Positions 1 to 64,000 of a stretch of DNA of 64,000 nt are shown here, one piece after another. Below the pieces are notes generated by a model that worked only from the letters and a program-made list of their open reading frames with translations, was not told where the DNA came from and did no database searches. The translations under genes were made by a program, and so were the position numbers. How positions within the stretch are numbered: position 1 is the first letter of the stretch; the number at the start of each line of letters is the position of its first letter. Origin of the DNA: Chitinophagaceae bacterium (GTDB lineage: Bacteria > Bacteroidota > Bacteroidia > Chitinophagales > Chitinophagaceae); NCBI GenBank assembly GCA_046329585.1, contig JAXLUI010000001.1:168846-232845 (forward strand), in the 5' to 3' direction.

Positions 1-860
1 TTCCTTCGCTTGAACAACGAATGGCAGTTTTTGAAAAAGAAGCATTAGACCTGTCTTTAAAAGCCATTGAACAATGTTTTTGCAGCATTATTACCAATAC
101 AGACAAGATCACACACCTGATCACCGTGAGTTGTACAGGCATGAGTGCACCTGGACTCGACCTCCAGATTGCCGAATCGCTTAACCTGCCGCCGACAATT
201 TTCCGCACTTCGGTGAATTTTATGGGCTGTTATGCCGCGATACATGCGCTAAAACTGTCTAAACTAATTTGTGACAGCGACCCGAAAGCCAACGTGCTCA
301 TCGCAGACACAGAGTTGTGCACCCTTCATTTTCAGCAACAATACAATGCAGATAATGCGGCCAGCAGCCTCTTGTTCGCAGACGGCAGTGCGGCTGTTCT
401 GGTTTCAGGGAATTTGTCATCACCACAAGCTATTTCGTTAGATGGTTTTTTTTCGCAGGTTTCATATAAAGGGAAAAAAGACATGAGCTGGCAACTCAGC
501 AGCAAAGGATTTCTGATGACATTAAGCGGGTATGTGCCTCAGTTGGTCCAGGAAGATATCTGCGCGTTGGTTGATTTATCACTCAGTCACCACAACATTT
601 GCAAAAGTGAAGTCTCCCACTGGTGTGTTCACCCAGGTGGCAAAAAAATACTGGATGCAATCGAGCGAAAACTCGATCTTCAACCTGATGATCTTTGCTT
701 TTCACGCAAAGTGCTGAAGCAGTTTGGCAATATGTCTTCGCCAACAATTCTTTTTGTACTGGAAGAAATGATGCAGCGTGCACAGGCTGGTGCAAACATT
801 TTCGGGGTGGCTTTTGGCCCCGGGTTAACAATGGAAACTTTTATCGCTTCGAAAAAATGA
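1..860 (+). CDS. Type III polyketide synthase (chalcone/stilbene synthase family), 5'-truncated at the window edge (about 100 aa missing)
   Basis: The ORF is open from the window start in frame 3. Motif VNFMGCYAAIHALKLS corresponds to the CHS active-site Cys region, and the C-terminal FGVAFGPGLTMETF matches the GFGPG signature of type III PKS. Confidence 0.8.
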   Translation, partial: PSLEQRMAVFEKEALDLSLKAIEQCFCSIITNTDKITHLITVSCTGMSAPGLDLQIAESLNLPPTIFRTSVNFMGCYAAIHALKLSKLICDSDPKANVLIADTELCTLHFQQQYNADNAASSLLFADGSAAVLVSGNLSSPQAISLDGFFSQVSYKGKKDMSWQLSSKGFLMTLSGYVPQLVQEDICALVDLSLSHHNICKSEVSHWCVHPGGKKILDAIERKLDLQPDDLCFSRKVLKQFGNMSSPTILFVLEEMMQRAQAGANIFGVAFGPGLTMETFIASKK

Positions 861-1552
861 ACCTCCGGCAACGTTGCCATACGAAAGAATTGTTGGACAG
901 CGACCATATTCCTTTTGACGACATCAAAAAGAATATGCAGGAGCTCAATTTTATCAACACCTGGCTCGGCGGACACCGTATCAGTATAGGCGGATTAAAA
1001 AAACTGCTCGACTCACGAACGCACATTTCGATTTGTGAAATCGGCTGCGGCGGTGGAGATAACCTGGCAGCTATTGCAAAATGGTGCAAAGAAAACGGCA
1101 TCGGCGTTACCTGTACCGGTATAGACATTAAGGAAGAGTGTATCAACTTTGCAAAACAAAATCTGCAACTACCTCCTGAAACTGCATGGATAACGAACGA
1201 CTATGCTGCAGTGCGCTTTCATAAAAAACCCGACATTATTTTCTCCAGCCTCTTTTGTCACCATTTTACGGAAGCCGAATTGGTGAAGCAGATTCTATGG
1301 ATGAAGGAAAATACTGCTATAGGTTTTTTTATTAACGACTTGCAAAGGCATTCGGCGGCATATTACTCAATTAAATTGCTAACTAAACTTTTTTCGTCAT
1401 CCTACATGGTTAAGAATGATGCACCTTTAAGTGTAGCGAGAGGCTTTACAAAAAAGGAATGGGTTAACATTTTTTTACTGGCAGGCATTCCTCAATTTGC
1501 TGTTCAATGGAAATGGGCTTTCCGGTATTTAATAGTTTGCAAAAATGATTGA
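857..1552 (+). CDS. Class I SAM-dependent methyltransferase
   Basis: The ATG overlaps the upstream stop (ATGA), suggesting translational coupling. The glycine-rich SAM motif ICEIGCGGGDNLAAIA is present. The ORF extends upstream of this ATG into the PKS gene, so 857 is the most parsimonious start. Confidence 0.7.
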   Translation: MNLRQRCHTKELLDSDHIPFDDIKKNMQELNFINTWLGGHRISIGGLKKLLDSRTHISICEIGCGGGDNLAAIAKWCKENGIGVTCTGIDIKEECINFAKQNLQLPPETAWITNDYAAVRFHKKPDIIFSSLFCHHFTEAELVKQILWMKENTAIGFFINDLQRHSAAYYSIKLLTKLFSSSYMVKNDAPLSVARGFTKKEWVNIFLLAGIPQFAVQWKWAFRYLIVCKND

Positions 1553-2687
1553 TAACGCAGGTATATACGATGTTGCCATAATTGGTGGTGGGGTCGGTGG
1601 TCTAACACTAGCCATCCAATGCGCTGGTGCTGGCTATAAGACGATTCTTTTTGAAAAAGAAGCTTATCCATATCACAAGGTTTGTGGCGAATACATCAGT
1701 ATGGAAAGCTTTTCTTTCCTTCAACAGCTTGGGTTAAATCTCAGTGCGCTTAATCTGCCGGTAATAAATCGCCTTCAACTTTCCGATATTCACGGAAACC
1801 TTTACCAGTTTCAACTCCCGCTTGGCGGTTTTGGAATAAGCAGGTATAATATCGACCATAAGCTTGCGCAGATGGCTGCTGAAAAAGGGGTTACACTGCT
1901 GCAATCAACAAAGGTGACCAATATTTCTTTTGAGCACGACTGCTTTAGAATTGAAACAAGTGGGGCAACTTACCGCGCAAAGACTGCCGTCGGGGCTTTT
2001 GGCAAACGATCAAATCTTGATATCGGCTGGAAGCGTAATTTTATAACGCAAAAGCCTGATAAGCTCAATAATTGGGTTGGTGTAAAATACCACATACGCT
2101 TTCCCTTTCCCCATGCAAACATCGCTTTGCATAATTTTAAAAACGGCTATTGCGGCATCTCTAATATTGAAGATGGTCAGTGCTGTCTGTGTTATCTTAC
2201 CCGTGCGGAGAACCTGCGGGATAACGAGAATTCCATTGGAAAAATGGAGCAAAACGTACTTCGCAAAAACCCTTTGCTAAAAGAAATTTTTGACAAAGCC
2301 AGCTTCATGTATGCGCAGCCGCTTAGCATCTCGCAGGTGAATTTTTCTCCAAAAACCCTCGTTGAAAATCACATTTTATTGATTGGTGATGCGGCAGGAC
2401 TTATTACCCCGCTGTGCGGCAATGGCATGAGCATGGCAATGCATGCGGGTAAACTTGCTTTTGAAAATATCGATATGTTTTTCCGGAAAAACATATCCAG
2501 GCAGCAAATGGAAACCTCATACCAAAGTCAGTGGAAACAGCAATTCAGTAAAAGGCTATTCATCGGGCGTACCGTTCAAAAATTATTCGGCAATAATGGA
2601 ATTACCACAGGTTTCCTCCGCATTATGAGCAAGCTGCCCTGGCTTGCAAAAAAGCTTATCAGTTCCACCCACGGAAAACCATTTTAG
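1545..2687 (+). CDS. FAD-dependent oxidoreductase (geranylgeranyl-reductase / flavin monooxygenase-like family)
   Basis: N-terminal Rossmann dinucleotide-binding motif YDVAIIGGGVGGLTLAIQCAGAGYKTILFEKE. The gene overlaps the upstream methyltransferase by 8 nt. Confidence 0.75.
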   Translation: MIDNAGIYDVAIIGGGVGGLTLAIQCAGAGYKTILFEKEAYPYHKVCGEYISMESFSFLQQLGLNLSALNLPVINRLQLSDIHGNLYQFQLPLGGFGISRYNIDHKLAQMAAEKGVTLLQSTKVTNISFEHDCFRIETSGATYRAKTAVGAFGKRSNLDIGWKRNFITQKPDKLNNWVGVKYHIRFPFPHANIALHNFKNGYCGISNIEDGQCCLCYLTRAENLRDNENSIGKMEQNVLRKNPLLKEIFDKASFMYAQPLSISQVNFSPKTLVENHILLIGDAAGLITPLCGNGMSMAMHAGKLAFENIDMFFRKNISRQQMETSYQSQWKQQFSKRLFIGRTVQKLFGNNGITTGFLRIMSKLPWLAKKLISSTHGKPF

Positions 2688-2712
2688 TTTTTTGCTCCCC
2701 GTTGTTGTGAAC

Positions 2713-2732
2713 GCACAAGAGTGCGACGCAAG
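2713..2732 (-). repeat. Family-1 intergenic repeat (variant, reverse orientation)
   Basis: gcacaagagtgcgacgcaag, compared with consensus GTACAAGTGTGCGACGCAAC. Confidence 0.7.
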
Positions 2733-2808
2733 CAAAGCTTAGCAATGTTCTGGAGCCAGGTCCATAATTATTTTATTTACCCGGCACTGGTATTTCAATT
2801 GTAGTTCC

Positions 2809-2827
2809 GTTGCGTCGCACTCTTCAG
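2809..2827 (+). repeat. Family-1 intergenic repeat (forward orientation, CTTCAG variant)
   Basis: gttgcgtcgcactcttcag. It forms an inverted pair with 2713-2732. Confidence 0.7.
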
Positions 2828-2844
2828 CTACACTGCACAAAATC

Positions 2845-2874
2845 AACAAAAAAACCCGTTCGTATTCGAACGGG
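2845..2874 (-). terminator. Rho-independent terminator of the htrA-like gene
   Basis: Perfect hairpin CCCGTTCG-tat-TCGAACGGG is preceded on the plus strand by an A9 run, which is a T-run after the stem on the minus strand. It lies 24 bp downstream of the minus-strand stop. Confidence 0.7.
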
Positions 2875-2897
2875 CTCTGTATATAAGAAAGGTTTAT

Positions 2898-4424
2898 TTA
2901 TTTATCTCCGCCGGCTTCGTCAATATTAAGCGGATAGCCATAAGTGCCATCGTAACCGGGGTAAATACCTTCAAGTTTCACCGTTCCCTGCGAACTCCTT
3001 AGTATAGCCGCAAGTTGGTCCATGGTTCTTACCTCTTGTCCATCGACGCTGGTAATAACAAAACCTTCCTGCATCCTTGTATTCTTCAATATACCATCCC
3101 CCAATTTTTTAACCAGCACGCCTCCGGCGATGTCATTCTTCTTCGCCGTGGCTGCGTCTAAATTTACCAATTCGCCTCCGAGTTTATCCAGCACACTTTC
3201 CTGTTTGACTGTTTCGTAAGTGCCAGCTTTATTTTTCAGGGTAATTGACGCAGTGCTTTCTTTCCCATTTCGAACGTATGTTACGTTTATTTTGTCGCCT
3301 GGTTTATACCGCAATACCTGCTCCTGTAACTCAGGTCCGGTCGCGATTGTAACACCATTCACTTTAGTAATAAAATCGCCTTTTTGCAGGCCACCTTCTT
3401 TCGCAGCACCATCGTCTGCGACACCACTTACAAATACACCTGGGCCGTCTTTAATTCCCTGGGCTTTTTTCTGCTCTTCAGAGGCGTCATCAGGAGGATA
3501 AGAAATACCGATGTATGCCTTCTGAACCGCACCATATTTCATCAGGTCGTTTACCACTTTTTTTACAATGTTAACGGGTATGGCATAGGAGTACCCGGCG
3601 TAGGAACCTGTTGGGGATGCGATGGCAGAATTAATGCCGATCAATTCCCCTTCGGTGTTGATTAACGCCCCACCACTGTTACCCGGGTTAACTGCCGCAT
3701 CGGTCTGTATGAATGATTCAATCGGGTTGGGCCCTTTGTTAATGCCAATTGAACGGGCTTTCGCACTTATTATGCCAGCTGTAACGGTTACATCAAGATT
3801 CAATGGATAGCCAATAGCCAATACCCACTGCCCCAGTTTAACATCGTCGCTGTTGCCGTAAACCATATAAGGTAAATTGCTGGCATCAATCTTAATAACG
3901 GCCAGATCGGTGTTCCTATCTGTGGCAACCACTGTACCCTTATATGTTTTCCTGTTGGACGTTGTTACGGTAACCTCATCAGCATCTTCTACGACGTGGT
4001 TGTTGGTAACAATATAACCATCATTACTTACCAGCACTCCACTGCCGCTTGCACGCTGTTCCGGGATTACTGAGCTACGTGGGCCGCCAAAAAAATCCTG
4101 GAATGGATCATCATCTCCAAAAAGATCGGAAAGTGGGCTTTTTCGTCTTGGAAGATTGTTGCTAACCTGCCTCTCTTTGGTGCGGGTTTTAATATGCACC
4201 ACCGCAGGTGTAGCCGAAGTTGATGCTGCTGTAAAGTCCACTGCACCCGCTGCCATATTGTTTTTGTCGAAAAATCCCGCATAGTTTACGGGGAGTTTTC
4301 CATCTTGCTGTAATACAACAGAGCTATAATTTCCGGCAATCTTATTATAGCCCCACATACTCAAAATGGCGGTAGAAGCACTTATGGCCACCACCAGCAA
4401 AATGTTTTTGAGTTTCATCGTCAT
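2898..4424 (-). CDS. Do/DegP/HtrA-family periplasmic serine endoprotease with two PDZ domains
   Basis: Trypsin-like catalytic motifs (HVVEDADEV, DLAVIK, GNSGGALIN) are followed by two PDZ-like segments. The N-terminus has a signal anchor (MTMKLKNILLVVAISAST). The start was chosen at the internal Met before the signal peptide. Confidence 0.85.
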   Translation of the reverse strand: MTMKLKNILLVVAISASTAILSMWGYNKIAGNYSSVVLQQDGKLPVNYAGFFDKNNMAAGAVDFTAASTSATPAVVHIKTRTKERQVSNNLPRRKSPLSDLFGDDDPFQDFFGGPRSSVIPEQRASGSGVLVSNDGYIVTNNHVVEDADEVTVTTSNRKTYKGTVVATDRNTDLAVIKIDASNLPYMVYGNSDDVKLGQWVLAIGYPLNLDVTVTAGIISAKARSIGINKGPNPIESFIQTDAAVNPGNSGGALINTEGELIGINSAIASPTGSYAGYSYAIPVNIVKKVVNDLMKYGAVQKAYIGISYPPDDASEEQKKAQGIKDGPGVFVSGVADDGAAKEGGLQKGDFITKVNGVTIATGPELQEQVLRYKPGDKINVTYVRNGKESTASITLKNKAGTYETVKQESVLDKLGGELVNLDAATAKKNDIAGGVLVKKLGDGILKNTRMQEGFVITSVDGQEVRTMDQLAAILRSSQGTVKLEGIYPGYDGTYGYPLNIDEAGGDK

Positions 4425-4675
4425 TTTATTTTTTTGTTTTTTAGTTTCTATTGCTTGGTCAAATTTCGTTCCTTTCGATAACAAAGAAACAAACCTGTTT
4501 AATCGTCAGTTGATAAATATTTCCTTTTAACATAAAATTGACGAAAGGAATCGTAGTTCTGACAATTTTTCTTGTGAATACGACAGCTCTTCTGCAACAT
4601 AAAAAAGTCTTTATTAAAACGCGGTTTTGAAACGTTGCAGTGACTATATGAAACAGCCAAAAAATTAAACAATGA

Positions 4676-5677
4676 CTAGCCCAGTTCCAATAAAAATCTC
4701 ATAGTATCTACCCCATCCGCGTAATCCATTAATCCCGGCGATTGCGCCTTTCCAAAACCGGTGTAACCATTGCCTATTACACATTGAATATCGGTATTGT
4801 TTTCGAGTTTATCTGCCACGTGTTCTTGTGACTGATAGTATTCAAAATGGACCTGGCTGACTGGGGAAAAAACCGAATCACTTTCCACGAATATTAGTGG
4901 GTCACTGCTCATATAATATTTGCTATTCATGATTAGCAAAGCCAGTTGGTAATCAAAATTGTGTTTGTATTTATGGAAGTCGAGATAATACTCATATTTT
5001 TTCACAGCCTGCAGCAACGGCATAAAGTCGTAACCGGCAGGCACAAAGAGCTTGGTCACATTCCTGCAACCAAGGCCAAAATAGAGTAGCATATCATCGC
5101 TCAACAACGCCAACTCTTCCTTACTTTCGTCTCCGGTCAGTACTGCTACGGAAGTCCTGTTTCTTCGCAGCAGTGACGGATATTTTCCAAAATAATACTC
5201 AAAATAACGGGAGGTGTTATTACTGCCTGTTGCGATGTACGCATCGCAGTTTTTTAAAGAGTCTTCAAATTTTATATAACGGCTTACGCTTTCATCCCAC
5301 TCTGTCATTTTTTCAACGAAGTGCTTCAGCAGCACTTCATCCTTTGAAGAAAGTTTAACCCGGGCCACATTGCCCGAAATAAAAACGCAAAGCAGGTCAT
5401 GAAAGCCAACCAGGGGAATATTACCTGCCATTACAATACCTACGCTCTTCGCCGGCCGCAGGTGATCTGCCGCCTGGTAGTATTTCAACCAGTTTTCGAG
5501 GTTGTTTTTTTGCAAAAAATGTTCAGCGATATTTTTTGTCGAAAGCTCGATAGACTCAGGTACAAACCATGGATTCTGCCGGTTCGCCTGCTTGTTTGCC
5601 TCAGCGAGTTGCGGATCGTTACTTTGAAGATATTCACCAAGATGATACAGTAAATTCAAACGATTTTTTATTTGCAT
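4676..5677 (-). CDS. Acyl-CoA reductase-like protein (LuxC family), divergent from the ferredoxin gene
   Basis: A 333-aa ORF. Family assignment is from recalled similarity to Bacteroidota 'acyl-CoA reductase' proteins that are conserved next to a small 4Fe-4S ferredoxin. It was not verified by search. Confidence 0.5.
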   Translation of the reverse strand: MQIKNRLNLLYHLGEYLQSNDPQLAEANKQANRQNPWFVPESIELSTKNIAEHFLQKNNLENWLKYYQAADHLRPAKSVGIVMAGNIPLVGFHDLLCVFISGNVARVKLSSKDEVLLKHFVEKMTEWDESVSRYIKFEDSLKNCDAYIATGSNNTSRYFEYYFGKYPSLLRRNRTSVAVLTGDESKEELALLSDDMLLYFGLGCRNVTKLFVPAGYDFMPLLQAVKKYEYYLDFHKYKHNFDYQLALLIMNSKYYMSSDPLIFVESDSVFSPVSQVHFEYYQSQEHVADKLENNTDIQCVIGNGYTGFGKAQSPGLMDYADGVDTMRFLLELG

Positions 5678-5756
5678 GTAAATAATTTAAAACTCTAAAC
5701 TATATTTGAGACCACAATCAAACTTTTACTAATTAATCTTCAAAATTAAACATCCT

Positions 5757-6104
5757 ATGGCTATTAAAATAACTGAGGAATGTATCAACTGCGGGGCCTG
5801 CGAACCCGAATGTCCAAACAATGCAATTTACGAAGGCGGCGTAGAATGGGCCATGGCCGATGGCAATACCCTTAAGGGAACGGTCACTTTAATGGATGGT
5901 TCTGCCGTCGATGCAGAGCAGCGCTTTGAACCAGTGAGTGTTGACACTTATTATATAGTTCCAAACAAATGCACAGAATGCCAGGGCTTTCACGAAGAGC
6001 CACAGTGCGCTGCCGTATGCCCGGTTGACTGCTGCGTTCCCGACGAAATGTATCGTGAAACCGTAGATGAACTGCTTGCCAAAAAAGATAAAATGCACAT
6101 CTGA
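5757..6104 (+). CDS. 4Fe-4S dicluster ferredoxin
   Basis: Cys clusters CINCGACEPECP and CTECQGFHEEPQCAAVCPVDCC. Confidence 0.85.
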   Translation: MAIKITEECINCGACEPECPNNAIYEGGVEWAMADGNTLKGTVTLMDGSAVDAEQRFEPVSVDTYYIVPNKCTECQGFHEEPQCAAVCPVDCCVPDEMYRETVDELLAKKDKMHI

Positions 6105-6237
6105 CTACGACCTTAAATTTCAAGAAATTTAAGGTGGTTTTCTGTTTTGTGATATTACTTAACCATATCTTTCGGGTACAATACTTGTTGCCGTAATTGG
6201 CAACATCCTACAAGCGGGTGATATTTCCCGCAGTAAA

Positions 6238-6273
6238 GGTGAAGGGTCAGCAGTCCTTCACCTTTGTTATTTT
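6238..6273 (+). terminator. Candidate intrinsic terminator
   Basis: Stem GGTGAAGG / CCTTCACC with loop GTCAGCAGT, followed by TTTGTTATTTTC. It lies in the ferredoxin-mutS intergenic region. Confidence 0.5.
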
Positions 6274-6330
6274 CAAACGGGATTTTTTTCCTTTATTTGA
6301 GCCCATCTGACTCCTATTGACCAGGCATCC

Positions 6331-6350
6331 GTTGCGTCGCACACTTGTAC
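6331..6350 (+). repeat. Family-1 intergenic repeat, perfect consensus
   Basis: GTTGCGTCGCACACTTGTAC. Confidence 0.85.
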
Positions 6351-6613
6351 AATTAGTCATAGTTCAGCAAAAACACGAGTGCTAAGCTAATTTCCCCATA
6401 ACTTAATCTCTTCCGTGTTTTCGCTTCGGGGCTTTACAGCTATATGCTTCAATATAGGCGTGCGATCCCGGGTAAGCCTGCACCATAGCGCAGAATGCGA
6501 TGCCTTAAAATGCAAAGGCCGGCAACAAAAAAGTTTCTTCGGACAAACCACAAAATTTCCACATTTATACAGGCTGCATCAGCACATGAACGGCTGTGTA
6601 TATATTTGCCGCA

Positions 6614-9238
6614 ATGGCGAAATCATCCGCAGACACTCCATTAATGCAGCAGCACCGGGCTATTAAACAAAAATATCCGGACGCCATCCTGTTGTTTCAT
6701 GTAGGTGATTTTTACGAAACCTTCGGCGAAGATGCCATCATTGCATCGCGTGTATTGGGCATTACGCTCACGAGGAGAAATAATGGTGCTGCATCGTCGA
6801 GTGAACTGGCTGGCTTTCCGCATCATGCACTTGACACTTACCTGCACAAATTGGTTAAAGCAGGTTACCGCGTTGCCATTTGCGACCAGTTGGAAGACCC
6901 GAAAGCAGCCAAGGGAATTGTGAAGCGCGGCGTTACAGAAATGGTAACCCCGGGTGTGGCGACAAGCGACAAACTCCTGGAACACAACAGCAACAATTTT
7001 TTGGCAGGTATTCATTTTAACGAAAACCAACTGGGCATTGCGTTGCTCGATATATCTACCGGTGAATTCTTTGCCGCCGAGGGTGATGAAGAATACATCG
7101 ATAAACTTCTGCAAAGTCTTAAACCAGCCGAGGTTGTTTTTCAGCGCAGCAATCAAAAACATTTTAAAGAGGTCTTTGGATTAAAGTTTTACACCTACAC
7201 GCTGGATAGCTGGATATTTGATGAAGCCTTTGCTACGGAAAGCCTGCTTAAGCATTTTCAGACGCATTCACTAAAAGGATTTGGCATAGAAAATATGCAC
7301 AACGGCATAGTCGCCGCCGGTGCAGTATTGCATTACCTGAAAGAAACAGAACATCCCAACCTTCAGCATATTACCAATATTCAGCGTATAGAACGCGAAG
7401 ACTATTTGTGGATGGATCGTTTCACCATCCGCAATCTTGAATTGCTTGGCACCGGCCAGGACAATGGCAATTATTTGCTGAAAGTTTTAGACAACACAGT
7501 AAGCCCCATGGGTGCGCGTATGCTTAAACGCTGGACGGTGCTGCCTCTGCGCGACATCAAAAAAATAAATGAAAGGCTCGATCTTGTTGAGTACTTTATT
7601 AAAGAACCGGATGAAAGAAAGAATCTTCACCACCTCATTAAGCAGTGTGGCGATATTGAAAGGCTGGCGAGTAAAATTCCGTCCAGGAAGATCAATCCCC
7701 GTGAAGTGATTCAACTCGCAAAAGGGCTTGAATACAGCAGCCAAGTAAAACAAATTTGCAGCGTGTCGCCGAATCAATATCTCAACAGGCTCTCCGACGC
7801 GTTGAACCCCTGCCATTATATCAGTGAAAAAATATTCGCTGAAATAACGGAACACCCGCCTGTGACCGTAAGCAAGGGCGGCGTGATCAACGACGGCGTA
7901 ATAGAGGAACTCGACACACTTAGAAAGATCGCAAAAGGCGGCAAAGAATACTTATTAAACATTCAGCAAACCGAAGCTGAGAAAACGGGGATCAGTTCAC
8001 TCAGGATAAGTTTCAACAATGTATTTGGCTACTACCTTGAAGTAACCAATTCGCATAAAAGCAAAGTGCCTGCAGCATGGATCCGCAAACAAACGCTCAG
8101 CAATGCCGAGCGTTATATAACGCCTGAGCTAAAAGAATATGAAGAAAAAATTACGGGAGCCGAAGATAAAATAATGGCCATCGAAGGGGCGTGTTACGAC
8201 AAGCTGCTTACCGAGTTGCAGGACTATATTGCTTCCATACAGGTGAATGGAAATATGCTCGCCATACTCGACTGTCTTTTGTGTTTTGCCAGCAATGCTG
8301 TAGCCTACAACTATAAAAAACCCGAGTTGCACGAAGGTTTTCATTTCGATGTAAAAGAATGCAGGCACCCGGTAATAGAGCGGTACCTTGCAGCTGGCGA
8401 TCATTATGTTTCGAATGATCTTGTTCTCGATCCCGAGCAACAGCAGGTGATTATTCTTACCGGCCCAAACATGAGCGGTAAAAGCGCGCTGCTCAGGCAG
8501 ACAGCATTGGTAACGCTGATGGCGCACATGGGAAGTTTTGTGCCGGCAACAGCTGCGAAAATACCGTTGACTGATAAAATATTTACTCGTGTTGGCGCAA
8601 GCGATAACCTTAGTGGAGGCGAAAGCACCTTTATGGTAGAAATGAATGAAACCGCCAGCATCATCAACAATATTTCCCGGCGCAGCCTTGTGTTGCTCGA
8701 CGAGATCGGCCGCGGCACATCTACCTATGATGGCATTTCGATAGCATGGAGCATTGTAGAGTTTTTGCACAACTCAACTGCTGCTCCAAAAACGTTGTTT
8801 GCAACGCATTACCATGAATTGAATGAACTGGAGAATAAATTACCCCGTGTAAAAAACTATCACATTACCAATAAAGAGGTTGGCAATAAAATTATTTTCC
8901 TGCGCAAACTTGCACCAGGTGGCAGCACACATAGCTTTGGTATTCATGTAGCGAAAATGGCTGGCATGCCTCCCGAACTCATCAACCGCGCCAACGAAAT
9001 TTTGCTTCAACTGGAAGAAAAAAATATAGATGACCCGGAAGAAAGCAACACAACAACTATTCGGCTCGACAACAAGGTAAAAAAGCTGAATACGCCGCAA
9101 ATGCAGCTATCCATTTTTGATGTACACACCGAAACCTTTGACAATATCCGTAAACTGCTCGAATCGATAGACATCAACCGTCTCACGCCCGTGGAAGCGT
9201 TGATGAAGCTGAATGAAATAAAAGGAACGCTTAAATAA
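6614..9238 (+). CDS. mutS: DNA mismatch repair protein MutS
   Basis: N-terminal mismatch-binding motif TPLMQQHRAIKQKYPDAILLFHVGDFYETFGEDA. Walker A GPNMSGKS. Conserved STFMVEM and DEIGRGTSTYDG motifs and a C-terminal HTH region. Confidence 0.9.
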   Translation: MAKSSADTPLMQQHRAIKQKYPDAILLFHVGDFYETFGEDAIIASRVLGITLTRRNNGAASSSELAGFPHHALDTYLHKLVKAGYRVAICDQLEDPKAAKGIVKRGVTEMVTPGVATSDKLLEHNSNNFLAGIHFNENQLGIALLDISTGEFFAAEGDEEYIDKLLQSLKPAEVVFQRSNQKHFKEVFGLKFYTYTLDSWIFDEAFATESLLKHFQTHSLKGFGIENMHNGIVAAGAVLHYLKETEHPNLQHITNIQRIEREDYLWMDRFTIRNLELLGTGQDNGNYLLKVLDNTVSPMGARMLKRWTVLPLRDIKKINERLDLVEYFIKEPDERKNLHHLIKQCGDIERLASKIPSRKINPREVIQLAKGLEYSSQVKQICSVSPNQYLNRLSDALNPCHYISEKIFAEITEHPPVTVSKGGVINDGVIEELDTLRKIAKGGKEYLLNIQQTEAEKTGISSLRISFNNVFGYYLEVTNSHKSKVPAAWIRKQTLSNAERYITPELKEYEEKITGAEDKIMAIEGACYDKLLTELQDYIASIQVNGNMLAILDCLLCFASNAVAYNYKKPELHEGFHFDVKECRHPVIERYLAAGDHYVSNDLVLDPEQQQVIILTGPNMSGKSALLRQTALVTLMAHMGSFVPATAAKIPLTDKIFTRVGASDNLSGGESTFMVEMNETASIINNISRRSLVLLDEIGRGTSTYDGISIAWSIVEFLHNSTAAPKTLFATHYHELNELENKLPRVKNYHITNKEVGNKIIFLRKLAPGGSTHSFGIHVAKMAGMPPELINRANEILLQLEEKNIDDPEESNTTTIRLDNKVKKLNTPQMQLSIFDVHTETFDNIRKLLESIDINRLTPVEALMKLNEIKGTLK

Positions 9239-9335
9239 TTGCCGCAACCAGCCTTGCATCTACCAGTAAAAATAAAAGTGGAAAAATATAATACAAGCTT
9301 TCTTTCCACATCCGGCGACAAATAAGCCCGCACAC

Positions 9336-9343
9336 TATATTTG
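9336..9343 (+). promoter_or_regulatory. Bacteroidota sigmaA -7 element (TAnnTTTG) upstream of the HAD gene
   Basis: TATATTTG lies 20 bp upstream of the ATG at 9363. Confidence 0.3.
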
Positions 9344-9362
9344 CACACGCTAAAAAATACAC

Positions 9363-10022
9363 ATGCAACTGACTACGGTGATTTTTGATATGGATGGGTT
9401 ACTTATCGACAGTGAACCGTTGTGGAATGAAGCGGCAGACGAGGTTTTCAGGATGTATGGCGTAAGCTTATCAGAAGAGCAGTACAATACAACCACGGGT
9501 CTACGTACGAAAGAGTTTGTGCAATGGTGGTTTCACCAGTTCAATCTTGGTGATGCCGAACATGCAAGGGCCGAAAAGCTCATCTTTGAAAAAGTGATGC
9601 AAAAAGTAGATGCCAAAGGAAGGATGATGCCGGGCGTTCATCATATCTTTCGCTTTTTTATAGAGCGCAATTTTAAAATTGGCATTGCCTCTTCTTCGCC
9701 ACAGGCACTCATCGATCTTGTTATAAAAATATGTGGCATCGGCAAATATGTAAATGGCACCGCAACCGCCGAGTATCTTCCGCATGGTAAACCGCATCCC
9801 CAGGTGTACCTCGATTGCGCTTCCACACTAAATTCCAATCCGCTCGATTGCCTTTGTTTCGAAGACTCCTTCCCCGGCATGATCGCCGCAAAAGCTGCGC
9901 GCATGAAATGCGTTGTGGTACCGCATCACAGCCAGGTAAAAGAAGAACGCTGGGCTGCAGCTGATCTAAAACTTTCCTCTTTGCAGAATTTTGGCATGCT
10001 GCATTTAAACCTTTTGCAATAG
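9363..10022 (+). CDS. HAD-IA family hydrolase (sugar-phosphatase / beta-phosphoglucomutase-like)
   Basis: HAD motif I VIFDMDGLLIDSE, motif II IGIASSS, and C-terminal FEDSFPGMIAAKAARMKCVVV. Confidence 0.7.
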   Translation: MQLTTVIFDMDGLLIDSEPLWNEAADEVFRMYGVSLSEEQYNTTTGLRTKEFVQWWFHQFNLGDAEHARAEKLIFEKVMQKVDAKGRMMPGVHHIFRFFIERNFKIGIASSSPQALIDLVIKICGIGKYVNGTATAEYLPHGKPHPQVYLDCASTLNSNPLDCLCFEDSFPGMIAAKAARMKCVVVPHHSQVKEERWAAADLKLSSLQNFGMLHLNLLQ

Positions 10023-10068
10023 GGTATTTTCTTCTGGTCCCGGCTCATGTATTACATGGCATCGCCTC

Positions 10069-10087
10069 TTGCGTCGCACACTTGTAC
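10069..10087 (+). repeat. Family-1 repeat (forward), left arm of the pair upstream of A2M-1
   Basis: ttgcgtcgcacacttgtac, preceded by catggcatcgcctc. Confidence 0.85.
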
Positions 10088-10182
10088 TGCAGAACATTGC
10101 TGAAGGCTGGAGTTTCTGAACCGGTTTTTTGTTGCTGAAATGGCTTGGGCATTTCCCGTTGTTGCTGAATCGGGAGCTAAGC

Positions 10183-10202
10183 GCACAAGTGTGCGACGCA
10201 AC
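10183..10202 (-). repeat. Family-1 repeat (reverse), right arm of the pair upstream of A2M-1
   Basis: gcacaagtgtgcgacgcaac. Confidence 0.85.
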
Positions 10203-10316
10203 AAAAGCCCAATAGATAGCACAAGCCGGGCCCAGAATGTTTTGTAAGCTGTATGTAATCCCGGGCAGATTTGCATCCTTGCGCTAATAGCTTATTTTTA
10301 AACCAATACTGCATTT

Positions 10317-13300
10317 ATGAGAAGAGAACTGCTACTCCTCGTACTCATTGCTTTTTGTTGCAGCGCCACTGCACAACACGCTGAAGACTTTCGACAAGCA
10401 TGGCATACGATCGACTCGCTGATGGTTGAAAAAGATCTTCCTGCTTCGGCGCTTGCAAAGGTCGATTCATTGTATAAAGCCGCAAAGGAGCAACACCGGG
10501 ACGACGAGATGATAAAGGCAGTTGTATACAAACTTTCAATCGACAGCAAGATTACAGAGCACAACATCAACGTTACTTACCGGTTATTGTGGAACGAAAT
10601 GAAAGATGCGACAACGCCTGTAACCAAGGCTGTTCTGCAGGCACTGCTTGCCGATAAAATCAATAAGCTTTACACGCAAAATATATGGCAAAACCAAAAC
10701 AGGAAAACGGTCCCGGGGAACAAGGACAGCGATATAACCAGTTGGAGCAATGAACAACTCGTTGCAGCAACAGACAGCCTTTACGAGGAGTCACTTTCTC
10801 AGGAAAGCCTATTACGTAACATTAATATCTCAGCCTATGCAGGCATAGTGCTGAGTGGTAATACTCCCGGGATTAGAACAACACTGTATGATGTGCTGGC
10901 GCACCAGGCACTTGACTACTACAAGACGGGGCTGCGTTATATAACTGAACCGGCTTATGCTTTTAAGCTGACAGACAAAAACTGCCTGGCTGTTACGGAT
11001 GATTTCATAAAGGCCGGCTTTTCCTCAAAAGACAGTGCATCGCATTTATTGAAATCAATTCACCTGTTCCAGCAGTTGCTGGCATTTCATCATAACGATT
11101 TAAATGCAGAAGCCTTTGTGGATGTAGCAATTGAACGCATTCTCTGGGTAAACACATTCGGTTCTTTCGACAACAAGGATGTACTTTATGTAAACGCGCT
11201 TCAGGACATTGCTGCGAAATACGCTAAAACAAGATCCGCTGCAGAGGCCTGGTTTCTTTTAGCCGACCGTGAATCTCAAAAGGCGGATTCTTATAAACCA
11301 ACCGGCGACTCGCTGAACAGGTATGGGTATATAAAAGCAAAAACAACTATCCTCGAACGGTTCAAGGCAATGCCGGATCATTGTTTGGGCAACGATGAAA
11401 TGAACGCCTTGCTTCACAGGATTACTAGCCCGGAGTTGAATACCGTAGCTGAAAATAATAATGTAGCCGGCCAGCCATTCAGACTATTGGTAAAATATAG
11501 GAACGTAGATACCCTGTATGCAAAAGTATTATCACAGCAAGATGTAAACAAAACCGCCCGTAAAAAAACTTATAACAAGTGGAGAGATTTGCCCGCAGTT
11601 AAGGCTTTGCAAACATTTGAGCAATGGCTACCGAAAACAAACGACTACCAGGAGCACAGTGTTGAGGTAAAAATAGACGCACTGCCGGTGGGCGACTACA
11701 GCATATTGTTCAGCAACAGTAAAGACTTCAACAACGATAAAGACAAACTCGTGTTGCAAACACTGAGTGTTTCGGAGCTCGCTTATATGCACAATGAATA
11801 TGACTACTTCGTGGTGAATCGGGAAACTGGGCATCCGGTCAAAGATGTGAAAGTCAGGGGAACAATTGAAGTAAAACGAAAAGGCAAAGACGACTGGAAA
11901 ACAAAAAAAATAAAACCGGTTTACACAGACTCGAATGGCCACATCGCATTACCTGTTGATCTAAAAAACAAGAACCGATATGGAGATGCAGACCTTCAGT
12001 TTTCAAAAGGAAAAGAAGTTTTATATTCTTTTGATCGGGCGTTTGGCTACAGCTACAGCAATAGTGAAGATGAGGATGACGACGAAGATGATTCAACTTA
12101 TGAAGATGATAACTCGTTCGTGCATTTTTTTACGGACAGAAGTATCTACCGTCCAGGCCAAACAGTTTATTTTAAAGGCATTGTACTCACCAAAGACCGA
12201 AAAACCCGAAAAGAAAAACTGTACCGGTATCCCGATAGTGCCGAGATAGACCTGAACGATGCCAATGGTAAAATGATCGACTCAATGTTTGTAAAAGTGA
12301 ATGAGTACGGCTCTTTCAGTGGAAAATTCCGTTTGCCTCAAAATGCGCTCACCGGTGAATTTTCTATAGACAGCTACGATTTCATGGATGGGGAGATCGA
12401 ATTCAACGTGGAAGAATATAAGCGCCCAACATTCTATATGGAATTTGATGGCATAAAAACCGCTTACCGGGTTAAAGACACGATTACTATTTCCGGCTAT
12501 ATAAAAGCCTATGCCGGTAACGCGGTCGACAACGCAAAGCTGACTTACAATGTCGAGCGGTCGGCATCCTTCCCATACCCTTACTTGTTTTGGAAAACGA
12601 GACGCCCTTATTCAGGCACGGAAGAAATCGCAACCGGTTCAGTTGACGTAGATGCAAACGGGAAATTTGAGATCAGGTTTGTTGCTATGCCCGATAGTTC
12701 TGTTGATAAGAACTCAGAACCTTTTTTCAATTTTTCGGTCGACATATCGGTAACTGATGCAAACGGTGAGACAAGGGAAGGCAAAACAAACATCAATATC
12801 GGCTATAAGTCTTTATTGTTGCAGATAACCGTTCCCGGTATAGCAGATGCCGGGAATTTTCAAAACATATTTGTTACCACAAAAAACTGCGCAGGGGAGA
12901 ATGTTCCCGCCAATGTTCTGCTAAAGGTAAGCAAATTAAAGGTTCCCTCAAAAGCCTACCGCACCCGGCAATGGGAAAGACCAGACCAGTTCATTTTCGA
13001 CAAGGCGGCCTACCAAAATTACTTTCCAAACGATGAATACGAAGCGGAAGCCGACTACCATGAATGGGTTAAAATGCCAGCCGAGGTGCTTGACACATTC
13101 AATACGGCAACGAGTTCGGCGTTCAGGATAAAACAACCCCTGCTGCAGGGCTGGTATTGCGTTGAAGCAACAACAAAAGATAATGATGGCATGGAAGTAA
13201 AAGACGTTCGCTACTTCCAGTTGTACGATATGGACGAACCAGGGCTTCCATCTCCCCAGGTGAATTTTTCTAAAGTGCTAAACAATTCGGGTTTGTCCGG

Positions 13301-16300
13301 AGACAGGATGCAGCTAATGCTTGGAACAAGCGAAAGCGATGTATTTGCCATTCAGAAATTAACCCGGCAGGGAACGGATACGACGGGTTCTTTAAATTAT
13401 ATTAACCTGGACAATGGAAAACAAAAGCTCACATATGTGCTTAAGCCTACAGACAAAGATAATCTCGGTATGTTCTACGCCTTTATTAAACACAATTGCT
13501 TTTATACAGGAGGAATGCAGGTATATATAAACGATGCCTTGAAAAACCTGCAGATAACTTATTCAACCTATCGCAATAAAACAGAACCAGGAAGCAAAGA
13601 AACCTGGTCGGTGCAGGTAACCAACCCGGCAAACTCGAAGACTGATGCGGAAGTATTAACGGCTATGTATGATGCTTCACTTGACCAGTTTAAAAAACAC
13701 GAGTGGGAGATCCCAGTTTCTGAAAGACGCACGTATATCCGCAACGAATGGCAGGCAGATAATTTTGGAAGGCAGTCATCGGATGCGAACATGCTGCCCG
13801 GTTTTATTATTACAGAGACAAAGCAGTATGCGAAGCTTGGAAAAAGTATTACGGATTTCGTTTCGGGTTATCAGCCCTTAAGCACAAGGCCGGCGGCTAT
13901 CAAGACAGCATTTAGTTTCCCGGAAAATACGCCTGCCAACTATCTCCGGATATTGGGTGTAGTAAAAAGTATGAGAGACAAAGAACCGGTTGCCGGTGTT
14001 ACCGTGCTGGCAAAAAATAACAGCATAGGCACAACTACAAACGCTGCGGGTGAATTTGCTTTAGCGGTTCCACCAAATACAGAAAGTCTAATAATGAGTT
14101 CCGTTGGGTTCCAGTCTTTAGAGGTTCGGCTTGACAAAACCACGGTCCAGGCATTTTTAAAAGAACAGTCTTCTAACCTTAACGAAGTGGTAGTAACCGG
14201 ATACGGCAGCGCATTAAAGAAAGATCTTACAGGTTCGGTGGCTGGTATCCAGGTACAGGCATTGTCAGATACTGTTTCTTTTAAGATGAAAATACGGGGT
14301 ATCGCCAGCGTAGCTGACGCCAATACGTTGCTCGTGATTGTCGACGGCGTAGTGGTTGACAAAAAGATCGGTGATATTAACACAAGCGACATCGAATTTG
14401 TAACAGTTTTAAAGGGTGCCGAAGCAGTAAATATCTATGGTACCAGCGCAGCCAGCGGGGCTATTCTTGTTACTACCAAAGAATACGCCTTGCGCAATGG
14501 AAACAAGAAAGACGAAACTCCTGTGCTGCGGGTGAGAAAAAATTTTAATGAAACCGCTTTCTTTCTCTCACAATTGCATGCCGATAGCTCGGGGAAATTT
14601 ACTTTCAGCTTCACCATGCCCGATGCATTAACACAATGGAAATGGATGACATTGGCGCATACAAAAGACTTGCAATTTGGATTGCGAAATGAAAACATCG
14701 TAACGCAAAAAACGCTGATGGTACAGCCAAACTTGCCAAGATTTTTTACACAGGACGACACGCTCTTGCTAACCACAAGAATCAGTAACCTGTCCGATTC
14801 GGTAGTCGCTGGCTCTGCTTACGTCGCATTTTTTGACGCCACGACCAACCAGCAATTGAGCAATTTTGCAAAAGCAATCGATGAACAGCAGGTGTTCAAA
14901 GTTGAGGCAGGCAGAACGACTACGATAAAGTTTCCTGTGTACATTCCAACTGGCATCATTAAACCCGTTACAATAAGAGTTATTGCAAGCGCCGGCAAAT
15001 ACAGCGACGGAGAAGAAAACACTTTGCCAGTTCTGAGCAACCGTACGCTGGTAACAGCATCCTTGCCGCTGTTTATGAAAACAGGGGGGGCAAAAAATTT
15101 CAAATTCAACAAGCTAGTGACCAACACTTCAAGCACGGCATCTACTGAAAGCCTTACGGTTGAATATACGCCAGATCCAATATGGGCTTGCATAACGTCG
15201 TTGCCTTACCTGATGGAGTTTCCGCATGAATGCGCCGAGCAAACCTTTAACCGCTTTTATGCAAACGAACTATCGTCTTATATCATTGCAACACATCCGG
15301 CAATAAAAAAAGTGCTGGAAAAATGGCGTACAGATTCCACAGCACAGCTCGGCTCCCTGGTAACGAACCCGGAACTAAAACAGGTACTGCTCAACGAAAC
15401 GCCATGGGTATTTGATGCAGGAAATGAAACCCAACAACGCAACAATCTTGTGCGCCTGCTCGATACAACGGAAAATGACAAGCAGGCAGTGGCCGCGTTG
15501 CAAAAATTAAAACAAATGCAAAAAAAAGACGGAGGCTTTGCGTGGTTTACAGGTGGCCAGTCAGATCGTTACATAACACAGTATATTTTAACAGGAATTG
15601 CAAGGTTGAAAAAAATGTATGCCGTTCCGGAAAATGCGCAAGCCATAATTGATGATATCAGTAGTAAAGCCTTAACCTACCTCGATAAGAGAACATCCGA
15701 CGATTTTGAGGCAATGCTCAAGAGAAAGGTGGATCTCAGCGCTAACCTTCTTGATCCAATCACAGTGCAATATTGGTACATGCGCAGTATGTTTGGCAGT
15801 GAAAATGAAAACGGCTTTCCTGAAAAGGCCTTCCGTTTTGCAAGGGTCCAGGCGGAAAAATACTGGGCAACGCAATCGCCTTATATGCAGGGAATGCTGG
15901 CCATCGCACTCAATAATCTCTTCCCGGTTATAAAGCCACTCACAAAAGTCAGGAACACACAACTCGATATCGTTAATTCCTTAAAAGAAAACGCGGTCAG
16001 CGACTCCGTTAAAGGAACATCCTGGAAAATTAATGACGGTTATCATTGGTACGAGTCGCCGGTAGAAATGCAGTCTTTATTGATCGAAGCATTCGACGAA
16101 ATCATACCTGGTGACAGCATTATCATAGCTATGAAGCAGTGGCTGATTATGAATAAGCAAACCAATAACTGGTCTACCACCAGGGCAACCGCAGATGCAT
16201 GCACCGCATTGCTTTCGGGCGATATAGGCATTCCTTTGCAGTCAACTGTTGTGTCAATTAAATTGGGCGACTCAACCATTGGTAATGATGCAGGAACAGC

Positions 16301-16916
16301 AGCGTATGGCGATGGCACTGGCTATCTCAGGCACCACATCGATGGAAGAAACGTGCAACCTTCTATGGGTAACATCAATGTTACAGTAACTAAAAAAGTG
16401 AATGGCAATTTTCCTGGCGTTTCCTATGGAGCTGTGTACTGGCAATATTTTGAAGACGCAGACAAAGTGACTTCTGCCAATAACGCATCGCCTTTCTTCA
16501 TATCAAAACAGTTGTTCATCGAACAAAATACTGACAAAGGCAAAGTGCTTCGGCAGATCAATGCGGACAATGAATTGAAAGTTGGCGACAAAATAATCAT
16601 TCGCCTTGTCATCAAATGCGACCGCGATATGGAATACATTCATCTTAAAGATATGCGTGCATCAGCGATGGAACCTGACAACGTATTAAGTGAGTACAAA
16701 TGGCAGGACGGAGTTGGTTACTATCAAAGCACGAAAGATGCCTCAACCAATTTCTTTATCAGCAACATCAGCAAAGGAACTTATGTGCTAGAATACCCGG
16801 TTCATCTCACACACAGTGGATCTTTTACCACCGGTATCGCCGGTATTCAATGCATGTATGCCCCGGCCTATGCCGCACACAGCGATGGAATACGCATCAA
16901 CGTGCAACCGCAATAA
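10317..16916 (+). CDS. Alpha-2-macroglobulin (MG2/A2M) family protein, 2,199 aa, with a CAEQ thioester motif and an internal SusC-like CarbopepD_reg + TonB-plug module
   Basis: Signal peptide. Repeated MG-domain starts (FFTDRSIYRPGQTVYFKG). Thioester-region motif FPHECAEQTFNRFYAN. An internal segment YLRILGVVKS...VVVTGYGSALKKDLTGSV...KMKIRGIASV...LLVIVDGVVVD...DIEFVTVLKGAEAVNIYGTSAASGAILVTTK matches a SusC N-terminal module. Confidence 0.8.
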   Translation: MRRELLLLVLIAFCCSATAQHAEDFRQAWHTIDSLMVEKDLPASALAKVDSLYKAAKEQHRDDEMIKAVVYKLSIDSKITEHNINVTYRLLWNEMKDATTPVTKAVLQALLADKINKLYTQNIWQNQNRKTVPGNKDSDITSWSNEQLVAATDSLYEESLSQESLLRNINISAYAGIVLSGNTPGIRTTLYDVLAHQALDYYKTGLRYITEPAYAFKLTDKNCLAVTDDFIKAGFSSKDSASHLLKSIHLFQQLLAFHHNDLNAEAFVDVAIERILWVNTFGSFDNKDVLYVNALQDIAAKYAKTRSAAEAWFLLADRESQKADSYKPTGDSLNRYGYIKAKTTILERFKAMPDHCLGNDEMNALLHRITSPELNTVAENNNVAGQPFRLLVKYRNVDTLYAKVLSQQDVNKTARKKTYNKWRDLPAVKALQTFEQWLPKTNDYQEHSVEVKIDALPVGDYSILFSNSKDFNNDKDKLVLQTLSVSELAYMHNEYDYFVVNRETGHPVKDVKVRGTIEVKRKGKDDWKTKKIKPVYTDSNGHIALPVDLKNKNRYGDADLQFSKGKEVLYSFDRAFGYSYSNSEDEDDDEDDSTYEDDNSFVHFFTDRSIYRPGQTVYFKGIVLTKDRKTRKEKLYRYPDSAEIDLNDANGKMIDSMFVKVNEYGSFSGKFRLPQNALTGEFSIDSYDFMDGEIEFNVEEYKRPTFYMEFDGIKTAYRVKDTITISGYIKAYAGNAVDNAKLTYNVERSASFPYPYLFWKTRRPYSGTEEIATGSVDVDANGKFEIRFVAMPDSSVDKNSEPFFNFSVDISVTDANGETREGKTNINIGYKSLLLQITVPGIADAGNFQNIFVTTKNCAGENVPANVLLKVSKLKVPSKAYRTRQWERPDQFIFDKAAYQNYFPNDEYEAEADYHEWVKMPAEVLDTFNTATSSAFRIKQPLLQGWYCVEATTKDNDGMEVKDVRYFQLYDMDEPGLPSPQVNFSKVLNNSGLSGDRMQLMLGTSESDVFAIQKLTRQGTDTTGSLNYINLDNGKQKLTYVLKPTDKDNLGMFYAFIKHNCFYTGGMQVYINDALKNLQITYSTYRNKTEPGSKETWSVQVTNPANSKTDAEVLTAMYDASLDQFKKHEWEIPVSERRTYIRNEWQADNFGRQSSDANMLPGFIITETKQYAKLGKSITDFVSGYQPLSTRPAAIKTAFSFPENTPANYLRILGVVKSMRDKEPVAGVTVLAKNNSIGTTTNAAGEFALAVPPNTESLIMSSVGFQSLEVRLDKTTVQAFLKEQSSNLNEVVVTGYGSALKKDLTGSVAGIQVQALSDTVSFKMKIRGIASVADANTLLVIVDGVVVDKKIGDINTSDIEFVTVLKGAEAVNIYGTSAASGAILVTTKEYALRNGNKKDETPVLRVRKNFNETAFFLSQLHADSSGKFTFSFTMPDALTQWKWMTLAHTKDLQFGLRNENIVTQKTLMVQPNLPRFFTQDDTLLLTTRISNLSDSVVAGSAYVAFFDATTNQQLSNFAKAIDEQQVFKVEAGRTTTIKFPVYIPTGIIKPVTIRVIASAGKYSDGEENTLPVLSNRTLVTASLPLFMKTGGAKNFKFNKLVTNTSSTASTESLTVEYTPDPIWACITSLPYLMEFPHECAEQTFNRFYANELSSYIIATHPAIKKVLEKWRTDSTAQLGSLVTNPELKQVLLNETPWVFDAGNETQQRNNLVRLLDTTENDKQAVAALQKLKQMQKKDGGFAWFTGGQSDRYITQYILTGIARLKKMYAVPENAQAIIDDISSKALTYLDKRTSDDFEAMLKRKVDLSANLLDPITVQYWYMRSMFGSENENGFPEKAFRFARVQAEKYWATQSPYMQGMLAIALNNLFPVIKPLTKVRNTQLDIVNSLKENAVSDSVKGTSWKINDGYHWYESPVEMQSLLIEAFDEIIPGDSIIIAMKQWLIMNKQTNNWSTTRATADACTALLSGDIGIPLQSTVVSIKLGDSTIGNDAGTAAYGDGTGYLRHHIDGRNVQPSMGNINVTVTKKVNGNFPGVSYGAVYWQYFEDADKVTSANNASPFFISKQLFIEQNTDKGKVLRQINADNELKVGDKIIIRLVIKCDRDMEYIHLKDMRASAMEPDNVLSEYKWQDGVGYYQSTKDASTNFFISNISKGTYVLEYPVHLTHSGSFTTGIAGIQCMYAPAYAAHSDGIRINVQPQ

Positions 16917-16988
16917 ATTTTACAAAAGCTTTTTCATTCGCCAATTGTGTTTTATGTTGCCGGCTGCAGTTTTTCATGGCATCGGCTC

Positions 16989-17007
16989 TTGCGTCGCACT
17001 CTTGTAC
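16989..17007 (+). repeat. Family-1 repeat (forward), left arm of the pair upstream of A2M-2
   Basis: ttgcgtcgcactcttgtac, preceded by catggcatcggctc. This is nearly identical to the 24-nt flank at 10055. Confidence 0.85.
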
Positions 17008-17100
17008 GGTAGCATACAAATCAGAAAAAGCCATAGTCCGCATTTATCATTTGCCGAAGCAGTTGCGGTTTGCGTCTTTGCAGAATTCCGTTCAAACCGC

Positions 17101-17118
17101 ATAAGAGTGCGACGCAAC
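17101..17118 (-). repeat. Family-1 repeat (reverse, variant), right arm of the pair upstream of A2M-2
   Basis: ataagagtgcgacgcaac. Confidence 0.7.
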
Positions 17119-17253
17119 AGTTGATGAGGGCAGTGCAAAAGCCCGGACACAAAAATTACTCGCTGTTTTTAAAATATAGCATGCGGGCTTTATGCATTTT
17201 CTTTAGCATTGCATCCTCCTAATATCACTAAATTGTGTCACCAATTTTTTTTC

Positions 17254-20200
17254 ATGAAAAGGATATTGCTGTTTGTTTTTTTGCTGACCGGGTTTGCTAA
17301 AACGATTTTTGCTCAATCAAAAGACTCCACATACAAAAAACAATGGGCGGAGATCGATTCACTGGTACTTGAAAAAGGTTTGCCAAAATCTGCCTTGAAA
17401 AATACAAATGCTTTGTATACGCAAGCCAAAGCAGAAAAGCAGCAAGATGAAGCAATTAAAGCGCTGCTTTACAGGCTGGCACTCGAACCACAGGTAACAG
17501 AAACCGATGTTAATAAGCAGATCGCGTCCATTAGTGAAGAAATCGCTGCCGCTGGTGATGAAGCCGAAGCAGCCGTGCTGAACACCATACTGGCAGCTGT
17601 GTACGAGGATTTTTTCAACAATAACTCCTACCGTTTCTACAACAGGGCCGCAACAAAAAAATTCGCCAAAGCGGATGTTAATACCTGGAGTGCGGATGAT
17701 TTTAACGATACCATTAGCAGTCTTTATAATAAAGCAATGACTGCTGCAGCCATATTACAACAGCAACCGGCAAACAGGTTTGAAGCACTGGTAATAAAAG
17801 GCAATGCCGGAAACCTTCGCCCGACATTATATGATTTGCTTGCACATAAAGCGTTAGACTTTTACAAAAACAGCAATCGCTTTGTTACAAAGCCGTCGTT
17901 TGCATATGAGATAACTGCGCCAGCAGCCCTGGCTCCTGCTGATGAATTTATCATACATCGCTTTTCATCCGTTGACAGTGCTTCTAATTTGCTACAGGCA
18001 CTTTTACTATTTCAGCAACTAACGAAATTCCACAGCAAAGATGTTGATCCGTCTGCCTATATCGATATAGATATCGAACGCCTTGAATGGGTAAAAGAAA
18101 ATAGTACAATCAATGAAACGGATTCATTATATAAAATTGCACTCGAAGCGATCACCGCAACTTTCCCGGACAATGCAGCAACATCGCAGGCATGGTATCT
18201 TTTGATAAAAATTGTCGCGGACAAGGCGGCTGAATACAATCCGTTTGGCGATACTACGCATCGCTACGGTTATGTAAAAGCAAAACAACAGATCGAAGAA
18301 AGATTGACAAAGCAACCAGCTAAATCAGAAGGCAACAGCAACATGCAGCAGTTGCTCAATGAAATTGTAAAGAAAGAATTAAAAACACAGGTAGAGAATG
18401 TAAATGTGCCAGGCCAGCCCTTCAGGATGTACGTTCAATACCGGAATGTGCAAACAATGCATCTTCGCATTATTAACGCCGCGGCGCTTGCCGGGATGCC
18501 CGGTACGGATCAATATGAAGAAGGCTACTGGAAAGCTGTTACCCAATTGCCTTACCTGACATCATCTATTCAACAACTACCTGATACAAAGGATTACCAG
18601 CAACATGCCACTGAGATAAAAATTGATCCGCTTGAGCCTGGCAGTTACGCAATACTGGCTTCATCATCTGCCAATTTTAATGACAGCACCGATAAACTTA
18701 TGCTGCAACGGTTTGATGTATCTGGCATCAGTTATATTGCCAGCAACGCCGACTATTTTATACTGAACAGGGAAACCGGTCAGCCATTAAAAAATGTAAA
18801 AGTGAAGTATGAATTCCTCCAATGGGATTACAAGGAAAGAGAATTTGTTGTAAGTAATTCAGGCAGCCTGTTGCCAGATGCCAACGGCTTTGTTACCCTG
18901 AAAGATCGTATAAAAGGAAATGACAGGAATTATGCGCTCACCATTTACCAGGGCAAGGACTCTTTGAAGACCAACCAGGATAACCGCTATGTTCCTTACA
19001 ACAACGAAAAAGACGACAAAACAACGCCACCTGATTTTGAAAAAAGGCATACCCAGTTCTATTTCTTTACCGACAGAAGTATTTACCGGCCCGGGCAAAC
19101 CGTTTATTTCAAGGCGATTGCTGTAACAAAAAATCAACAAACAGGCAAACCAATGCTGGCTTCAATAAAGGAAGCATTGAACCTGGTTTTGAAGAATACG
19201 AACGGGCAAAAAATTGATACGATCACTATTAAATTAAACAGCTACGGTTCTCTGTCCGGTTCCTTTAAATTACCGCTACAGACCCTAACCGGCAATTTTT
19301 CCATCATAGCAGAAAAATACAATGGCACTGCAAATTTTAATGTGGAAGACTATAAACGTCCTACATTTTTCGTGGAGTTTGACACGTTAAAATCGACATA
19401 CCGGCTAAACGATAGTATAAAAATAACAGGCGCTGTGAAAGCATACGCGGGGAATAACCTTGATGGCGCAAAAATTAAATTCAATGTGCACCGCGATACA
19501 AGGTTTATTTATCCATGGCTGTTTTGGCGTAAAATAAGGCCGGCTACTTCGTCCCAACAGATTGCACAGGGAGAAATTATAACGGACGCCGAAGGAAAGT
19601 TCGAAATACTTTTCGTAGCACAGCCTGACCGATCCGTCGATAGTTCCGGCGACCCGGTTTTTGATTTTAGCATTGATGCGGCAGTCACAGACATAAATGG
19701 TGAAACAAGAGATGGCAGCACCCAATTATCAGTTGGCTACAAATCGTTGCAACTACAACTCTCAGTTCCCGGCATTGCAGACCTAAACAAGTTTGATACT
19801 ATTGGAGTTACCACCGAAAATTTTTCAGGCAATAAGGTTGCCGCCAATGTAAAACTGAATATCTACCCGCTCACGGTTCCCACTGAAATAGTACGCAACC
19901 GTTATTGGGAAAGACCCGATCAGTTTGTGATGCCGAAAGATGATTACAAAAGATTATTTCCCTACGACGAATATGCTGACGAATCAGATTATCATAGCTG
20001 GGAAAAAAAAGCAAGCGTTTTTTCTGGTTCGGTAAAAACCGCGGACTCATCTTTTATAAAAATTGCAAAGGGCATTTTAAAACAAGGCTGGTATGCAATA
20101 GAAGCCGTAAGCAAAGACAAAGATGGTAACGAAGTAAAGGATGTCGCTTATACCGCGTTGTATGATGAACAATCGGCTTCACTCCCCTCGCCTCAGATCG

Positions 20201-23200
20201 AGTGGAATGCAGCTATAAAAACGGAAGGCCAGCCCGGTGAGAAAGCAAAACTGTTGCTCGGCACAAGTGATAAAGATGTTTATGTTATTCAACAATTGCA
20301 AAAGAATCGGGATGACAAGCGGGAGGATCAATACGCATATTTTAAACTCAGCAATCAGAAACAAACAATCGAAACCGAAATAACAGAACAAAGCCGCAAA
20401 GGCCTTGGCCTTTATTATGCTTTTGTAAAACACAACCGTGTTTATTCCGGTGGTATAAATGTATATGTGCCATATACTGACAAAGACCTGGACGTTGTTT
20501 ATAAGACTTACCGCAATAAAACAGAACCGGGCAGCAAAGAACAATGGACGGTTGAGGTGAAAGGGAATAAAGGAGAAAAAACAACAGCTGAATTGTTAAC
20601 TGCCATGTATGACGCATCGCTTGACCAGTTTAAGCCGCATGAATGGATTTTACCGGATTTATGGCCTGTTGGATATACCAATAACAGCTTTTTAGCCGAT
20701 GATAATTTTGCTGCAGTAAATTCAGAAGAAAATAACATCCAGGTTAACGCGCCTTATTTTGAAAAGATTTATAATGAGCTCGTTGTAAACGGAGAAGCTT
20801 TTTGGGTTAAACTCAACAGCGTGTCTTACCCTGTTGGGATGCTGTCAGAACAAAATAAGGTGGTGATGTACAACGCTCCACTGGCCCTTGAACAGGCACC
20901 AAGACGCCTGATGGTTACTAAATTTACCGCACCAAAGATCGTAGCTGACGAAGAGTTAGCTGAACCCCTGCAATCAACCGGCGATATTAGGGGCGCCGTT
21001 AAGAAGAAAGAGGTGCCATCTTTCCAGCCTCGAAAAAATTTCAACGAAACAGCCTTCTTCATCCCTGATCTGTACGCTGATACCTCAGGAAATTACAGCT
21101 TTAGTTTTACCATTCCTGAGGCGTTGACACAATGGAAGTGGATGGTCCTCGCTCATACAAAAAATCTGGCGTTTGGTTATAAACAAAAAAAGATCATTAC
21201 GCAAAAAAGCCTGATGGTTCAACCAAACCTACCCAGGTTTGTCCGCGAAGGAGACCAGATGGAAGTACCAATCAGGGTGACCAATCTTGCTGACACAATC
21301 CTGACCGGAAAAGCAACATTGCAATTATTTGACGCAATAACAAATGACCCTGTCGACGGTGCTTTTCAGAGTGTATTTCCCGACCAGTATTTTACTGTCG
21401 AACCAGGAAAAAGCAGCGAAATAAAGTTCCCAGTCAGTATTCCTTTTGGATTCAATAAACCGGTAACAATCAGAATTATTGCTGAAGCAGGCGGTTATTC
21501 AGACGGCGAAGAAAATACTTTACCATTGTTAACCAACAGGGCACTTGTTACAGAAAGCCTTCCGCTCTTTCTGCGTGGTGACGGTAGCAAGCAGTTTAAA
21601 TTTGAGAAGTTGGCCGGCAATAATTCGGCAACACTTACCAATGAAAGCATTACCGTTGAATATACGCCCAACCCTATCTGGTTTGCCATACAGGCATTAC
21701 CCTATGTAGCCGAAGCGAAAAACAATAGTGCTGAACAGGTATTTAACCGTTTTTATGCAAATACAATGGCTGCCTACCTCTTAAAACAGCACCCCCGAAT
21801 CAAGGCCGTCTTCGATAAATGGAGGGCTGATACATCTGCACTCAAAAGCAATCTTGAGAAGAACCCTGAATTAAAACAGGCACTGCTGGAAGAAACGCCA
21901 TGGATTATAGATGCTACGAATGAAACACAGCAAATGAAAAACCTGGCTATACTTTTTGACTTGTCAAATATGAGCGATGCCACGCAGGCGTCACTGCAGC
22001 AATTAAAACAAATGCAGTTGCCCGACGGTTCCTTTTCGTGGTTTAGGGGCGGTTACCCCGATAGATATATTACGCAAACTATTCTCACAGGCATAGGCAG
22101 GTTAAAAATGCTCAACGCCATTTTGCCGGATCAAACGGCAGAACTCAACGGCATTGCACTTAGGGCGCTAAACTACTCCGACAACGAGATCACCAGGGAA
22201 TATGATCTTATCGTGAAAAGCAAGGTGGATAAAAACAAAAACAACCTTTCCGCTTCTGGCATCCAATATCTTTTCATGAGAAGTTATTTTAAAGATGTTC
22301 CGCTAAAAGACAAAAATGCACATAGTTTTTATTTCTTCCAGGCAATGAAATACTGGAATACACAATCTGTTTATCTGAAAGGAATGATCGCTGCAACTTT
22401 ATTCCGTAACTATTTCAGAACGTACACCTACAAAAACATTATTCCATCCATTCTCGAGAATACAATTGAAGACCCCGCAAAGGGCATGTATTTCAAAAAC
22501 AGCCAATGGGGTTATTACTGGTATCAAAACCCTGTAGAACAGCAGTCGCTCATGATAGAATTACTTAACGAAATGCAACCGTTTTTCAAAGACGCACAAA
22601 TGAAATCTGCGGTCAACGATATGCGTACATGGCTTTTACTCAATAAACAAACAAACAATTGGAAAACAACAAAAGCCACGGCCGATGCTTGCTATGCGCT
22701 ACTGTTAAACAGTGAACATGAAATAACCGACAACAGAACAGTACAGGTGAAACTCGGAAATAAACTGCTCCCGCAGGATGCAGCCGCCGAGGGCACGGGG
22801 TATATCAAAACCCGGATTGATGGAACTGCCGTAAATAACACGCTTGGAAACATAGCGATTACAGTTAAATCAAACGACACCGCAAACCATGCGAACTCGC
22901 CTTCGTGGGGTGCTGTTTACTGGCAGTATTTTGAAGATCTTGATAAAATAACTCCCGCTGCTACTCCCCTGTCACTTAACAAAAAACTATTTATAGAAAC
23001 GAATACCGCTTCCGGCAAAGTGCTTGTCCCGGTTAACGATAATGATGAATTGAAAGTTGGTGACAAAGTAGTCATTCGTTTGGAACTTCGCAGCGACCGC
23101 AACATGGAATACCTGCACCTGAAAGATATGCGCGCCTCGGCAATGGAACCATCGAACGTGCTTAGCGGATTTAAATGGCAGGACGGCCTTGGTTACTATG

Positions 23201-23385
23201 AAGCAACAAAAGACGCCTCATCCGATTTTTTTATCGATCATCTTTCCAGGGGCACTTACGTTTTCGAATACCCATGTTACATTACGCAGCGCGGTAATTT
23301 TTCGGTAGGTATTGCAACCATTCAGTGCATGTATGCGCCCGATTTCAGCAGTCACAGTGAAGGCATCAGGATCAATGTGGAGTAA
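17254..23385 (+). CDS. Alpha-2-macroglobulin (MG2/A2M) family protein, paralog 2, about 2,043 aa. The thioester Cys is replaced (SAEQ) and there is no plug insertion.
   Basis: Signal peptide MKRILLFVFLLTGFAKTIFAQ. Collinear homology to the upstream paralog (FFTDRSIYRPGQTVYFKA, RKNFNETAFF, LTQWKWMVLAHTK, VTIRIIAEAGGYSDGEENTLP). The thioester position reads AKNNSAEQVFNRFYAN. Confidence 0.8.
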   Translation: MKRILLFVFLLTGFAKTIFAQSKDSTYKKQWAEIDSLVLEKGLPKSALKNTNALYTQAKAEKQQDEAIKALLYRLALEPQVTETDVNKQIASISEEIAAAGDEAEAAVLNTILAAVYEDFFNNNSYRFYNRAATKKFAKADVNTWSADDFNDTISSLYNKAMTAAAILQQQPANRFEALVIKGNAGNLRPTLYDLLAHKALDFYKNSNRFVTKPSFAYEITAPAALAPADEFIIHRFSSVDSASNLLQALLLFQQLTKFHSKDVDPSAYIDIDIERLEWVKENSTINETDSLYKIALEAITATFPDNAATSQAWYLLIKIVADKAAEYNPFGDTTHRYGYVKAKQQIEERLTKQPAKSEGNSNMQQLLNEIVKKELKTQVENVNVPGQPFRMYVQYRNVQTMHLRIINAAALAGMPGTDQYEEGYWKAVTQLPYLTSSIQQLPDTKDYQQHATEIKIDPLEPGSYAILASSSANFNDSTDKLMLQRFDVSGISYIASNADYFILNRETGQPLKNVKVKYEFLQWDYKEREFVVSNSGSLLPDANGFVTLKDRIKGNDRNYALTIYQGKDSLKTNQDNRYVPYNNEKDDKTTPPDFEKRHTQFYFFTDRSIYRPGQTVYFKAIAVTKNQQTGKPMLASIKEALNLVLKNTNGQKIDTITIKLNSYGSLSGSFKLPLQTLTGNFSIIAEKYNGTANFNVEDYKRPTFFVEFDTLKSTYRLNDSIKITGAVKAYAGNNLDGAKIKFNVHRDTRFIYPWLFWRKIRPATSSQQIAQGEIITDAEGKFEILFVAQPDRSVDSSGDPVFDFSIDAAVTDINGETRDGSTQLSVGYKSLQLQLSVPGIADLNKFDTIGVTTENFSGNKVAANVKLNIYPLTVPTEIVRNRYWERPDQFVMPKDDYKRLFPYDEYADESDYHSWEKKASVFSGSVKTADSSFIKIAKGILKQGWYAIEAVSKDKDGNEVKDVAYTALYDEQSASLPSPQIEWNAAIKTEGQPGEKAKLLLGTSDKDVYVIQQLQKNRDDKREDQYAYFKLSNQKQTIETEITEQSRKGLGLYYAFVKHNRVYSGGINVYVPYTDKDLDVVYKTYRNKTEPGSKEQWTVEVKGNKGEKTTAELLTAMYDASLDQFKPHEWILPDLWPVGYTNNSFLADDNFAAVNSEENNIQVNAPYFEKIYNELVVNGEAFWVKLNSVSYPVGMLSEQNKVVMYNAPLALEQAPRRLMVTKFTAPKIVADEELAEPLQSTGDIRGAVKKKEVPSFQPRKNFNETAFFIPDLYADTSGNYSFSFTIPEALTQWKWMVLAHTKNLAFGYKQKKIITQKSLMVQPNLPRFVREGDQMEVPIRVTNLADTILTGKATLQLFDAITNDPVDGAFQSVFPDQYFTVEPGKSSEIKFPVSIPFGFNKPVTIRIIAEAGGYSDGEENTLPLLTNRALVTESLPLFLRGDGSKQFKFEKLAGNNSATLTNESITVEYTPNPIWFAIQALPYVAEAKNNSAEQVFNRFYANTMAAYLLKQHPRIKAVFDKWRADTSALKSNLEKNPELKQALLEETPWIIDATNETQQMKNLAILFDLSNMSDATQASLQQLKQMQLPDGSFSWFRGGYPDRYITQTILTGIGRLKMLNAILPDQTAELNGIALRALNYSDNEITREYDLIVKSKVDKNKNNLSASGIQYLFMRSYFKDVPLKDKNAHSFYFFQAMKYWNTQSVYLKGMIAATLFRNYFRTYTYKNIIPSILENTIEDPAKGMYFKNSQWGYYWYQNPVEQQSLMIELLNEMQPFFKDAQMKSAVNDMRTWLLLNKQTNNWKTTKATADACYALLLNSEHEITDNRTVQVKLGNKLLPQDAAAEGTGYIKTRIDGTAVNNTLGNIAITVKSNDTANHANSPSWGAVYWQYFEDLDKITPAATPLSLNKKLFIETNTASGKVLVPVNDNDELKVGDKVVIRLELRSDRNMEYLHLKDMRASAMEPSNVLSGFKWQDGLGYYEATKDASSDFFIDHLSRGTYVFEYPCYITQRGNFSVGIATIQCMYAPDFSSHSEGIRINVE

Positions 23386-23475
23386 TTTTTTATTCCGGCA
23401 CAGGCTTTTCATTTCGTAAACCTATCACTATTCTCACAACAGCTAGTATTGCCGCAGCTCAATACTGTTCATGCT

Positions 23476-23495
23476 GTACAAGTGAGTGACACAAC
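23476..23495 (-). repeat. Family-2 repeat, perfect
   Basis: GTACAAGTGAGTGACACAAC followed by aaaagcc. Confidence 0.85.
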
Positions 23496-23584
23496 AAAAG
23501 CCTGGCATGGCTCAAATGACGGTCGCAAAAACTTAAATACCCTTTCATACTGCACGCTTTCAAATCGCTTACTATATTCGCTTT

Positions 23585-24646
23585 ATGACAGTCGACTATA
23601 TTATTGTCGGGCAAGGCATCTGCGGAACATTTCTTAGCTGGAACCTCCTAAAAAAAGGCAAATCTGTATTAGTAATTGATGAGGCAAACCCATACTCATC
23701 AAGCAAAGTAGCCAGCGGGGTAATTAATCCTGTTACAGGCCGGCGTATCGTTACGGTTTGGATGGCGGATGAACTCTTTCCGTTTTGCAAAAAAGAGTAC
23801 CTGGAGATCGGCAGCGATACCGGTAAAGACGTGATCAGTCAAAAGAACTGCATCAGCTTCGCCAATTCTGCACAAATGCTCGATGGGTATAGAAAACGTG
23901 CAGTTGAGCCAGCGAGTTATATAAGCACTATTACAAACAGGAAACTACTTGACCCGTATTTTAATTTCGTTTTTGATTGCTTTGAAATCAATCCCACTTA
24001 CCTAATCGATTTACAAACACTACTTCCAGCCTGGAGGAACCATCTCGAAAATAAGTCCAGCATTATTGCTGAAAGGTTTGAGGAGCGCTTTTTGCAGAGC
24101 AGCGATCGGAATGTACAGTACAAAGAGCACCATGCATCAAAAATTATCTTCTGCAACGGGGTTAAAACCTTTGACACCGCTTTTTGGGCACAGCTACCTT
24201 ATGTGCACAACAAGGGAGAAGTGTTGATCGCCGATATTCCCGGTTTGCCTGGCGATAACATCTACAAGTTTGGTCCGCTTACGATCGTGCCCTGGCAAAA
24301 TAATTTATGGTGGGTTGGCAGCACGTATGAGAATGAATTCGCAACTGCAGACCCCACCGAACAATTCAAAACAACTTTTACAGCTTCCCTCAAAGCCGTG
24401 CTAAAAATACCGTTTACCATCGTCGATCATATGGCTGCAATAAGACCCGCTGCAGTAGAAAGACGTCCTTTCGTTGGCCTGCACCCTAACAAACCTTCGA
24501 TTGGCATTTTGAATGGGATGGGAACAAAAGGTTGCTCTATAGGCCCATGGTTCGCAAAGCAACTTGCCGACCATCTTGTTGACGGTACAACCATTGATCC
24601 GCTCGCCGACATCCAAAGATTCAAACGCATCCTTTCAGGTATATGA
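23585..24646 (+). CDS. FAD-dependent oxidoreductase (DAO / glycine-oxidase-like family)
   Basis: N-terminal dinucleotide motif DYIIVGQGICGTFLSWNLLKKGKSVLVIDE. Confidence 0.7.
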   Translation: MTVDYIIVGQGICGTFLSWNLLKKGKSVLVIDEANPYSSSKVASGVINPVTGRRIVTVWMADELFPFCKKEYLEIGSDTGKDVISQKNCISFANSAQMLDGYRKRAVEPASYISTITNRKLLDPYFNFVFDCFEINPTYLIDLQTLLPAWRNHLENKSSIIAERFEERFLQSSDRNVQYKEHHASKIIFCNGVKTFDTAFWAQLPYVHNKGEVLIADIPGLPGDNIYKFGPLTIVPWQNNLWWVGSTYENEFATADPTEQFKTTFTASLKAVLKIPFTIVDHMAAIRPAAVERRPFVGLHPNKPSIGILNGMGTKGCSIGPWFAKQLADHLVDGTTIDPLADIQRFKRILSGI

Positions 24647-25112
24647 CAGCCTATACCACTAATGAATCGCTGTTGCATTTTTGGCTTGGCAAATTTGCAA
24701 CAATGCTTCTTTTTCAATTGATTTATAACTATTTACAACTTAGTTATGCAACAACGTTTAAATTCTGGCAATCACCTTTCCCGGCAATAAGGCGTTTCAA
24801 AACAATTGCATTTGCCATTCATAATACATACTTATCCATTCTTCCAAACGCAAGTCCCGCTGCTCCCACATGTACTTCATTGATGACTTCTCTGTCCTAT
24901 ATCTTTACGTCATCAAACCAAAAAAGGTGCAAGTCACCAAACTAAAATGAGCAACAAGTTTCTGGAACAGTTATTTACCCTTTGCAGATTAAGGGAAAAT
25001 CCACCGGAAATCTCCAGCCTGTAATACTTCACAAACAGTAAAGATTCAAACCGCGTAACCGCAGACCGCACATCTGCCCGCAACTATTTATTCTCAGCAA
25101 CATTCACAAACA

Positions 25113-25310
25113 ATGAAACCAATCTTTCTGGTCATTGTGGGTTCAGCTATGCTGATCCCCGCAATGCATCAAATTGTAGACGTACAGCCTGAAAACGAGC
25201 CTGCAAAAAAGGTATTACTTCAGCGGCCGCTGCTTGAAACGATAAAACAAAAGCCGGATTCTGAAGTATTGATCAATGACCTCAGCTACTGGATCGGGCG
25301 TTTACCCTGA
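25113..25310 (+). CDS. Small hypothetical protein with a hydrophobic N-terminus
   Basis: A 65-aa ORF only. No homolog was recognised. Confidence 0.25.
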   Translation: MKPIFLVIVGSAMLIPAMHQIVDVQPENEPAKKVLLQRPLLETIKQKPDSEVLINDLSYWIGRLP

Positions 25311-25431
25311 TTACTTAAGGCGCAGGCGTAGATCGCAAAAATAGCACATGAAATATGCGTAGTCAATGCGCTTTCAGGTCAGAAAAGGAGAAAGGACTAT
25401 TGACCGGGCAGCAGATCGCCATTCGGCCGCT

Positions 25432-25451
25432 GTTGCGTCGCACACTTGTAC
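25432..25451 (+). repeat. Family-1 repeat, perfect consensus
   Basis: GTTGCGTCGCACACTTGTAC followed by gacagcaatg. Confidence 0.85.
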
Positions 25452-25503
25452 GACAGCAATGCTGTTGAACGTAAAATTTTCATCAACAATAAAACAAACA
25501 ACC

Positions 25504-26142
25504 ATGGCAAACTTGGGCAAAAAAATTCTTGCTGCTTTTGTGGAAGTAACAGACGAAGAACCAACGACTGTTGCAAAGCAGTTAGAAGTAAAACAGCTTT
25601 CCACATCAGTCGATACTGTTCAAACGCGTCAAAAACCTCAGGCCAATAACACCACAACAGAGAAGTTTAAGCAGTACTTCGACCAGTTGTTTAAAGATGC
25701 AAACCTGCCCGGTCCCGATTACTTCGAGTTCTGTAAAATGACGGAAGCAATGCAGGCGATACTGGATGAAAAAGCGAGGTATAGTGCGGCTTTCGCAGGA
25801 TTGAGTGTGCAGGGTTTGGATAAGCAAAAACTGTTGAACACTGCTGCGTCATATTTAAAAATACTTGAAACAGATGCTAACAGCTTCGATTCAACTGTTG
25901 ATGCGGCATTAAAAGAAAAGGTGCAGGGCAAGCAACAGGAAATAGAAGCAAAGCAGAAACGCATCGCTGATATTTCAAGGGAAATAACCGATCTGCAACA
26001 CCAGATTCAACTATTGCAACATGAAGTGAGAGAAAATGAAGAAAGGATTGAAAGCAATAGCGGTGGTTATAAAGCAGCTTCAGAAAATATGAAAGAAAAG
26101 ATTTTATACGATATCGAAAAGATCAAACAACATATCGTATAA
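25504..26142 (+). CDS. Hypothetical coiled-coil protein
   Basis: The ORF start was trimmed to an internal Met downstream of the intergenic repeat. The C-terminal half has heptad-like repeats rich in Q/E/K. Confidence 0.5.
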   Translation: MANLGKKILAAFVEVTDEEPTTVAKQLEVKQLSTSVDTVQTRQKPQANNTTTEKFKQYFDQLFKDANLPGPDYFEFCKMTEAMQAILDEKARYSAAFAGLSVQGLDKQKLLNTAASYLKILETDANSFDSTVDAALKEKVQGKQQEIEAKQKRIADISREITDLQHQIQLLQHEVRENEERIESNSGGYKAASENMKEKILYDIEKIKQHIV

Positions 26143-26182
26143 CATGAATAAAAATTTTACTAACAATTAAAACAAATAAAAA

Positions 26183-27175
26183 ATGATCAACGCAATTGAA
26201 AATGTAAAAAGGCCTGGATGGTTTAGCGAGCCTAAGAATGTGGCTACCACCATTATCGGCTTATCACTCTTTGCAGGATTGGGTTACCTGTTTGCTGTTT
26301 ACCTCTTGCCGTTCTTAATAACGGTTACATGGAACCTGGTAAACTTAATTGTTGGTGGCGCAGTCCTTGGGTTCTTACTCATGATCGTTACCAGCAAAAA
26401 ATTTTGGAGAGCAATAAGGTACTTCTCTGAATTTATTGCCAACTACACCATTGGTATTGCGATTGAACTAAACCCCTTCAACATTCTGCAAATGAAAATT
26501 GAACAGGGTTATAAAGATCGTAACACTTTGTACCAGCAATCAGCAAAACTGAAAGGTAAACAAAGTGAACTGGTAGATAAGTTAAGTGATAAAGAGAAGG
26601 AATTGCAACTGAATGCACAGAAAGTAAAGATTCTCCAACAGGAAAAAGCGAACCCACGGCAGATTGACTTGTATGCAAACAACATACTTCGCTGTCGTGA
26701 ATACATAGACAATGTTTCACCCATTGTTGGAGACCTGAACAAGCTGATCAAATTCTCTGAAACTGCTTATGAAGAAAGTGGAATCATGCTGGAAGATGCA
26801 AAGCTTGACCTGGACGCAAAGAAAGATCTGTATTATTCTGTAACAACTGGCTTGTCAGCTGTAACCAGCGCTATGAAGGCGTTTAAAGGCGATGATGAAC
26901 TGAACCAGGATGCCGAGAAAGCACTAAGTATATTGAAACAGCAGATTGGTGAAAAGATCGGCCACATAAAATCTGCGATAGATGTAACGCAGCGCTTCAT
27001 GGATGACAAAGTATTGGAAGACAAAGCAAAATCTGCGCAGGCTATTGAACTCATCAGCCACTTTAACCTTGACACTGACTTCAACTATAGCAACAATGCT
27101 ATCAATAACAATGCAGACAATGGTAGACTAAAAGGGGTAACCATTACAGATAAATATAGAGGTCTGCTCGAATAG
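26183..27175 (+). CDS. Hypothetical membrane protein (two N-terminal TM helices) with a long coiled-coil domain
   Basis: Hydrophobic segments TIIGLSLFAGLGYLFAVYLLPFLITV and LIVGGAVLGFLLMIVT are followed by a K/E/Q-rich coiled coil. Confidence 0.55.
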   Translation: MINAIENVKRPGWFSEPKNVATTIIGLSLFAGLGYLFAVYLLPFLITVTWNLVNLIVGGAVLGFLLMIVTSKKFWRAIRYFSEFIANYTIGIAIELNPFNILQMKIEQGYKDRNTLYQQSAKLKGKQSELVDKLSDKEKELQLNAQKVKILQQEKANPRQIDLYANNILRCREYIDNVSPIVGDLNKLIKFSETAYEESGIMLEDAKLDLDAKKDLYYSVTTGLSAVTSAMKAFKGDDELNQDAEKALSILKQQIGEKIGHIKSAIDVTQRFMDDKVLEDKAKSAQAIELISHFNLDTDFNYSNNAINNNADNGRLKGVTITDKYRGLLE

Positions 27176-27205
27176 TTCTGCACAAAGCTGATCAAAGAAC
27201 AAAGC

Positions 27206-27225
27206 GTACAAGTGAGTGACACAAC
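27206..27225 (-). repeat. Family-2 repeat, perfect
   Basis: GTACAAGTGAGTGACACAAC. Confidence 0.85.
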
Positions 27226-27359
27226 GATGTTGAGGTAAAATTCAACAGTTGGTCACACAAAAAATGACAGCCGCAAAAAAGGGCATTGCGACTGACTGGT
27301 AAACTATTGCCCCTACAAAAACAAAAAACATTTTTAAAACAACAACAAAACATAAAACT

Positions 27360-29126
27360 ATGGCACTCAAATTAAAACCTGCAGGTAAATTACTAATCAT
27401 CGCCGCAGTAGTGACAACCGGAATACTAAGCGTAAGATGGTATCAAAGCCGCCCGAAAGAAGCAACACAATCTGTCGACCTGGGTAAAATAACATTGCCC
27501 GATGCTCCAAATGCATCATTAAGCACTGATGCAGTGATGCTGCAACTTCCAATGAACGACCAGGCAGTAAATGGCGGTACACAAATCACCTGGGAACGCA
27601 TGGCGTGGAACAGCCAGTTCAGTGGCATGTATGCCAATGGTGGCGTACGTACAACAAAAAATTCTTTGTTTGATAAAGCGCACTTAGATGTGACTTATGT
27701 AAGACAGGATGATTGCAACAAACAAATGGCAGACCTTGTAAAATTTGCAAACGATTATAAAAATAATTCAAATGCAACGGCAGTGTTGATCACGTTTATG
27801 GGTGATGGTATGCCTGCATTTATGACATCATTGGCAAAAGAGTTAGAGCCGCTTGGTGCAGAATATCAACCCATCATTATTCCTGTAGCACATGGTAAAA
27901 GTTTTGGTGAAGACCAGGTGATGGCACCGCCTTCATGGAAACAGGATCCGCACCATGCCATTGGCAAATGTGTTGCCGGTGTATTACGTGATGGCGACAT
28001 CAACATATTGCTGAAATGGGCTGGTGACAATGGTTTGAAGGTAAACCCGGATGAAACAACTTATGATGCAAACGCCATCAACATCATTGCTGCAAACGAT
28101 TTCCTGGATGCGCCTAACAAGTACATCGCTGGTTACACTGAAAAAAGAAAGATCGTTGTGAATGGTAAAACAACCGGTGTTGATACAACGGTTGGCGCAG
28201 ATGCGGTTGCTACATGGACACCCGGCGACGTAAACGTTGCACAAAAGAAAGGTGGACTTGTTACGATAGCAAGTACCAGGCAATACGCATCGCAAATGCC
28301 TAACCAAACAATCGCTATTAAGAAGTGGGCGTATGATCACAGAACAGATGTGGAGAACATGATCATTGCTCTGGCGCAAGCTGGCGACCAGGTAAGATCT
28401 TTCAATGAAGCAAAAGCATTCGCTGCAAAAGTTAGTGCTGCTGTGTACCAGGAAAAAGATGCTGACTATTGGTTGAAATATTACAACGGTATTGAAGAAA
28501 AAGATATACAAGGCCTGAAAGTGAATCTCGGTGGTTCAATGGTATTCAATCTTGCAGACATGGCAAACACGTACGGTTTAGGTGATGATAAAGTTGACCG
28601 TTACAAAGCTGTGTACAACACCTTTGGTAACCTGATGGTGAAAATGTATCCATCGTTAATGCCAACATTTATGCCTTACGAAAAGGCTGTTGACAAAAGC
28701 TTTTTGTACAGTGTAATTTCCAATCACCCTGAATTAATGGAAGGGAAAGCCATGCAAACAAACTACGCTGAAAATATTACTTCAGAAGTTTCTTCAAAGA
28801 GTTACAGCATAGAGTTTGAAACAGGTTCAGCCAACATCAAAACATCTTCTTATAAACTGCTCGATGAAATTTTTGAATCAGCTGTTGTTGCGGAAGGTTT
28901 AAAGATTGGTGTATATGGTCACACAGATAACAAGGGCTCAGATGCAGTAAATATACCACTTTCAGAGCAACGTGCAGAAGCTGTTAAAGCTTATCTGCAA
29001 AAGAAAGGCTTAAAAGAAAATCGTGTTGAAGCAAAAGGTTATGGTGCTGAAAAGCCAATTGCAGATAATAGCACCGAAGAAGGCAGGAGTAAAAACCGTC
29101 GTGTAGAAATTGTATTGGGTGAATAA
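27360..29126 (+). CDS. Membrane-anchored periplasmic binding-protein-like domain fused to a C-terminal OmpA/MotB peptidoglycan-binding domain
   Basis: N-terminal TM anchor. The C-terminus GVYGHTDNKGSDAVNIPLSEQRAEAVKAYL...RRVEIVL has OmpA_C-like signatures. The central region has two-lobe NitT/TauT SBP-like character, which is tentative. Confidence 0.65.
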   Translation: MALKLKPAGKLLIIAAVVTTGILSVRWYQSRPKEATQSVDLGKITLPDAPNASLSTDAVMLQLPMNDQAVNGGTQITWERMAWNSQFSGMYANGGVRTTKNSLFDKAHLDVTYVRQDDCNKQMADLVKFANDYKNNSNATAVLITFMGDGMPAFMTSLAKELEPLGAEYQPIIIPVAHGKSFGEDQVMAPPSWKQDPHHAIGKCVAGVLRDGDINILLKWAGDNGLKVNPDETTYDANAINIIAANDFLDAPNKYIAGYTEKRKIVVNGKTTGVDTTVGADAVATWTPGDVNVAQKKGGLVTIASTRQYASQMPNQTIAIKKWAYDHRTDVENMIIALAQAGDQVRSFNEAKAFAAKVSAAVYQEKDADYWLKYYNGIEEKDIQGLKVNLGGSMVFNLADMANTYGLGDDKVDRYKAVYNTFGNLMVKMYPSLMPTFMPYEKAVDKSFLYSVISNHPELMEGKAMQTNYAENITSEVSSKSYSIEFETGSANIKTSSYKLLDEIFESAVVAEGLKIGVYGHTDNKGSDAVNIPLSEQRAEAVKAYLQKKGLKENRVEAKGYGAEKPIADNSTEEGRSKNRRVEIVLGE

Positions 29127-29163
29127 CATTATGAACCCGGCAAAAGAACAAGAATTAAACATC

Positions 29164-29203
29164 GTTGCGTCGCACACTTGTACGTCAGTACAAGTGGCGG
29201 CAA
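29164..29203 (+). repeat. Family-1 repeat with an adjacent truncated inverted copy, forming a hairpin
   Basis: GTTGCGTCGCACACTTGTAC-gtca-GTACAAGTGgcggcaatg. The 9-bp perfect stem is CACTTGTAC / GTACAAGTG. Confidence 0.8.
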
Positions 29204-29232
29204 TGATTAAAGAAAAGTAAACCAAAATCAAA

Positions 29233-30090
29233 ATGGATCTGACAATTAATAAAACGAATGCATCTGAAAAAGCGCTAACCAATGCTTCTTCAAAAAGAAG
29301 TAAAAGCTGGCTAAGTATTTTTCAACCATTTGGAAAAATCAACAAGCAAACAATCATCGTCATGATTGTGCTGCAGGTGATCATCACATTCACCGCATGG
29401 CAAATTACCTCTGACGGTTTGATCCCTAAACCAGTTAATGTGGCAACTGCTTTCGGACAGTTGCTGGCTACCAAATTATTTTGGGACAACATGCTGGTAA
29501 GTTTATCACTAACACTGCAGGCCATGCTGTATTCAATCATCATCACATTGGCGTTTGCATATTTATCAGTGATACCTTTTTTCAAAACCATTGCACAGTT
29601 TATCGTGAAATGCAGGTACTTAACCTTAACCGGTTTGATCTTCATCTTCACCTTACTAACCAAAGATGGAAGTGAATTAAAACTATCACTACTTGTGTTT
29701 GGTATTGTGCCCTTTTTCACCACATCATTTTTATCTGTAATTGTAAACATAGACAAACAGGAATATGAACTGTGTAAAACACTTGGTTACAACAACTGGC
29801 AAACTTTGTATGAAGTGGTCATTGTTGGTAAAGCAGACCAGGTGTTCGAAATACTCCGTCAAAACTTTGCTATTGCCTGGATGATGATCACCATGGTAGA
29901 AGGCTTAAGTATGAGCGAAGGCGGTATTGGTACATTGCTCATAAAGTTCAATAAGTACAATGATATCACAAACGTAGTCGCATTGCAACTCGTCATTTTT
30001 TTGATCGGTTTATTCTTCGACTATTTGTTAGGCATCACAAGACATTGGTTATTTCCTCACAGTAAACTAAAACAACAAACGGCATCATGA
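29233..30090 (+). CDS. ABC transporter permease (NitT/TauT, SsuC/TauC-like)
   Basis: Six TM segments. EAA-like loop ELCKTLGYNNWQTLYEVVIVGKADQVFEI. Confidence 0.75.
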   Translation: MDLTINKTNASEKALTNASSKRSKSWLSIFQPFGKINKQTIIVMIVLQVIITFTAWQITSDGLIPKPVNVATAFGQLLATKLFWDNMLVSLSLTLQAMLYSIIITLAFAYLSVIPFFKTIAQFIVKCRYLTLTGLIFIFTLLTKDGSELKLSLLVFGIVPFFTTSFLSVIVNIDKQEYELCKTLGYNNWQTLYEVVIVGKADQVFEILRQNFAIAWMMITMVEGLSMSEGGIGTLLIKFNKYNDITNVVALQLVIFLIGLFFDYLLGITRHWLFPHSKLKQQTAS

Positions 30091-30881
30091 CAGCACACAT
30101 AAAAACAGATACATTACTCAAAGCAGAAAACATCCATCTCTCTTATGGGGAAAATGTAATTCTGAGAGATATCAATTTTTGTATCAGGGACATTATAAGA
30201 CCTGGCATAAAACAAGGTCAGGTGGTTTCTTTAATCGGAAGAAGCGGAATTGGTAAAACACAATTGTTCAGAATACTGGCAGGTTTGCAAAAGCCAACAT
30301 CCGGTACGGTAGAGTTGAAAAACAAGGAGACGGTAAAAGCCGGCGATATGGGTGTGATCTTCCAGAACTACTATTTATTTGAATGGCGAACAGTATATCA
30401 ATCCTTATTGCTTGCAGCAAAACAAAATGCCGCATTGAAAGGAACAGAAAAAGAAACCATAGACCAATATGCAGATCAGTTCAATTTGAAAGAGGAACTA
30501 AAAAAATATCCGCAACAATTATCGGGCGGGCAAAGACAAAGGGCAAGCATTATTCAGCAACTCTTAAAAGGTTCTGATTTCTTACTGCTCGATGAACCCT
30601 TCTCTGGCCTGGATGTGTGTGTGATAGACAAAGTGACAACTTTACTATTACAAGTATCTCTTTCAGATGAACTGAAAACACTGATTATCGTGTCGCATGA
30701 TATTGCAACATCGGTTGCAATTTCAGATACAGTTTGGATTCTTGGTAACGAAACCGGGAAGGACGGCGCTACCATCAAAAAAGAAATTGATTTAATTGAA
30801 AGAGACCTGGCCTGGCGCACAGACATAAAAAAAGATAAGGCATTTAACGAAACAGTGGAAGAAATTAAAGATTGCTTATAA
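30087..30881 (+). CDS. ABC transporter ATP-binding protein
   Basis: Walker A GRSGIGKT, signature LSGGQRQR and Walker B LLLDEPFSGLD. The gene overlaps the permease stop by 4 nt. Confidence 0.8.
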   Translation: MTAHIKTDTLLKAENIHLSYGENVILRDINFCIRDIIRPGIKQGQVVSLIGRSGIGKTQLFRILAGLQKPTSGTVELKNKETVKAGDMGVIFQNYYLFEWRTVYQSLLLAAKQNAALKGTEKETIDQYADQFNLKEELKKYPQQLSGGQRQRASIIQQLLKGSDFLLLDEPFSGLDVCVIDKVTTLLLQVSLSDELKTLIIVSHDIATSVAISDTVWILGNETGKDGATIKKEIDLIERDLAWRTDIKKDKAFNETVEEIKDCL

Positions 30882-30953
30882 AAAGCGAAATAAGTATTTT
30901 AGGCAAACAAGAAACAGATTTTTGCAATCGCTTAGATGCACAAAGTATTAGTC

Positions 30954-30973
30954 GTACAAGAGTGCGACGCAAC
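30954..30973 (-). repeat. Family-1 repeat (reverse)
   Basis: gtacaagagtgcgacgcaac. Confidence 0.8.
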
Positions 30974-31042
30974 CAAAGCTTAATAGGCATTCAACAGGTG
31001 GCTTCAAAGAAGTATACTTAAAAAACTTAAAACAATAACAAC

Positions 31043-32959
31043 ATGAACGCTTATGATTTTTTTATCACCTACTGGTGGATATTGGTATTATTGCTCTTCC
31101 TGGTCTTTTACAAATTCATTCTTCGTGTATTCTTTGGCATGGTGATCGTTCCCGAGAACAGGATTGGACTCGTTACCAAAAAGTTTGTATTGGTTGGTTC
31201 CAACCGTGAACTACCCGATGGCAGAATCATCGCCACCAAAGGCGAGGCAGGTTTCCAGGCCAAAACATTGGCACCGGGTTTATACTGGAGTATGTGGCCA
31301 TGGCAATACGGTGTGGATATGCAACCCTTTACGATTATTCCCGAAGGAAAAATCGGGCTTGTACTCAGTAAGGACGGCGCTGAAATACCAACAGGCCGCA
31401 TATTGGCGCGGCGTGTTGAGTGCGACAATTTCCAGGATGCGCAGAAGTTCCTGGAAAACGGCGGACAGCGTGGCCGGCAGACTGCCTACGTAACGGCAGG
31501 CTCGTATCGTATAAACAACTATTTATTTGATGTTACCATTACCGACCAGGTGATCATTCATGAAAATATGGTAGGCATCGTAACCGCACTGGACGGCGAA
31601 CCAATTCCACAGGGGCAAATTGCGGGCAGTAATGTGGAAGGCCACAATAACTTCCAGGACATTGACACATTTATGAACAAAGGCGGCTGCCGCGGTTTGC
31701 AGCCACAGGTAATCCTGGCCGGTAGCTATTATATTAATCCATGGGCCGTGCAGATTGAAGAAACACCCATGACCGATGTGCCCATTGGTTATGTTGGCGT
31801 GGTAATCAGTTATATTGGTGAGGATGGAAAAGACCTTACCGGCGAAACTTTTAAACATGGCAATATCGTAAGCAAAGGTTTTCGCGGTGTTTGGATGGAG
31901 CCGATGGGTCCCGGTAAATACCCGGTTAACAAATACACCATGAAAGTGGAACTTGTGCCTACAACCAACCTTGTATTAAACTGGGCCAATGCAAGAAGTG
32001 AAGCGCATATGCTGGATAAAAACTTATCTACGATTACAGTGCGCAGTAAAGACGGTTTCCCTTTTAATCTTGATGTGGCGCAAATCATTCACATACCTGC
32101 AACCGAGGCGCCAAAAGTAATCGCCCGTTTTGGAAGTATGGGAAACCTCGTAAGCCAGGTGCTGGAACCTACTATCGGCAACTATTTCAGGAACTCGGCG
32201 CAGGACAGTGATGTGATCAGCTTCTTGAGCACACGTAAAGAAAGGCAAAGCTCTGCCAAAGAACATATTAAGGCAGTGCTTGACGATTATAATGTAAATG
32301 CTGTTGATACCCTGATCGGCGATATCGTTCCTCCTGAAGCTTTAATGAAAACGCTGACTGACAGGAAGATCGCCGAGGAGCAACAAAAGACTTACCAGAC
32401 ACAACGTATCGCGCAGGAACAAAGGCAAGGCGTGGAAAAAGAAACCGCTATTGCCGATATGCAAAAAGAGATCGTGAAAGCGCAACAGAATGTGGAAATA
32501 TCTCAGCGCACTGCCGATGCCACTGTTAAAAAAGCAGAAGGTGATGCCAAGAGTGTGGTACTCCAGGTTGATGCAGAAGCCAACGCAACAAAAATGCGCG
32601 CCAACGCTGAGGCTGAAGCTACCAGGATGAGAGCAGGTGCACAGGCGGAAGCCACTAAGCTTAATGCCAGCGCCGATGCGGAACGCATCAGCAAAACAGG
32701 TCTCGCTGAAGCGGAAAAAATTATGGCCATAGGTAAATCCACCGCCGAAGCTTATGAACTACAGGTTAAAGCAATGGGTGGCGATAACTTTACGCGCTTT
32801 AAGATCACTGAAGAAATTGGGAAGGGCAATATTAAAATTATACCCGACATTCTCATCGGTGGCGGCAATGGTGCCGCCGATGGAAGCCTCAGCGGCTTGA
32901 TGGGCTTGCAGCTTTTGCAAATGCTGCAGGAGAAAAAGCAGGCTGAAAAGCAAAACTAA
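31043..32959 (+). CDS. SPFH/band-7 (flotillin-like) membrane protein with N-terminal tandem repeats and a C-terminal Ala/Glu-rich coiled coil
   Basis: N-terminal TM. Three or four roughly 60-aa internal repeats (pattern IGxV...G..P.G.I......F.....GG.RG.Q...AGSY.IN). SPFH core (TITVRSKDGFPFNLDVAQIIHI...). EA-rich tail (AEANATKMRANAEAEATRMRAGAQAEATKLNASADAE). Confidence 0.65.
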   Translation: MNAYDFFITYWWILVLLLFLVFYKFILRVFFGMVIVPENRIGLVTKKFVLVGSNRELPDGRIIATKGEAGFQAKTLAPGLYWSMWPWQYGVDMQPFTIIPEGKIGLVLSKDGAEIPTGRILARRVECDNFQDAQKFLENGGQRGRQTAYVTAGSYRINNYLFDVTITDQVIIHENMVGIVTALDGEPIPQGQIAGSNVEGHNNFQDIDTFMNKGGCRGLQPQVILAGSYYINPWAVQIEETPMTDVPIGYVGVVISYIGEDGKDLTGETFKHGNIVSKGFRGVWMEPMGPGKYPVNKYTMKVELVPTTNLVLNWANARSEAHMLDKNLSTITVRSKDGFPFNLDVAQIIHIPATEAPKVIARFGSMGNLVSQVLEPTIGNYFRNSAQDSDVISFLSTRKERQSSAKEHIKAVLDDYNVNAVDTLIGDIVPPEALMKTLTDRKIAEEQQKTYQTQRIAQEQRQGVEKETAIADMQKEIVKAQQNVEISQRTADATVKKAEGDAKSVVLQVDAEANATKMRANAEAEATRMRAGAQAEATKLNASADAERISKTGLAEAEKIMAIGKSTAEAYELQVKAMGGDNFTRFKITEEIGKGNIKIIPDILIGGGNGAADGSLSGLMGLQLLQMLQEKKQAEKQN

Positions 32960-32978
32960 ATTTCATTGCTCATGCAAA

Positions 32979-33007
32979 GCCGCTCAGCGTACCGGGCGGT
33001 TTTTTTG
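32979..33007 (+). terminator. Weak candidate terminator after the SPFH gene
   Basis: Short GC stem (CCGC...GCGG) followed by TTTTTT. Confidence 0.3.
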
Positions 33008-33110
33008 TTGGTATTATATGATAAGGGTCTTCTTAGACTGCCGGCAAAGCTTTCGCGTTTTATAAGGCTTGTATCGGAAGAGTTCATTAAAACAGCTTAT
33101 TTTCGGCGCT

Positions 33111-34082
33111 ATGAAAATGCTGTTTATTACCCTGCTCGTTTTGCTTTGCAAAGGGCTTTGTGCGCAGAACAAGATTACTTCAGGAAATCCAGTTATCAAA
33201 GGATGGTATGCAGACCCTGAAGCCATCATCATCAACAGTGAATATTGGATATACCCAACCTGGTCTGATGTATATGAGAAACAGGTTTTCTTTGATGCAT
33301 TCTCTTCACCTGATCTTATTACGTGGACAAAGCACAGTAAAGTACTCGATACATCCAACGTAAAATGGGCAAGGCGTGCAGTATGGGCACCGGCTATCGT
33401 AGAGAAGGGCGGAAAATATTATTTATTCTTTGGCGCCAACGATATTCAGAACAACAATGAATACGGTGGAATTGGTGTTGCCGTTGCCGACCATCCGGAA
33501 GGGCCTTTTAAAGACCTGATCGGCAAACCGCTTATTGATAAATTCTACAACGGTGCTCAGCCAATAGATCAGTTTGTTTTTAAAGATACAGACGGGAAAT
33601 ACTACATCATTTACGGCGGGTGGCGGCACTGCAACATTGCAAGGCTTAATAATGACTTCACAGGCTTTATACCATTTGAAGATGGCGCAACCTTTAAAGA
33701 AATAACGCCCGAAAATTATGTGGAAGGGCCTATGATGTTTATAAAAAACAATAAGTATTATTTCATGTGGAGCGAAGGCGGGTGGACAGGGCCTGATTAT
33801 TCTGTTGCCTATGCCGTAGCCGATTCTCCGTTCGGGCCTTTCGAGAGAGTCGGCAAAATATTACAACAGGATTCGGCGATTGCCACCGGTGCGGGTCATC
33901 ATTCTATCATACATAACACGCAGAAAGATCTTTGGTATATTATTTATCACAGGCGGCCAATCGGAGAAACAGCTGCCAACCACCGCGTTACCTGCATAGA
34001 GCAAATGTTCTTTGATGAAAAAGGTTTGATTAAAACGGTAAAGCTCACCAACGAAGGCGTGCAGCGGCAGCCATTAAAATAA
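33111..34082 (+). CDS. Glycoside hydrolase family 43 (beta-xylosidase / alpha-L-arabinofuranosidase-like), secreted
   Basis: Signal peptide MKMLFITLLVLLCKGLCAQ. GH43 N-terminal catalytic region GWYADPEAI and five-bladed propeller motifs (WAPAIV, YYLFFG, YYIIYGG). Confidence 0.8.
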   Translation: MKMLFITLLVLLCKGLCAQNKITSGNPVIKGWYADPEAIIINSEYWIYPTWSDVYEKQVFFDAFSSPDLITWTKHSKVLDTSNVKWARRAVWAPAIVEKGGKYYLFFGANDIQNNNEYGGIGVAVADHPEGPFKDLIGKPLIDKFYNGAQPIDQFVFKDTDGKYYIIYGGWRHCNIARLNNDFTGFIPFEDGATFKEITPENYVEGPMMFIKNNKYYFMWSEGGWTGPDYSVAYAVADSPFGPFERVGKILQQDSAIATGAGHHSIIHNTQKDLWYIIYHRRPIGETAANHRVTCIEQMFFDEKGLIKTVKLTNEGVQRQPLK

Positions 34083-34126
34083 ACAAGCAGTCTTTTGGGC
34101 CGGCTGTAATGCTGCTATCATCACCT

Positions 34127-34146
34127 GTTGCGTCGCACACTTGTAC
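34127..34146 (+). repeat. Family-1 repeat (forward, perfect), left arm of the 218-bp pair
   Basis: GTTGCGTCGCACACTTGTAC. Confidence 0.85.
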
Positions 34147-34324
34147 TTACACTACTCTACGGGGCAGCTTAACGGCCGGGGACTAATAACATGCAAAGAT
34201 TCGCAGAAATGATTCGGTATTACACCCTGTGCGACTTATCTCGGCCACGTAAAAATTCCATCACCTGACATATAATGCAAACCTTTTGTGTTGAAAATCC
34301 CAATTGCCCATTTACAAATAGAAC

Positions 34325-34344
34325 GCGCAAGGGTGCGACGCAAC
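34325..34344 (-). repeat. Family-1 repeat (reverse, variant), right arm
   Basis: gcgcaagggtgcgacgcaac. Confidence 0.7.
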
Positions 34345-34432
34345 CACAGTTGCCACATGCAATGCAGATCGCTAACAAAAAAATAAAAGCCTCTAAGCGG
34401 TAATACTTATATTTATTTTTCAAAACAACTAC

Positions 34433-36106
34433 ATGAGAAAATATCTTCTGCTGCTGCTCATCCCGGCAATGCATGCCTGTAACAACAACGCAACTACGTA
34501 CGACACGATTATCCGCAACGCCATGATCTATGATGGTAACGGAGGGGCTCCATACAAAGGCGATATTGCCATTAACGCCGATACCATCGCCGCAATGGGC
34601 GACCTGGGCAGCAGCAAAGGCAAAGAAGAAATTGACGCAAAGGGAATGGCAGTAGCGCCCGGCTTCAGCAACATGATGGGCCATTCGGAAGAAACATTAT
34701 TTGAAGATAACCGCGGATTGAGCGATGTTAAACAAGGCGTAACAATGGAAGTTTTCGGCGAATCAAGCTTTGCACCATTGAACGCTACCATGAAAAAGCA
34801 AATGCAGGAAGGCCAGGGCGATATTAAATACAACGTAAGCTGGAATACACTTGGCGAATACATGAACGCCCTTGAAAAGAAAGGCATTGCTCTGAACATT
34901 TCCTCGTTTGTGGGCACAGGCACAATAAGGCAATACGTGATCGGCGAAGGCAATGTTGCACCAACGGCGCAGCAGCTCGACAGTATGAAAATGCTGGTTG
35001 ACCAGGCAATGGAAGAAGGCGCCCTTGGCGTTACCAATGCACTCATTTACCCGCCCGATTTTTTTGCAAAAACCGATGAACTGATCGCATTGTCAAAAGA
35101 AGCATCGAAATATGGCGGCACTTATTCCAGCCATATGCGCAGCGAAGGCAACAGGTTTGTGGAAGCGGTTAACGAGATCATCACCATTTCAAAAGAAGCA
35201 AACATTCCTGTACATATTTACCACCTGAAAGCGGCCGGCAAAGACAACTGGAATAAGATGGACAGCGTGATAAAAATGGTGAATGATGCAAGAGCAGCCG
35301 GCATGCCGATTACTGCTGACATGTACACTTATCTTGCCGGCGCAACAGGGTTAACTTCCTCCTTCCCTCCTACTTTGCAGGATGGCGGCTTTGGTAAACT
35401 ATGGGAGCGCTTGCACGATCCTGCAATAAGAAAACAAATGGCCACAGCAATGAACACCAATGCCAATGACTGGGAAAACCTGTACTACGGCTGCGGTGGC
35501 GCAGAGCACGTGCTGATGCTTGGATTCAAACAGGATTCACTTAAAAAATACACCGGTAAAACTTTGGCCGAAGTGGCAAAAATGCACGGCAAGTCACCTG
35601 AAGAAACAGCCATGGATTTGATCATCGCCGACAGCACAAGAGTGGGCGTCGCCTACTTCTTAATGAACGAAGACAACGTGAAAAAACAAGTCGCCCAACC
35701 ATGGGTAAGCTTTGGCTCCGACGAAGGTTCCTATAATCCTGCAGACACGGTGTTTATGAAATCACAACCACATCCACGGGCATATGGAAACTTTGCAAGG
35801 GTACTCGGCCATTACTCAAGAGACGAAAAGGTGCTTACCTTACAGCAAGCCATTTACCAGTTGGCCAAGCTGCCGGTAGAAACACTGAAAATAAAAAAGC
35901 GCGGCGAACTGAAAGTGGGCAATTATGCTGATATCATCATCTTCGATCCGGCAAAAGTAAATGACCTTGCTACTTACGATAAACCTGCACAACTGGCCAC
36001 CGGCATGATCGATGTATTTGTAAACGGCAAACTCATTTTAAAAGAAGGCGAACCGACCAATGCAACACCGGGACGATTTGTAAAGGGACCGGGATACAAA
36101 CAATAG
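34433..36106 (+). CDS. N-acyl-D-amino-acid deacylase (D-aminoacylase), amidohydrolase superfamily
   Basis: Signal/lipobox-like N-terminus. D-aminoacylase-like layout (IIRNAMIYDGNG...GFSNMMGHSE...HMRSEG...HIYHLKAAG). Confidence 0.7.
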   Translation: MRKYLLLLLIPAMHACNNNATTYDTIIRNAMIYDGNGGAPYKGDIAINADTIAAMGDLGSSKGKEEIDAKGMAVAPGFSNMMGHSEETLFEDNRGLSDVKQGVTMEVFGESSFAPLNATMKKQMQEGQGDIKYNVSWNTLGEYMNALEKKGIALNISSFVGTGTIRQYVIGEGNVAPTAQQLDSMKMLVDQAMEEGALGVTNALIYPPDFFAKTDELIALSKEASKYGGTYSSHMRSEGNRFVEAVNEIITISKEANIPVHIYHLKAAGKDNWNKMDSVIKMVNDARAAGMPITADMYTYLAGATGLTSSFPPTLQDGGFGKLWERLHDPAIRKQMATAMNTNANDWENLYYGCGGAEHVLMLGFKQDSLKKYTGKTLAEVAKMHGKSPEETAMDLIIADSTRVGVAYFLMNEDNVKKQVAQPWVSFGSDEGSYNPADTVFMKSQPHPRAYGNFARVLGHYSRDEKVLTLQQAIYQLAKLPVETLKIKKRGELKVGNYADIIIFDPAKVNDLATYDKPAQLATGMIDVFVNGKLILKEGEPTNATPGRFVKGPGYKQ

Positions 36107-36141
36107 CGCTAAACATAATTATCTTTCAACAACCCACACTA

Positions 36142-36185
36142 AAGCTGCTGCGCGGTTCAACCGGAATGTGCAGCAGCTTGTTTTC
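36142..36185 (+). terminator. Intrinsic terminator or attenuator between the D-aminoacylase and permease genes
   Basis: Perfect 10-bp stem AAGCTGCTGC / GCAGCAGCTT. The loop contains a nested CGGTT-c-AACCG. It is followed by GTTTTCAAAAT. Confidence 0.55.
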
Positions 36186-36193
36186 AAAATAAA

Positions 36194-37633
36194 ATGAGTA
36201 AAGAACAACCCATCGCTGCAGCAAACGGAACACAGGGCACCACTGATAAAACAAAGCTTTCGCTCAACCGGGTATTCGGACTTGGCACAGGCATACTAAT
36301 GGTCGCCGGTCTTATGATCGGTTCGGGCGTATTCAAAAAAATAGCCCCGATGGCGGCCACAGGCCTCAATGAAACAGAGATACTGCTGGCGTGGATCACT
36401 GCCGGTATTTTTACAATGTTTGGCGCGTTTACCATTGCCGGCATGGCAACCATTACTTCAGAGTCTGGCGGTGTTTATGAATACCTGAGGATTTCGATGG
36501 GCAACTTTTTCTCCTTTCTTTTCGGATGGATCGTCTTTGCCATCATGGGTAGCGGGTCAATTGCCGCACTTGCTTTTGTATTTGCGCAATCACTCAATAC
36601 GCTTGTTCATATACCCGATCCTTTGTTTGCATTGAAAGATGTTTCAATAGGCAATTTTATTACGCCATTTGCCAGCTCTGGCGTAAAGATGGTAGCGATC
36701 GTTTCTATCGGCGTGCTTACATGGGTAAATTATATGGGCACAAAAAATGGCGGCCTTGTGAACAACATCGTGACCAGTGCCAAAATACTCGGCATTTTAT
36801 TGTTGATCATCCTGGGTGTCTTTCATCAAACCCCGGCTGAAGCGTCCGCCGCGGTAAATACGCCTGTTGATACAACCTTCTCCGGCACTTCTGTATTTGT
36901 TGCATTCTTTGGGGCCATGCTCAGTTCGCTTTGGGCGTACGATGGCTGGGCATATATGAGCAGTGTCACCGGTGAAATAAAAAACCCAACACGTAACGTC
37001 CCCATCGCTATTGTGTCAGGCGTTGGCATTGCCATGTTTTTGTACGTATCGCTGAATTATGCTTTTATGCAGGTGCTGCCGCTCAGCGAACTCGCAGCCA
37101 TCGATGAAAACCATATCGCTGCCGCGGCAGTTGCAGGAGCAGTGATGGGCAAAGCAGGCACGGTGGTAATTTCCGTGCTGATCATGATCTGCACATTCGG
37201 CGCATTGAATGCCTGCATACTCGTGTATCCGCGTATCTATTACCGCATGGCGCAGGAAGGCTTTTTCTTTAAAAAAGCGGCAAATGTTCATCCTGAATTC
37301 CGCACACCGTATAAGGCGCTTGTTTACTCTATGGTTTGGAGTATCATACTAACCATTTCCGGAACCTTCGACATGCTCACCAACCTCGTGGTGTTTTCCG
37401 GTTTTCTCTTTTGGATATTAATGTCCGCAGGCTTGCTGACGCTAAAAAGAAAAGGCATCATTACCGCTAAAGTTATAGGGTATCCCGTTGTGCAAATACT
37501 TTTCCTGCTTTTCTCGCTTGTGCTTATTATCAATACCGCTATCGTGCAGCCTTTGCAGTCTTTTACAGGTTTGCTGCTGCTGTTAAGCGGCGTTCCGTTT
37601 TATCTCTATTTTACAAAGAAATACAGGAGCTAG
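36194..37633 (+). CDS. Amino acid permease (APC superfamily)
   Basis: A 479-aa protein with 12 predicted TM helices. APC-like motifs (GSGVFKK, FAGMATITSESGGVYEY). Confidence 0.8.
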   Translation: MSKEQPIAAANGTQGTTDKTKLSLNRVFGLGTGILMVAGLMIGSGVFKKIAPMAATGLNETEILLAWITAGIFTMFGAFTIAGMATITSESGGVYEYLRISMGNFFSFLFGWIVFAIMGSGSIAALAFVFAQSLNTLVHIPDPLFALKDVSIGNFITPFASSGVKMVAIVSIGVLTWVNYMGTKNGGLVNNIVTSAKILGILLLIILGVFHQTPAEASAAVNTPVDTTFSGTSVFVAFFGAMLSSLWAYDGWAYMSSVTGEIKNPTRNVPIAIVSGVGIAMFLYVSLNYAFMQVLPLSELAAIDENHIAAAAVAGAVMGKAGTVVISVLIMICTFGALNACILVYPRIYYRMAQEGFFFKKAANVHPEFRTPYKALVYSMVWSIILTISGTFDMLTNLVVFSGFLFWILMSAGLLTLKRKGIITAKVIGYPVVQILFLLFSLVLIINTAIVQPLQSFTGLLLLLSGVPFYLYFTKKYRS

Positions 37634-37716
37634 GATCAAATCGGCGATCTTTTGAAAGCATTTTTTTGAAGCATCAAAATATTATGAACCCGGCGACAGA
37701 TCGCCATGCAGCTTCC

Positions 37717-37736
37717 GTTGCGTCGCACTCTTGTGC
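37717..37736 (+). repeat. Family-1 repeat (forward variant)
   Basis: gttgcgtcgcactcttgtgc. Confidence 0.8.
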
Positions 37737-37827
37737 TTTACAACCATTGGGAACAGGGCGGCGATGTTACCGGGTCAAAAATTACAATCTGGGCAAGTCA
37801 GTATAATATATTAAATTTGATTCTGTT

Positions 37828-38196
37828 CTGCAAGACACCAGTCCTACAGTTATGAAGATCCTGCGCCTTTGGCCGGAACTAATTATTACAGGTTAACCAC
37901 GGTAACATCAGATGGCAGCAACGTAACCTCAAATGTGCTGGCAATAGAAAATAGTATTAGTGCAGCTATAAAAATATATCCCAATCCTGTAAGAAACAAT
38001 TTACAAATAGAGGGATTATCCGCTACACAAAAAAACAATGCTTAGTATTACAGACCTGAGCGGCAACAGAAGAGTTGCTGCTACAGTAACAGCCAGCACA
38101 TATAACTGGAATATCAGTCAAATAAAAACAGGCAGTTATATTTTGAAAGTACAAAACGGTGATAAGGTTGTCACCCGCCTGTTTATGAAGGAATAA
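37828..38196 (+). pseudogene. 3' remnant of a T9SS cargo gene: a complete Por-secretion C-terminal sorting domain that lacks its upstream gene body and is split by a homopolymer frameshift
   Basis: Frame A reads NYYRLTTVTSDGSNVTSNVLAIENSISAAIKIYPNPVRNNLQIEGLSATQKNNA and then a stop. A +1 shift in the A7 run (about 38026-38032) continues LSITDLSGNRRVAATVTASTYNWNISQIKTGSYILKVQNGDKVVTRLFMKE. No upstream ORF is present. Confidence 0.5.
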
Positions 38197-38218
38197 TCTC
38201 CTGAATTGTATTCCCTTA

Positions 38219-38238
38219 GTTGAAGTGAGTGACACAAC
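38219..38238 (-). repeat. Family-2 repeat (variant 5' end)
   Basis: gttgaagtgagtgacacaac. Confidence 0.75.
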
Positions 38239-38294
38239 AGCAGCCCAATAGCAGCATTAAAGCTGGCGCCCAAAAAAACTTTTTACAAAGGTGG

Positions 38295-39899
38295 TTATGG
38301 CAGTATAATCTTTTGGGTTTGCACCTTTCCCTGCTGCAACACCTGGAGAATGTATACGCCAGCGGTGTTGCTGCCGCAGTTAAGCACAACTGAATTGTCG
38401 AATGTTTTTTGTGACAACACACGAACTCCATTCATATTATAAATGCTGGCAGTCGCGGCACCTGCATTCAGCAGTTGGATGGTGATTGTTTTGCCGCTTT
38501 GCTGAACAGCAAAAATATTTGTCTTGTCATCTGGATTGTTGATTACTACTGCATTATTGCTGCTGACACTGCTGATAACAGCCGGGCAGGTGGCCGTATT
38601 GCTGCAGGCATTTTTATCTCCGCGGCAACCATAGCGGTAATTTTCGCAATCAACAAAACGCGTGGATGCCAATTTATCTTTCGACCCTTGATTCATGATG
38701 TATTGAAAGAAAGTAGCGGCACGCTGCACAATATAGGTTTGTACTTTTTTATTATTCACGGTGTCGCCGATGCCAAAATCAGAAAGGCCTTCCTCAAGAC
38801 CATGCTTCATGTCGCAATCGATATACAGTTCGGCTTTTTTGTTTAACTGTGTTTTTATTACATCGTATAAGCCCTGGGAGCCAAGCATTTTGAGATCGGG
38901 CTTTTGCTTGCCGTTTGCAGGCAATGTGAAGGTCTTATTGTTCGTACAAAAGCTTTCAGATGCATAGCTGGAACCCTCGGAAAAATACATATCTGCACTG
39001 TTGATATTCACTTCATCATCCATTCCGCCATGAAAAGCGATAAAGGGCGGCAGGTCAGGGCTCTGTTTGATAAAACTTCCCGGGTCAGCTGCATAAGCTT
39101 GAGGTACAGGATACCCCCCCCACATATCAAGTATGCCCTTAATGGTAAAATTGCTGTTGCCTGCATAGCCATCTACATCCACAGGCCCTAAAACATCCTT
39201 TACACCCGTGAACAATTTTGCCGCCATATCACTGGTGAAATAAGCAAGTACCAGGGCAATTTCAGCACCGGAACTTGAGCCGCCGACAAAGATTTTGCTC
39301 GTATCAATTCTATACGCCTCAGTTCTTGCATTTTCACGGGCCACAATAGTTCTGATGGCACCTTTGCTATCCTGCAATGCCCGGTAAAAGGAGAGCCAGT
39401 GACTGGCCGAAGTAAACTTTTTCTGCGGATCTTCTATCCTGCCCCTGCGGTATTCAATATTAAAGGCAACATAACCTCTTTGGGCAAACTCTGTGCAAAC
39501 ATCCTGCGCCCCGCTCTGGGGGTTTGAGCAATCCGAGAAACCACCTGCATGCAGCATAATAAACACCGGTAGTTTATTGGCATCGGAATAGTTGATCTTT
39601 GGATAATACACATCATAATAAAGGTCGCCGTTCCCGTTAACGCAACTCGTTTCCGTTGAACAGGCTTTATTGATGAGCGAGTCGGTGAGGTAGTTAACAT
39701 CGTAGTTGATAAAATTGCGCCGGGAGTAATTCACATTTTCCTCAAGGATAATTTGCGAAGAACTATAAACCGGGTGAATAAGATTTGTGCACGAGGTTAC
39801 TTGTGCGTTGGCACAAAAAGAAACAGACACGAGTATAAAAAGGCATAAAGATGTTTTCTGAACTATCCCGTTTATGGGTGAAAAAAAAGTTGTCCGCAT
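38295..39899 (-). CDS. Secreted alpha/beta-hydrolase esterase/lipase with a T9SS C-terminal sorting domain
   Basis: Signal peptide. GxSxG nucleophile elbow (VGGSSSGAEIAL). The C-terminal CTD is ITIQLLNAGAATASIYNMNGVRVLSQ...GVYILQVLQQGKVQTQKIIL. Confidence 0.7.
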   Translation of the reverse strand: MRTTFFSPINGIVQKTSLCLFILVSVSFCANAQVTSCTNLIHPVYSSSQIILEENVNYSRRNFINYDVNYLTDSLINKACSTETSCVNGNGDLYYDVYYPKINYSDANKLPVFIMLHAGGFSDCSNPQSGAQDVCTEFAQRGYVAFNIEYRRGRIEDPQKKFTSASHWLSFYRALQDSKGAIRTIVARENARTEAYRIDTSKIFVGGSSSGAEIALVLAYFTSDMAAKLFTGVKDVLGPVDVDGYAGNSNFTIKGILDMWGGYPVPQAYAADPGSFIKQSPDLPPFIAFHGGMDDEVNINSADMYFSEGSSYASESFCTNNKTFTLPANGKQKPDLKMLGSQGLYDVIKTQLNKKAELYIDCDMKHGLEEGLSDFGIGDTVNNKKVQTYIVQRAATFFQYIMNQGSKDKLASTRFVDCENYRYGCRGDKNACSNTATCPAVISSVSSNNAVVINNPDDKTNIFAVQQSGKTITIQLLNAGAATASIYNMNGVRVLSQKTFDNSVVLNCGSNTAGVYILQVLQQGKVQTQKIILP

Positions 39900-40237
39900 A
39901 AATGTTAAATGTTGGCCATTAAATATTTTTCATAAGGCAAGATTCGCAAGTGTTTGGATAAAACACAGCAACCTCTCTGGCAGCGGGCAGGCGCAAATGT
40001 AATTTATTTGCAATAGTAAATACCATCCGTAAAAAAAACAAATATGTGATCTTCAGAAATTTATAAACGCCCGGGAACAATTTATACTATCATACCAGGA
40101 ACTCTCCCAGATCGTTTTCTCGTCTGTTTTATTTTAATGAATGGCTCAGGTTGTTCATATCAATCGATGTGCCGCAAAAAACAGGGGCACTAAATATCAT
40201 GGGCGAAGATTAGCCCTGGAAATCATGGGAACACTTA

Positions 40238-41392
40238 TCAGTTATCAATTTTTACCTGGCTCATAAAAGATTGATCTTTCGGATGAATAGAATCAGCCCT
40301 CCATTTGAGTGAAGCTCCGTTTCTCCTGGAGAGAGCGGCCTTTATTTCGGCTACAATGGAGAGTGCAATTTCTTCGGAGGTTTCAGAGCCGATGTCGAGA
40401 CCCGCCGGGCCGAACACTTTTTGCAGCATTTCCGCGGTTATGTCCATGCCCTCGCCACGAAGTTCTTCGAGCATGCGGTCTAATTTTTTCGCCGGGCCGA
40501 GCGACCCTATATAAGCTACATTTCTTTTTAGCAGCGCACGCATCATGGCAAGATCGTAGTGGTAATTGTGCGTCATTAGCAGGAACACGGTTTGGTCATC
40601 AATATCGATCTTCTCCAGCACATGTTCAGGTTTTGATACAAGCACGCTGCAGGATGAACCAAAGCGCTCTTTTTTTGCAAGGGCGGGGCGGCCATCGGCC
40701 ACAGTAATATCCCATCCAAGTATCTGCGCCATATCTGCAACAGGCAGCACATCGTTGCCGGCACCGATGATGATCACCGAAACCACTGGCTTCAGGTATT
40801 CGATAAACGCACTGATGTTTCTTGTTTCTGAGATATAACTTTTAAAAGCCGCCTGCCTGCTTTCGAAAACTTCCGATGCATCGTGCAGTAACAAATCCTG
40901 CAACAGGGGCGCGGCGCCAAAAACACCGCCTGTTTCCTTAACCAGCAAGCAGGTTCCGGGCTGTGCCCCTCTCCTGTCGTCGAGCGAGAACAGCGTTATG
41001 GCTACGGCCTTTTCCCGTTTTGCAGCTGCCTCTCTTAATAAAGTTATCGGTGAAACGGCAGCACCAGGGTCCAGTGGCTCTATCAGCACCTGTATAATTC
41101 CGTTACAGCCGAGGCCAACGCCAAACCCCGCATCATCATCCTCCATCGTGTCGTAAGTGACCAGCATAGCTTTTTGCTGTGCCATTACAAACAACGCCTT
41201 GTTTAGCGCGTCGCCCTCCAGGCAGCCTCCGCTGATGGCACCGGTGAGCTGTCCATCTTCCGTAATAAGCATTCTTGCACCAGGCTTGCGGTAAGAAGAA
41301 CCCTCCACGTGCACAACGGTTGCGAGTGCAGTTTGCTTGCCTTGTTTACAGGCCTCATCGTAAGCGTGTATAATACTTTTAATTTCTTTCAT
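40238..41392 (-). CDS. XdhC/CoxI-family accessory (maturation) protein
   Basis: N-terminal XdhC_CoxI motif ALATVVHVEGSSYRKPGARMLI...GAISGGCLE. C-terminal Rossmann-like region VIIIGAGNDVLPVADMA. Confidence 0.75.
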   Translation of the reverse strand: MKEIKSIIHAYDEACKQGKQTALATVVHVEGSSYRKPGARMLITEDGQLTGAISGGCLEGDALNKALFVMAQQKAMLVTYDTMEDDDAGFGVGLGCNGIIQVLIEPLDPGAAVSPITLLREAAAKREKAVAITLFSLDDRRGAQPGTCLLVKETGGVFGAAPLLQDLLLHDASEVFESRQAAFKSYISETRNISAFIEYLKPVVSVIIIGAGNDVLPVADMAQILGWDITVADGRPALAKKERFGSSCSVLVSKPEHVLEKIDIDDQTVFLLMTHNYHYDLAMMRALLKRNVAYIGSLGPAKKLDRMLEELRGEGMDITAEMLQKVFGPAGLDIGSETSEEIALSIVAEIKAALSRRNGASLKWRADSIHPKDQSFMSQVKIDN

Positions 41393-41467
41393 GGTTAAAC
41401 TGCTGTGCTGTTGACATCTGGTATAAAGATAGAACGCTTTTGCCGGAAATGACCCGGGCCGAAAGCA

Positions 41468-41965
41468 TTAAGATGCAACTTCCAGCCACTCGAAATCAAC
41501 GGATTTGGGGATCTTTTCAAACCCGTCGGTTATAACGGGCGGCGGTGCTGCAAGTTTGCGGATATGGGTGTCTATCCAAGCACCTTCTGCCGTAATAACG
41601 GCAGACAGAATTTGTTCATTTTTCCAGATCTCATGGATCATGGTCCAGCGGCTCATATCCCTCCTCGATTTACGCAGTTGCAGGTTTATCTCAACCTTAT
41701 CACCAAAATGGATCTCTCGCTTGAATACACACTCTTCCCGGAAAAGTATGGGGCCAAAATGAAACTGGTTAAGTACAGACGGAGTGAGGCCGTGTTCATT
41801 CAAAAAAGACATGCGTACAAACGCGCCCCAATCATAGTACACCGAATGCCGGAGATGGAAGTTGGGATCCATATCGCTCCACCTTATTTCAACCTGCTTT
41901 TTATACAATTCCATACCTGTAAATGTAAATCGAAAATTGAGAATGCGGTTTCCCTTCTTATTCAT
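41468..41965 (-). CDS. Acyl-CoA thioesterase (hotdog/4HBT fold). The true start may be the internal Met at 41914.
   Basis: YbgC-like hotdog region (VEIRWSDMDPNFHLRHSVYYDW...FREECVFKREIHFGD). Confidence 0.55.
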   Translation of the reverse strand: MNKKGNRILNFRFTFTGMELYKKQVEIRWSDMDPNFHLRHSVYYDWGAFVRMSFLNEHGLTPSVLNQFHFGPILFREECVFKREIHFGDKVEINLQLRKSRRDMSRWTMIHEIWKNEQILSAVITAEGAWIDTHIRKLAAPPPVITDGFEKIPKSVDFEWLEVAS

Positions 41966-42749
41966 TTACGCCAACCTTAAGCAACAATGGAAACCGGATA
42001 CTGTTGGTTACGCCTTCAGGCCAAACATCATCCAGTTGTTTTAATAAGGCTTCCGTAAACGGGTGTGCCTGGCGCTGCCTGATATAATGCTGCACTGCAC
42101 TCCAGGTATTCAGGTAACCAATAAATTGCTCTTTGCTCCATTTATATTCCATGGCAAAACCGGGTGTTTCCAACAGTTTGAAGGGGAAAGGTATCGTTCG
42201 GTAACCTTCTTCGATATGGCTTCTTTCCTTATCCCAGTAGGGGCCGGTAACATCGTGGTAAACATGATTAAGCCACGGGTCTACTTGATCATTTACGTTC
42301 ATCACGCCATAACCAATTGCTGCGAAGATGGCGCCCGGTTTCAAAATGCGTTTCACCTCCTTAAAAAATGCATCAAAATTAAACCAGTGAATGGCCTGCG
42401 CAACCGTTATAAGATCAAAACAGGCATCTGGGAACGAAGTATGTTCGGCAGCTTCTACCTTGTAAACAATGTTGTCTTTTTGGGGTGCATACGACAATTG
42501 CTTTTCGCTGATGTCGGTTGCATAAACCGTTGTAAACCGTTGCGACAGTACCTCAGCCACCTGCCCGTTGCCGGTGGCCACGTCTAAAGCTGTACTAAAG
42601 TGCTTTACCCGGGTATACAGGAAATCGTATAATGCTTTGGGATACTTTGGCCTGAACGCTGCATATAGCCCGGCCTGTGCAGAAAAATTATCTTTCATAG
42701 GCTGTAAAGCTCCAGAATTATCTTTGACCGGCACGAAACTTTCTGTCAC
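41958..42749 (-). CDS. Class I SAM-dependent methyltransferase
   Basis: Motif I ALDVATGNGQVAEVL, followed by DISEKQL and ILKPGAIFAAIGYG. Confidence 0.75.
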   Translation of the reverse strand: MTESFVPVKDNSGALQPMKDNFSAQAGLYAAFRPKYPKALYDFLYTRVKHFSTALDVATGNGQVAEVLSQRFTTVYATDISEKQLSYAPQKDNIVYKVEAAEHTSFPDACFDLITVAQAIHWFNFDAFFKEVKRILKPGAIFAAIGYGVMNVNDQVDPWLNHVYHDVTGPYWDKERSHIEEGYRTIPFPFKLLETPGFAMEYKWSKEQFIGYLNTWSAVQHYIRQRQAHPFTEALLKQLDDVWPEGVTNSIRFPLLLKVGVNE

Positions 42750-42768
42750 AAAGAATTGTTGTAATTAC

Positions 42769-43236
42769 ATGAAGTACAAAAAACTGTTCCTTTCACTCGG
42801 CATAACATTACTCACCGGGTCCGTTGCAGGCATTGCGACAGCCAATGCAATCAATACCTGGTATTCGTCGCTGAATAAGCCATATTTTAATCCGCCCAAC
42901 TGGCTTTTCGCACCGGTGTGGACCTTACTCTACGTTCTTATGGGCATCGCCTTGTACCTCGTATGGAAACTTCCCCGTTCGGCCGACCGCAACCGGGCCA
43001 TAACAATTTTCTTTGTGCAACTTACCCTCAACTTTTTATGGAGTTTCATTTTTTTCAGTATGCAGCAAACAGGCTGGGCATTCGCTGAAATCGTTCTATT
43101 GCTCATCGCCATCCTTGCCTGCATTTATTTTTTTGAACCGCTTTCCAAACCTGCAACCTGGCTCATGCTACCTTATGCCGCCTGGGTAACTTTTGCATCG
43201 GTGCTCAACTATTCCATCTGGATGCTGAACAAATAA
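42769..43236 (+). CDS. tspO: TspO/MBR family tryptophan-rich sensory protein
   Basis: Five TM helices. Trp-rich motifs WYSSLNKPYFNPPNWLFAPVWTLLY and ASVLNYSIWMLN. The start was trimmed to MKYKKLFLS. Confidence 0.8.
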   Translation: MKYKKLFLSLGITLLTGSVAGIATANAINTWYSSLNKPYFNPPNWLFAPVWTLLYVLMGIALYLVWKLPRSADRNRAITIFFVQLTLNFLWSFIFFSMQQTGWAFAEIVLLLIAILACIYFFEPLSKPATWLMLPYAAWVTFASVLNYSIWMLNK

Positions 43237-43277
43237 TACATTTTCGGGCCTGGCTTTTAACCACGCATTGAACTGTT

Positions 43278-43297
43278 GTTGCGTCGCACACTTCAGC
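43278..43297 (+). repeat. Family-1 repeat (forward, CTTCAGC variant)
   Basis: gttgcgtcgcacacttcagc. It shares the CTTCAGCT tail with the copy at 2809. Confidence 0.8.
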
Positions 43298-43510
43298 TGC
43301 TGAAACGTAGATCATCCATTACACATAACCGTGTTTGTCCCGCTGTCGTATGCGTGCCTGGCGATGGGCGAACAGGAAGCAAAGTACAACTGGGTGATGC
43401 CGGATGGGCCGGCACTATCGCGCAACAGGCGTTGCCACCTGCTTTGCAGCCGGTTCACAAAAACTTTCCTTTATTTAAAGCAGGCCATTTTTTTTACACG
43501 ATATCTTTAC

Positions 43511-45739
43511 ATGAGCATGGATTATGTAAAAGAGTACAAAAGTTTTATCAACAGCCATTACCTGAGCGAGGGCGTGCGCATGACCGCCGGCATTGTATTG
43601 CCCGCACTGGTACTCAGCTATTTTAACCTGCTCGCGGCGGGCACGGTGGTATCGCTCGGTGCAATGAGTGTGAGCATTACCGATAACCCCGGCCCCATTC
43701 ATCACCGCAAGAACGGTATGCTCGCATGCATTGTGATTAACAGTATTGTTGCGTTGGTCACAGGCTTGGCTGCGCCATATCATTTAATGTTAGGCACGCT
43801 TATCTTCCTGTGCTGTTTCCTTTTTTCAATGATCGGTGTGTTCGGTAACCGTGCCAATTCTGTTGGCGTATCGGCACTGCTTATTATGGTGTTGAATATC
43901 GACCGGCACCACGAGGGCTGGGAAGTTGTTATCAATGCCGGGTATGTGCTTGCAGGCGGTCTCTGGTATATGTTACTAAGCCTGGTGCTGTATAGTTTTC
44001 GTCCTTATAAGCTGGCACAGCAGGCTTTGGGCGATTGCATTATTGCCACAGCGGAGTATATGCGCGTACGGGCTACATTTTACGAAAAAGAAGTGGACTA
44101 TGGGCAAACCTACCAGGAAATGCTGGAAAAGCAGATCGTTGTACATGAAAAACAAAACCTTGTAAGGGAACTGCTTTTCAAAAGCAGGCATGTGATAAAA
44201 GAATCGACCAACACGGGTAGAACACTGGTAATGATTTTTACCGATACAGTTGACCTTTTTGAGAGAACGATGAGTTCTTACCATGATTACAAGGCATTGC
44301 ACGAAACTTTCAATGAGACGGACATACTGGAACAATACTACCAGCTCGTGGTCGAACTTAGCAACGAACTTGATGAGATAGGCATTGCTGTTAAGAGCGG
44401 GGCCGCATCGGCAGAAACCGGCCAGCTAGCAAAGCATGTGATCGACACAAAGAACTATTTCAATCACTTTCGCGATAGTAAACGTACGGCTGATAACGTA
44501 GATGGTTTTATCAGCCTGAGGCATATTCTAAACAACATAGAAGACATTGCCGGCCGCATTCACACGCTGCATTTGTATACCACGTACGATAAGAGTATTA
44601 CGAGGCAGGTCGCGCAACCGCTCGACTATGACAAGTTTGTAACGCACGAACCCGTTGACCTGAAATTATTGCCCGATAATCTTTCACTGGAATCAAACAC
44701 CTTCCGGCATGCGGTACGAACAAGCATCGCAACAGTGATTGGCTTTATCATTGCTGCCTTTCTGCCAATAGGCCACAGCTATTGGATCTTGCTTACCATC
44801 ATCGTTATATTAAAACCTGCTTACAGTCTTACCCGGAAAAGAAACTACGAAAGGCTGCTCGGCACCATCATCGGCGCATTGATCGGCTTCGGCATACTAT
44901 ATTTTATCCGCGATAATAACGTGCTGTTCGCCATTATGCTGTTACTCATGATCGGCACCTATAGCCTTATCCGCACGAACTATATGTTCAGCGTAATTTT
45001 TATGACGCCCTATATTTTATTATTATTTCATATACTCAGCAACGCCAGTTTTGAAACCATCATCAGCGACCGCGTTATTGACACCGCTATCGGTTCCGTA
45101 ATAGCTTTCCTGGCAAACATCCTTATACTCCCTGCATGGGAGCAGGAGCAGATAAGTACATATATGCAAAGTGCGATAAACAGCAATAAAAATTATTTCA
45201 GCAACATAGCCGCCGCATTCACAGGAAACCAGGTCAACAACACTGCTTACAAACTCAGCCGGAAAAATGCTTTTGTGGCGCTCGCCAATCTTTCCGACGC
45301 TTTCAGCCGTATGCTTTCTGAGCCAAAGCGAAAACAGAAAAATGCCCGGTCGCTTCACCAGTTCGTAGTGCAGAATCATATGCTTACCTCGCACATTGCA
45401 ACACTGTCCTGGTATGTAAAATCCTATGCCGAAAAGTTCGCGTCAAAAGACTTCATCCCGCTTATTGGCAACACAGTCGCCAAACTCGAAGACGCAGAAA
45501 AAATGATCGCGGAAACACCGGCGGATCATGCGACGCCCGAAACTGTGCCCATGAACTGCATCCAGCAACGCATGCAAAAATTGCTCGAAAAAAGACGGGA
45601 TGAACTGCAGCAGGGTATTCTTGAAAGCGAAACCAAAAAGCAACTGAGCGAGTTTAAACCAATTGCAGACCAATTCAACTTCATTGCCAATATCGCTTCT
45701 GACATCAGGAAGACAAGCGCGCAGTGGATGGAAGAATAA
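43511..45739 (+). CDS. YccS/YhfK (FUSC-like) family integral membrane protein
   Basis: Two multi-TM domains separated by a long cytoplasmic linker. The second domain has FRHAVRTSIATVIGFIIA...LLGTIIGALIGF. The start was trimmed to MSMDYVKEY, downstream of the intergenic repeat. Confidence 0.65.
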   Translation: MSMDYVKEYKSFINSHYLSEGVRMTAGIVLPALVLSYFNLLAAGTVVSLGAMSVSITDNPGPIHHRKNGMLACIVINSIVALVTGLAAPYHLMLGTLIFLCCFLFSMIGVFGNRANSVGVSALLIMVLNIDRHHEGWEVVINAGYVLAGGLWYMLLSLVLYSFRPYKLAQQALGDCIIATAEYMRVRATFYEKEVDYGQTYQEMLEKQIVVHEKQNLVRELLFKSRHVIKESTNTGRTLVMIFTDTVDLFERTMSSYHDYKALHETFNETDILEQYYQLVVELSNELDEIGIAVKSGAASAETGQLAKHVIDTKNYFNHFRDSKRTADNVDGFISLRHILNNIEDIAGRIHTLHLYTTYDKSITRQVAQPLDYDKFVTHEPVDLKLLPDNLSLESNTFRHAVRTSIATVIGFIIAAFLPIGHSYWILLTIIVILKPAYSLTRKRNYERLLGTIIGALIGFGILYFIRDNNVLFAIMLLLMIGTYSLIRTNYMFSVIFMTPYILLLFHILSNASFETIISDRVIDTAIGSVIAFLANILILPAWEQEQISTYMQSAINSNKNYFSNIAAAFTGNQVNNTAYKLSRKNAFVALANLSDAFSRMLSEPKRKQKNARSLHQFVVQNHMLTSHIATLSWYVKSYAEKFASKDFIPLIGNTVAKLEDAEKMIAETPADHATPETVPMNCIQQRMQKLLEKRRDELQQGILESETKKQLSEFKPIADQFNFIANIASDIRKTSAQWMEE

Positions 45740-45796
45740 TTGTATGGGTCATGTTGCAGAATAACAACCTGTTTTTCTTGTACCACAGCGCCGGCC

Positions 45797-45822
45797 CATC
45801 GCCATCGCACATTTGTACTGCA
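45797..45822 (+). repeat. Degenerate family-1 repeat copy
   Basis: catcgccatcgcacatttgtactgca, compared with cttgcgtcgcacacttgtactgca at 10068. Confidence 0.45.
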
Positions 45823-45990
45823 CCACCACAATAGCAGCATTCATAAGGAGCTTTCATTACCCGTTATTCACCTCAGGCAACTAAATAATTGCCCGCGCTT
45901 TGATTCCTCGACATTTTAATATATTTTGTTTCGGCGCCAATTTGATTTATTGGGCCATGAGATTTTTTATCAATAGACAAAGCCTGGAGC

Positions 45991-47958
45991 ATGTTTAAGT
46001 TTCTCTTTTTATCAGCACTCTTTTTTGTATGGCTCAACACATCGGCCCAAAAATTTGAAAAACTAAAACGCAGCGATATTACTGCCGCAGATTTTGAATC
46101 AACTGTGTATAGCATAGATACCAGCGCAGAAGCGGTGGTATTGTTGGACCAGGGTACCATTAACTTCATCAGTAACAAAGCCAACTGGTTTAATAATGTA
46201 TACAAACGTTTCGTAAGAATCAGGGTGTTAAAACAGCCGGGCGTTACCGCGGCAACGCATGAAATAGTGCTTTATAATGATGCTGAAGACAACCAGGAAG
46301 TGTTGAGCGACATAAAAGGTACTACATACAATCTTGAAAATGGCAAACTGGTCAGCACGGCGTTGGATCCTGCAGGTATTTTTGAAGACAGGCTTAATAA
46401 AAACCACAGTGCAAAAAAATTTACGCTGCCCGCAGTAAAGGAAGGTTCTATCATTGATTTAAGCTATACAATTACCTCACCGTTCAATTTCAGTTTAAGG
46501 ACCTGGTTTTTCCAAAACACCTGGTACCCCACTTTGCAAAGCGACTACCAGGTTGCCATTCCCGGAACGCTAAATTACGTCATCAAAAAAACAGGGCTTG
46601 ATTCTTTTGCCACAACCTCAAAATGGGAAACGAGGGAAAGCTTTATGTTTAACGAACTAAATGCGTCAACCCAGGTGAACTACTATCATTGGAATATGAA
46701 AAATATACCTGCGTTAAAGATTGAAAAATTTATTTCAGCAGCATCCAACTACGCAGATAAACTGGAGTTTCAGCTTGCTTCAACATACAATGGTGAATCT
46801 ACCCACGATATTGCAGGTGATTGGACCAAGACGGCAGACTTTCTTTTACAATCACCTGACTTCGGTGAAGCTATATCGGAACAGGTAAATATTCCCGCAC
46901 TTGACAATACGATGGTGCTAACTGCAGACAAGCTGGCTAAAGCCAAAAAAACTTTCTACTACATACAAAGTAATTTTTCCTGCACGTCACACAACTATTT
47001 TTTTGTGCAGACCAACCTGCAAAATGTAGTTAAAAAAGCAAGAGGAAATGTAGGCGAGATCAACCTTTTATTGATTAACAAGCTCAGGCAATATAACATT
47101 AGTGCAGAGCCGGTGATTGTAAGCACAAGAGAGAATGGATTTGCTTACACCAAATACCCAATGGTCGCCAATTTCAACTACCTGGTCTGCAAGGTTTATA
47201 TTGATGATCAGCTTTATTATCTCGACGCTTCTCAACCCTTACTTGGCTTTGGAAAAATACCAGTCGACTGTTATAATGATATCGCGGTTGAAATTATCAA
47301 AAACCCGGAAACGGTGCTGCTTTCAGCAGATTCACTTAAAGAAACCAGGCAAACAACGCTTTTTGTATTTAATGCTGACAAGGGTATGGAAGGCACTTAT
47401 GTTAGTAATGAAAGTGAAGCTTCATCGTACGATATCCGGCAACAATTATTAAAAACCAGCCAACAGCAATTGATAGACAATTTTAAGAATCGTTTTACGG
47501 TTCCTGTGAAGATTAGTGATACAGAAATTGACTCCTTGCAGCAAACCGAATACCCGGTGACCATAAAATTCAACTTTGCATTTGACCAGGGGAATGATGA
47601 TATCATTTATTTCAACCCGTTGATGATGCCGGTTGTTGGCGAAAACTATTTTAAAACCGAGAACCGCTTATACCCCGTTGAATTGCCTTACTGCAACGAT
47701 GAAACGTTTACCCTCAACATGGAAATCCCCAAAGGCTATATAGTGGATGAATTGCCAAAGTCAGTGCGCGTAAATCTCAACGACGCCGATGGATCTTTTG
47801 AATACCTCGTGGGGAAAACAGCCACTAATATTCAGTTCAAGTTTCGGTTAAAAATAAACAAGGCCTATTTTGCGCCCGACGACTATGCTACGCTCCGCGA
47901 TTTTTATGCATTTGTAGTAAAAAAGGAAGCAGAACAAATTGTTTTTAAAAAACAATAA
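45991..47958 (+). CDS. Hypothetical secreted protein, 655 aa, possibly a DUF3857/transglutaminase-associated family member
   Basis: Signal peptide MFKFLFLSALFFVWLNTSAQ. The family guess comes from size and composition only. Confidence 0.45.
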   Translation: MFKFLFLSALFFVWLNTSAQKFEKLKRSDITAADFESTVYSIDTSAEAVVLLDQGTINFISNKANWFNNVYKRFVRIRVLKQPGVTAATHEIVLYNDAEDNQEVLSDIKGTTYNLENGKLVSTALDPAGIFEDRLNKNHSAKKFTLPAVKEGSIIDLSYTITSPFNFSLRTWFFQNTWYPTLQSDYQVAIPGTLNYVIKKTGLDSFATTSKWETRESFMFNELNASTQVNYYHWNMKNIPALKIEKFISAASNYADKLEFQLASTYNGESTHDIAGDWTKTADFLLQSPDFGEAISEQVNIPALDNTMVLTADKLAKAKKTFYYIQSNFSCTSHNYFFVQTNLQNVVKKARGNVGEINLLLINKLRQYNISAEPVIVSTRENGFAYTKYPMVANFNYLVCKVYIDDQLYYLDASQPLLGFGKIPVDCYNDIAVEIIKNPETVLLSADSLKETRQTTLFVFNADKGMEGTYVSNESEASSYDIRQQLLKTSQQQLIDNFKNRFTVPVKISDTEIDSLQQTEYPVTIKFNFAFDQGNDDIIYFNPLMMPVVGENYFKTENRLYPVELPYCNDETFTLNMEIPKGYIVDELPKSVRVNLNDADGSFEYLVGKTATNIQFKFRLKINKAYFAPDDYATLRDFYAFVVKKEAEQIVFKKQ

Positions 47959-48027
47959 ATCACGAAGGTCTAATGGCTTTGAAATCAAAAAACAATCCTT
48001 TACCTTACTGTAAATAGACAATTTACC

Positions 48028-48417
48028 ATGGAAGAAAAATATCCTGATCTTTCTGAAAGAGTGCAATCTACTTTTATTGATACAGTTTTTGTTGTCATCA
48101 TGTGCTTTGCATTTGCCACCATGCTCGATCATTATGAAAATGCTCCTGACGGGTTAAGAATAGCAATGTTCATCGGCATTTTTTTTGCCTACGAGCCGGT
48201 TTGCCAGGTGGCTGGCTGCACAATCGGAAACTACCTGAAAAAAATAAGAGTTAAAAAATATAAAGATACATCGAAGCGGCTAAATATGATACAAGCGATG
48301 ATTCGCTATCCGGTAAAATTGCTGTTGGGATGGATTTCATTTCTTACAATCAACAGCAATCCAAAAAGAAGAGCCATACACGATCTTGCTTCAGGCAGTG
48401 TAATGATTAAAATTTGA
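48028..48417 (+). CDS. RDD-family small membrane protein
   Basis: Three TM segments and a C-terminal RRAIHDLASGSVMIKI. Confidence 0.55.
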   Translation: MEEKYPDLSERVQSTFIDTVFVVIMCFAFATMLDHYENAPDGLRIAMFIGIFFAYEPVCQVAGCTIGNYLKKIRVKKYKDTSKRLNMIQAMIRYPVKLLLGWISFLTINSNPKRRAIHDLASGSVMIKI

Positions 48418-48553
48418 ACTAAGTTTCCCAAAAACACTTGAATTATACCGCCCAACCGAGCAGTTCTGGCACATGGATAACAACGAACAAAGCGGTCGGC
48501 AAAATATGATCGCCACCTCTGCCATAGGTGGCGATCATATTGTATAAAAATTA

Positions 48554-49105
48554 TTAGAAACGCCTGTCTCTTGCAAAAGCGCCCCGGTATACAATTTTGC
48601 CGTCTTTCAATTGCCATCTTTCCATATAGGTGGTGGAATCTTTTTTACCTTTCTTGTCGGTGGTCACCTCTTTCATCCAGGTTGCTACCCAGTCTTCGTT
48701 CTTATCAACGCTGTGTAGCGGCATGTAGGCAATAAACGATTCATTAACGCTTACAAAACCAGTCCTGAATTCCTTCACCATTTTGATCGCGTCGGCTTTG
48801 CTCATATTTCGTTCAACAGCATTGTAGTTGATAGATCGTACACTGTCTGCGAGATAATTTGACAAATCATCAATACGGTTCTCTTCAATAGCTTTGTAAA
48901 CATTCAGCACTGTCACCACATCTTTCGGGTTGCCGATCTTCCAGTCGGCAGAGTACATTGCCGGGAAGGGATAACTAACCGGTGCCTCGGCGGGTGCCGC
49001 CGCTGAGGTGGAATCGGCCACGGTTTCAAAAGACTTTTCGGCAGAGGGCGAACTACAGGATAGTAAGCCAGCGGCGATGATAGCAGCTACACTTATTTTC
49101 TTCAT
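48554..49105 (-). CDS. Hypothetical lipoprotein
   Basis: Lipobox-like LLSCSS after the signal peptide. No family was recognised. Confidence 0.5.
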   Translation of the reverse strand: MKKISVAAIIAAGLLSCSSPSAEKSFETVADSTSAAAPAEAPVSYPFPAMYSADWKIGNPKDVVTVLNVYKAIEENRIDDLSNYLADSVRSINYNAVERNMSKADAIKMVKEFRTGFVSVNESFIAYMPLHSVDKNEDWVATWMKEVTTDKKGKKDSTTYMERWQLKDGKIVYRGAFARDRRF

Positions 49106-49229
49106 AACAGTTGTTTTTGTTTGGTCTGTTTAATTGTATCAGCCATTAAAATAACAAATATGTTTGTATCCTGTTAGCGCCTGTACATTTTTATTCTGCA
49201 CATATGGCAACCTTAACTACTTTAGCCGC

Positions 49230-50144
49230 ATGAAACCTGTTTATCAATTTCCGTTGTCATTCATTCTTATCTCCTGGGCTTCTTTGTTAACCAATAGTTC
49301 CTTGGCAGCACTGGACAGCAGCCTTATCAAACTGCAGCAGCAGGTTCAGTCCCTGCTGGGCGCACAGAAGGGTAACTTCGCGGTAGCATTCAAAGACTTG
49401 TCATCCGGCAAAACAGCTTTTTTCAACGAACACGAAAATTTTCATGCGGCCAGCACCATGAAAACACCCGTGATGATCGAAATTTATAAACAGGTGAAAG
49501 AGAAGAGATTTAAACTCACTGATTCCATCGTTTTAAAGAACGAATTCAAAAGCATCGTTGACGGCAGTCTATATAGCCTCGACACAACCGATGACAGCGA
49601 AGCTGATCTTTATAAACACATCGGCGAAAAGAGAACCGTCTACCAGCTGATGTATGAAATGATCACGGTAAGCAGCAACTTCGCCACCAACACACTTATA
49701 GAAAAGGTTGGCGCTAAAAACGTGTTGCAAACCATGCGCAGTTATGGTGCCAACGATATACAGGTGTTACGTGGCGTGGAAGACCAGGAAGCATTTGACA
49801 AAGGATTAAATAACACCACCACTGCTTATGACCTTATGCTGCTCTTTGAGAAAATTGCCAGCGGCAAGGCAGTAAATAAGAAGTCATCAGCAGCAATGAT
49901 CAACATCCTGCTTGATCAAAAGTTCAACGAGATCATCCCGGCGCAATTACCAAAACAGGTGAAAGTAGCACACAAAACGGGCTCTATCACCGGAGTTGAG
50001 CACGATAGCGGCATCGTGTTTTTGCCTGATGGTAGAAAATATATTCTGGTGATTCTTTCCAAAAATCTTATTGATACCGATGCATCGGTAAAAGCAATGT
50101 CGGATGTATCATTGCTCATTTACCAGTATATAAGTAAACATTGA
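49230..50144 (+). CDS. Class A beta-lactamase-like serine hydrolase
   Basis: S-x-x-K motif FHAASTMK, SDN-like region, and KTG triad HKTGSITG. Confidence 0.7.
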   Translation: MKPVYQFPLSFILISWASLLTNSSLAALDSSLIKLQQQVQSLLGAQKGNFAVAFKDLSSGKTAFFNEHENFHAASTMKTPVMIEIYKQVKEKRFKLTDSIVLKNEFKSIVDGSLYSLDTTDDSEADLYKHIGEKRTVYQLMYEMITVSSNFATNTLIEKVGAKNVLQTMRSYGANDIQVLRGVEDQEAFDKGLNNTTTAYDLMLLFEKIASGKAVNKKSSAAMINILLDQKFNEIIPAQLPKQVKVAHKTGSITGVEHDSGIVFLPDGRKYILVILSKNLIDTDASVKAMSDVSLLIYQYISKH

Positions 50145-50186
50145 AAATGGCAATAGCACCGATTTTACTAATCCGTTTTTATTTAA

Positions 50187-50588
50187 ATGCCTTACATGAA
50201 CACTAAATACCTGATGATTTCCAGCGCTGCATTTATGGCTTTATCCGGCCTCGCCACAACATTTCTGCCACAGGAAATATTAAACAACCTGGGTCTTAAT
50301 TCAAATGCAGGGGCAGCAGTTTTTATCCAGGTTACGGGCGCTCTTTATCTTGGTTTTGCCATGATGAACTGGATGGCAAAGTCAGTGCTCATTGGCGGCA
50401 TTTATGCAAGGCCATTGGCAATGGGTAACTTCCTGCACTTTGCCGCCGGTGCTATGGCATTAATAAAATTTGCGATGGCTGGTGCTTCAAACGCATCTTT
50501 ATGGGTCGCTGCAGCCAGTTATGCAGTCTTCGCAATAATGTTTGGTAAAGTGATTTTTACGAGCCCTGCAAAGATGGTTAAGGAATAA
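50187..50588 (+). CDS. Small hypothetical membrane protein (DoxX-like topology)
   Basis: Four hydrophobic segments. No motif was recognised. Confidence 0.4.
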   Translation: MPYMNTKYLMISSAAFMALSGLATTFLPQEILNNLGLNSNAGAAVFIQVTGALYLGFAMMNWMAKSVLIGGIYARPLAMGNFLHFAAGAMALIKFAMAGASNASLWVAAASYAVFAIMFGKVIFTSPAKMVKE

Positions 50589-50659
50589 AAACGATCCATA
50601 GCGTGTACTTCAAAACCAGGAGCATGCGATCAGTTTAAACAGTTATATTCTTGGTACAT

Positions 50660-51208
50660 TCAGGAATCCAGGCAGGCATCTCGCAGCATTCTCATATAAG
50701 CGGGCCCTTTCTCACGGGCAAAGCTTATGTTTCTTTCCGGAATATTACCGGGGCTTTTAAAGTGTTGCAAAGCCTTATCTATGCTCGATTCACGTAACAG
50801 GTGAATCATGGGATAAACGGAGCGGTTGGTATAATTGGCTGCATCTTCTTCCTTTGACTTGGCAAACAAATACTGCGGGTGAAAACTTGCCAGTTGGTAC
50901 ACACCTTTATACCCCTGTTTTTTTAATTGCTTTTCTGCAAGCCATACCATGTCGAGATAATCATTGAAATTTTCAAAAGCATTGGGGAAAATAACAAATG
51001 AAGTTTCGATGCCTGCATTGTCATCAAGCCGTAGGAGTTCCTGCAGCACGGTGTTAAGACAGGTATGCAGTTCGCTGCTCATTTCAACCCGGTAAAAAAT
51101 CTTTTGTTGTTTTACCACGTTGGAAGCGAAAGGGCAAAAGTTGAGCCCGACAACCACATCCAGTATCCACTTTTCTGTTTGTTCTACTACTTTTTCCGGC
51201 GTAAGCAT
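50660..51208 (-). CDS. Conserved hypothetical protein (tentatively DUF1415-like)
   Basis: A 182-aa ORF. The assignment is a recall-based guess. Confidence 0.4.
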   Translation of the reverse strand: MLTPEKVVEQTEKWILDVVVGLNFCPFASNVVKQQKIFYRVEMSSELHTCLNTVLQELLRLDDNAGIETSFVIFPNAFENFNDYLDMVWLAEKQLKKQGYKGVYQLASFHPQYLFAKSKEEDAANYTNRSVYPMIHLLRESSIDKALQHFKSPGNIPERNISFAREKGPAYMRMLRDACLDS

Positions 51209-51317
51209 AGCTACTGAAGATTAACCGGGTAAAGCTAACGGTATTTGCGAGGCCTGCAATAACATTTGACAAACACGGCACATGGTAAGGGTAGACCGAT
51301 GAAGCGGGTTCAGAACG

Positions 51318-51336
51318 CCGAAGTGAGTGACACAAC
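51318..51336 (-). repeat. Family-2 repeat (5'-truncated)
   Basis: ccgaagtgagtgacacaac. Confidence 0.75.
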
Positions 51337-51471
51337 AGGCGCCGCCACCTGCACCGCTGCCCGTAAACATACCTGCTAAGTTTTCTTTCCGCTATCAAAC
51401 AGTTTGTCCGCTATCGGACAACTTTCAATCTTCGATTTTGCATAAAGCCTTGCTTTTCAATAAACAACGTT

Positions 51472-51488
51472 TGGCATTCGACTTGAAA
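51472..51488 (+). promoter_or_regulatory. Weak sigma54-like -24/-12 candidate (TGGCAT-N5-TTGAA) upstream of the efflux operon
   Basis: TGGCATTCGACTTGAAA. The GG spacing is correct, but the -12 element reads GA instead of GC. It lies 24 bp upstream of the HlyD start. Confidence 0.2.
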
Positions 51489-51511
51489 CACTACTGGTCA
51501 AATTCGCATGC

Positions 51512-52759
51512 ATGGACACGATGATAGAAGCTGAAGTGCAATCAAAAAAGAAGAGAAAGACAATACTGGTTATCGCAGCAACGCTGGTTGCCATCGCACT
51601 GGTTTCCTGGTCCATGCGCATCGTGTTTGTTCCATCGATTGACAAAAAAGATTTCGTTAGCGCCATTGTGGAAACCGGCGATATTGAAAACACCATTACG
51701 GCAAGCGGCGAAGTCTTACCCGAGTTTGAAGAAGTGATCAGCAGCCCGGTTAAAGCCTCTGTGCAAAGTGTGTTACTCGATGCCGGCACGCAGGTGAAAG
51801 CAGGCGAGCCTGTGCTTACGCTCGATAAATCTGCATCGCAAACGGAGTATGAGAAAATGAAATTTGAGCTGGAGACAAAACGAAACAACATAAGTAAACT
51901 GAAACTTGAACTGGACAAAAGTTTTTACGATATCCAGTCGAACAACGACATCAAGCAACTGCGTATCGGGAGCCTGGAAGCTGACGTGGAAAATGCAAAG
52001 CGGTTATACAAGGCCGGCGGAGGCACCAGGGAAGATATTGAGAAAGCAGAACTGGCTCTGAAAGTGGCCAACCTGGAAAAACAACAATTGGAAAACGAGA
52101 TCAAAAGCAAGCAACAAACCATGCAACTCGAAATGCGGCAATCTGAGATCGATGCAGCGATACAGGAGAATGACTTAAAAGCATTGGAAAGAAAGTTAAC
52201 GCTGGCAAATATCGTAACAACCAGGGCAGGTGTGATCACCTGGGTCAACAAAAACATTGGGACTATGGTGAATGAAGGCGATCCGCTGGTGCGCATAGCA
52301 GACCTTAGCAGTTTCAAGGTACAGGGCAGCATTTCGGATAATTATCTTGACCAGTTGCGCAATGGTATGGCAGTGATCATACGCATCAATGAAAACACGA
52401 TCCGCGGCATTGTTAATAATATTTACCCCTCTGTTCAAAACGGCATTGTAACGTTTGATATACAACTCGCCGAACGCAACAACCCTTTGTTGAGGCCAAA
52501 CATGAAAGTGGACGTTTACCTCGTCACCGACGCAAAGAAAAAGGTGATGCGCGTGGCGAATGGGGGCGCTTTTAAAGGCGCTTCAACACAGGATATTTTT
52601 ATCATCAGCGATGGAAAAGCCATAAGAAAAGCTGCGCATATCGGCCTCAGCAATTTTGACTACGTGGAATTGAAAGACAATGTAAAACCTGGCGACGTGG
52701 TGATAGTTTCTGATATGAGCAATTTTAAAAACGCTTCCGAGATAAAGATCAACCAATAA
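51512..52759 (+). CDS. HlyD-family membrane fusion (periplasmic adaptor) protein
   Basis: N-terminal TM anchor. Long coiled-coil hairpin and C-terminal beta-barrel motifs. Confidence 0.8.
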   Translation: MDTMIEAEVQSKKKRKTILVIAATLVAIALVSWSMRIVFVPSIDKKDFVSAIVETGDIENTITASGEVLPEFEEVISSPVKASVQSVLLDAGTQVKAGEPVLTLDKSASQTEYEKMKFELETKRNNISKLKLELDKSFYDIQSNNDIKQLRIGSLEADVENAKRLYKAGGGTREDIEKAELALKVANLEKQQLENEIKSKQQTMQLEMRQSEIDAAIQENDLKALERKLTLANIVTTRAGVITWVNKNIGTMVNEGDPLVRIADLSSFKVQGSISDNYLDQLRNGMAVIIRINENTIRGIVNNIYPSVQNGIVTFDIQLAERNNPLLRPNMKVDVYLVTDAKKKVMRVANGGAFKGASTQDIFIISDGKAIRKAAHIGLSNFDYVELKDNVKPGDVVIVSDMSNFKNASEIKINQ

Positions 52760-52811
52760 AAGACAACATACACAAACCGCAGGCCTAACGTATAAAGCCA
52801 AAGAAAGGAAA

Positions 52812-54272
52812 ATGAAACAACTGACTGTATATATAGCCTTCATACTCTTAAGCCAGATTAAACCCTTTGCGCAGGCAAGTGATACCGTTTTACTTTCACT
52901 GGACGAAGTGATTGATATGGCTAAGGCTAAATCGATCGAATCAAAACAGGCGTCCACTACCAAAGAAACAAAGTATTGGCAGTGGCGCACGTACCGGTCA
53001 AACTATCAGCCGCAGTTGCTGTTAAGCGGCACCTTACCCGCATACAGCAAGACTTTCACGCAGGTGGTGCAGCCCGACGGAACAATATTGTTTCAACCGA
53101 TCCATTACAATAACTCTTCGCTCGATCTTTCTTTCAGCCAAAGTATCGCGGCAACAGGCGGCACCGTGTTTGGCACTACCGCCCTTCAGAAATTCAACAA
53201 CTTTGATGAGAAGACACAGCTCTACAACACAGTTCCGTTTAGTGTCGGGTACAGCCAGCCGATATTCCAGTTTAATTCGCTGAAGTGGGATAACCGCATT
53301 GAACCACTCAAATACAACGAAAGCAAACAGGCTTTTAGCGAGTCGATGGAACTGATAGCCATTACAGCAAGTGTATATTTTTTCGACTTGTTGCTGGCGC
53401 AGGTAAACTACCAGATCGCAGGAACAAACCTCGACAACAACCGGAATATTATGCGGATCGCCAACGAAAAATTCGACCTCGGCAAAATATCAAAGAATGA
53501 AATTTTACAGTTACAGTTAGAACAGTTAAAAGCAGAAAAAGCGGAAGGCACAGCTAAGAGGGATATGGAAATTGCACAGCTAAACCTGCACGCTTATACG
53601 GGCATTCAGTCAACGGATAAGATTGCCCTGCGCCTTCCTTCGGAGATAAAAGAGTTGAGTATTTCTGCGGACAAAGTCTTGTCAGAAGCGTATGCCAATA
53701 GAAGTGATGCAATCGCATTCGTACGCCGCATTGCAGAAGCACAGCGCGATGTAGCGAAGGCGAAAGGCGACAATGGCCTTAATGCAAAACTCACGGCCAA
53801 TCTTGGTTACTCACAAAGCGCGTCAACGATTTCAAAAGCGTATGTTTCCCCGCAGGACCAGCAATTGCTGTTGCTCGAATTCGACATCCCCATTCTTGAT
53901 TGGGGCCGATCAAAATCACGCACAAAAACAGCGGAAGCCAACCTGAAATTTGCCGAGTATTCGGTGGAGCAGGATAAGCAAAACTTTACACAGGAAATTG
54001 TTACGCAGGTAACGCTTTTTGAAATGATGAAAGACCAGGTGAAGCTGACTGCAAAAGCTGACAGCATTGCATCGGAGAAATACGAGATTGCGCAGCAGCG
54101 TTATGTTTACGGCGATCTCAGCATCACCGACCTCAGTATCGCCTTCCAGGAAAAAGACCAGGCGAAACGCGACTACATAACGGCGCTTCGTGATTTTTGG
54201 GGCGCGTTTTATAACCTGCGTTATCTTTCCCTGTACGACTTTGAAAAAGGAATGAAGATCGTGTACAGGTGA
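52812..54272 (+). CDS. TolC-family outer membrane efflux protein
   Basis: Signal peptide. Two tandem TolC-like repeats with characteristic coiled-coil segments. Confidence 0.8.
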   Translation: MKQLTVYIAFILLSQIKPFAQASDTVLLSLDEVIDMAKAKSIESKQASTTKETKYWQWRTYRSNYQPQLLLSGTLPAYSKTFTQVVQPDGTILFQPIHYNNSSLDLSFSQSIAATGGTVFGTTALQKFNNFDEKTQLYNTVPFSVGYSQPIFQFNSLKWDNRIEPLKYNESKQAFSESMELIAITASVYFFDLLLAQVNYQIAGTNLDNNRNIMRIANEKFDLGKISKNEILQLQLEQLKAEKAEGTAKRDMEIAQLNLHAYTGIQSTDKIALRLPSEIKELSISADKVLSEAYANRSDAIAFVRRIAEAQRDVAKAKGDNGLNAKLTANLGYSQSASTISKAYVSPQDQQLLLLEFDIPILDWGRSKSRTKTAEANLKFAEYSVEQDKQNFTQEIVTQVTLFEMMKDQVKLTAKADSIASEKYEIAQQRYVYGDLSITDLSIAFQEKDQAKRDYITALRDFWGAFYNLRYLSLYDFEKGMKIVYR

Positions 54273-54392
54273 ATGGCAGGTAAAAAGGGAGGAAGTTGAC
54301 AGGCCCAACTGCGGCAGCAAAGATTCGGGATGGCACATCTGTATTATCGAACACAAGGCAACCACGTTTTTAACAATAGAAAACAATAACAC

Positions 54393-55058
54393 ATGATACG
54401 TTTACAAAACATTGAAAAGGTTTACCGCACAGACACAGTTGAAACACTCGCCTTAAACAGTGTGAGCCTGGATATTGCCAAAGGGGAGTTTCTTTCCGTC
54501 ATGGGCCCTTCGGGTTGCGGCAAGAGTACATTGCTCAATATAATGGGCCTGCTTGATATGCCTACAAAAGGTGAAATAAGGATCGGTGATAACAAAACGG
54601 AAAACTTAACCGATAAGCAGCTTGCGCAGTTCAGGAATAAAACCATCGGCTTTATTTTCCAGAGCTATCATTTGATCAACGATTTAAAAGTGATAGACAA
54701 TGTAGAATTGCCTCTGCTCTATCGCAGCCTTTCAGCCAAAGAAAGAAAAGAACTTGCCGGAAAGGCACTGGAAAAAGTTGGGTTGAGCAATCGCGTAAAA
54801 CATTTTCCTACACAGCTATCTGGCGGGCAGAAACAACGTGTTGCCATTGCAAGGGCTATCGTTGGCAGGCCTGAGATTATTCTTGCAGATGAACCTACGG
54901 GTAATCTCGACAGTGCAATGGGCAACGAGATCATGGATATTCTTTTGCAACTGAACCAGCGCGACGGTACCACCATCGTAATGGTAACCCATGATGAAAA
55001 CATGGCGAAGAAAACACACCGGCTCGTGCGGTTATTTGATGGAAGCCAGGTACAGTAG
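54393..55058 (+). CDS. ABC transporter ATP-binding protein (MacB/LolD-type)
   Basis: Walker A GPSGCGKST, signature LSGGQKQRVAIARA, Walker B ILADEPTGNLD. Confidence 0.9.
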   Translation: MIRLQNIEKVYRTDTVETLALNSVSLDIAKGEFLSVMGPSGCGKSTLLNIMGLLDMPTKGEIRIGDNKTENLTDKQLAQFRNKTIGFIFQSYHLINDLKVIDNVELPLLYRSLSAKERKELAGKALEKVGLSNRVKHFPTQLSGGQKQRVAIARAIVGRPEIILADEPTGNLDSAMGNEIMDILLQLNQRDGTTIVMVTHDENMAKKTHRLVRLFDGSQVQ

Positions 55059-55106
55059 CCAAAAATCCGGGCGCCAGGATGGAGCATGCTGAATAGAGAA
55101 CCGGTT

Positions 55107-55126
55107 GTACAAGTGAGTGACACAAC
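55107..55126 (-). repeat. Family-2 repeat, perfect
   Basis: GTACAAGTGAGTGACACAAC followed by aaag. Confidence 0.85.
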
Positions 55127-55191
55127 AAAGATGCATAAAGATGCAACGGCCGGGCAAATACAAACTACACTCATAACACTGATAACATTTT

Positions 55192-56430
55192 ATGCTAACA
55201 AATTATTTTAAAATAGCCATCGCTGTGCTGAAGCGGAGAAAGTTTTTCACGTTCATCAGCCTGTTTGGCATAAGCTTTACGTTGACGATTATTATTGTAA
55301 CCACTGCGTTTGTCGATAATGTCATCAGCAACAATTACCCCGAAGTGAACAGGGACCGCAGCCTGTATATTAATTTTTTGCAGCAACGAAATTCCAAGTT
55401 TGGCTCCGAAATGAATGGCCCGGCAAGCTACTATTACATGGATAAATATGTAAACAGTTTGAAGACGCCGGAAAAAGTTGCCATCGCTTCGCTGTTCATG
55501 CCGGTAAACGCCTACGTGAATAATAAAAAACTTGTAGTGAACAACAAGTTTACCAACGAAGGCTGGTGGGATGTAATGCAATACGAGTTCCTGGAAGGCA
55601 AACCATACACGCAACAGCAGATAGATAACGGTGATCGTGTTGCGGTGATAACCGATGACCTGAAGAAAAACTATTTCGGCGATGTGCCGGCGGTGGTGGG
55701 TAAGTTTATAGAGGTCGACAATGTGCAATACCGCATAACCGGGGTTGTAAAAAGTGTTCCGGTAACCATGCTCATCTCTTACGCTGATCTTTTTGCTCCA
55801 TATACTGTTTCAAAATCAGATTACAAAAGCAAGGAGTTTGCCGGCATATACTCGGCTGTGCTATTGGCACACTCGAAAGCCGATATTCCAAAAATGCAAC
55901 AGGAATATGCGGATGTGGTTGCTAAAATAAGACCCGACCGAAAAGATTTCGACCAGTTCAAAAGCAATGCCGACACCTATGTGGCAAGTTTTACCAGGCA
56001 AATGTCCAACGAAAACGACGGCACAGGTTTATCTTTTCTAATTACAGTTGCCGTTATTTTTATTTTGTTTTTCATGTTGCTGCCAACACTGAACCTTGTA
56101 AACATTAACATCAGCAGGATCATGGAACGTTCGTCTGAAATAGGCGTGCGCAAAGCGTTTGGCGCTTCATCCAAAACCCTCGTGTGGCAGTTTATCACCG
56201 AGAACATTATACTTACCTTTTTCGGCGCGGTTATAGGTATTCTCTTGTCTTTCGTAATCCTGCAGGCAATCAACAACAGTAACCTTATCAACAACATTCA
56301 CCTGTCGATCAATTTTACCGTATTAATGTTCAGCCTGCTGGCAACACTCGTATTCGGGCTACTATCGGGTGTTTACCCCGCATGGCGCATGTCGAGGTTG
56401 CAGGTGGTTACCGCTTTAAAGGCGCAATAA
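55192..56430 (+). CDS. ABC transporter permease, FtsX/MacB-like
   Basis: N-terminal TM, large periplasmic MacB_PCD-like domain and a C-terminal 3-TM FtsX domain. Confidence 0.8.
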   Translation: MLTNYFKIAIAVLKRRKFFTFISLFGISFTLTIIIVTTAFVDNVISNNYPEVNRDRSLYINFLQQRNSKFGSEMNGPASYYYMDKYVNSLKTPEKVAIASLFMPVNAYVNNKKLVVNNKFTNEGWWDVMQYEFLEGKPYTQQQIDNGDRVAVITDDLKKNYFGDVPAVVGKFIEVDNVQYRITGVVKSVPVTMLISYADLFAPYTVSKSDYKSKEFAGIYSAVLLAHSKADIPKMQQEYADVVAKIRPDRKDFDQFKSNADTYVASFTRQMSNENDGTGLSFLITVAVIFILFFMLLPTLNLVNINISRIMERSSEIGVRKAFGASSKTLVWQFITENIILTFFGAVIGILLSFVILQAINNSNLINNIHLSINFTVLMFSLLATLVFGLLSGVYPAWRMSRLQVVTALKAQ

Positions 56431-56455
56431 ATTAATCAAACATCAAAAACATTTT

Positions 56456-57655
56456 ATGATACGGCATTTATTCAAACTGGCATGGAACAAGAAGAAACAA
56501 AACTTCCTGCTGATAACGGAGATGTTTGTCTCTTTTATTGTAATGTTCGCAGTGTTTACGCTCATGGTGTTCTATTACAACAACTATAAAACTTCTATGG
56601 GTTTTGATTACGATAATGTATGGGTAGCCAACTACACGCCGCCCCAAAATATCACGACCACTGATTCTTTTCAGATCTTTCATCAAAGCCTGGGGAATAT
56701 GGTCAGGTCTATGCCGCAGGTGAATGACATCAGCTTTACCAGTGCCAATGTTCCCTTCGCCATGAGCACCAACAGCACAGAAGTAAGTTTTGGCAATAAC
56801 CGGCATATCCGCACCAACGTATATCAAACAGAAAATGATTATAAAAAGGTGCTCAATTTGAAAATGGCAGAAGGCCGTTGGTTTACCGATGCGGATAAAA
56901 TCACAGGCAAGTACACACCTGTGGTGATCAACAGCAAACTGAAAGAATCGTTGTTTGGCAATACCGCTGCAATCGGTAAAATAATCAGGGAAGAACAATT
57001 TGACGAGGTGCCCCCCGCAGACAAGTACCGCGTGATTGGTGTAGCCGAAAACATGAAAGACAAAGGCGATTACCAGGAAGTTGAAAACGGTATGTTCGTT
57101 GCCATTGATACCGGCTGGATGCGCAATGCCGGTAACATCCTCATTCACGTAAAACCCAATGCCGATGCAGCTTTTGAAGGCAGGCTATCAAAGGCACTTT
57201 CCAACGCCATCGGCACAAGCATTGAGATCGAACACCTTGATAAAAAGCTGCAAAGCAAAAACCTGTTAATGCTCGTTCCTTTGATTATCGCATTGATTGT
57301 TGCCGGCTTTCTCATCATCAATGTCGCACTGGGTTTATATGGGGTGTTGTGGTACAACATCAACAAACGAAAAGCAGAGATCGGCTTGCGGAGGGCTGTT
57401 GGCGCTTCCGGCGCAGATGTGTCAAAACAACTGGTTGGCGAAGCGCTGGTGCTTGCGACCATCGCACTTATAATCGGTACGTTTTTCGCCGTGCAGTTTC
57501 CGTTGCTCAATGTATTCGACCTGCCGGCCGGCGTATATATTACAGCGCTGCTGCTCGCCGTGTTGTTCATTTACTTACTGGTACTGTTTTGTGCCTTATA
57601 CCCCGGCAGGCAGGCCGCGGCAATTTATCCCGCCGTTGCATTGCATGAAGAATAA
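56456..57655 (+). CDS. ABC transporter permease, FtsX/MacB-like (second copy)
   Basis: Same architecture. It has LRRAVGASGADVSKQLVGEALVL. Confidence 0.8.
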   Translation: MIRHLFKLAWNKKKQNFLLITEMFVSFIVMFAVFTLMVFYYNNYKTSMGFDYDNVWVANYTPPQNITTTDSFQIFHQSLGNMVRSMPQVNDISFTSANVPFAMSTNSTEVSFGNNRHIRTNVYQTENDYKKVLNLKMAEGRWFTDADKITGKYTPVVINSKLKESLFGNTAAIGKIIREEQFDEVPPADKYRVIGVAENMKDKGDYQEVENGMFVAIDTGWMRNAGNILIHVKPNADAAFEGRLSKALSNAIGTSIEIEHLDKKLQSKNLLMLVPLIIALIVAGFLIINVALGLYGVLWYNINKRKAEIGLRRAVGASGADVSKQLVGEALVLATIALIIGTFFAVQFPLLNVFDLPAGVYITALLLAVLFIYLLVLFCALYPGRQAAAIYPAVALHEE

Positions 57656-57690
57656 TGATGGGCCGGCCTCAAGTAATGCTATTAAACATT

Positions 57691-57710
57691 CTTGCGTCGC
57701 ACACTTGTGC
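57691..57710 (+). repeat. Family-1 repeat (forward), left arm of the pair between the efflux permease and the regulator
   Basis: cttgcgtcgcacacttgtgc followed by tttcgcagcaatg. Confidence 0.85.
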
Positions 57711-57822
57711 TTTCGCAGCAATGTGCGGCTGATGATGAGTTCGGACTTCTGAGGGAATGCTCAAAAAGGGTAGCACGAAAAAAGTTGTGCATACGCAAAC
57801 AACAGCGCATAGTTATTCTTTA

Positions 57823-57842
57823 GTACAAGTGTGCGACGCAAC
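57823..57842 (-). repeat. Family-1 repeat (reverse, perfect), right arm
   Basis: GTACAAGTGTGCGACGCAAC. Confidence 0.85.
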
Positions 57843-57896
57843 GATGTTGATAAGCGGCAAAAAGCTGGTAACAAAAAATAGTAAATTGCCTTTCAG

Positions 57897-59273
57897 ATGA
57901 TGATATTAATCATTGATGACGATATTGCGGTTAGAACTTCTCTCCTGCTGTTGCTACGCAACGAAGGTTTTACAGCCTGCGCTGCGGCCAATGAACAGGA
58001 AGCCCTGCAGTTGTTGAAACAGGAGCCTGTTTCGCTGGTGATGCTCGATCTCAATTTTTCAATTGAAACATCGGGCGAAGAAGGCATGGCGCTGCTACAG
58101 CAGGTAAGGCAAATGAACGCCGTTGTCCCCATTATTCTCATCACCGGTTGGGGCACTATTGAACTGGCGGTACAGGGTATGAAGCTTGGCGCCAATGATT
58201 TTATCAACAAGCCATGGAACAACGACCACCTGCTCCAATCCGTCAACACGCTGCTAAACCTCCGGGACAAAAAGAAAGAGCAGCACAACCGCAAACAGCT
58301 CGATAGCCTGTACAATTTTCAGCACATCATCGGTGAAGACCAGCGCATGCTGGAATTGCTCGAAACAATTGGCCGTGTGGCCGAAACGGATGCATCGGTG
58401 TTGGTGTTGGGCGAGAGTGGAACAGGCAAGGAACTGATCGCGGAGGCGATTCATCACAACAGCAAAAGAGTAAACAAACCATTTATAAAAGTGAACCTTG
58501 GCGGCATCTCCACCAGCTTGTTTGAAAGCGAGATGTTTGGCCATGTGCGCGGCGCTTTTACCGATGCAAGAGCCGATCGTATCGGCCGTTTTGAACTGGC
58601 AAACAAAGGCACCATCTTCCTCGACGAAATAGGCGACCTGGATGCCGGCAGCCAGGTAAAACTGTTGCGCGTGCTGCAGGACAGGACCTATGAAGTGCTT
58701 GGCAGCAGCCGCACAAAAACCGTTGATGTGCGGGTGATCAGCGCCACAAGTAAAAACCTGAACGGCATGGTGGAAAAAGAAACATTCAGGGAAGATCTTT
58801 TATACCGCATTAACCTGATTACCATTCACCTGCCGGCGCTGAGGGAAAGGCCAAAAGATATTCCGCTGCTGGTTAACTTTTTCATCGGTAACCTGAAAGA
58901 AATCTATAACAGGCCTTCGCTTGCGGTTTCGCCGTCTGCAATAAAATGGATGCAGCAATTGCCATTACCCGGCAATATCCGGCAATTGAAAAACCTGGTT
59001 GAACGTACGGTACTGGTAAGCCGGAAAGACTTGCTGGACACCAGCGACTTTCAATCGCAACTGGAGTTGTCGCCGGCAAAAAAAGGAACCATGCAATTAC
59101 CGGAAATCGGTGCATTGACTCTAGACGAGATAGAAATGCTGATGATAAAAAAGGCGCTGGATTTTCACCGGAATAAAATATCCAAAGCCGCAGCGTCATT
59201 GGGTTTAACAAGAAGCAGCTTATACCGCAGGCTGGAAAAATACAATATACCGTACGATGAAACTCCGGAATAA
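57897..59273 (+). CDS. Sigma54-dependent response regulator (NtrC family)
   Basis: REC domain (LIIDDD...D54-like MLDLNF). AAA+ sigma54-interaction domain with Walker A GESGTGKE and GAFTDA. C-terminal Fis-type HTH. Confidence 0.85.
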   Translation: MMILIIDDDIAVRTSLLLLLRNEGFTACAAANEQEALQLLKQEPVSLVMLDLNFSIETSGEEGMALLQQVRQMNAVVPIILITGWGTIELAVQGMKLGANDFINKPWNNDHLLQSVNTLLNLRDKKKEQHNRKQLDSLYNFQHIIGEDQRMLELLETIGRVAETDASVLVLGESGTGKELIAEAIHHNSKRVNKPFIKVNLGGISTSLFESEMFGHVRGAFTDARADRIGRFELANKGTIFLDEIGDLDAGSQVKLLRVLQDRTYEVLGSSRTKTVDVRVISATSKNLNGMVEKETFREDLLYRINLITIHLPALRERPKDIPLLVNFFIGNLKEIYNRPSLAVSPSAIKWMQQLPLPGNIRQLKNLVERTVLVSRKDLLDTSDFQSQLELSPAKKGTMQLPEIGALTLDEIEMLMIKKALDFHRNKISKAAASLGLTRSSLYRRLEKYNIPYDETPE

Positions 59274-60561
59274 ATTCCTGTTGTTTGTGGTCATCATTCA
59301 CCTGGTTGCACTGGTGTTATCTTTTTTTATTTTCAGCAACAACAAGATCCTGTTCATCGCCTCGGAAATACTCATCATTATATCAGTGTTTATCTGCTGG
59401 CAACTATACCAGGAACTATTGCGGCCGATCAACATGCTGATGCAGGGTACCGAAGCAATCAAAGACCGCGATTTTAATGTAAAGTTTGTAGAGACTGGCA
59501 AATACGAAGTTGACCAATTAATAAAAGTATACAACGAAATGATTGACGGGCTTCGAACAGAACGCACGAAGCAGGAGCAACAGCACTTCTTTTTAGAAAA
59601 ACTGATTCATACTTCCCCAACGGGCATCATGATCCTCGATTATGACAACAATATTCAGCAGGTAAACCCGAAAGTAGAAGAACTGCTTGGCCTTGGCGAA
59701 ACCACACTAAAGGGCAAAGCAATTGATTCAATCGGCCACCCTTTGATGCAATATATACCTGCGCTCCAATCGGGCGACTCCAAAACAGTTACCATCAACG
59801 GGGTAAACACGTATAAACTGCAGAAATCGCATTTTATAGATCGGGGTTTCCCTCGGCATTTTATTATGATGGAAGAACTCACCGCAGAAATTCTTGCAGC
59901 AGAAAAAAAAGCCTATGGCAAGGTAATCCGAATGATGGCGCACGAAGTCAACAATACCATCGGCCCGGTCAACTCCATTTTGCAGACCACCATAAAAAAC
60001 CAGTCGCTCTGGCAAAATACCGGGTTGGAAACATTGCAGGATGCTTTAAAAATAGCCATGGAACGCAACCATAACCTCAACAGTTTCATGCGCAATTTCG
60101 CAGACGTGGTAAGGCTTCCCGCTCCGGCAAGGAAAAATGTTGATCTTGTCAGGTTGCTGCGGTCAACGGTGACGCTGATGAAACTCAGGGCCGGTGAAAA
60201 ACAAATTGACTTTGAATTTGATTTTAAAACGGAATCCTTTTTTATCCATGCCGATGAACAGCAGTTGGAACAGGCATTGATCAATATCGTAAAAAATGCC
60301 ATGGAAGCCATAGATGCTGCCGGTAAGATCAGCTTTGCGCTAAATACACACACGAGGGAACTGGTGATCAGCGATAACGGCAAAGGCATCAGCGACGAAG
60401 CATATACGCAGTTATTCAGCCCTTTTTTCAGCAGCAAAAAAGATGGGCAGGGAATCGGCCTCACCGTGATCCGGGAAATCCTGATCAGCCACGGTTATGA
60501 TTTTGCCTTAAAGACCAATGCCGACGGTATCACAGCATTCTGGATTCATTTACTCACTTAA
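59257..60561 (+). CDS. Sensor histidine kinase
   Basis: Two N-terminal TM segments, HAMP-like linker, PAS-like region, H-box MAHEVNNTIGPV, and G-box GQGIGLTVIREI. The start overlaps the regulator gene by 17 nt. Confidence 0.8.
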   Translation: MKLRNKFLLFVVIIHLVALVLSFFIFSNNKILFIASEILIIISVFICWQLYQELLRPINMLMQGTEAIKDRDFNVKFVETGKYEVDQLIKVYNEMIDGLRTERTKQEQQHFFLEKLIHTSPTGIMILDYDNNIQQVNPKVEELLGLGETTLKGKAIDSIGHPLMQYIPALQSGDSKTVTINGVNTYKLQKSHFIDRGFPRHFIMMEELTAEILAAEKKAYGKVIRMMAHEVNNTIGPVNSILQTTIKNQSLWQNTGLETLQDALKIAMERNHNLNSFMRNFADVVRLPAPARKNVDLVRLLRSTVTLMKLRAGEKQIDFEFDFKTESFFIHADEQQLEQALINIVKNAMEAIDAAGKISFALNTHTRELVISDNGKGISDEAYTQLFSPFFSSKKDGQGIGLTVIREILISHGYDFALKTNADGITAFWIHLLT

Positions 60562-60606
60562 TATTTTTAATATTTTGGGCCCGGCTTTAGCACTGACAGC
60601 ATCTTC

Positions 60607-60626
60607 GTTGCGTCGCACACTGCTGC
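60607..60626 (+). repeat. Family-1 repeat (forward, 3'-diverged)
   Basis: gttgcgtcgcacactgctgc. Confidence 0.7.
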
Positions 60627-60945
60627 GCCTGTAACTTCTTTCGACAGGAGTAATTTAATAGGCTATCTATGGCCTCTGGCATACCCGCCATGTCGTGGCT
60701 ATTCTTCCAACCAAAAGCTCTTATAGTTATAAAGCCTGGTTATTATAGTTTACAGTTCTTGCTGCAACATTTCCGAACCAACGCCGCCTGGTCTGCCAGG
60801 TGAACGATCTAGATGAAAATAATCTCACGTACCTGGTGTTGGTTGACAAAGTTTTAGATGGTGATAGTCGTTTTTTACTCCTTAAGTCTACCCAAAAGTG
60901 TCGCGCCATTCATTTATTTCCTCGCATAAAAACCGGGTGTTCAGG

Positions 60946-60960
60946 TATGCGACGCAAACT
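60946..60960 (-). repeat. Partial family-1 repeat (reverse core only)
   Basis: gtatgcgacgcaaac. Confidence 0.4.
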
Positions 60961-61081
60961 GGTGATGGGAGAAAGTTTTGTTCGTTCACAAAAAATGATA
61001 CGGTCAATGGCTGCCGTGTAAATTTTCAGGAAATCATCTTCGCTGTATTCAACTTGCTAACTTTAAGCCTGATTATGACTG

Positions 61082-61501
61082 ATGAATACTAAAAATTATT
61101 TTGTAACCAGGTGTTTGGAACTAGCGAAACTAGCTGCGGAAAAAGGCAACAGCCCTGTAGGTGCGGTTATTGTAAAAGCTGGTACAATAATCAGTGAAGC
61201 CGAAGAAGCAGTCAAAACGAACAATGACATTACCTGTCATGCGGAGTTAGAAGCGATCAGGCAGGCAGTAAAATACCTGGCAACAAATGATCTGTCAAAT
61301 TGTACTCTGTATTCAACACATGAACCATGTGTGATGTGCTCTTATGCGATCCGGTTCTATAAAATCAGGGAAGTATTTTACCTGCACAAATCCCGATACT
61401 TAGGCGGTGTTTCATCTGCGATGCCGCTGTTAACAACGCCTCATGTTCCTCCTGGATGGAGTGACGCGCCGATAATCAATCATCCTGAGGCAAATGACTG
61501 A
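61082..61501 (+). CDS. Nucleoside/tRNA adenosine deaminase family (CMP/dCMP-type zinc deaminase)
   Basis: Zinc-binding motifs HAELEAI and STHEPCVMCSYAI. Confidence 0.7.
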   Translation: MNTKNYFVTRCLELAKLAAEKGNSPVGAVIVKAGTIISEAEEAVKTNNDITCHAELEAIRQAVKYLATNDLSNCTLYSTHEPCVMCSYAIRFYKIREVFYLHKSRYLGGVSSAMPLLTTPHVPPGWSDAPIINHPEAND

Positions 61502-61804
61502 ACCCAGGTATTCTGATTACGCTATCCTGCAAATCTTGTGTACCTTCTTACAAAACCTGCAGTAAGAAAACTAAATCCTCCGGCATCTTTATAAATGACA
61601 TATTACTCACGCTTTGCTGGCACGCTCAAACCACTTGGCTTACCACCGGGAACAGCAACATGATCCGGTGCCATGTCAAAAGTCAAACTCAAAAAAGCAA
61701 AAAACTTCAAACCTCAAAGATTATGGCTGGCATAAGTATGCCTCAGGTGCTGCATCCGCAAGCCGTTATGCTATCCGCTCCTTTGGCTGAATAGCGAACT
61801 GAAT

Positions 61805-61824
61805 GCAAAAGTGAGTGACACAAC
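61805..61824 (-). repeat. Family-2 repeat (variant 5' end)
   Basis: gcaaaagtgagtgacacaac followed by caaagccc. Confidence 0.75.
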
Positions 61825-61913
61825 CAAAGCCCGTTTTTTATTCAAAAGCCCGTTCACAAAAAAATATAAATGTTATAACAACACATATTATCTTTAGCAA
61901 TCACACTTGCTAT

Positions 61914-63047
61914 ATGAACCAAAATGCTGTTACTGCAACCCCTGCCCCTTCCCAACGATTGTATTCGCTCGACGCACTTCGCGGCTTTGATATGTTTTGG
62001 ATCATGGGCGCGGAAGAAATTGTGCACTCCATGTACAAAGCTGGTGGCTCTACCTCTTCTTTCTGGGGTGCATTCAGTAACCAGCTTACACACCCGGCAT
62101 GGAATGGCTTTCATGCATATGACCTCATTTTCCCGCTGTTTCTTTTTATGGCAGGCGTGGCTACCCCGTACTCAGTCGGCCGCGAACTGGAGAAGGGAAA
62201 GAGCAGGCAATCGCTGCTATGGCGCGTGATAAAACGAGGCCTCATACTCGTGCTGCTTGGCATTGTCGCCAATAATGGTTTAAAAATAATGCCCATCAGT
62301 GAAGTTCGTTTTCCAAGTGTGCTGGGGCGCATTGGTCTCGCTTACATGTTTGCCAACATCATTTATCTCTATACAAAAGAGCGTGCACAAATGATTTGGT
62401 TCTGGGCGCTCATTATCGGTTATTGGTTATTGCTGAAGTTTACTTCGGCACCGGGCTTCGCACCCGGCGATCTTACCATGGAAGGCAATTTTGCGTCTTA
62501 TGTCGACAGGTTGCTTGTTCCTGGCCATTTGTATCTCGGCATTCACGATCCCGAAGGATTGATGTCGACCATTCCCGCCATCAGCACAGGTTTGCTGGGT
62601 ATTCTTACCGGCAATTTATTAAAGCACAACCCCATGAGCCCCGTAAAAAAAGTGAGGTTGATGGCTATTGTTGGCATAGTGTTCCTGGCGCTGGCGCAAC
62701 TATGGAACCTCGATTTTCCCATCAATAAGAATTTATGGACGAGTTCATTTGTGTTAAATGTGGGAGGCTACAGTTTATTGCTGCTTTCGATTTTCTATTA
62801 TATCATCGATGTGCTGGGGTACAAAAAATGGTCGTTCTTCTTCCGCATCATTGGCATGAACTCCATTCTCATTTACCTGAGCGGCCATTTTATCGATTGG
62901 GAATACAGTACAAACGCGCTGCTGGGCTGGCTTGGACAATTGGTGGGTGAACCATATAACATGGTGGTAATGGCCATTTGTTATGTAATGGTTGAGTGGG
63001 GCTTTCTGTATTTCATGTATAAAAAGAAAGTCTTTCTCAGGGTATAG
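61914..63047 (+). CDS. Membrane acyltransferase-like protein (DUF5009 / HGSNAT-like)
   Basis: About 10 TM helices and an N-terminal LYSLDALRGFDMFWIMG. The start was trimmed to MNQNAV. The family is tentative. Confidence 0.5.
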   Translation: MNQNAVTATPAPSQRLYSLDALRGFDMFWIMGAEEIVHSMYKAGGSTSSFWGAFSNQLTHPAWNGFHAYDLIFPLFLFMAGVATPYSVGRELEKGKSRQSLLWRVIKRGLILVLLGIVANNGLKIMPISEVRFPSVLGRIGLAYMFANIIYLYTKERAQMIWFWALIIGYWLLLKFTSAPGFAPGDLTMEGNFASYVDRLLVPGHLYLGIHDPEGLMSTIPAISTGLLGILTGNLLKHNPMSPVKKVRLMAIVGIVFLALAQLWNLDFPINKNLWTSSFVLNVGGYSLLLLSIFYYIIDVLGYKKWSFFFRIIGMNSILIYLSGHFIDWEYSTNALLGWLGQLVGEPYNMVVMAICYVMVEWGFLYFMYKKKVFLRV

Positions 63048-63112
63048 TCTCTGTTTGCGGCATTGCTATATGTGCCAAAATTCCTTGTGCGATAGATCTG
63101 CCTTAGGAAGCG

Positions 63113-63850
63113 TCAGCGTTTGCGCAATTCATCTTTTGCAAGCCCTATCCAATACCGGTTACTTTTCAATTCTGTTTTGCCAAGCTGAGATTCTTCTTCT
63201 ACCATACTGCTGAAGAGTTCCCGTGCTTCTGCAGAACGGTCATGTCGCAAAAGAAAAAGCCCGTATTGATAGCGTGCTTCAAAATAGGAAAATCGTGCTT
63301 TCATCTTTTTGAACTCTTCTTCCGCCTGTGCCGGATTCCCGGTGAATTCCAGCGCAGTTGCATAGGCAATATGCGCTTTTGATCTCGCAAACTGTGGCCG
63401 CTGGTATACTTTTCGTGCAAGTGGTACAATCTGCCCGTAATCGTTTAGTGCTGAATAAGCTAAAATAAGCTGGTAAATAACGTATTCATTGTCGGTAAAA
63501 GTGCCGGTGAGACAGCTTTTGTACATATCGATTGCTTTGTCTGTATCCCCGTTGGAAAGGTACGCGTCGGCTAACGCCACCCTGTTGTTAAAAGTATCGC
63601 TGAATTTCAATTGCTGCTCCAGCTTTTTGATACTGCCGCCCGGGTTAATAATGGTGCTCACCCCGGTCTGAACCTGTTTTATATCGCTGTCGCGGAACAT
63701 TTCCATAAAAATATACGCAATACTGCCTATCAATGGCAGGAAAATGATCGCGACAATCCAGGTGGAGTTTTTGCCTTTGCGCAAACAATGAATAACGCAA
63801 ATCGCCTGTAACGCAAGAATTAGATAATAATAGCTACCGCCTGAAAACAT
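63113..63850 (-). CDS. Hypothetical membrane protein with two N-terminal TM helices and TPR-like repeats
   Basis: Hydrophobic N-terminus followed by helical repeat segments (ALADAYLSNGDTDKAIDMYK, ILAYSALNDYGQ). Confidence 0.5.
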   Translation of the reverse strand: MFSGGSYYYLILALQAICVIHCLRKGKNSTWIVAIIFLPLIGSIAYIFMEMFRDSDIKQVQTGVSTIINPGGSIKKLEQQLKFSDTFNNRVALADAYLSNGDTDKAIDMYKSCLTGTFTDNEYVIYQLILAYSALNDYGQIVPLARKVYQRPQFARSKAHIAYATALEFTGNPAQAEEEFKKMKARFSYFEARYQYGLFLLRHDRSAEARELFSSMVEEESQLGKTELKSNRYWIGLAKDELRKR

Positions 63851-64000
63851 ATACCCGGGTGAATTTGCTTTTAAGGCATCAAATGTAGAATTATCAGTAA
63901 AACAGAAAAGTTTTTATTTACCCCGGAACTGAAAAGGCCAGTACCGGTAACCTGGAAATTAATCAGCAGATTTAACAATCCGGCCACTAAACTTTCGTTC

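Follow-up and report, generated by a model that had tools for sequence, protein, structure and literature searches.

The intergenic repeat that recurs through the 64,000-nucleotide stretch of Chitinophagaceae DNA analyzed here (the window; contig JAXLUI010000001.1) is confirmed as real, and it matches none of the repeat, RNA or promoter classes described so far. We favor, with a probability of about 0.4, the reading that it is an ancient, vertically inherited Chitinophagaceae repeat whose retention reflects its use by a lineage-specific factor as a docking site on the DNA. More than 116 loci contain its core; all belong to Chitinophagaceae/Chitinophagales, and the core was the same across the many genera they represent. 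This family-wide conservation had been overlooked in an earlier inspection of the window (the sequence-only reading).

A pattern search of the window with GTTGCGTCGCACACTTGTAC, allowing up to 3 mismatches, returned 19 matches versus 0.03 expected from shuffled sequences. The variant GTACAAGTGAGTGACACAAC gave 11 matches, 5 of which were family-1 copies found again, and the pattern searches located 22 copies in total, the 19 of the family-1 set and 3 further variant copies. A profile search added one good copy (2765-2866, plus strand; core 2809-2828, GTTGCGTCGCACTCTTCAGC; E = 4e-11), which the sequence-only reading had overlooked, and one weak, degenerate copy (60927-60997, minus strand; core 60939-60958, TTTGCGTCGCATACCTGAAC; E = 0.13). 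The census of the window stands at 22 solid copies, 2 degenerate copies and 1 remnant, and the density, at some 24-25 copies, is about one per 2.7 kb. The sequence-only reading had placed at least 25 copies, 19 plus 6 of a variant, between 2713 and 61824. The coordinates were correct and the abundance holds once the profile hits and the remnant are included, but the tally was too high because the variant (fam2) copies at 23476, 27206 and 55107, which are exact, were already among the 19 and were counted twice; those at 38219, 51317 and 61805 carry 2-3 mismatches. All window copies lie outside open reading frames, as had been claimed. The copy at 2679-2778 (minus; core 2713-2732, CTTGCGTCGCACTCTTGTGC) and the one added at 2765-2866 stand back-to-back and have their AT-rich end in common. 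Other copies include one with an exact core (6331-6350) at 6284-6386 (plus), between a ferredoxin gene and mutS, a degenerate fam2 copy at 51307-51344 (minus; core 51317-51336; profile E = 0.14) upstream of an HlyD-family gene, and a fam2 copy at 61767-61875 (minus; core 61805-61824).

The repeat unit, of about 90 bp, is asymmetric and has a near-invariant core of 16-20 bp. It consists, in order, of a T-run, a CCnGC box, about 20 variable nucleotides, the core NTTG-Y-GTC-R-C-W-C-W-CTTnnnC, and then GTTCAGAAC..CTATTCAGCAA. Core positions 2-4, 6-8, 10, 12, 14, 15 and 20 were invariant in 22 of 22 window copies. Conservation drops sharply on both sides of the core, the adjacent positions reaching at most 0.8 bit. 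The flanks, about 40 bp on each side, are weakly conserved; their signal is concentrated at the T-run (-40 to -33), the CCnGC box (-28 to -24) and a few other positions, and CTATTnAnC boxes lie on either side of the core. The extended flanks described in the sequence-only reading (CATSGCATCG..CTC and CAGCAATG) are real, but they are features of subfamilies and not of the general unit. A stretch of 16-20 contiguous near-invariant positions exceeds what is usual for protein binding and would also suit pairing to a guide RNA.

All 256 copies (100%) had a Watson-Crick match between core positions 5 and 9, which took two forms, C5-G9 and T5-A9; the exchange between them preserves a mini-dyad (GCGTCGC or GTGTCAC). 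This compensatory variant had been missed in the sequence-only reading. No Watson-Crick covariation was found elsewhere in the unit, no covariation of the left with the right flank was found, and folding of the unit yielded a minimum free energy of -15 kcal/mol, equal to that of shuffled sequence. The earlier statements that the element is not self-complementary and is not a classical REP palindrome were thus upheld. Covariation of the core dyad without a fold is the signature of a dyad recognized by a dimer. Flank identity was 0.35 overall, within as well as between genomes (0.348 within genomes and 0.344 between genera), and the pattern of flank conservation was the same for copies facing stop codons and those facing start codons. 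No near-identical copies were present among 24 in the window, and a few flank-similar pairs and cross-genus flank subfamilies were observed. The flanks are constrained rather than inherited.

Neighboring copies tend to alternate in orientation, a feature missing from the sequence-only reading. They were inverted in 109 cases versus 24, and in 90% of those within 2 kb, with a bias that weakens as copies lie farther apart (44:5 up to 2 kb, 33:11 at 2-4 kb and 12:9 beyond 4 kb). Inversion was found in 76% of neighbors with co-directional genes between them and in 82% otherwise; this independence of co-transcription points to an action on DNA over RNA. The members of close pairs invariably have their GTAC ends turned toward one another, close direct pairs are almost absent, and hetero-pairs are favored. 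In the window, such pairs are formed by a sense left arm and an antisense right arm at 10019-10098 (plus; core 10068-10087) and 10151-10237 (minus; core 10183-10202), 115 bp apart; at 16944-17039 (plus; core 16988-17007) and 17066-17161 (minus; core 17099-17118), 111 bp apart; at 34093-34171 (plus; core 34127-34146) and 34284-34387 (minus; core 34325-34344), 198 bp apart; and at 57647-57731 (plus; core 57691-57710) and 57809-57884 (minus; core 57823-57842, exact), 132 bp apart. The second arm of the first pair lies upstream of a gene for a 2199-aa A2M-like protein. The loop between the arms is unrelated in orthologues and has no conserved internal sequence, as in the L037/L046 pair, where the arms were kept. 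The partners are no more alike than random copies and their flanks do not co-vary.

The history of individual copies was followed in the region of the OmpA-family gene, where perfect cores were found in the window and in Foetidibacter. The closest relative, L117, shares copies with the window in four spacers, where the orientation is the same, and has one that matches the window remnant, all of them with 2-5 mismatches; L148 has two decayed copies, and no copies were found in 21 kb from each of four other genera. The remnant (23386-23417, plus), formed by a T-run, a CCGGC box and a truncated core, corresponds to an intact copy in L117, and it is followed in the window by a fam2 copy at 23449-23539 (minus; core 23476-23495, GTTGTGTCACTCACTTGTAC). 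The L117 orthologue of the copy at 25398-25473 (plus; core 25432-25451, exact) is decayed, as are the L117 and L148 orthologues of that at 30933-31023 (minus; core 30954-30973), upstream of a Band_7 gene; orthologous copies of the sense copy at 29117-29190 (plus; core 29164-29183) exist in both. Among lineages, orthologous copies range from perfect cores through decay to absence, and each presence/absence case that was looked at proved to be a decayed copy and not an empty site. In an orthologous copy of L026 and L027, the core was identical at 20 of 20 positions with a flank identity of about 0.4. A different behavior was seen at the fam2 copy upstream of the OmpA-family gene (27164-27264, minus; core 27206-27225), whose spacer holds a family-1 copy with non-homologous flanks in L117 and L119. 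This difference in core type and flank suggests turnover, in the form of some ongoing copying or conversion.

The sequence-only reading had described the repeat as REP/BIME- or MITE-like and had not recognized it as a known family. The second point stands, since no Rfam family matched even at E<=5 and the core was not found in the searched literature; a plasmid collection held no match either. The comparison holds in part: the repeat is interspersed and intergenic and resembles REP/BIME elements in lifestyle without belonging to that family, but mobility was not supported. A non-autonomous MITE- or REPIN-like element, still copied by a transposase or recombinase encoded elsewhere and with a consensus kept by ongoing replication of active copies instead of host use, is the best of the alternatives, although we consider it unlikely. 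It would explain the high copy number in strictly intergenic positions, and the head-to-head close pairs, with direct pairs almost absent and hetero-pairs favored, resemble REP dimers (PMC3733652). Lineage-wide decay would be expected once the mobilizing enzyme was lost, and the copy at 27206, which differs in type and flank between relatives, the few flank-similar pairs and the cross-genus subfamilies also speak for it. However, no target-site duplication was found at the copies, no transposase is flanked by them, the genes enclosed by inverted copies are ordinary, the window contains no transposase domain, and no clean insertion polymorphism turned up. Recent copying is also at odds with flanks that are as similar between genera as within a genome and do not covary left to right, with the lack of near-identical copies, with loops that are not conserved and pair partners no more alike than random copies, and with same-spacer copies common to several genera that decay instead of leaving empty sites.

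Across the window and 116 other loci, 249 of 257 copies lie outside open reading frames of at least 110 aa, leaving about 3% within them. The genes beside the copies are unrelated housekeeping genes, such as those for MutS, HtrA, an OmpA-family protein, ABC transporters and an alpha-2-macroglobulin-like protein, in accordance with the earlier view of a genome-wide interspersed intergenic element and not a regulon. The proposal that copies usually follow the 3' end of a gene at 30-120 bp applies to about half of them; the other half precede an opposite-strand start codon, the T-side facing a stop 123 times versus a start 111 times. The orientation of copies relative to genes is random. Nonetheless, transcription direction matters to some degree because the variant core leans antisense (20 versus 4 among co-directional copies, p about 0.002; 5 of 5 co-directional close pairs) and sense copies abut stop codons, with the T-run at most 10 nt from the stop in 6 of the 12 cases in the window. 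This run begins 1 nt past the stop of the HAD gene (copy at 10019) and of a histidine-kinase gene (60560-60653, plus; core 60607-60626) and at the GH43 stop codon (34093); the copy at 57647 overlaps the stop codon of an FtsX gene, and the T-side of that at 29117, whose core is followed by the next ATG after 50 nt, overlaps the OmpA-family stop. Further sense copies lie immediately 3' of the TspO gene stop (43227-43326, plus; core 43278-43297), 3' of an amino-acid permease gene (37671-37746, plus; core 37717-37736) and, as a fam2 copy, 3' of a minus-strand esterase gene (38198-38287, minus; core 38219-38238). Some copies must be transcribed, because they are located in intercistronic gaps of 107 and 133 nt; the latter, between the ABC ATPase and FtsX permease genes of a MacAB/TolC-like operon, contains a fam2 copy (55082-55177, minus; core 55107-55126).

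These observations raise the prospect of a signal in untranslated regions, a 3'-end, processing or stability element whose inverted copies pair into double-stranded substrates of RNase III, which we regard as improbable. Besides transcription of some copies, the start of sense copies at stop codons and the bias of the variant core, it is favored by the ability of close pairs to form 20-bp stems. On the other hand, a single unit folds no better than shuffled sequence, and the sole covariation is a mini-dyad of 3 bp with a one-base center, too small for a hairpin. Sense and antisense copies are equally common and follow the same consensus, the inverted-neighbor rule is equally strong where copies cannot share a transcript, and partner flanks do not co-vary. 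No link with intrinsic terminators, positive or negative, was detected, and Rfam gave no match.

A DNA uptake signal, like the USS of Pasteurellaceae or the DUS of Neisseriaceae, would be maintained by molecular drive, with a receptor that prefers core-bearing DNA and recombination that keeps perfect copies at fixed loci. The density, the presence of both orientations, the invariant core accompanied by weaker AT-tract preferences at fixed spacing, the family-wide core with its "dialect" variant, the inverted pairs downstream of genes and the persistence of perfect cores at orthologous loci while flanks drift are compatible with this model, as is lineage-wide decay, which would follow loss of competence or of the receptor. 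We nevertheless give it a small chance. USS and DUS are common in genes, unlike this repeat. A core of 16-20 bp in a unit of about 90 bp far exceeds known uptake signals (9-12 bp), and point mutation could not generate so long a sequence at thousands of sites. Both variants occur in one genome, with an orientation bias, and drive does not predict cross-genus flank subfamilies. Natural competence is not known from Chitinophagaceae.

Slimmer still is the chance that the core is targeted by a DNA-binding protein that works with RNA guides, for example a nuclease-dead TnpB/Cas12-like protein like those discovered recently in Bacteroidota, and is read by one or two guide RNAs. Base pairing would produce contiguous near-invariant positions with a sharp drop on both sides, the signal seems to act on DNA independently of orientation, and whole lineages lose it. 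Bacteroidota also offer precedents in RNA-guided transcription factors, which have a minimal adjacent motif and a weak T preference close by (PMC13472631). However, no guide-like "naked" core was seen in another context in about 1 Mb examined, no TnpB/Cas12-like gene is present in the window, the core-adjacent positions are weakly conserved, guide pairing does not require the dyad that the compensatory change keeps, and the systems known so far target a handful of sites instead of thousands. A promoter is hardly credible. Read in the motif orientation, the T-run with its final TTTG would serve as the Bacteroidota -33 element and a TA some 19 nt further on as the -7 element, with transcription starting at the core; an alternative-sigma promoter is the other version. 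The T-run ending in G at -34 to -31 and the TA at -12/-11 have roughly the expected spacing, the fall in conservation at the first base of the core might mark a start site, and one subfamily has a sigma-54-like TGGCAT..TTGC. However, half of the copies would then drive antisense transcription into the 3' end of the gene before them (72 versus 66), and the members of close pairs would transcribe toward one another. The remainder of the -7 box (TTTG) is unmatched, the GG/GC spacing of that subfamily exceeds the sigma-54 spacing by one base, and no -35/-10 spacing of the ECF type fits.

Under the docking-site reading, the element is not a promoter, terminator or riboregulator. It would act on DNA and not as a folded RNA, and the core would stay intact as the site of a sequence-specific trans-acting factor, most likely a protein whose dimer would recognize the 7-9 bp dyad (GCGTCGC or its compensated variant GTGTCAC) and make further asymmetric contacts, while the flanks probably shape or wrap the DNA. 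The copies probably go back to a burst in the distant past, when an ancestor of the repeat was mobile. In lineages with the factor, perfect cores would be retained at the same intergenic positions over genus-scale times, and in those that lose it the copies would decay and then disappear. The inversion of neighbors may reflect the loss by deletion of direct repeats one gene apart or the use of inverted site pairs by the factor. For the Chitinophagaceae, the likely role of the repeat would be architectural, as has been proposed for REP/BIME elements: a boundary, topology or recombination site between transcription units.

The 20-mer GTTGCGTCGCACACTTGTAC was matched 19 times in the window at up to three mismatches (0.03 expected), and the variant GTACAAGTGAGTGACACAAC was matched 11 times, 5 of the 11 being family-1 copies found again. 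A sequence-only reading had counted at least 25 copies, 19 of family-1 and 6 of the variant; the repeat is real, while the sum is corrected to 22 distinct copies in the union of the patterns because the variant copies at 23476, 27206 and 55107 were already among the 19. A profile built from aligned copies and run on the window with nhmmer recovered 21 of the 22 copies at E<1e-7 and the one at 51317 weakly, and it added two copies, of which the one at 2765-2866 (+) is good and that at 60927-60997 (-) weak. The 64-kb window holds 24 copies, besides a truncated remnant at 23386-23417. Every window copy lies between ORFs, in agreement with the strictly intergenic placement described earlier, and 249 of the 257 copies over all loci are outside ORFs of at least 110 aa. 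The element is high-copy, short and extragenic, as REP/BIME repeats are. The earlier reading had also proposed a comparison with Rfam; with Rfam 15 no family reached the gathering score over the whole window, and a paired copy gave nothing at E<=5. No tRNA was found in the window.

When 256 copies, drawn from the window and from other genomes, were aligned with their cores in register, an asymmetric unit of ~90 bp emerged. One end, the T-side, carries a T-run at -40 to -33, often with a G at its end, followed by CCnGC at -28 to -24 and by ~20 weakly conserved bases, TATT at -12 to -9 among them. After the core, toward the GTAC side, come a GTTCAGAAC-like stretch and then CTATTCAGCAA, reaching ~+42; the alignment showed no conservation outside the unit limits and nothing past ~+45. 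CTATTnAGC boxes flanking the core on both sides are a feature of the consensus. In the good window copies, core positions 2-4, 6-8, 10, 12, 14, 15 and 20 are invariant (22/22); G or C occurs at position 1 and A or T at position 13, and positions 17-19 are variable. Positions 5, 9 and 11 change jointly between C/G/A and T/A/T, and in 100% of the 256 copies the bases at 5 and 9 are each other's Watson-Crick complement. Since they are complementary in both states, the dyad GCG-T-CGC turns into GTG-T-CAC. A mutual-information scan identified the 5-9 pair as the sole covariation in the unit, sitting in a dyad of 7-9 bp around a single central base. The remaining high values came from adjacent columns, owing to subfamilies and small indels; the scan detected no long-range paired columns and no cross-flank (left/right) signal of a target-site duplication.

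The minimum free energy of the segment from -45 to +45 was -14.4 to -15.1 kcal/mol, compared with -14.7 to -15.2 kcal/mol for shuffled sequence, on both strands. This result supports the previous description of the element as not self-complementary and, because folding is no better than that of shuffled sequence, the element is neither a hairpin element nor a structured RNA. A riboregulator was rejected on the same count, together with the empty Rfam search and the lack of long-range pairs. The tetranucleotide CGTC at core positions 5-8 belongs to the dyad, reads TGTC in the variant core and has no adjoining stem.

A scan for GTTGCGTCGCACWCTTGT in one genome per prokaryotic species found at least 116 loci, where ~35 chance matches would be expected in the entire collection by our own arithmetic. 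Among the matches listed, all were Chitinophagaceae or Chitinophagales, or were labelled just Bacteroidota, and the genera included Segetibacter (including S. koreensis DSM 18137 and S. aerophilus), Ferruginibacter, Flavisolibacter, Flavihumibacter, Lacibacter, Foetidibacter, Pinibacter, Paracnuella, Puia, Ilyomonas, Flaviaesturariibacter and Chitinophaga. Both core variants were found across Chitinophagaceae. The plasmid collection gave no core match; the exact 18-mer core was present in 20 IMG/VR predicted viral contigs (L127-L146), which may be genuine Chitinophagaceae phages with the element or host sequence from prophage borders. Literature searches by core sequence and by topic returned no description of the element, and the view that it does not belong to a described repeat family holds for Rfam and the literature searched.

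The window is 100% identical to the ENA metagenome contig ERZ27248707, and other assemblies that encode its OmpA-family protein match it at 100% as well, hence there is no polymorphism to read. Independent metagenome assemblies of the window strain (L122-L126), also 100% identical, have contigs that break exactly at element cores: L122 stops at window position 29183 and L123-L126 begin at 27200-27218. Because these contig ends coincide with cores, the repeat appears to break short-read assemblies of the window organism.

Neighbouring copies are mostly inverted with respect to each other. In other genomes 109 neighbouring pairs were inverted and 24 direct, ~7 standard deviations off 1:1, and in the window 18 of 21 were inverted. 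The inverted:direct ratio fell from 44:5 at 0.6-2 kb through 33:11 at 2-4 kb to 12:9 at distances over 4 kb. At 0.6-2 kb, the T-sides faced inward in 23 brackets and the GTAC sides in 21, and inversion was 82% across divergent or convergent genes versus 76% across co-directional genes. Inversion is equally strong without co-directional genes, so that pairing inside one transcript is not its source. A 5′-3′ pairing of operon ends, in which T-sides would bracket transcription units, was rejected: T-inward and GTAC-inward brackets are equally frequent, partner flanks show no covariation, and inversion persists over divergent and convergent boundaries.

Pairs closer than 600 bp had their GTAC ends facing in 24 of 26 cases, the other two being one back-to-back and one direct pair; below 260 bp, the spacing was 44-206 bp. 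When co-directional close pairs included a variant core, the variant was the antisense arm in 5/5. Over all co-directional copies, the variant core was antisense 20 times and sense 4 times (p ~0.002). Flank identity was 0.36 for paired partners and 0.34 for random copies, and singletons were far commoner than pairs. At one locus, L037 (Chitinophagaceae UBA4407), the loops of two close pairs (545-597 and 6024-6076) share an unrelated palindromic repeat, GGTCGACTGTTGACCGTCAACTGTCGACGG-like, and the orthologous loop at a second locus, L046, has a different long hairpin, GAACCTGGATTT...AAATCCAGGTTC.

The genes flanking the window copies encode a type III polyketide synthase, HtrA, MutS, a HAD hydrolase, an OmpA-family protein, an ABC transporter, Band_7, GH43, an amidohydrolase, an amino-acid permease, TspO, a MacAB/TolC-like operon, a sigma-54 two-component system and two alpha-2-macroglobulin-like proteins. 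They are unrelated and the copies therefore do not mark a regulon, as the sequence-only reading had maintained. Over all loci (257 copies), the T-run side pointed toward a stop codon 123 times and toward a start codon 111 times. Within co-directional spacers, 66 copies were sense and 72 antisense, with an identical consensus for both. The T-side is nearer to genes than the GTAC side, and sense copies often start at the stop codon, with the T-run within 10 nt of it in 6 of 12 window cases. In loci selected for carrying the core, the element occupied 57% of co-directional, 58% of convergent and 45% of divergent spacers of at least 150 bp. The T-side of the copy 29164+ contains the stop codon, and the next ATG follows 50 nt past the core; and 55107- lies between ABC ATPase and FtsX genes; these gaps are too short for a terminator plus a promoter, so both copies must be transcribed.

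Terminator readings were rejected. As an intrinsic terminator the element is in the wrong order, since the T-run comes before the GC-rich box and not after it, and a strong hairpin (minimum free energy < -10 kcal/mol) lay 5′ of the T-run in 17% of stop-facing copies. An exclusion between element and terminator, hinting at a substitute terminator in one 20-kb stretch, was gone in 394 spacers from all loci, where the presence of the element and that of an intrinsic terminator were unrelated (20% vs 16% in co-directional and 47% vs 51% in convergent spacers). The organism uses ordinary terminators, as the canonical ones in the window indicate: one at 2845-2876 (-), 3′ of the HtrA gene, consists of GCCCGTTCGAATACGAACGGG + T7 and is followed by two element copies, and another at 32976-33010 (+), 3′ of Band_7, consists of AAAGCCGCTC..GGGCGGTTTT + a T-run in a spacer without the element.

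Several neighbouring genes were recorded along the way. The MacAB/TolC-like efflux operon (window 51512-57655; HlyD-family, OEP, ABC ATPase and two FtsX permeases) contains an element copy, and tandem MacB/FtsX paralogues at L015, a locus of another genome, and in Foetidibacter (L119) likewise have copies between them; the flanks of two L015 copies are 88% identical, probably via tandem gene duplication. The tandem giant genes at 10317-16916 (2199 aa) and 17209-23385 (2058 aa) are alpha-2-macroglobulin-like, and the 2199-aa protein also has CarboxypepD_reg and TonB Plug domains, an unusual fusion. At 21-2687, genes for a type III polyketide synthase, a methyltransferase and an FAD-dependent oxidoreductase are adjacent and may be a small biosynthetic cluster extending past the window edge. 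The cluster at 25505-30881, comprising a ~206 aa gene, a ~330 aa gene, the 588-aa OmpA-family protein, a ~260 aa permease-like gene and an ABC ATPase, was conserved in 9/9 genomes examined (the window, L117-L120 and L147-L149 among the loci). Its first three proteins (~206, ~330 and 588 aa) had no Pfam match, and a ~60-aa gene precedes the cluster in the eight genomes other than the window.

The OmpA-family gene (84-95% identity across genera) was used to reach eight other genomes. In the closest relative (L117, 95%), copies occur with the same orientation in four spacers common with the window; an intact copy lies 3′ of the A2M-like gene, where the window has a remnant, and a weak copy lies 3′ of Band_7, at a site without a copy in the window. 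Each of the six copies in this relative has 2-5 mismatches. A further relative (L148) has two decayed copies at sites as in the window. Foetidibacter has perfect cores, one of them in a spacer shared with a window copy, and a remnant at another spacer. At 11790-11860 of its locus, 3′ of the OmpA-family gene, just the 3′ half of a variant core and the downstream box were found, CACTCACTTAC..GCAGCAAT, with a hairpin GAGTGCCTGG...CCAGGCACTC in place of the 5′ half of the core; such a half-core amid perfect cores indicates that single copies decay even in maintaining lineages. No copy was present in the 21 kb scanned in each of Ferruginibacter sp. SUN106 (GCA_050611765.1), Niastella soli (GCA_017742245.1) and another two genomes (GCA_014182865.1 and ERZ21784910).

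Flank identity was 0.348 within a genome and 0.344 between genera, no copy in the window was closely related to any of the other 23, and a few flank subfamilies do recur across genera. An orthologous copy in L026 and L027 has a 20/20 identical core and ~0.4 identical flanks. The arms of the orthologous close pair in L037 and L046 are ~88% identical over the conserved inner part (0.73 over the whole 45-nt flank, ungapped), and the loop is unrelated sequence of another length, with core-to-core distances of 73 and 147 bp. Insertion or replacement of sequence may be especially frequent between GTAC ends that face each other. Because orthologous copies and arms persist across genomes, the copies appear to be old and vertically inherited, with cores seemingly kept intact in some lineages and released in others. 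The copy 27206- differs in core type from the same-spacer copies in L117 and Foetidibacter and its flank is not homologous to theirs, so there is some turnover or conversion. The constraint on the core is strong and lineage-dependent, and that on the flanks is weak and position-specific.

The element shares its lifestyle with REP/BIME. The REP/BIME repeats of Enterobacteriaceae and the GTAG/CGTC-tagged REP superfamilies, whose function in topology or mRNA stability has long been debated, are also short, very abundant, extragenic, often transcribed and conserved family-wide, with head-to-head close copies, avoided direct dimers and favoured hetero-dimers. In REP, too, hetero-dimers of two sequence types are favoured and direct dimers avoided, and each unit forms an imperfect palindrome, with a stem of 5-13 bp and a GTAG or CGTC tag left unpaired at one end (PMC3733652). 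The element, in contrast, is ~90 bp long, asymmetric and without a fold, its invariant part being a contiguous 16-20-mer; its inversion spans whole genes, up to ~4 kb; and it is not depleted near start codons, only mildly in divergent spacers. It fails the defining test of REP because the unit is no palindrome. Bacterial MITEs such as Correia/NEMIS are likewise abundant and intergenic, with inverted ends and possible co-transcription, but they have a conserved interior, defined termini and target-site duplications, none of which the element has. Of the REP/BIME- or MITE-like class assigned to it previously, the REP/BIME lifestyle stands and the MITE features do not. We regard the element as a new variety of interspersed extragenic repeat.

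The reading that we favour, with a probability of roughly 40%, is an ancient, vertically inherited repeat kept as the recognition site of a lineage-specific factor. We infer that the element acts on DNA from its random orientation toward genes, the independence of inversion from co-transcription and the absence of a fold. It would have started with an old burst of a mobile ancestor, whose descendant copies would have been retained as recognition sites for a putative trans-acting factor that some lineages would have lost. The two-state, compensated dyad suggests binding by a putative dimer. The inverted-neighbour rule may have arisen because direct repeats were preferentially lost through deletion of the enclosed segment or, alternatively, because the factor works on inverted pairs; both accounts fit the fading of the rule with distance.

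By analogy with REP/BIME, the cellular role of such a site would be architectural. The sole described case known to us of a short asymmetric site alternating strictly along a replicon is pdif (XerC/XerD) of Acinetobacter plasmids, in which modules are bounded by inverted sites and one site is shared between neighbours. The pdif site has 28 bp, with two partly symmetric 11-bp arms and a 6-bp spacer, and bounds accessory modules. The element has the same alternating orientation around gene blocks, but it is chromosomal, lies between housekeeping genes in conserved synteny with no module mobility seen, and lacks an arm-spacer-arm arrangement in its core, the consensus having only the 7-9 bp GCGTCGC dyad. 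A more far-reaching possibility, which we consider improbable, would be an oriented site bound on inverted pairs by a lineage-specific protein or ribonucleoprotein that partitions the chromosome into gene-sized units, its sites serving either as recombination-module boundaries (a chromosomal pdif counterpart) or to anchor DNA loops or topological domains in an orientation-dependent manner; such a system would be undescribed in bacteria.

Among the rivals of a retained recognition site, a still-active MITE- or REPIN-like element ranks highest, and we hold it to be doubtful: positive evidence of mobility is lacking, and the sampling is thin. The best flank identity among the 24 window copies was 0.53, and this sample is ~1% of the copies of the genome; for this reason, the argument from no young copies to no mobility is weak. 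REPIN-RAYT systems of Pseudomonas and Enterobacteria share long vertical inheritance, lineage decay and inverted doublets with the element, and REPIN populations decay after loss of the single-copy RAYT gene. In REPIN, doublet plus spacer form the conserved unit, whereas here the loop is unrelated in orthologues, partners are not specially alike and most copies are singletons; unlike REPIN, the element has no hairpin that a Y1/HUH enzyme could recognise. No RAYT was found in the window or among the genes enclosed by inverted copies. An autonomous parent element was also sought by clustering the proteins enclosed by inverted copies and scanning ten against Pfam, and rejected, as all were ordinary (GNAT, Uma2, methyltransferase and response regulator among them).

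An untranslated-region element acting as RNA is unlikely. The strand bias of the variant core and the abutment of sense copies on stop codons speak for it; the sense/antisense symmetry and the lack of structure speak against it. An uptake-signal-like drive has a still smaller chance. USS of Pasteurellaceae and DUS of Neisseriaceae resemble the element in that they recur about once per kb, combine an invariant core with a weaker AT-tract context, run in both orientations, are conserved throughout a family in dialects and form inverted pairs 3′ of genes, but the core of the element is twice as long, its unit is ~90 bp, it is almost never in genes and it has two variants per genome; we know of no competence in Chitinophagaceae. 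Slightly less credible again is a target of an RNA-guided protein, a concept taken from PMC13472631: the length and contiguity of the core fit, but the dyad does not, and no guide-like copy was found, the ~1 Mb examined containing no naked core, for example in a guide RNA gene, and all copies bearing the flank signature. A promoter is very improbable, since orientation toward genes is random and each model fails: TTTG and TA are spaced roughly as in the Bacteroidota sigma-A promoter (19-21 bp; -33 TTTG / -7 TAnnTTTG) but the -7 box lacks its TTTG half, the GG/GC spacing is one base too long for sigma-54 and its motif is confined to a subfamily, and the ECF-type model does not hold.

REP/BIME-type repeats were found ~forty years ago, and the well-studied cases are almost all hairpin-forming and from Proteobacteria. 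Their function is still disputed, and the element adds a non-hairpin case from another phylum. In practice, it may fragment metagenome assemblies of Chitinophagaceae, which are common in soil and freshwater, as the one region examined suggests. Several properties of the element lend themselves to direct tests: the core is fixed over many genera, the compensatory two-state dyad would point to a specific binding partner, and the inverted-neighbour rule operates at the DNA level. Cultured carriers are Segetibacter koreensis, S. aerophilus, Foetidibacter luteolus, Lacibacter sp. MH-610, Pinibacter aurantiacus and Paracnuella aquatica. Among carriers, the genomes of Lacibacter sp. MH-610 (NZ_CP116002.1), OY970196.1 and S. 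koreensis DSM 18137 are complete or nearly so, and perfect cores characterise the window MAG (ERZ27248707), Foetidibacter luteolus (GCA_009650435.1), Segetibacter, Lacibacter, Pinibacter and Paracnuella. Lineages with perfect, decaying and absent copies constitute a natural experiment within the family, in which phyletic profiling should reveal the putative trans-acting factor.

Follow-up and report, generated by a model that had tools for sequence, protein, structure and literature searches.

A short bipartite repeat in the intergenic DNA of Chitinophagaceae and their temperate phages

The locus and its repeat copies

The window is the whole 64-kb stretch of DNA that was analysed. It contains a HAD-family phosphatase gene, which is the anchor used to locate orthologous loci, followed by two large genes, A2M-1 and A2M-2 (Table 1). 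In one orthologous locus, L124, a single A2M gene follows HAD; it is the ortholog of A2M-2 (67% amino acid identity).

In Proteobacteria, interspersed repeats between genes have been studied in depth; as far as is known, those of Bacteroidota have had much less attention. The core of the repeat described here is the 11-mer TTGCGTCGCAC; the whole element is called the unit. With at most one mismatch, the core has 18 matches in the 64-kb window, against a mean of 1.32 and a maximum of 7 in 100 shuffles, and 18 of 18 are intergenic. A profile search for the unit (nhmmer) finds about 25 copies, or one per 2.6 kb, again all intergenic. Rfam gives no match at the gathering score over the whole window and none at E<=10 over positions 9950-10350. 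Full-text literature searches found no description of the repeat, and this bipartite intergenic element of Chitinophagaceae is apparently undescribed so far.

Table 1. Genes, repeat units and inverted pairs in the window
Feature	Position	Strand	Remarks
Unit, reverse	2683..2775	-	Core 2721-2731; nhmmer E=2.5e-16, copy alignment
Pair, reverse-forward	2717-2731 / 2810-2824		Arms 15 nt, 100% complementary, gap 78 nt; inverted-repeat scan
Unit, forward	2766..2825	+	Core 2810-2820; between two convergent genes; nhmmer E=2.3e-12
Unit, forward	6292..6381	+	Core at 6332; unit profile search
Weak candidate partner of 6292..6381 unit	6499-6538	-	E=0.15
HAD-family phosphatase gene	9363..10022	+	Pfam PF00702/PF13419
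Unit, forward, pair 1	10026..10099	+	Core 10069-10079; nhmmer E=4.5e-13, exact core; begins 4 nt past HAD hydrolase stop codon
Pair 1	10069-10085 / 10185-10201		Arms 17 nt, 100% complementary, gap 99 nt; inverted-repeat scan
Pair 1 interior	10100..10154	.	Ordinary intergenic DNA; GC 0.495 (10086-10184)
Unit, reverse, pair 1	10155..10241	-	Core 10191-10201; nhmmer E=1.7e-15, exact core; A-run end 75 nt upstream of A2M-1 start codon
A2M-1	10317..16916	+	2199 aa; domains MG2, A2M, bMG10 plus CarboxypepD_reg, Plug
Unit, forward, pair 2	16946..17027	+	Core 16989-16999; nhmmer E=4.9e-15; begins about 30 nt past A2M-1 stop codon
Pair 2	16980-17010 / 17096-17126		Arms 31 nt, 84% complementary, gap 85 nt; inverted-repeat scan
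Unit, reverse, pair 2	17070..17160	-	Core 17107-17117; nhmmer E=6.9e-13
A2M-2	17254..23385	+	2043 aa; ortholog of L124 A2M gene
Partial unit, core part only	23454..23484	-	Past A2M-2 stop codon; nhmmer E=0.006
Unit, forward	25398..25479	+	Core at 25433; nhmmer E=3.7e-14
Unit, reverse, degenerate, full-length	27174..27265	-	Partner of 25398+ across two genes; nhmmer E=3.3e-5
Unit, forward	29124..29209	+	Core at 29165; begins at stop codon of OmpA-family gene; short degenerate inverted copy directly after
Unit, reverse	30930..31016	-	Core at 30962; ends 27 nt upstream of next start codon; nhmmer E=1.5e-16
Unit, forward, pair 34127/34325	34093..34170	+	Unit profile search
Pair 34127/34325	34127-34143 / 34328-34344		Arms 17 nt, 94% complementary, gap 184 nt; inverted-repeat scan
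Unit, reverse, pair 34127/34325	34296..34385	-	Unit profile search
Unit, forward	37676..37748	+	Core at 37718; E=2.4e-16
Degenerate partner of 37676..37748 unit, 5' half only	38235-38283	-	E=9.5e-4
Unit, forward	43234..43324	+	Core at 43279; unit profile search
Weak partner of 43234..43324 unit	43421-43468	-	E=0.019
Unit, reverse, degenerate	55085..55167	-	Ends 25 nt upstream of start codon at 55192; nhmmer E=1.1e-5
Unit, forward, pair 57691/57823	57648..57733	+	Unit profile search
Pair 57691/57823	57678-57711 / 57822-57855		Arms 34 nt, 82% complementary, gap 110 nt; inverted-repeat scan
Unit, reverse, pair 57691/57823	57807..57881	-	Ends 16 nt upstream of start codon at 57897; unit profile search
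Unit, forward	60566..60651	+	Core at 60608; unit profile search
Sixth, looser pair	60608+/60947-		340 bp apart; mismatch in one arm
Unit, reverse, partial	60920..60957	-	Core with one mismatch
Unit, reverse, degenerate	61782..61867	-	nhmmer E=8.1e-5

Anatomy and distribution of the unit

Read 5' to 3', the unit consists of a T-run, Box A (GCCNGGC), a spacer, Box B ((G/C)TTGCGTCGCAC-W-CTTGTAC) and an AT-rich tail with weak conservation; it is asymmetric and non-palindromic. The forward unit of pair 1, for example, has a T-run, a Box A that reads CCCGGC, a spacer with CATGGCATCGCCTC and then the Box B core. Profiles of 194-217 copies (ungapped and MAFFT) place the T-run at -41 to -32, CCNGC at -29 to -25 and the core at 0-18, followed by the weak tail. 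The spacer is about 23 nt long; its length is constant and its sequence variable. The unit is 60-85 nt long, and filled and empty sites in phages set its bounds at about 59 and 82 nt. Within it, 19-20 consecutive bases are invariant. The distance between the centres of Box A and Box B is 32-33 bp in 100 of 122 units, a spacing that suggests a protein site on double-stranded DNA. RNAalifold found no consensus RNA fold on either strand of 217 units. The sole possible hairpin within the unit is CGCAC-wCTT-GTGCG, with a stem of at most 4-5 bp; position 17, which is A in 79% of units, is read as a C-A mismatch in this stem. A search for a reading frame in the unit found none.

A genome scan gave at least 117 loci, and a near full-length unit is present in 114 of the 117 matches listed. 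Titles were read for 86 of the 117 listed loci; 84 of these 86 are Chitinophagaceae or unclassified Chitinophagales/Bacteroidota MAGs. Both out-group loci among the matches listed have no unit. Sediminibacterium and Danxiaibacter have no unit in the 20 kb around the HAD anchor gene, so a general housekeeping role is unlikely. Box B is identical across many Chitinophagaceae genera and their temperate phages. Seven exact-core matches lie on a 36.9-kb phage contig that is represented by loci L136 and L169; the L136 phage encodes an integrase, terminase gpA, a lambda-type portal, a capsid and a tail sheath. Unit density in the phage resembles that of the host.

In the pooled loci, 213 of 219 cores fall outside long ORFs. 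The flanked genes are large housekeeping genes whose synteny is kept between species; in loci of about 8 kb, the genes between units include trpA, trpB, pgk and atpD, and no transposase was found next to units there. The 10 window ORFs scanned and the genes called in L001, a locus that overlaps the window, are ordinary and include no integrase. Integron attC sites form an array beside an intI gene, and their cassettes are mobile and non-syntenic. An assignment to integron attC sites and gene cassettes was rejected on the same two counts, the syntenic housekeeping genes and the lack of an integrase in the window ORFs scanned.

The REP and BIME repeats of Enterobacteriaceae are protein-bound extragenic repeats, with sites for gyrase, IHF and Pol I. 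Like them, the unit is high-copy and extragenic and has a consensus common to a family; neighbouring units alternate, stems are possible if they are transcribed through, and by analogy recognition by a protein is likely. Each REP, however, is an imperfect palindrome of 20-40 nt, whereas the unit has no fold in RNAalifold and is bipartite, with its boxes at their set distance. BIME linkers are short, conserved and of fixed types; paired units are separated by 87-340 bp of unrelated DNA. The unit is thus high-copy and extragenic without the palindrome that defines a REP, and was not assigned to REP/BIME. A further REP class combines an unpaired CGTC head with a stem of 8-9 bp, a loop of 4-5 nt and a CCA tail, and is found in Bacteroidetes without a dedicated transposase (PMC3733652, Di Nocera et al. 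2013). CGTC also occurs inside Box B, but the unit has no 8-9-bp stem and does not belong to this class.

Inverted pairs, conservation and movement

The sequence-only reading described the copies as inverted pairs. The five pairs that it listed were all recovered by an inverted-repeat scan, and each A2M gene is indeed preceded by one. Inverted neighbours are a real tendency, but 8 of the 18 exact copies lie outside close pairs; several of these 8 have degenerate partners in the profile search. The complementary arms of close pairs, 15-34 nt long, belong to whole units, and most units elsewhere stand alone in their gap. Across genomes, 199 gaps contain one unit and 14 a forward-reverse pair. 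Close pairs are oriented forward-then-reverse in 15 cases versus 2, and their spacing varies from 87 to 340 bp.

The interiors of the pairs had been called unrelated and AT-rich. They do lack mutual similarity: an all-against-all blastn of 15 close-pair interiors gave no match at E<1e-3. They are not AT-rich: their GC content is 0.41-0.50, whereas the window as a whole has 0.438 and intergenic DNA 0.413. What was taken for a 76-bp interior in the 2713/2809 pair belongs to the repeat itself and is made up of the 5' halves of two units (2683..2775 and 2766..2825) that lie back to back with their T-run ends abutting. The view of the repeat as modular, with no fixed MITE terminus, stands, although the module is the bipartite unit and not a stretch of about 20 nt.

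RNA folding predicts the proposed long-range stem, which would form on transcription, in three forward-reverse pair regions (z -2.7 to -5.4); the predicted hairpins are bipartite, with Box B and Box A stems. At variable positions, paired arms agree no more than expected by chance (12/17, 5/17 and 4/17), and positions -1 and 17 are mismatched above chance.

It had also been proposed that arms and interior together form a MITE- or BIME-like element and that the pair before each A2M gene was duplicated along with it. Such an element would fit the number of close pairs, five to six across the window, as well as the forward-then-reverse preference and a near-identical 24-nt left flank, CATGGCATCG(C/G)CTCTTGCGTCGCAC, which is present at 10055 and 16975 in the two A2M pairs. 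It is very improbable nonetheless. A2M-1 and A2M-2 are only 42-51% identical, and L124 has A2M-2 only and yet keeps the pair. The flank recurs elsewhere: the ATGGCATC spacer type marks 16 units at 15 loci in other genomes, the first dozen of which in the list (L008 to L106) come from the genome scan, and it also occurs in the opposite arm of the orthologous L124 pair. The 24-nt flank represents a spacer subfamily that other genera share and not a trace of A2M co-duplication. Many other operons of the window carry units too, and nothing ties the repeat to the A2M genes in particular. The unrelated interiors, the uncorrelated arms, the many single-unit gaps and the insertion or loss of single units in phages without target-site duplication together show the pair to be neither a MITE nor a REPIN doublet. 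What looks like a pair consists of two independent units that share one intergenic gap, with ordinary intergenic DNA between them.

The same evidence bears on two known classes. Correia and ERIC elements are, as far as is known, alike over their whole length. As in these MITEs (Correia/NEMIS, ERIC), the unit is small, intergenic and near gene ends, and its inverted copies can form RNA hairpins; membership was rejected because a shared interior is absent from the 15 interiors and target-site duplication from two phage sites. REPIN-RAYT systems are reported to be inherited vertically and to be long-lived (bioRxiv 10.1101/2022.05.22.493013). The units resemble those described by Bertels and Rainey in being vertical, long-lived and non-autonomous, in occurring as doublets and singlets, and in lacking target duplication. 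A REPIN replicates as a doublet hairpin of fixed spacing, whereas here single units are inserted and arms are independent; with no arm covariation, variable spacing and 199 single-unit versus 14 pair gaps, assignment as a REPIN doublet fails. Such systems also include a single-copy Y1 transposase gene (RAYT) with repeats on its flanks; in the loci of about 8 kb, the genes between units are housekeeping genes.

The arms might instead be sites for a recombinase that flips the interior, as in invertons. In favour of this, inverted arms of 17-34 nt flank 80-180 bp upstream of operons, including genes for large secreted or surface proteins. Three independent assemblies cover both A2M pair regions, however, and match the window exactly, orientation included; they are consensus sequences, in which a minor orientation could be hidden. 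The unit density is also much too high, the arms flank housekeeping genes (trpA, trpB, pgk, atpD) too, and interiors differ between orthologs. Inversion is highly improbable.

Units persist at orthologous positions. The reverse unit of pair 2 is orthologous to the L124 reverse unit, both lying at an equal distance from a conserved 112-nt region upstream of A2M-2 (blastn). Window and L124 both retain the forward-reverse pair there at a four-fold identity of 0.48, with pair interiors that differ (blastn). In loci L125 and L126, identity at the four-fold degenerate sites of HAD and of purC is only 47-54%, yet 3 of 3 units are at orthologous positions. Their Box A and the 25-27 nt around Box B are unchanged, bar the variable W position in one unit, while spacer and tail diverge. 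This conservation points to strong purifying selection on the boxes once a unit is in place. Decayed units occur as well, so not all copies are maintained.

Mobility had been expected to show as presence/absence variation with target-site duplications. The first was found, at two filled/empty sites in related phages, and the second was not. At one site, TAA-[unit]-AAAAATG corresponds to TAA-AAATAA-ATG; at the other, TAA-[82 nt]-ATG corresponds to TAA-C-ATG. Both differ by a single unit and can be read as gain or loss alike (two events, in phages only).

The unit could on this evidence be a selfish, non-autonomous REP/REPIN-like element, moved by a transposase encoded in single copy, with no host function and with its sequence kept by replacement or gene conversion. 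The two filled/empty sites without target duplication, the units in phage genomes, the patchy occurrence among genera, the decayed copies and the spacer subfamilies common to several genera are consistent with this, as are the vertical inheritance and long life reported for REPIN-RAYT systems in the preprint cited above. It is unlikely all the same. Orthologous boxes are intact despite near-saturated synonymous sites, which rules against neutral decay; units lack a hairpin of the kind recognised by Y1/RAYT enzymes; and no transposase was seen next to them in loci of about 8 kb.

Orientation and possible roles

Unit orientations are near equal overall (124:112), and neighbouring units within 3 kb are opposite in orientation 70:11. 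Where each gap holds a single unit, neighbours across one gene are opposite 26:2. In locus L084, units run -,+,-,+,-,+ among co-oriented trp genes; in the window, the partial unit at 23454..23484 is one of three exceptions to alternation. The T-run side faces the nearer gene; the median distance between core and gene tail is 70 nt. Forward units are closer to the left gene and begin only a few nt from stop codons, while reverse units are closer to the right gene. Canonical terminators are few in the intergenic gaps of the window, and units show neither positive nor negative association with them.

A DNA uptake signal of the Neisseriaceae DUS or Pasteurellaceae USS type, a family tag for a competence receptor, would share several of these traits: an identical short core common to a family, high density, about equal use of both orientations and inverted pairs. 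DUS and USS cores are 9-12 nt long and also lie within genes, whereas the unit is bipartite over about 60 nt, oriented to gene ends and alternating, with a second box 32 bp away and cores that are intergenic in 213 of 219 cases; its density in phage is host-like. We know of no description of competence in Chitinophagaceae. This explanation is highly improbable, and the unit, excluded from coding DNA and bipartite, was rejected as a DNA uptake sequence.

The alternation could be explained at the level of RNA. Opposite neighbours would pair in the transcript, as a hairpin across a gap or a panhandle across a gene, and the resulting duplex of about 20 bp would be either a target for processing by RNase III or a stem that protects the transcript end; the sequence would be frozen because each unit must pair with both neighbours. 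The orientation counts within 3 kb and across single genes, the trp example, the predicted bipartite hairpins, the start of forward units near stop codons and the scarcity of canonical terminators all favour it. However, paired arms show no covariation, with -1 and 17 mismatched above chance. Complementarity alone would leave each pair free to drift, whereas Box B does not vary between genera, and an internal loop needs no spacer of constant length. The conserved 112-nt promoter/leader block stands between the reverse unit and A2M-2, so this unit may be outside the gene's transcript, and an association with canonical terminators is lacking. We regard RNA pairing as unlikely.

The best explanation, in which we have moderate confidence, is a short bipartite interspersed element whose boxes are selected and putatively bound by protein on double-stranded DNA. 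Box A and Box B are short interrupted palindromes with centres three helical turns apart, so that both would be bound on one face of the DNA. The putative binder would be a conserved sequence-specific protein; candidates are a transposase-derived factor and a nucleoid or boundary protein. Such a binder would explain both the spread of the unit and the reason for its retention by the host, as for REP/BIME in enterobacteria. Units come and go singly, without target duplication, and their boxes are then kept by strong purifying selection. Anatomy, distribution, conservation, gain or loss and the orientation rules are observed, whereas protein binding and any host function are what we infer. Several points count against a protein site: no binder or transposase was identified and the flanked genes are ordinary housekeeping genes; 19-20 invariant bases exceed a typical protein half-site; and the strong preference for opposite orientation, even across genes, is not predicted for independent sites. 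The protein-site model leaves the 70:11 rule without explanation.

Alternatively, units may be orientation-dependent boundary elements whose neighbouring copies, as inverted pairs, bracket single genes or operons. They would be sites for a lineage-specific DNA-bridging or roadblock protein, or else a universal RNA 'zipper' that joins the two ends of any cistron. This is quite unlikely, but if true it would explain both the alternation and a 20-nt sequence frozen family-wide and copied into phages. The protein version would by analogy be a bacterial counterpart of orientation-paired insulator sites.

The unit breaks the REP/MITE pattern in being non-palindromic, with boxes in helical register, an invariant core, presence in temperate phages and alternation across genes. 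If a protein does read it, that protein would organise or mobilise intergenic DNA across the whole lineage. The 19-mer is a sharp metagenome marker for this bacterial lineage and its phages. Contig breaks may be a further effect of the unit: in this organism, two assemblies stop within the forward core of pair 1.

Inverted pairs and the anatomy of the unit

The inverted pairs are real and represent, within the window, an intergenic element that is family-wide, bipartite and non-palindromic. Its core, the 11-mer TTGCGTCGCAC, has 18 matches with at most one mismatch in the 64-kb window, against a mean of 1.32 and a maximum of 7 in 100 dinucleotide-preserving shuffles. An inverted-repeat scan recovers all five pairs of the sequence-only reading (arms of 15-34 nt, 78-184 nt apart), and a sixth, looser pair is present. 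A pair does precede each of the two alpha-2-macroglobulin genes, A2M-1 and A2M-2, and the forward arms of both have the same left flank, CATGGCATCG(C/G)CTC, directly before the core. The interiors had been described as AT-rich and unrelated. They are not AT-rich (GC content 0.41-0.50 vs 0.438 for the window), and the interior of the reverse-forward pair consists of the 5' halves of two units, back to back.

The repeat is not a module of about 20 nt, since conservation extends well upstream of the core in the 18 window copies aligned in one orientation. These share a T-run that ends in TG, bases resembling GCCCGGC (Box A) about 30 nt upstream of the core, a spacer, and Box B, (G/C)TTGCGTCGCAC-W-CTTGTAC. 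The 194-217 pooled copies from other genomes give the same profile and, some 30 nt downstream, a weak ttattCAGC. The centres of Box A (GCCNGGC) and of the palindromic part of Box B (TGCGTCGCA) are 32-33 bp apart in 100/122 units, a distance of three helical turns. Seven or eight degenerate or partial units are added by a profile HMM search of the window, for a total of about 25.

The unit is considered a variant of the REP/BIME kind and is not a MITE or a REPIN. Searches of the full-text literature by sequence and keywords found no prior description of it. CGTC-tagged REPs require an 8-9-bp stem (PMC3733652), whereas the unit has no such stem and cannot be assigned to that class. RNAalifold gives no consensus structure for either strand of the unit, and Rfam has no match at gathering score over the window and none at E<=10 over the first pair; a structured RNA is rejected on these two results. 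A small ORF, suggested by the wTG after the T-run, is rejected: the distance from wTG to core varies (-36 to -33), and the three forward frames are open equally often (31%). Promoters were compared by eye. The Bacteroidetes consensus is -33 TTTG / -7 TAnnTTTG; the T-run has no A where this consensus requires one and is directed away from half of the adjacent genes. The sigma-54 consensus is TGGCAC-N5-TTGC; only the ATGGCATC spacer subfamily is similar, mostly with N6 spacing. Neither promoter type was retained.

Other features of the window and of further loci are given in the table. The two minus-strand ORFs over pair regions in public gene calls are probably repeat artefacts. Two independent assemblies of the same organism have contigs that end inside the forward core of the first A2M pair, and the repeat may break assemblies.

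Features of the window and of loci in other genomes and phages
Feature	Position	Strand or order	Remark
Inverted pair	2713/2809	reverse-forward
Inverted pair	10069/10183	forward-reverse	upstream of A2M-1
Inverted pair	16989/17101	forward-reverse	upstream of A2M-2
Inverted pair	34127/34325	forward-reverse
Inverted pair	57691/57823	forward-reverse
Looser pair	60608/60947	+/-
Unit followed directly by a short, degenerate inverted repeat of its core	29165-29200	forward	CACACTTGTAC gtca GTACAAGTGG; a pair with a 4-nt loop
Near-perfect 19-nt hairpin	48503-48541		AATATGATCGCCACCTCTG / CATAGGTGGCGATCATATT, 1-nt loop; between convergent genes; no relation to the unit
74-aa ORF	10052-10276	-	no Pfam match
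45-aa ORF	16897-17034	-	no Pfam match
Contig ends of L004 and L005	about 10083-10084		inside forward core of the first A2M pair
A2M-1	10317-16916		CarboxypepD_reg and Plug (TonB-dependent receptor N-terminus) fused to MG2, A2M, bMG10
A2M-2	17254-23385		without CarboxypepD_reg and Plug
Terminator-like match	2851-2878	-	intergenic
Terminator-like match	32976-33003	+	intergenic
Tandem array	L126:9700-10600		period ~140 nt, motif CGTCATTGCGAAGC...GCAATCTCC; in decayed unit downstream of HAD; syntenic L125:9661-9967
Unit within ORF	L169:7268-7849		phage
Terminator	L229:2155-2290	both	HAD ortholog, 72% identical

Pairs, neighbouring genes and A2M

A pair is two independent units. Interiors compared across 15 close pairs are unrelated to one another. 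At three variable Box B positions the arms of a pair agree in 12/17, 5/17 and 4/17 cases (chance about 9, 11 and 9). Gaps with one unit (107 forward and 92 reverse, all loci) are much commoner than gaps with a forward-reverse pair (14). Within a gap, forward units lie near the left gene and reverse units near the right gene, so that the T-run side faces the nearer gene end; close pairs are forward-then-reverse in 15/17 cases for this reason. An inverton is very unlikely, as the three assemblies that span both A2M pair regions have no inversion.

The units have no special link to A2M. Co-duplication of pair and gene is not supported, because A2M-1 and A2M-2 are only 42-51% identical and the pair is kept in L124, a locus of a relative with a single A2M gene. 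Here the HAD phosphatase gene (90% identical to its window ortholog) is directly followed by an ortholog of A2M-2 only (67% identical), with a forward-reverse pair in the gap. A 112-nt block upstream of A2M-2 is 82% conserved, and the reverse unit is equally far from it in the window and in L124; the ATGGCATC spacer type is located in the opposite arm of the L124 pair. The shared 24-nt flank, which had been taken as a possible sign of co-duplication or of the full-length element, is a spacer subfamily present in other genomes. The ATGGCATC spacer is found in 16 units of other genomes, spread over 15 loci, and two of these have the exact 14-mer; the first twelve on the list (L008 to L106) are genome loci of the TTGCGTCGCACNCTTG scan. 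The domain fusion in A2M-1 is unusual for a bacterial alpha-2-macroglobulin.

A parent transposon is rejected on two grounds: the genes between neighbouring units are housekeeping genes (trp genes, pgk, atpD, guaB, ABC transporters and similar) with no mobile-element genes among them, and a search of 72,556 plasmids with the unit consensus gives no match. The units do not substitute for intrinsic terminators either: a canonical terminator is found at 12/111 gene tails with a unit vs 77/565 without (p=0.54). A HAD ortholog in L229 has a canonical bidirectional terminator exactly at the place of the window's forward unit, which is suggestive, but the pooled test gives no association. Among the strongest terminator-like matches listed for the window (1-64000), only two could be placed in intergenic gaps.

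Alternating orientation

Neighbouring units tend to be opposite in orientation up to 3 kb apart.

Orientation of neighbouring units by distance
Distance	Opposite:same
<400 bp	17:0
400-1500 bp	19:2
1500-3000 bp	34:9
>3 kb	17:17

Two single-unit gaps one gene apart are RF in 14 cases, FR in 12, RR in 2 and FF in none (F, forward; R, reverse). With degenerate copies included, the order in the window is an almost perfect F,R,F,R in which about three of 24 steps deviate. The gene-end rule accounts for the order within one gap, not across a gene. Avoidance of deletions is rejected, as next-nearest units are still direct repeats. Duplicative inversion is rejected because genes remain co-oriented: in L084, six units (-,+,-,+,-,+) lie between trp genes that are all on one strand.

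An RNA-pairing role is one of two main rivals to a role of the units as DNA sites. The long RNA stem proposed across the pairs is borne out by prediction: three of the forward-reverse regions fold as a single long hairpin (z = -2.7 to -5.4 vs shuffles). An RNA panhandle would be in line with the alternation, but covariation between pair arms gives it no support, and it is a weak explanation of the pattern.

Conservation, distribution and mobility

L125 and L126 are syntenic contigs of two related organisms, in which four-fold degenerate sites of HAD and purC are 47-54% identical. All three units are at orthologous positions (3/3). There is no difference in Box A or in 25-27 nt around Box B, except at the variable W position of one unit; spacer and tail diverge. 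At about 50% identity, 27 neutral sites would all be identical with an estimated probability of order 1e-8 per unit, which implies selection or concerted evolution. Some units have decayed, among them one in L126 into which a tandem array of about 900 bp is inserted. The array is absent from L125 and seems to belong to a second repeat family with no relation to the unit.

Sequence identical to the window is found in contigs of the uncultured Chitinophagaceae MAGs GCA_002296895.1 and GCA_002478885.1 and in several metagenome assemblies. A scan for TTGCGTCGCACNCTTG with one genome per species gives at least 117 loci, and 114/117 loci listed contain a near full-length unit. Of the three without one, two come from other phyla and match by chance. 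Among the record titles listed, 84/86 are Chitinophagaceae genera (Segetibacter, Ferruginibacter, Flavisolibacter, Terrimonas, Limnovirga, Foetidibacter, Cnuella, Flavihumibacter and Ilyomonas) or unclassified Chitinophagales/Bacteroidota MAGs. Isolates are available for the carriers Limnovirga soli KCS-6, Segetibacter aerophilus NBRC 106135, Cnuella takakiae RG1-1, Foetidibacter luteolus YG09 and Terrimonas pollutisoli H1YJ31. Sediminibacterium sp. KACHI17 and Danxiaibacter flavus have no unit within 20.6 kb around the HAD ortholog; the element is thus not universal in the family. More distant HAD orthologs have no unit after the stop codon, and at one of these a canonical terminator takes its place.

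In IMG/VR contigs the pattern is found in 97 stretches, among which a profile search identifies 67 near full-length units. Related phages were identified among these viral loci by blastn of all against all, and their comparison gives two filled/empty sites. At one site, L136 and L212 have a unit of about 59 nt in the gap that separates the stop codon of the integrase gene from the terminase start; L137 has only TAA-AAATAA-ATG. At another, L131, L157 and L223 have an 82-nt unit, including the T-run, between two genes where their relative L172 has TAA-C-ATG. Presence/absence variation with target duplications had been proposed as the mark of mobility; the variation is there, and neither site has a target duplication. 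Single units are thus gained or lost as discrete modules.

A purely selfish element is the other main rival. In the preferred mechanism, the unit would be a site on double-stranded DNA that a putative conserved, sequence-specific protein reads from one face of the helix; such a protein would account for both spread and retention of the units. This mechanism has about an even chance of being correct.

The contig with L136 and L169 encodes an integrase, terminase gpA, lambda-type portal, capsid and tail sheath, and is a genuine temperate phage; a portal-protein search for relatives returned only this contig. It has seven exact-core matches between genes, mostly beginning at stop codons. In L169, an ORF also has a full-length unit as its first 20 codons, which read MNHSIKTLLIFSCVALLCAC. 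This looks like a lipoprotein signal peptide, and the unit may here have been recruited for coding.

Follow-up and report, generated by a model that had tools for sequence, protein, structure and literature searches.

An adjacent pair of anciently diverged Bacteroidota-type alpha-2-macroglobulins, one with an intact thioester motif and a SusC-type module in its bait region, the other with serine in place of the thioester cysteine

Two very large genes lie next to each other in the 64-kb window (the whole stretch of Chitinophagaceae DNA analysed here, 64,000 nucleotides), and the locus raises the question of what two alpha-2-macroglobulin (A2M)-like proteins, one with and one without the cysteine of the thioester motif, might be doing side by side. 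The original prediction of two adjacent, collinear homologs of 2,199 and about 2,043 amino acids agreed with the open reading frames and with their alignment, in which identity was 42% over the first ~1,165 residues and 51% over the last ~818; the blocks that it had listed as common (RKNFNETAFF, LTQWKWM.LAHTK and ..YSDGEENTLP) are indeed found in both. The two proteins, here called par1 and par2, have 100% matches at NCBI, namely HNP22022.1 ('MG2 domain-containing protein [Panacibacter sp.]') and HNP22023.1 ('alpha-2-macroglobulin family protein [Panacibacter sp.]'), respectively; the par2 sequence is found under three NCBI accessions, all identical. The par2 reading frame spans positions 17209-23385; its start was placed at the ATG at 17254, giving a protein that begins MKRILLF..., in agreement with the starts of its orthologues P0121 and P0122.

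Placement of both proteins in the A2M family, as originally proposed, was borne out by Pfam, in which MG2, A2M and bMG10 (PF17973, the bacterial MG10 at the C-terminus) all exceeded their curated cut-offs. In par2 these domains scored 65.2, 71.4 and 101.5 bits, respectively, while in par1 the A2M domain scored 63.2 bits and the other two are given in Table 1; the cut-offs are 21 bits for A2M and 26.2 for bMG10. The A2M domain aligns with residues 707-807 of A2ML1. The Pfam thioester domain (TED) model had no match in either protein; nonetheless, an AlphaFold2 (AF2) model of par1 residues 1150-2199, in which the helical domain at residues ~1622-1966 was confidently modelled, matched Salmonella A2M (4u48; E 3.8e-30) and ECAM (5a42 and 4ziu) in Foldseek, with E values of ~1e-28 to 1e-30 for the three structures, and also matched C3, C5 and TEP1. 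The 51% identity with par1 over the C-terminal part suggests that par2 has the same thioester-domain fold. At the other end, the N-terminal model (pLDDT 87) has a TPR-like domain and, after it, MG-like sandwiches with a match to the NIE-MG1 part of ECAM.

Table 1. Features of the par1-par2 locus (positions in the window).
Feature	Position	Strand	Remarks
Upstream element of par1, ATGTAAT-N11-TTGCATC	10253..10277	+	Family-conserved
par1 CDS	10317..16916	+	2,199 aa, ATG start; Bacteroidota-type alpha-2-macroglobulin, CxEQ motif intact
par1 signal peptide	10317..10373	+	Ends ..SATA|Q, SPase-I type, Gln at +1; read from sequence, predicted cleavage site
par1 N-terminal domain	10389..11426	+	aa ~25-370; all-helical, TPR-like; hallmark of the Bacteroidota family
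par1 acidic linker, SNSEDEDDDEDDSTYEDDNS	12057..12116	+	aa 581-600; precedes MG2 domain; disordered
par1 MG2 domain (PF01835)	12120..12374	+	66.9 bits, cut-off 32.8
par1 bait-region interval	13695..14534	+	~280 aa, YDASLDQF block to RKNFNETAFF block
par1 SusC-type NTE (CarboxypepD_reg-like), within bait	13950..14195	+	PF13715, 59.9 bits, cut-off 32.2; aligns with residues 43-140 of SusC 8aa4
par1 TonB-box-like heptad NEVVVTG	14181..14201	+	By sequence comparison with Bt1763
par1 TonB-dependent-receptor Plug core	14223..14492	+	PF07715, 34.4 bits, cut-off 23.9, profile positions 27-107 of 107
par1 A2M domain (PF00207)	14553..14804	+	Directly after bait region; MG7 by analogy with human A2M
par1 thioester domain, alpha/alpha toroid	15180..16214	+	aa ~1622-1966; AF2 model and Foldseek
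par1 thioester motif C-A-E-Q	15231..15242	+	aa 1639-1642; reads HE-C-AEQ, context F-P-H-E-C
par1 bMG10 domain (C-terminal MG)	16500..16865	+	100.7 bits; contains ..QCMY.. motif (read from sequence)
Inverted pair of REP-like 20-mer	16980..17126	.	Gap between par1 and par2; potential ~26 bp stem
Upstream element of par2, ATGCATT-N10-TTGCATC	17192..17215	+	Counterpart of the par1 element
par2 CDS	17254..23385	+	2,043 aa; same family as par1; short bait, without Plug module, thioester Cys replaced by Ser
par2 bait motif FTAPKIVADEE	20923..20955	+	Similar motifs in other Plug-less baits
par2 S-A-E-Q at thioester position	21727..21738	+	aa 1492-1495; reads NN-S-AEQ, codon AGT

Both proteins are members of a large, separate Bacteroidota family that is neither YfhM-type nor YfaS-type, and in which an SPase-I signal is followed by the TPR-like N-domain, an MG array, the TED and MG10. 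A search with the N-terminal domain alone returned ~1,600 clusters at E<=1e-10, and no biochemical study of any member was found in the searchable literature. Several database sources name members of this family 'YfaS'. The acidic tract of par1, originally described as an insert absent from par2, turned out not to be an insert, as the par2 linker is equally long (a 2-residue gap); the tract itself is common to the par1 clade and other family members, and the model assigned a pLDDT below 50 to residues 576-591. The signal peptides of par1 and par2, as read from the sequences, both end in A|Q. A lipobox is not conserved across the orthologues, nor is any Cys in the signal region, the first Cys of par2 not occurring before residue 1813. 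A type IX secretion (T9SS) C-terminal domain was not found by Pfam in either protein; Pfam does detect one in another gene of the window, at 38295-39899.

In a neighbor-joining tree, par1 clustered with P0001-P0008, every one of which is Plug-bearing, and par2 with P0121 and P0122 (AKNDCAEQ), then with P0123-P0125 (YQQDC, YPHDC and YKNEC) and then with the YPYEC group. A recent tandem duplication was considered and rejected, the identity being 42-51% and each copy having closer orthologues elsewhere. The two genes thus stem from paralogue lineages that separated long ago and happen to be neighbors here.

The cysteine originally predicted for par1 and the serine for par2 at the thioester position were upheld by an in-register alignment of 231 homologues, which included distant members with the canonical YPYGCTEQ. 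In this column Cys occurs in 215 of the 231, to which par1 adds a further Cys and par2 a Ser; conservation is also high throughout the YPYEC..NRFYAN block around it, and together these point to selection for thioester chemistry. Two tyrosines, at -4 and -2 relative to the Cys, form a protective pocket in SaA2M and ECAM (PMC4498604). In par1 the residue at -4 is still aromatic and that at -2 is His rather than Tyr, which may leave the stability of a par1 thioester doubtful and counts against the reading of par1 as a covalent trap. In par2, of which the context is A-K-N-N-S, both pocket tyrosines are gone; most of the family-invariant residues are kept. The replacement of Cys by Ser in par2 is a single base change (T-to-A, AGT for TGT); the nearest orthologues retain the Cys. 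The Ser is real, since three NCBI accessions give the identical protein and AKNNSAEQ is also the reading of an independent fragment from ENA (P0407). The pocket was lost stepwise in the par2 lineage (YPYEC to AKNDC to AKNNS), with the Cys being lost last. Absence of the thioester is also seen in several independent lineages of the family (P0054, P0060, P0065 and P0086-P0100), and proteins that lack it are still counted as members of the A2M superfamily.

The most unusual feature of the locus, overlooked in the original prediction, is the presence of a SusC-type NTE, a TonB-box-like heptad and a Plug domain within the par1 bait region, which is long compared with the family mode of 120-140 residues. 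Residues 1212-1392 of par1 align with the NTE domain, TonB box and Plug core of SusC and RagA proteins of solved structure, although overlapping alignments indicate that the stretch from the TonB box to the Plug core is shorter in par1 by ~24 residues. The Plug core contains the SusC/RagA signature (TIGR04057, 41.1 bits, below the cut-off of 46.2), while TIGR04056 scored 142 bits against a cut-off of 368, matching only profile positions 3-109 of 981. Profile searches found no beta-barrel domain after the Plug, and the sequence runs straight into the A2M domain; since the 22-strand beta-barrel is absent and an A2M domain directly follows, par1 is not a TonB-dependent transporter. Some relatives carry the name 'TonB-dependent SusC/RagA subfamily outer membrane receptor' in the source databases. 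The motif L[ND][ED]VVV[TV]GYG was found in the bait of 44 of the 185 family members, including some short-bait members without a Plug, with just two further occurrences outside the bait; IRG and VLK..A..YG..A.NG.I..TTK, both structural motifs of the Plug, are also retained. Bait regions are normally disordered and fast-evolving, and the insert was modelled at low confidence (pLDDT 30-40 for the NTE). Considering, however, that the TonB box and Plug motifs are conserved in the family, the module appears to be more than a floppy bait. The SusC module and TonB box are both absent from par2, and no paper describing a SusC N-terminal module in an A2M bait region was found in the literature.

The genomic surroundings were examined for partners of the pair. 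No PBP gene was predicted in the window, which held true within the ORFs scanned and by the sizes of the remainder: a transglycosylase or transpeptidase domain was absent from 30 neighboring ORFs, including all three candidates of at least 600 residues, and the seven other plausible ORFs of at least 150 residues encode 380 residues or fewer, too short for PBP1C. The lack of pbpC had been presented as a departure from expectation; however, the YfhM/pbpC and YfaS-operon classes were described from Proteobacteria (PMC3735191) and are different from this family. Its members are solitary among unrelated genes in seven loci from other genera (with both flanks or one visible), so that absence of pbpC is the family norm and not an anomaly; none was called beside the orthologues in L009-L011 and L014-L016, and the orthologue neighborhoods are unlike one another. 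The flanking genes in the window are MutS, HAD, DAO, three without a Pfam match, and OmpA, the immediate neighbors of the pair being the HAD hydrolase and the DAO oxidoreductase. The six-gene mag/yfa operon was not found at the locus, as judged from the Pfam content of the flanking genes.

Each gene is preceded by a conserved element of its own, which probably combines a TTG box at -33 with an operator upstream of it. The pattern has two matches in the window, one per A2M gene, against an average of 0.125 in shuffled sequences, and inspection by eye showed related elements before the orthologues of L001-L003, L009-L011 and L014-L016, those of L001, L003, L009 and L015 deviating from the strict pattern. 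Over 82 nucleotides around the par2 element, identity to the L010 orthologue is 91%, compared to 70% between the proteins. Since each gene has its own conserved element, par1 and par2 are probably transcribed separately but regulated jointly. The repeat pair noted earlier in front of each gene is real; it is not gene-specific, being a dispersed REP-like element of ~20 nucleotides, GTTGCGTCGCACWCTTGTRC, that occurs 18 times in the window, where 1.3 copies would be expected, and is present in many of the intergenic gaps. The inverted pair between par1 and par2 has a predicted folding energy of -62.6 kcal/mol (z -3.5).

Overall, the locus encodes two anciently diverged giant A2Ms of the Bacteroidota type, par1 being the conservative and par2 the derived copy, and we consider it probable that par1 is a covalent and par2 a non-covalent trap, the two being most likely complementary protease traps of the periplasm. 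Both share a common build of TPR-like helical domain, MG array, bait, A2M domain, thioester domain and C-terminal MG10, and would be exported by their Sec/SPase-I signal peptides, presumably to the periplasm. With its C-x-E-Q site kept, par1 would most likely act as a 'Venus-flytrap' that captures proteases covalently, and the SusC-like module may serve as the exposed segment, the cleavage or binding of which triggers the trap. In the par2 lineage the SusC module disappeared first, the two pocket tyrosines next and, in this species only, the Cys last. As its thioester Cys is lost, par2 would be limited to steric, non-covalent trapping, the mode proposed for the thioester-less MagD class, with a corresponding division of labor between the two proteins.

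The SusC-type module invites a different account of par1, in which the TonB box in its bait binds the periplasmic C-terminal domain of TonB and the module docks or senses force. Such a TonB-engaged macroglobulin might be an A2M devoid of a lipobox that is tethered to the inner-membrane Ton complex, comparable to the lipid anchor of ECAM and the MagB partner of MagD, or one in which the pull of TonB unfolds the Plug module and springs the trap mechanically. Agreeing with this, NEVVVTG is a single residue off the experimentally defined box of Bt1763 and is placed after the NTE exactly as in SusC, its recurrence in the family, even in Plug-less short baits, is unexpected for a disordered bait, the Plug motifs are kept, and the family has no conserved lipobox. 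However, the motif is missing from three quarters of the family, par2 among them, in proteins that remain intact, and is thus dispensable for the core function, and slow decay of one ancestral insertion fits the pattern equally well; moreover, no TonB/ExbBD genes adjoin the locus among the neighboring ORFs scanned, and TonB binding by par1 is putative. We regard this account as unlikely, and hold with similarly low expectation that an ancestor of the family captured a SusC N-terminus into its bait and that par1 still uses it, be it for coupling to TonB-ExbBD or as a decoy. If coupling were correct, the embedded TonB box would link the thioester trap in the periplasm with the TonB-ExbBD motor, for tethering or force-triggered activation; as a decoy, the module would mimic that portion of the most abundant transporters of the cell which faces the periplasm, and would capture proteases or toxins directed at TonB boxes and plugs. 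Either would constitute a new way of arming or triggering an alpha-2-macroglobulin.

It is quite improbable that par2 is merely a redundant copy drifting to loss of function, with Cys to Ser as the latest step of relaxed selection. The stepwise erosion in its clade (YPYEC, Y..DC, AKNDC, AKNNS), the additional loss of the SusC module and TonB box, and the adjoining intact paralogue would all suit such decay, but the 2,043-residue frame is intact and its sequence identical across assemblies, identity with par1 is 51% across the C-terminal 818 residues, most family-invariant positions are kept, the gene has its own conserved upstream element, and independent thioester-less lineages persist. We give as little credence to the proposal that neither protein is mainly a protease inhibitor, the two having another envelope role such as chaperoning or binding unassembled SusC-type transporters or periplasmic clients. 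A family-specific, TPR-like protein-binding domain of 350 residues, the SusC fragment embedded in par1 and the lack of a conserved genomic link with proteases or PBPs are in keeping with it, and protease inhibition by family members is itself a prediction; against it stand the conservation of CxEQ and its surrounding block, and the retention of the full trap architecture (MG ring, A2M domain, TED and MG10).

When compared with known systems, the par1 module resembles SusC/RagA transporters such as Bt1763 and RagA in its NTE, TonB box and Plug core, the box of Bt1763 being 82-DEVVVTG-88 (PMC7782687) and thus one residue apart from NEVVVTG; it differs in being internal to a soluble A2M and in missing the 22-strand beta-barrel. 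Class 2 A2Ms, exemplified by MagD of Pseudomonas aeruginosa and YfaS of E. coli, resemble par2 in the lack of the thioester Cys and in the non-lipoprotein signal peptide, both reported for MagD (PMC3735191). However, of the two proteins only par2 lacks the Cys, which is present in par1 and in 215 of 231 relatives, and par2 keeps x-A-E-Q, descends from thioester-bearing ancestors of its own family, has the TPR-like N-domain that ECAM and MagD lack, and is not part of a six-gene mag/yfa operon.

The class 1 proteins, ECAM (YfhM) and Salmonella Sa-A2M, share the MG2, A2M and bMG10 domains with par1 and par2, an MG10 with the ..MY.. motif and, in par1, CxEQ at the aligned position, and they provided the best structural matches for the C-terminal 800 residues, even though sequence identity is only ~15%. 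Lacking a lipobox, par1 and par2 differ in not being inner-membrane lipoproteins, and also in having no adjoining pbpC, in the added N-domain of ~350 residues (~400-550 residues longer overall), in the pocket (Y/Y in class 1, F/H in par1 and A/N in par2), and in the folded SusC module of the par1 bait. Finally, the MG-TED architecture and CxEQ motif are held in common with eukaryotic A2M, C3, TEP1 and CD109 (Foldseek E 1e-22 to 1e-28) at ~12% identity, the bacterial-type MG10, the TPR-like N-domain and the SusC module of par1 being the differences; in this group C5 is a thioester-less member beside thioester-bearing paralogues, as is par2 beside par1.

As first described, the two neighbouring genes amount to a modest curiosity, i.e., ordinary alpha-2-macroglobulin (A2M) paralogues that are already annotated publicly. 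On exact look-up, the upstream gene, par1, was found as HNP22022.1, HNP43662.1 and MFN8268765.1 (‘MG2 domain-containing protein [Panacibacter sp.]’), and the adjoining par2 as HNP22023.1, HNP43661.1 and MFN8268766.1 (‘alpha-2-macroglobulin family protein [Panacibacter sp.]’); since these numbers run consecutively, the genes are adjacent in all three assemblies. What has gone undescribed is the variant that they represent, characterized by a SusC-type NTE/TonB-box/Plug module in the bait region, a TPR-like domain, and a family-wide upstream element. The original prediction of collinear, homologous neighbours was borne out, with 42% of positions identical in the N-terminal ~1,165 residues and 51% in the ~818 at the C-terminus, and all the common sequence blocks that it quoted were found in both proteins. 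Its assignment to the A2M family was equally sound, as Pfam MG2, A2M and bMG10 scored well over curated cut-offs in both. From its ATG, par2 begins MKRILLFVFLL, and its orthologues P0121 and P0122 start identically. In an independent 5.96-Mb ENA contig, both A2M genes are broken into short frameshifted pieces (P0258, P0406-P0408), which is probably long-read indel error and not biology.

Features of the A2M gene pair and of the surrounding window
Feature	Window position (nt)	Strand	Residues (aa)	Details
par1 ORF	10317-16916	+		2,199 aa
par2 ORF	17209-23385	as par1		ATG at 17254, giving 2,043 aa
Upstream element ATGTAAT-N~11-TTGCATC, par1	10253-10277			
Upstream element ATGTAAT-N~11-TTGCATC, par2	17192-17215			
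Acidic tract, par1	12057-12116		581-600	
CarboxypepD_reg-like domain, par1 bait				PF13715, 59.9 bits
TonB-box-like heptad, par1 bait				NEVVVTG
TonB-dependent-receptor Plug core, par1 bait				PF07715, 34.4 bits
Thioester-column Cys, par1			1639	HE-C-AEQ
Thioester-column Ser, par2	21727-21729		1492	NN-S-AEQ, codon AGT
F-T-[AP]-P-K-I-V-x-D-E-E copy, par2	20923-20955		1224-1234	
GTTGCGTCGCACWCTTGTRC sites	2721-60957			18 sites, e.g. 10069/10191, 16989/17107, 34128/34333, 57692/57831
HtrA/DegP-like trypsin-PDZ periplasmic protease	2898-4484	-		6 kb upstream of par1
BD-FAE esterase	38295-39899	-		T9SS C-terminal sorting domain
Class-A-type beta-lactamase family gene	49164-50144	+		
HlyD-OEP-ABC-FtsX-FtsX cluster	51512-57655			
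Sigma-54 two-component pair	57897-60561			follows the HlyD-OEP-ABC-FtsX-FtsX cluster

Within par1, the bait interval, taken from the YDASLDQF block to the A2M-domain start RKNFNETAFF, spans ~280 aa against a family mode of 120-140 aa, and carries a CarboxypepD_reg-like domain, a TonB-box-like heptad and a Plug core, with a SusC/RagA signature just below cut-off. Residue for residue, this interval can be aligned to solved SusC/RagA structures across their NTE, TonB box and plug, and shares their order; in SusC Bt1763, too, the experimentally defined TonB box (82-DEVVVTG-88) follows the NTE (PMC7782687). It differs from the transporters in that no beta-barrel follows the Plug, which rules out a mis-annotated TonB-dependent receptor; some sources do call par1 relatives transporters by name. 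A Plug occupies the bait position in ~40 of 231 homologue clusters, among them P0088, P0091 and P0095 of the most divergent clade, and 44 of 185 members have the motif L[ND][ED]VVV[TV]GYG in their bait region, with just two occurrences in the remainder of those proteins. Some short, Plug-less baits retain this motif; the most complete module is that of par1 and its 70% orthologue P0001, and the par2 clade has no part of it. By sequence comparison, capture in an ancestor and repeated later decay would fit the history of the module. In the literature, we found no A2M described as carrying a Plug or a TonB box, and a homologue search with the par1 insert alone returned only short NTE+Plug proteins, not revealing the origin of the module. 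Three such proteins (P0232, P0235, P0253; 250-320 aa, NTE and Plug only) are not obviously fragments, since they are encoded on long contigs of 39-268 kb, and Bacteroidota may thus have the SusC N-terminal module as a separate protein too. The Plug-less baits of par2, P0009, P0015, P0024, P0037 and P0121-P0123 have a different common motif, F-T-[AP]-P-K-I-V-x-D-E-E, possibly a favoured site of cleavage or recognition.

The motif register at the thioester site, as originally read, proved right in an alignment of 231 homologues over their final 820 residues, including distant members with a Pfam TED domain and the canonical YPYGCTEQ: par1 has Cys at the thioester column and par2 has Ser. The par2 codon is one transversion from TGT. 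Sequencing error was ruled out, and the Ser is real, because the identical protein stands under three NCBI accessions and P0407, a frameshift-broken fragment of the independent ENA assembly, also reads AKNNSAEQ; no strain variants were found at this codon in two metagenome DNA scans. In SaA2M and ECAM, the thioester is protected by a hydrophobic pocket made up of two Tyr residues, -4 and -2 relative to the Cys (Tyr1175/1177 and Tyr1183/1185; PMC4498604); in par1, Phe is retained at -4, and His occupies -2. When 204 full-length members were placed in a neighbour-joining tree, par1 clustered with P0001-P0008, all of which are Plug-bearing and read FP[HY]ECAEQ. par2 clusters with P0121 and P0122 (AKNDCAEQ), and outward from this group are P0123-P0125 (YQQDC, YPHDC, YKNEC), P0132 (TQQEC) and then a YPYEC group. 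From this motif series and the Tyr pocket of SaA2M/ECAM, it follows that in the par2 lineage the pocket residues went first, and the Cys last and only in this species; its loss is a neat, reproducible single-base change that closes a visible stepwise decay. Independent losses of the Cys were found elsewhere in the family (P0054, SENES; P0060, KTNES; P0065, CPNES; and the P0086-P0100 group).

A recent tandem duplication is ruled out by the 42-51% identity of the pair, the 70-72% orthologues of each copy, and their separate clades. The HtrA-LuxC-Fer4-MutS-HAD-par1 block was found again with P0001 (locus L009), and the par2-DAO-255aa-330aa-OmpA block with P0122 (L010) and P0123 (L011). Upstream of P0123 is rpoC, not a par1-type gene; in Parafilimonas terrae, as in four further loci, par1-type genes are solitary; and in L016, where the contig stops just past the par2-type gene, no par1-type gene lies upstream. 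A 28-nt repeat, with one mismatch between the copies, terminates L009 and opens L010, and synteny with the window is seen in the outer flanks of both, which is suggestive, though only that, of a tandem pair in a ~70%-identity relative with assemblies broken at the repeat, the two contigs being of different samples and sharing only the repeat. The HtrA/DegP-like gene (L009 2675-4204) is part of the block whose order the window shares with the P0001 locus. In two other genomes, par1-type orthologues have MacB/FtsX-type ABC permease genes in runs on their flanks (L014 1-8809 and 16440-24460, seven genes; L015 16428-18845), and the window has an HlyD-OEP-ABC-FtsX-FtsX cluster of its own. The original prediction that the window lacks a PBP gene held up across 30 scanned neighbouring ORFs, none of which has a transglycosylase or transpeptidase domain; seven other plausible ones encode at most 380 aa. 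Its YfhM/pbpC versus YfaS framing used the wrong reference classes. Neither pbpC nor a conserved partner gene was found in any locus compared for synteny. The beta-lactamase family gene of the window is unrelated to the pair.

Each of the two start codons is preceded, at 45-70 nt, by the element ATG[TC]A[AT]T-N9-13-[TC]GCATC, for which these are the only two matches on both strands of the window, while shuffles average 0.125. Related elements, several of which deviate from the strict pattern, are visible upstream of the A2M gene in L001, L002, L003, L009-L011 and L014-L016, spanning several genera and including a Flavobacterium MAG. About 17 nt past the element is TAAATTGT or TAATTTGT, which resembles the Bacteroidetes -7 box TAnnTTTG. 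Because the element and this sequence precede both genes, the two are apparently driven by separate but similar promoters, and the conserved pattern points to a possible family-specific regulator or promoter. A consensus scan of the par1-par2 gap found no intrinsic terminator and a single sigma-70-like match, on the minus strand and at chance level; no Rfam family matched anywhere in the window. In L011 and L016, the public gene calls of P0123 and P0125 are apparently ~66 nt late (~9935-10000 in each), as an upstream in-frame ATG opens a signal peptide (MKKIFLLS..) at the usual distance from the element. A repeat pair does precede each gene, as originally noted, but its tie to these genes did not stand: the ~20-nt element GTTGCGTCGCACWCTTGTRC has 18 copies in the window against 1.3 expected, spread over many intergenic gaps, which rules out gene-specific regulatory elements. 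The copies, often in inverted pairs 90-350 nt apart, look like a dispersed REP- or MITE-like repeat; the pair in the par1-par2 gap is predicted to form a long stem, and L009 and L010 carry a variant, ACAAGTGAGTGACACAAC, at their contig ends. The acidic tract of par1, earlier taken for an insert, is a compositional difference, since the par2 linker is equally long, and acidic linkers recur across the whole par1 clade as well as in further family members.

In an AlphaFold model of par1 residues 1150-2199 (mean pLDDT 71), a confident helical domain spans ~1622-1966, and the best PDB matches were Salmonella A2M 4u48 (E 3.8e-30) and ECAM (5a42, 4ziu), followed by C3, C5, TEP1, CD109 and human A2M. 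These matches confirm, at the level of a predicted model, the MG7-TED-MG10 architecture. A PDB sequence-profile search reached MG2, the A2M domain and a weak TED piece, nothing more; the thioester register relative to ECAM was taken from bridging homologues and structure search in its place. A large family is marked out by its N-terminal TPR-like domain: when 1.84 billion cluster representatives were scanned in full with HMMER, it was found in 2,353 clusters at E<=1e-3, in 1,593 at 1e-10 and in 462 at 1e-30, and in full-length matches it is always at the N-terminal end of a ~2,000-aa protein. Named members belong to Chitinophagaceae, Sphingobacteriales, Flavobacteriia and other Bacteroidota. 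Since the family signal peptides finish in ..A|Q without a conserved lipobox Cys, and Pfam found no T9SS C-terminal domain in par1 or par2, we infer that both are soluble and periplasmic. Such a domain was found in another window gene, the BD-FAE esterase, which is unrelated to the pair.

The best-supported reading of these sequences is that par1 and par2 would complement each other as protease traps of the periplasm: trapping by par1 would be covalent, via its thioester, the SusC-derived module acting as bait or trigger, and par2 would trap purely sterically, as likened to the thioester-less MagD class (PMC3735191). The main rival is that the module is no simple bait and may instead dock on TonB, as a tether or as a means of activation by force. 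The TonB-box and Plug motifs are conserved in the bait position, whereas bait regions are normally disordered, variable and not conserved; indeed, a conserved TonB box is unexpected in what we take to be a soluble periplasmic protein. Lesser rivals are that par2 is drifting to loss of function, and that the family is not primarily inhibitory. The pair offers a natural within-genome comparison between a full thioester site with module and a protein that has lost module, pocket and Cys, and could reveal the separate contributions of thioester and bait module.

To our knowledge, studies of bacterial macroglobulins have been confined to Proteobacteria. Two Proteobacterial classes are recognized, one of lipoproteins with pbpC and the other encoded in the mag operon. 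The present locus exemplifies a large third class, that of the Bacteroidota, with a TPR-like domain, no fixed partners, and a function that is predicted from sequence.
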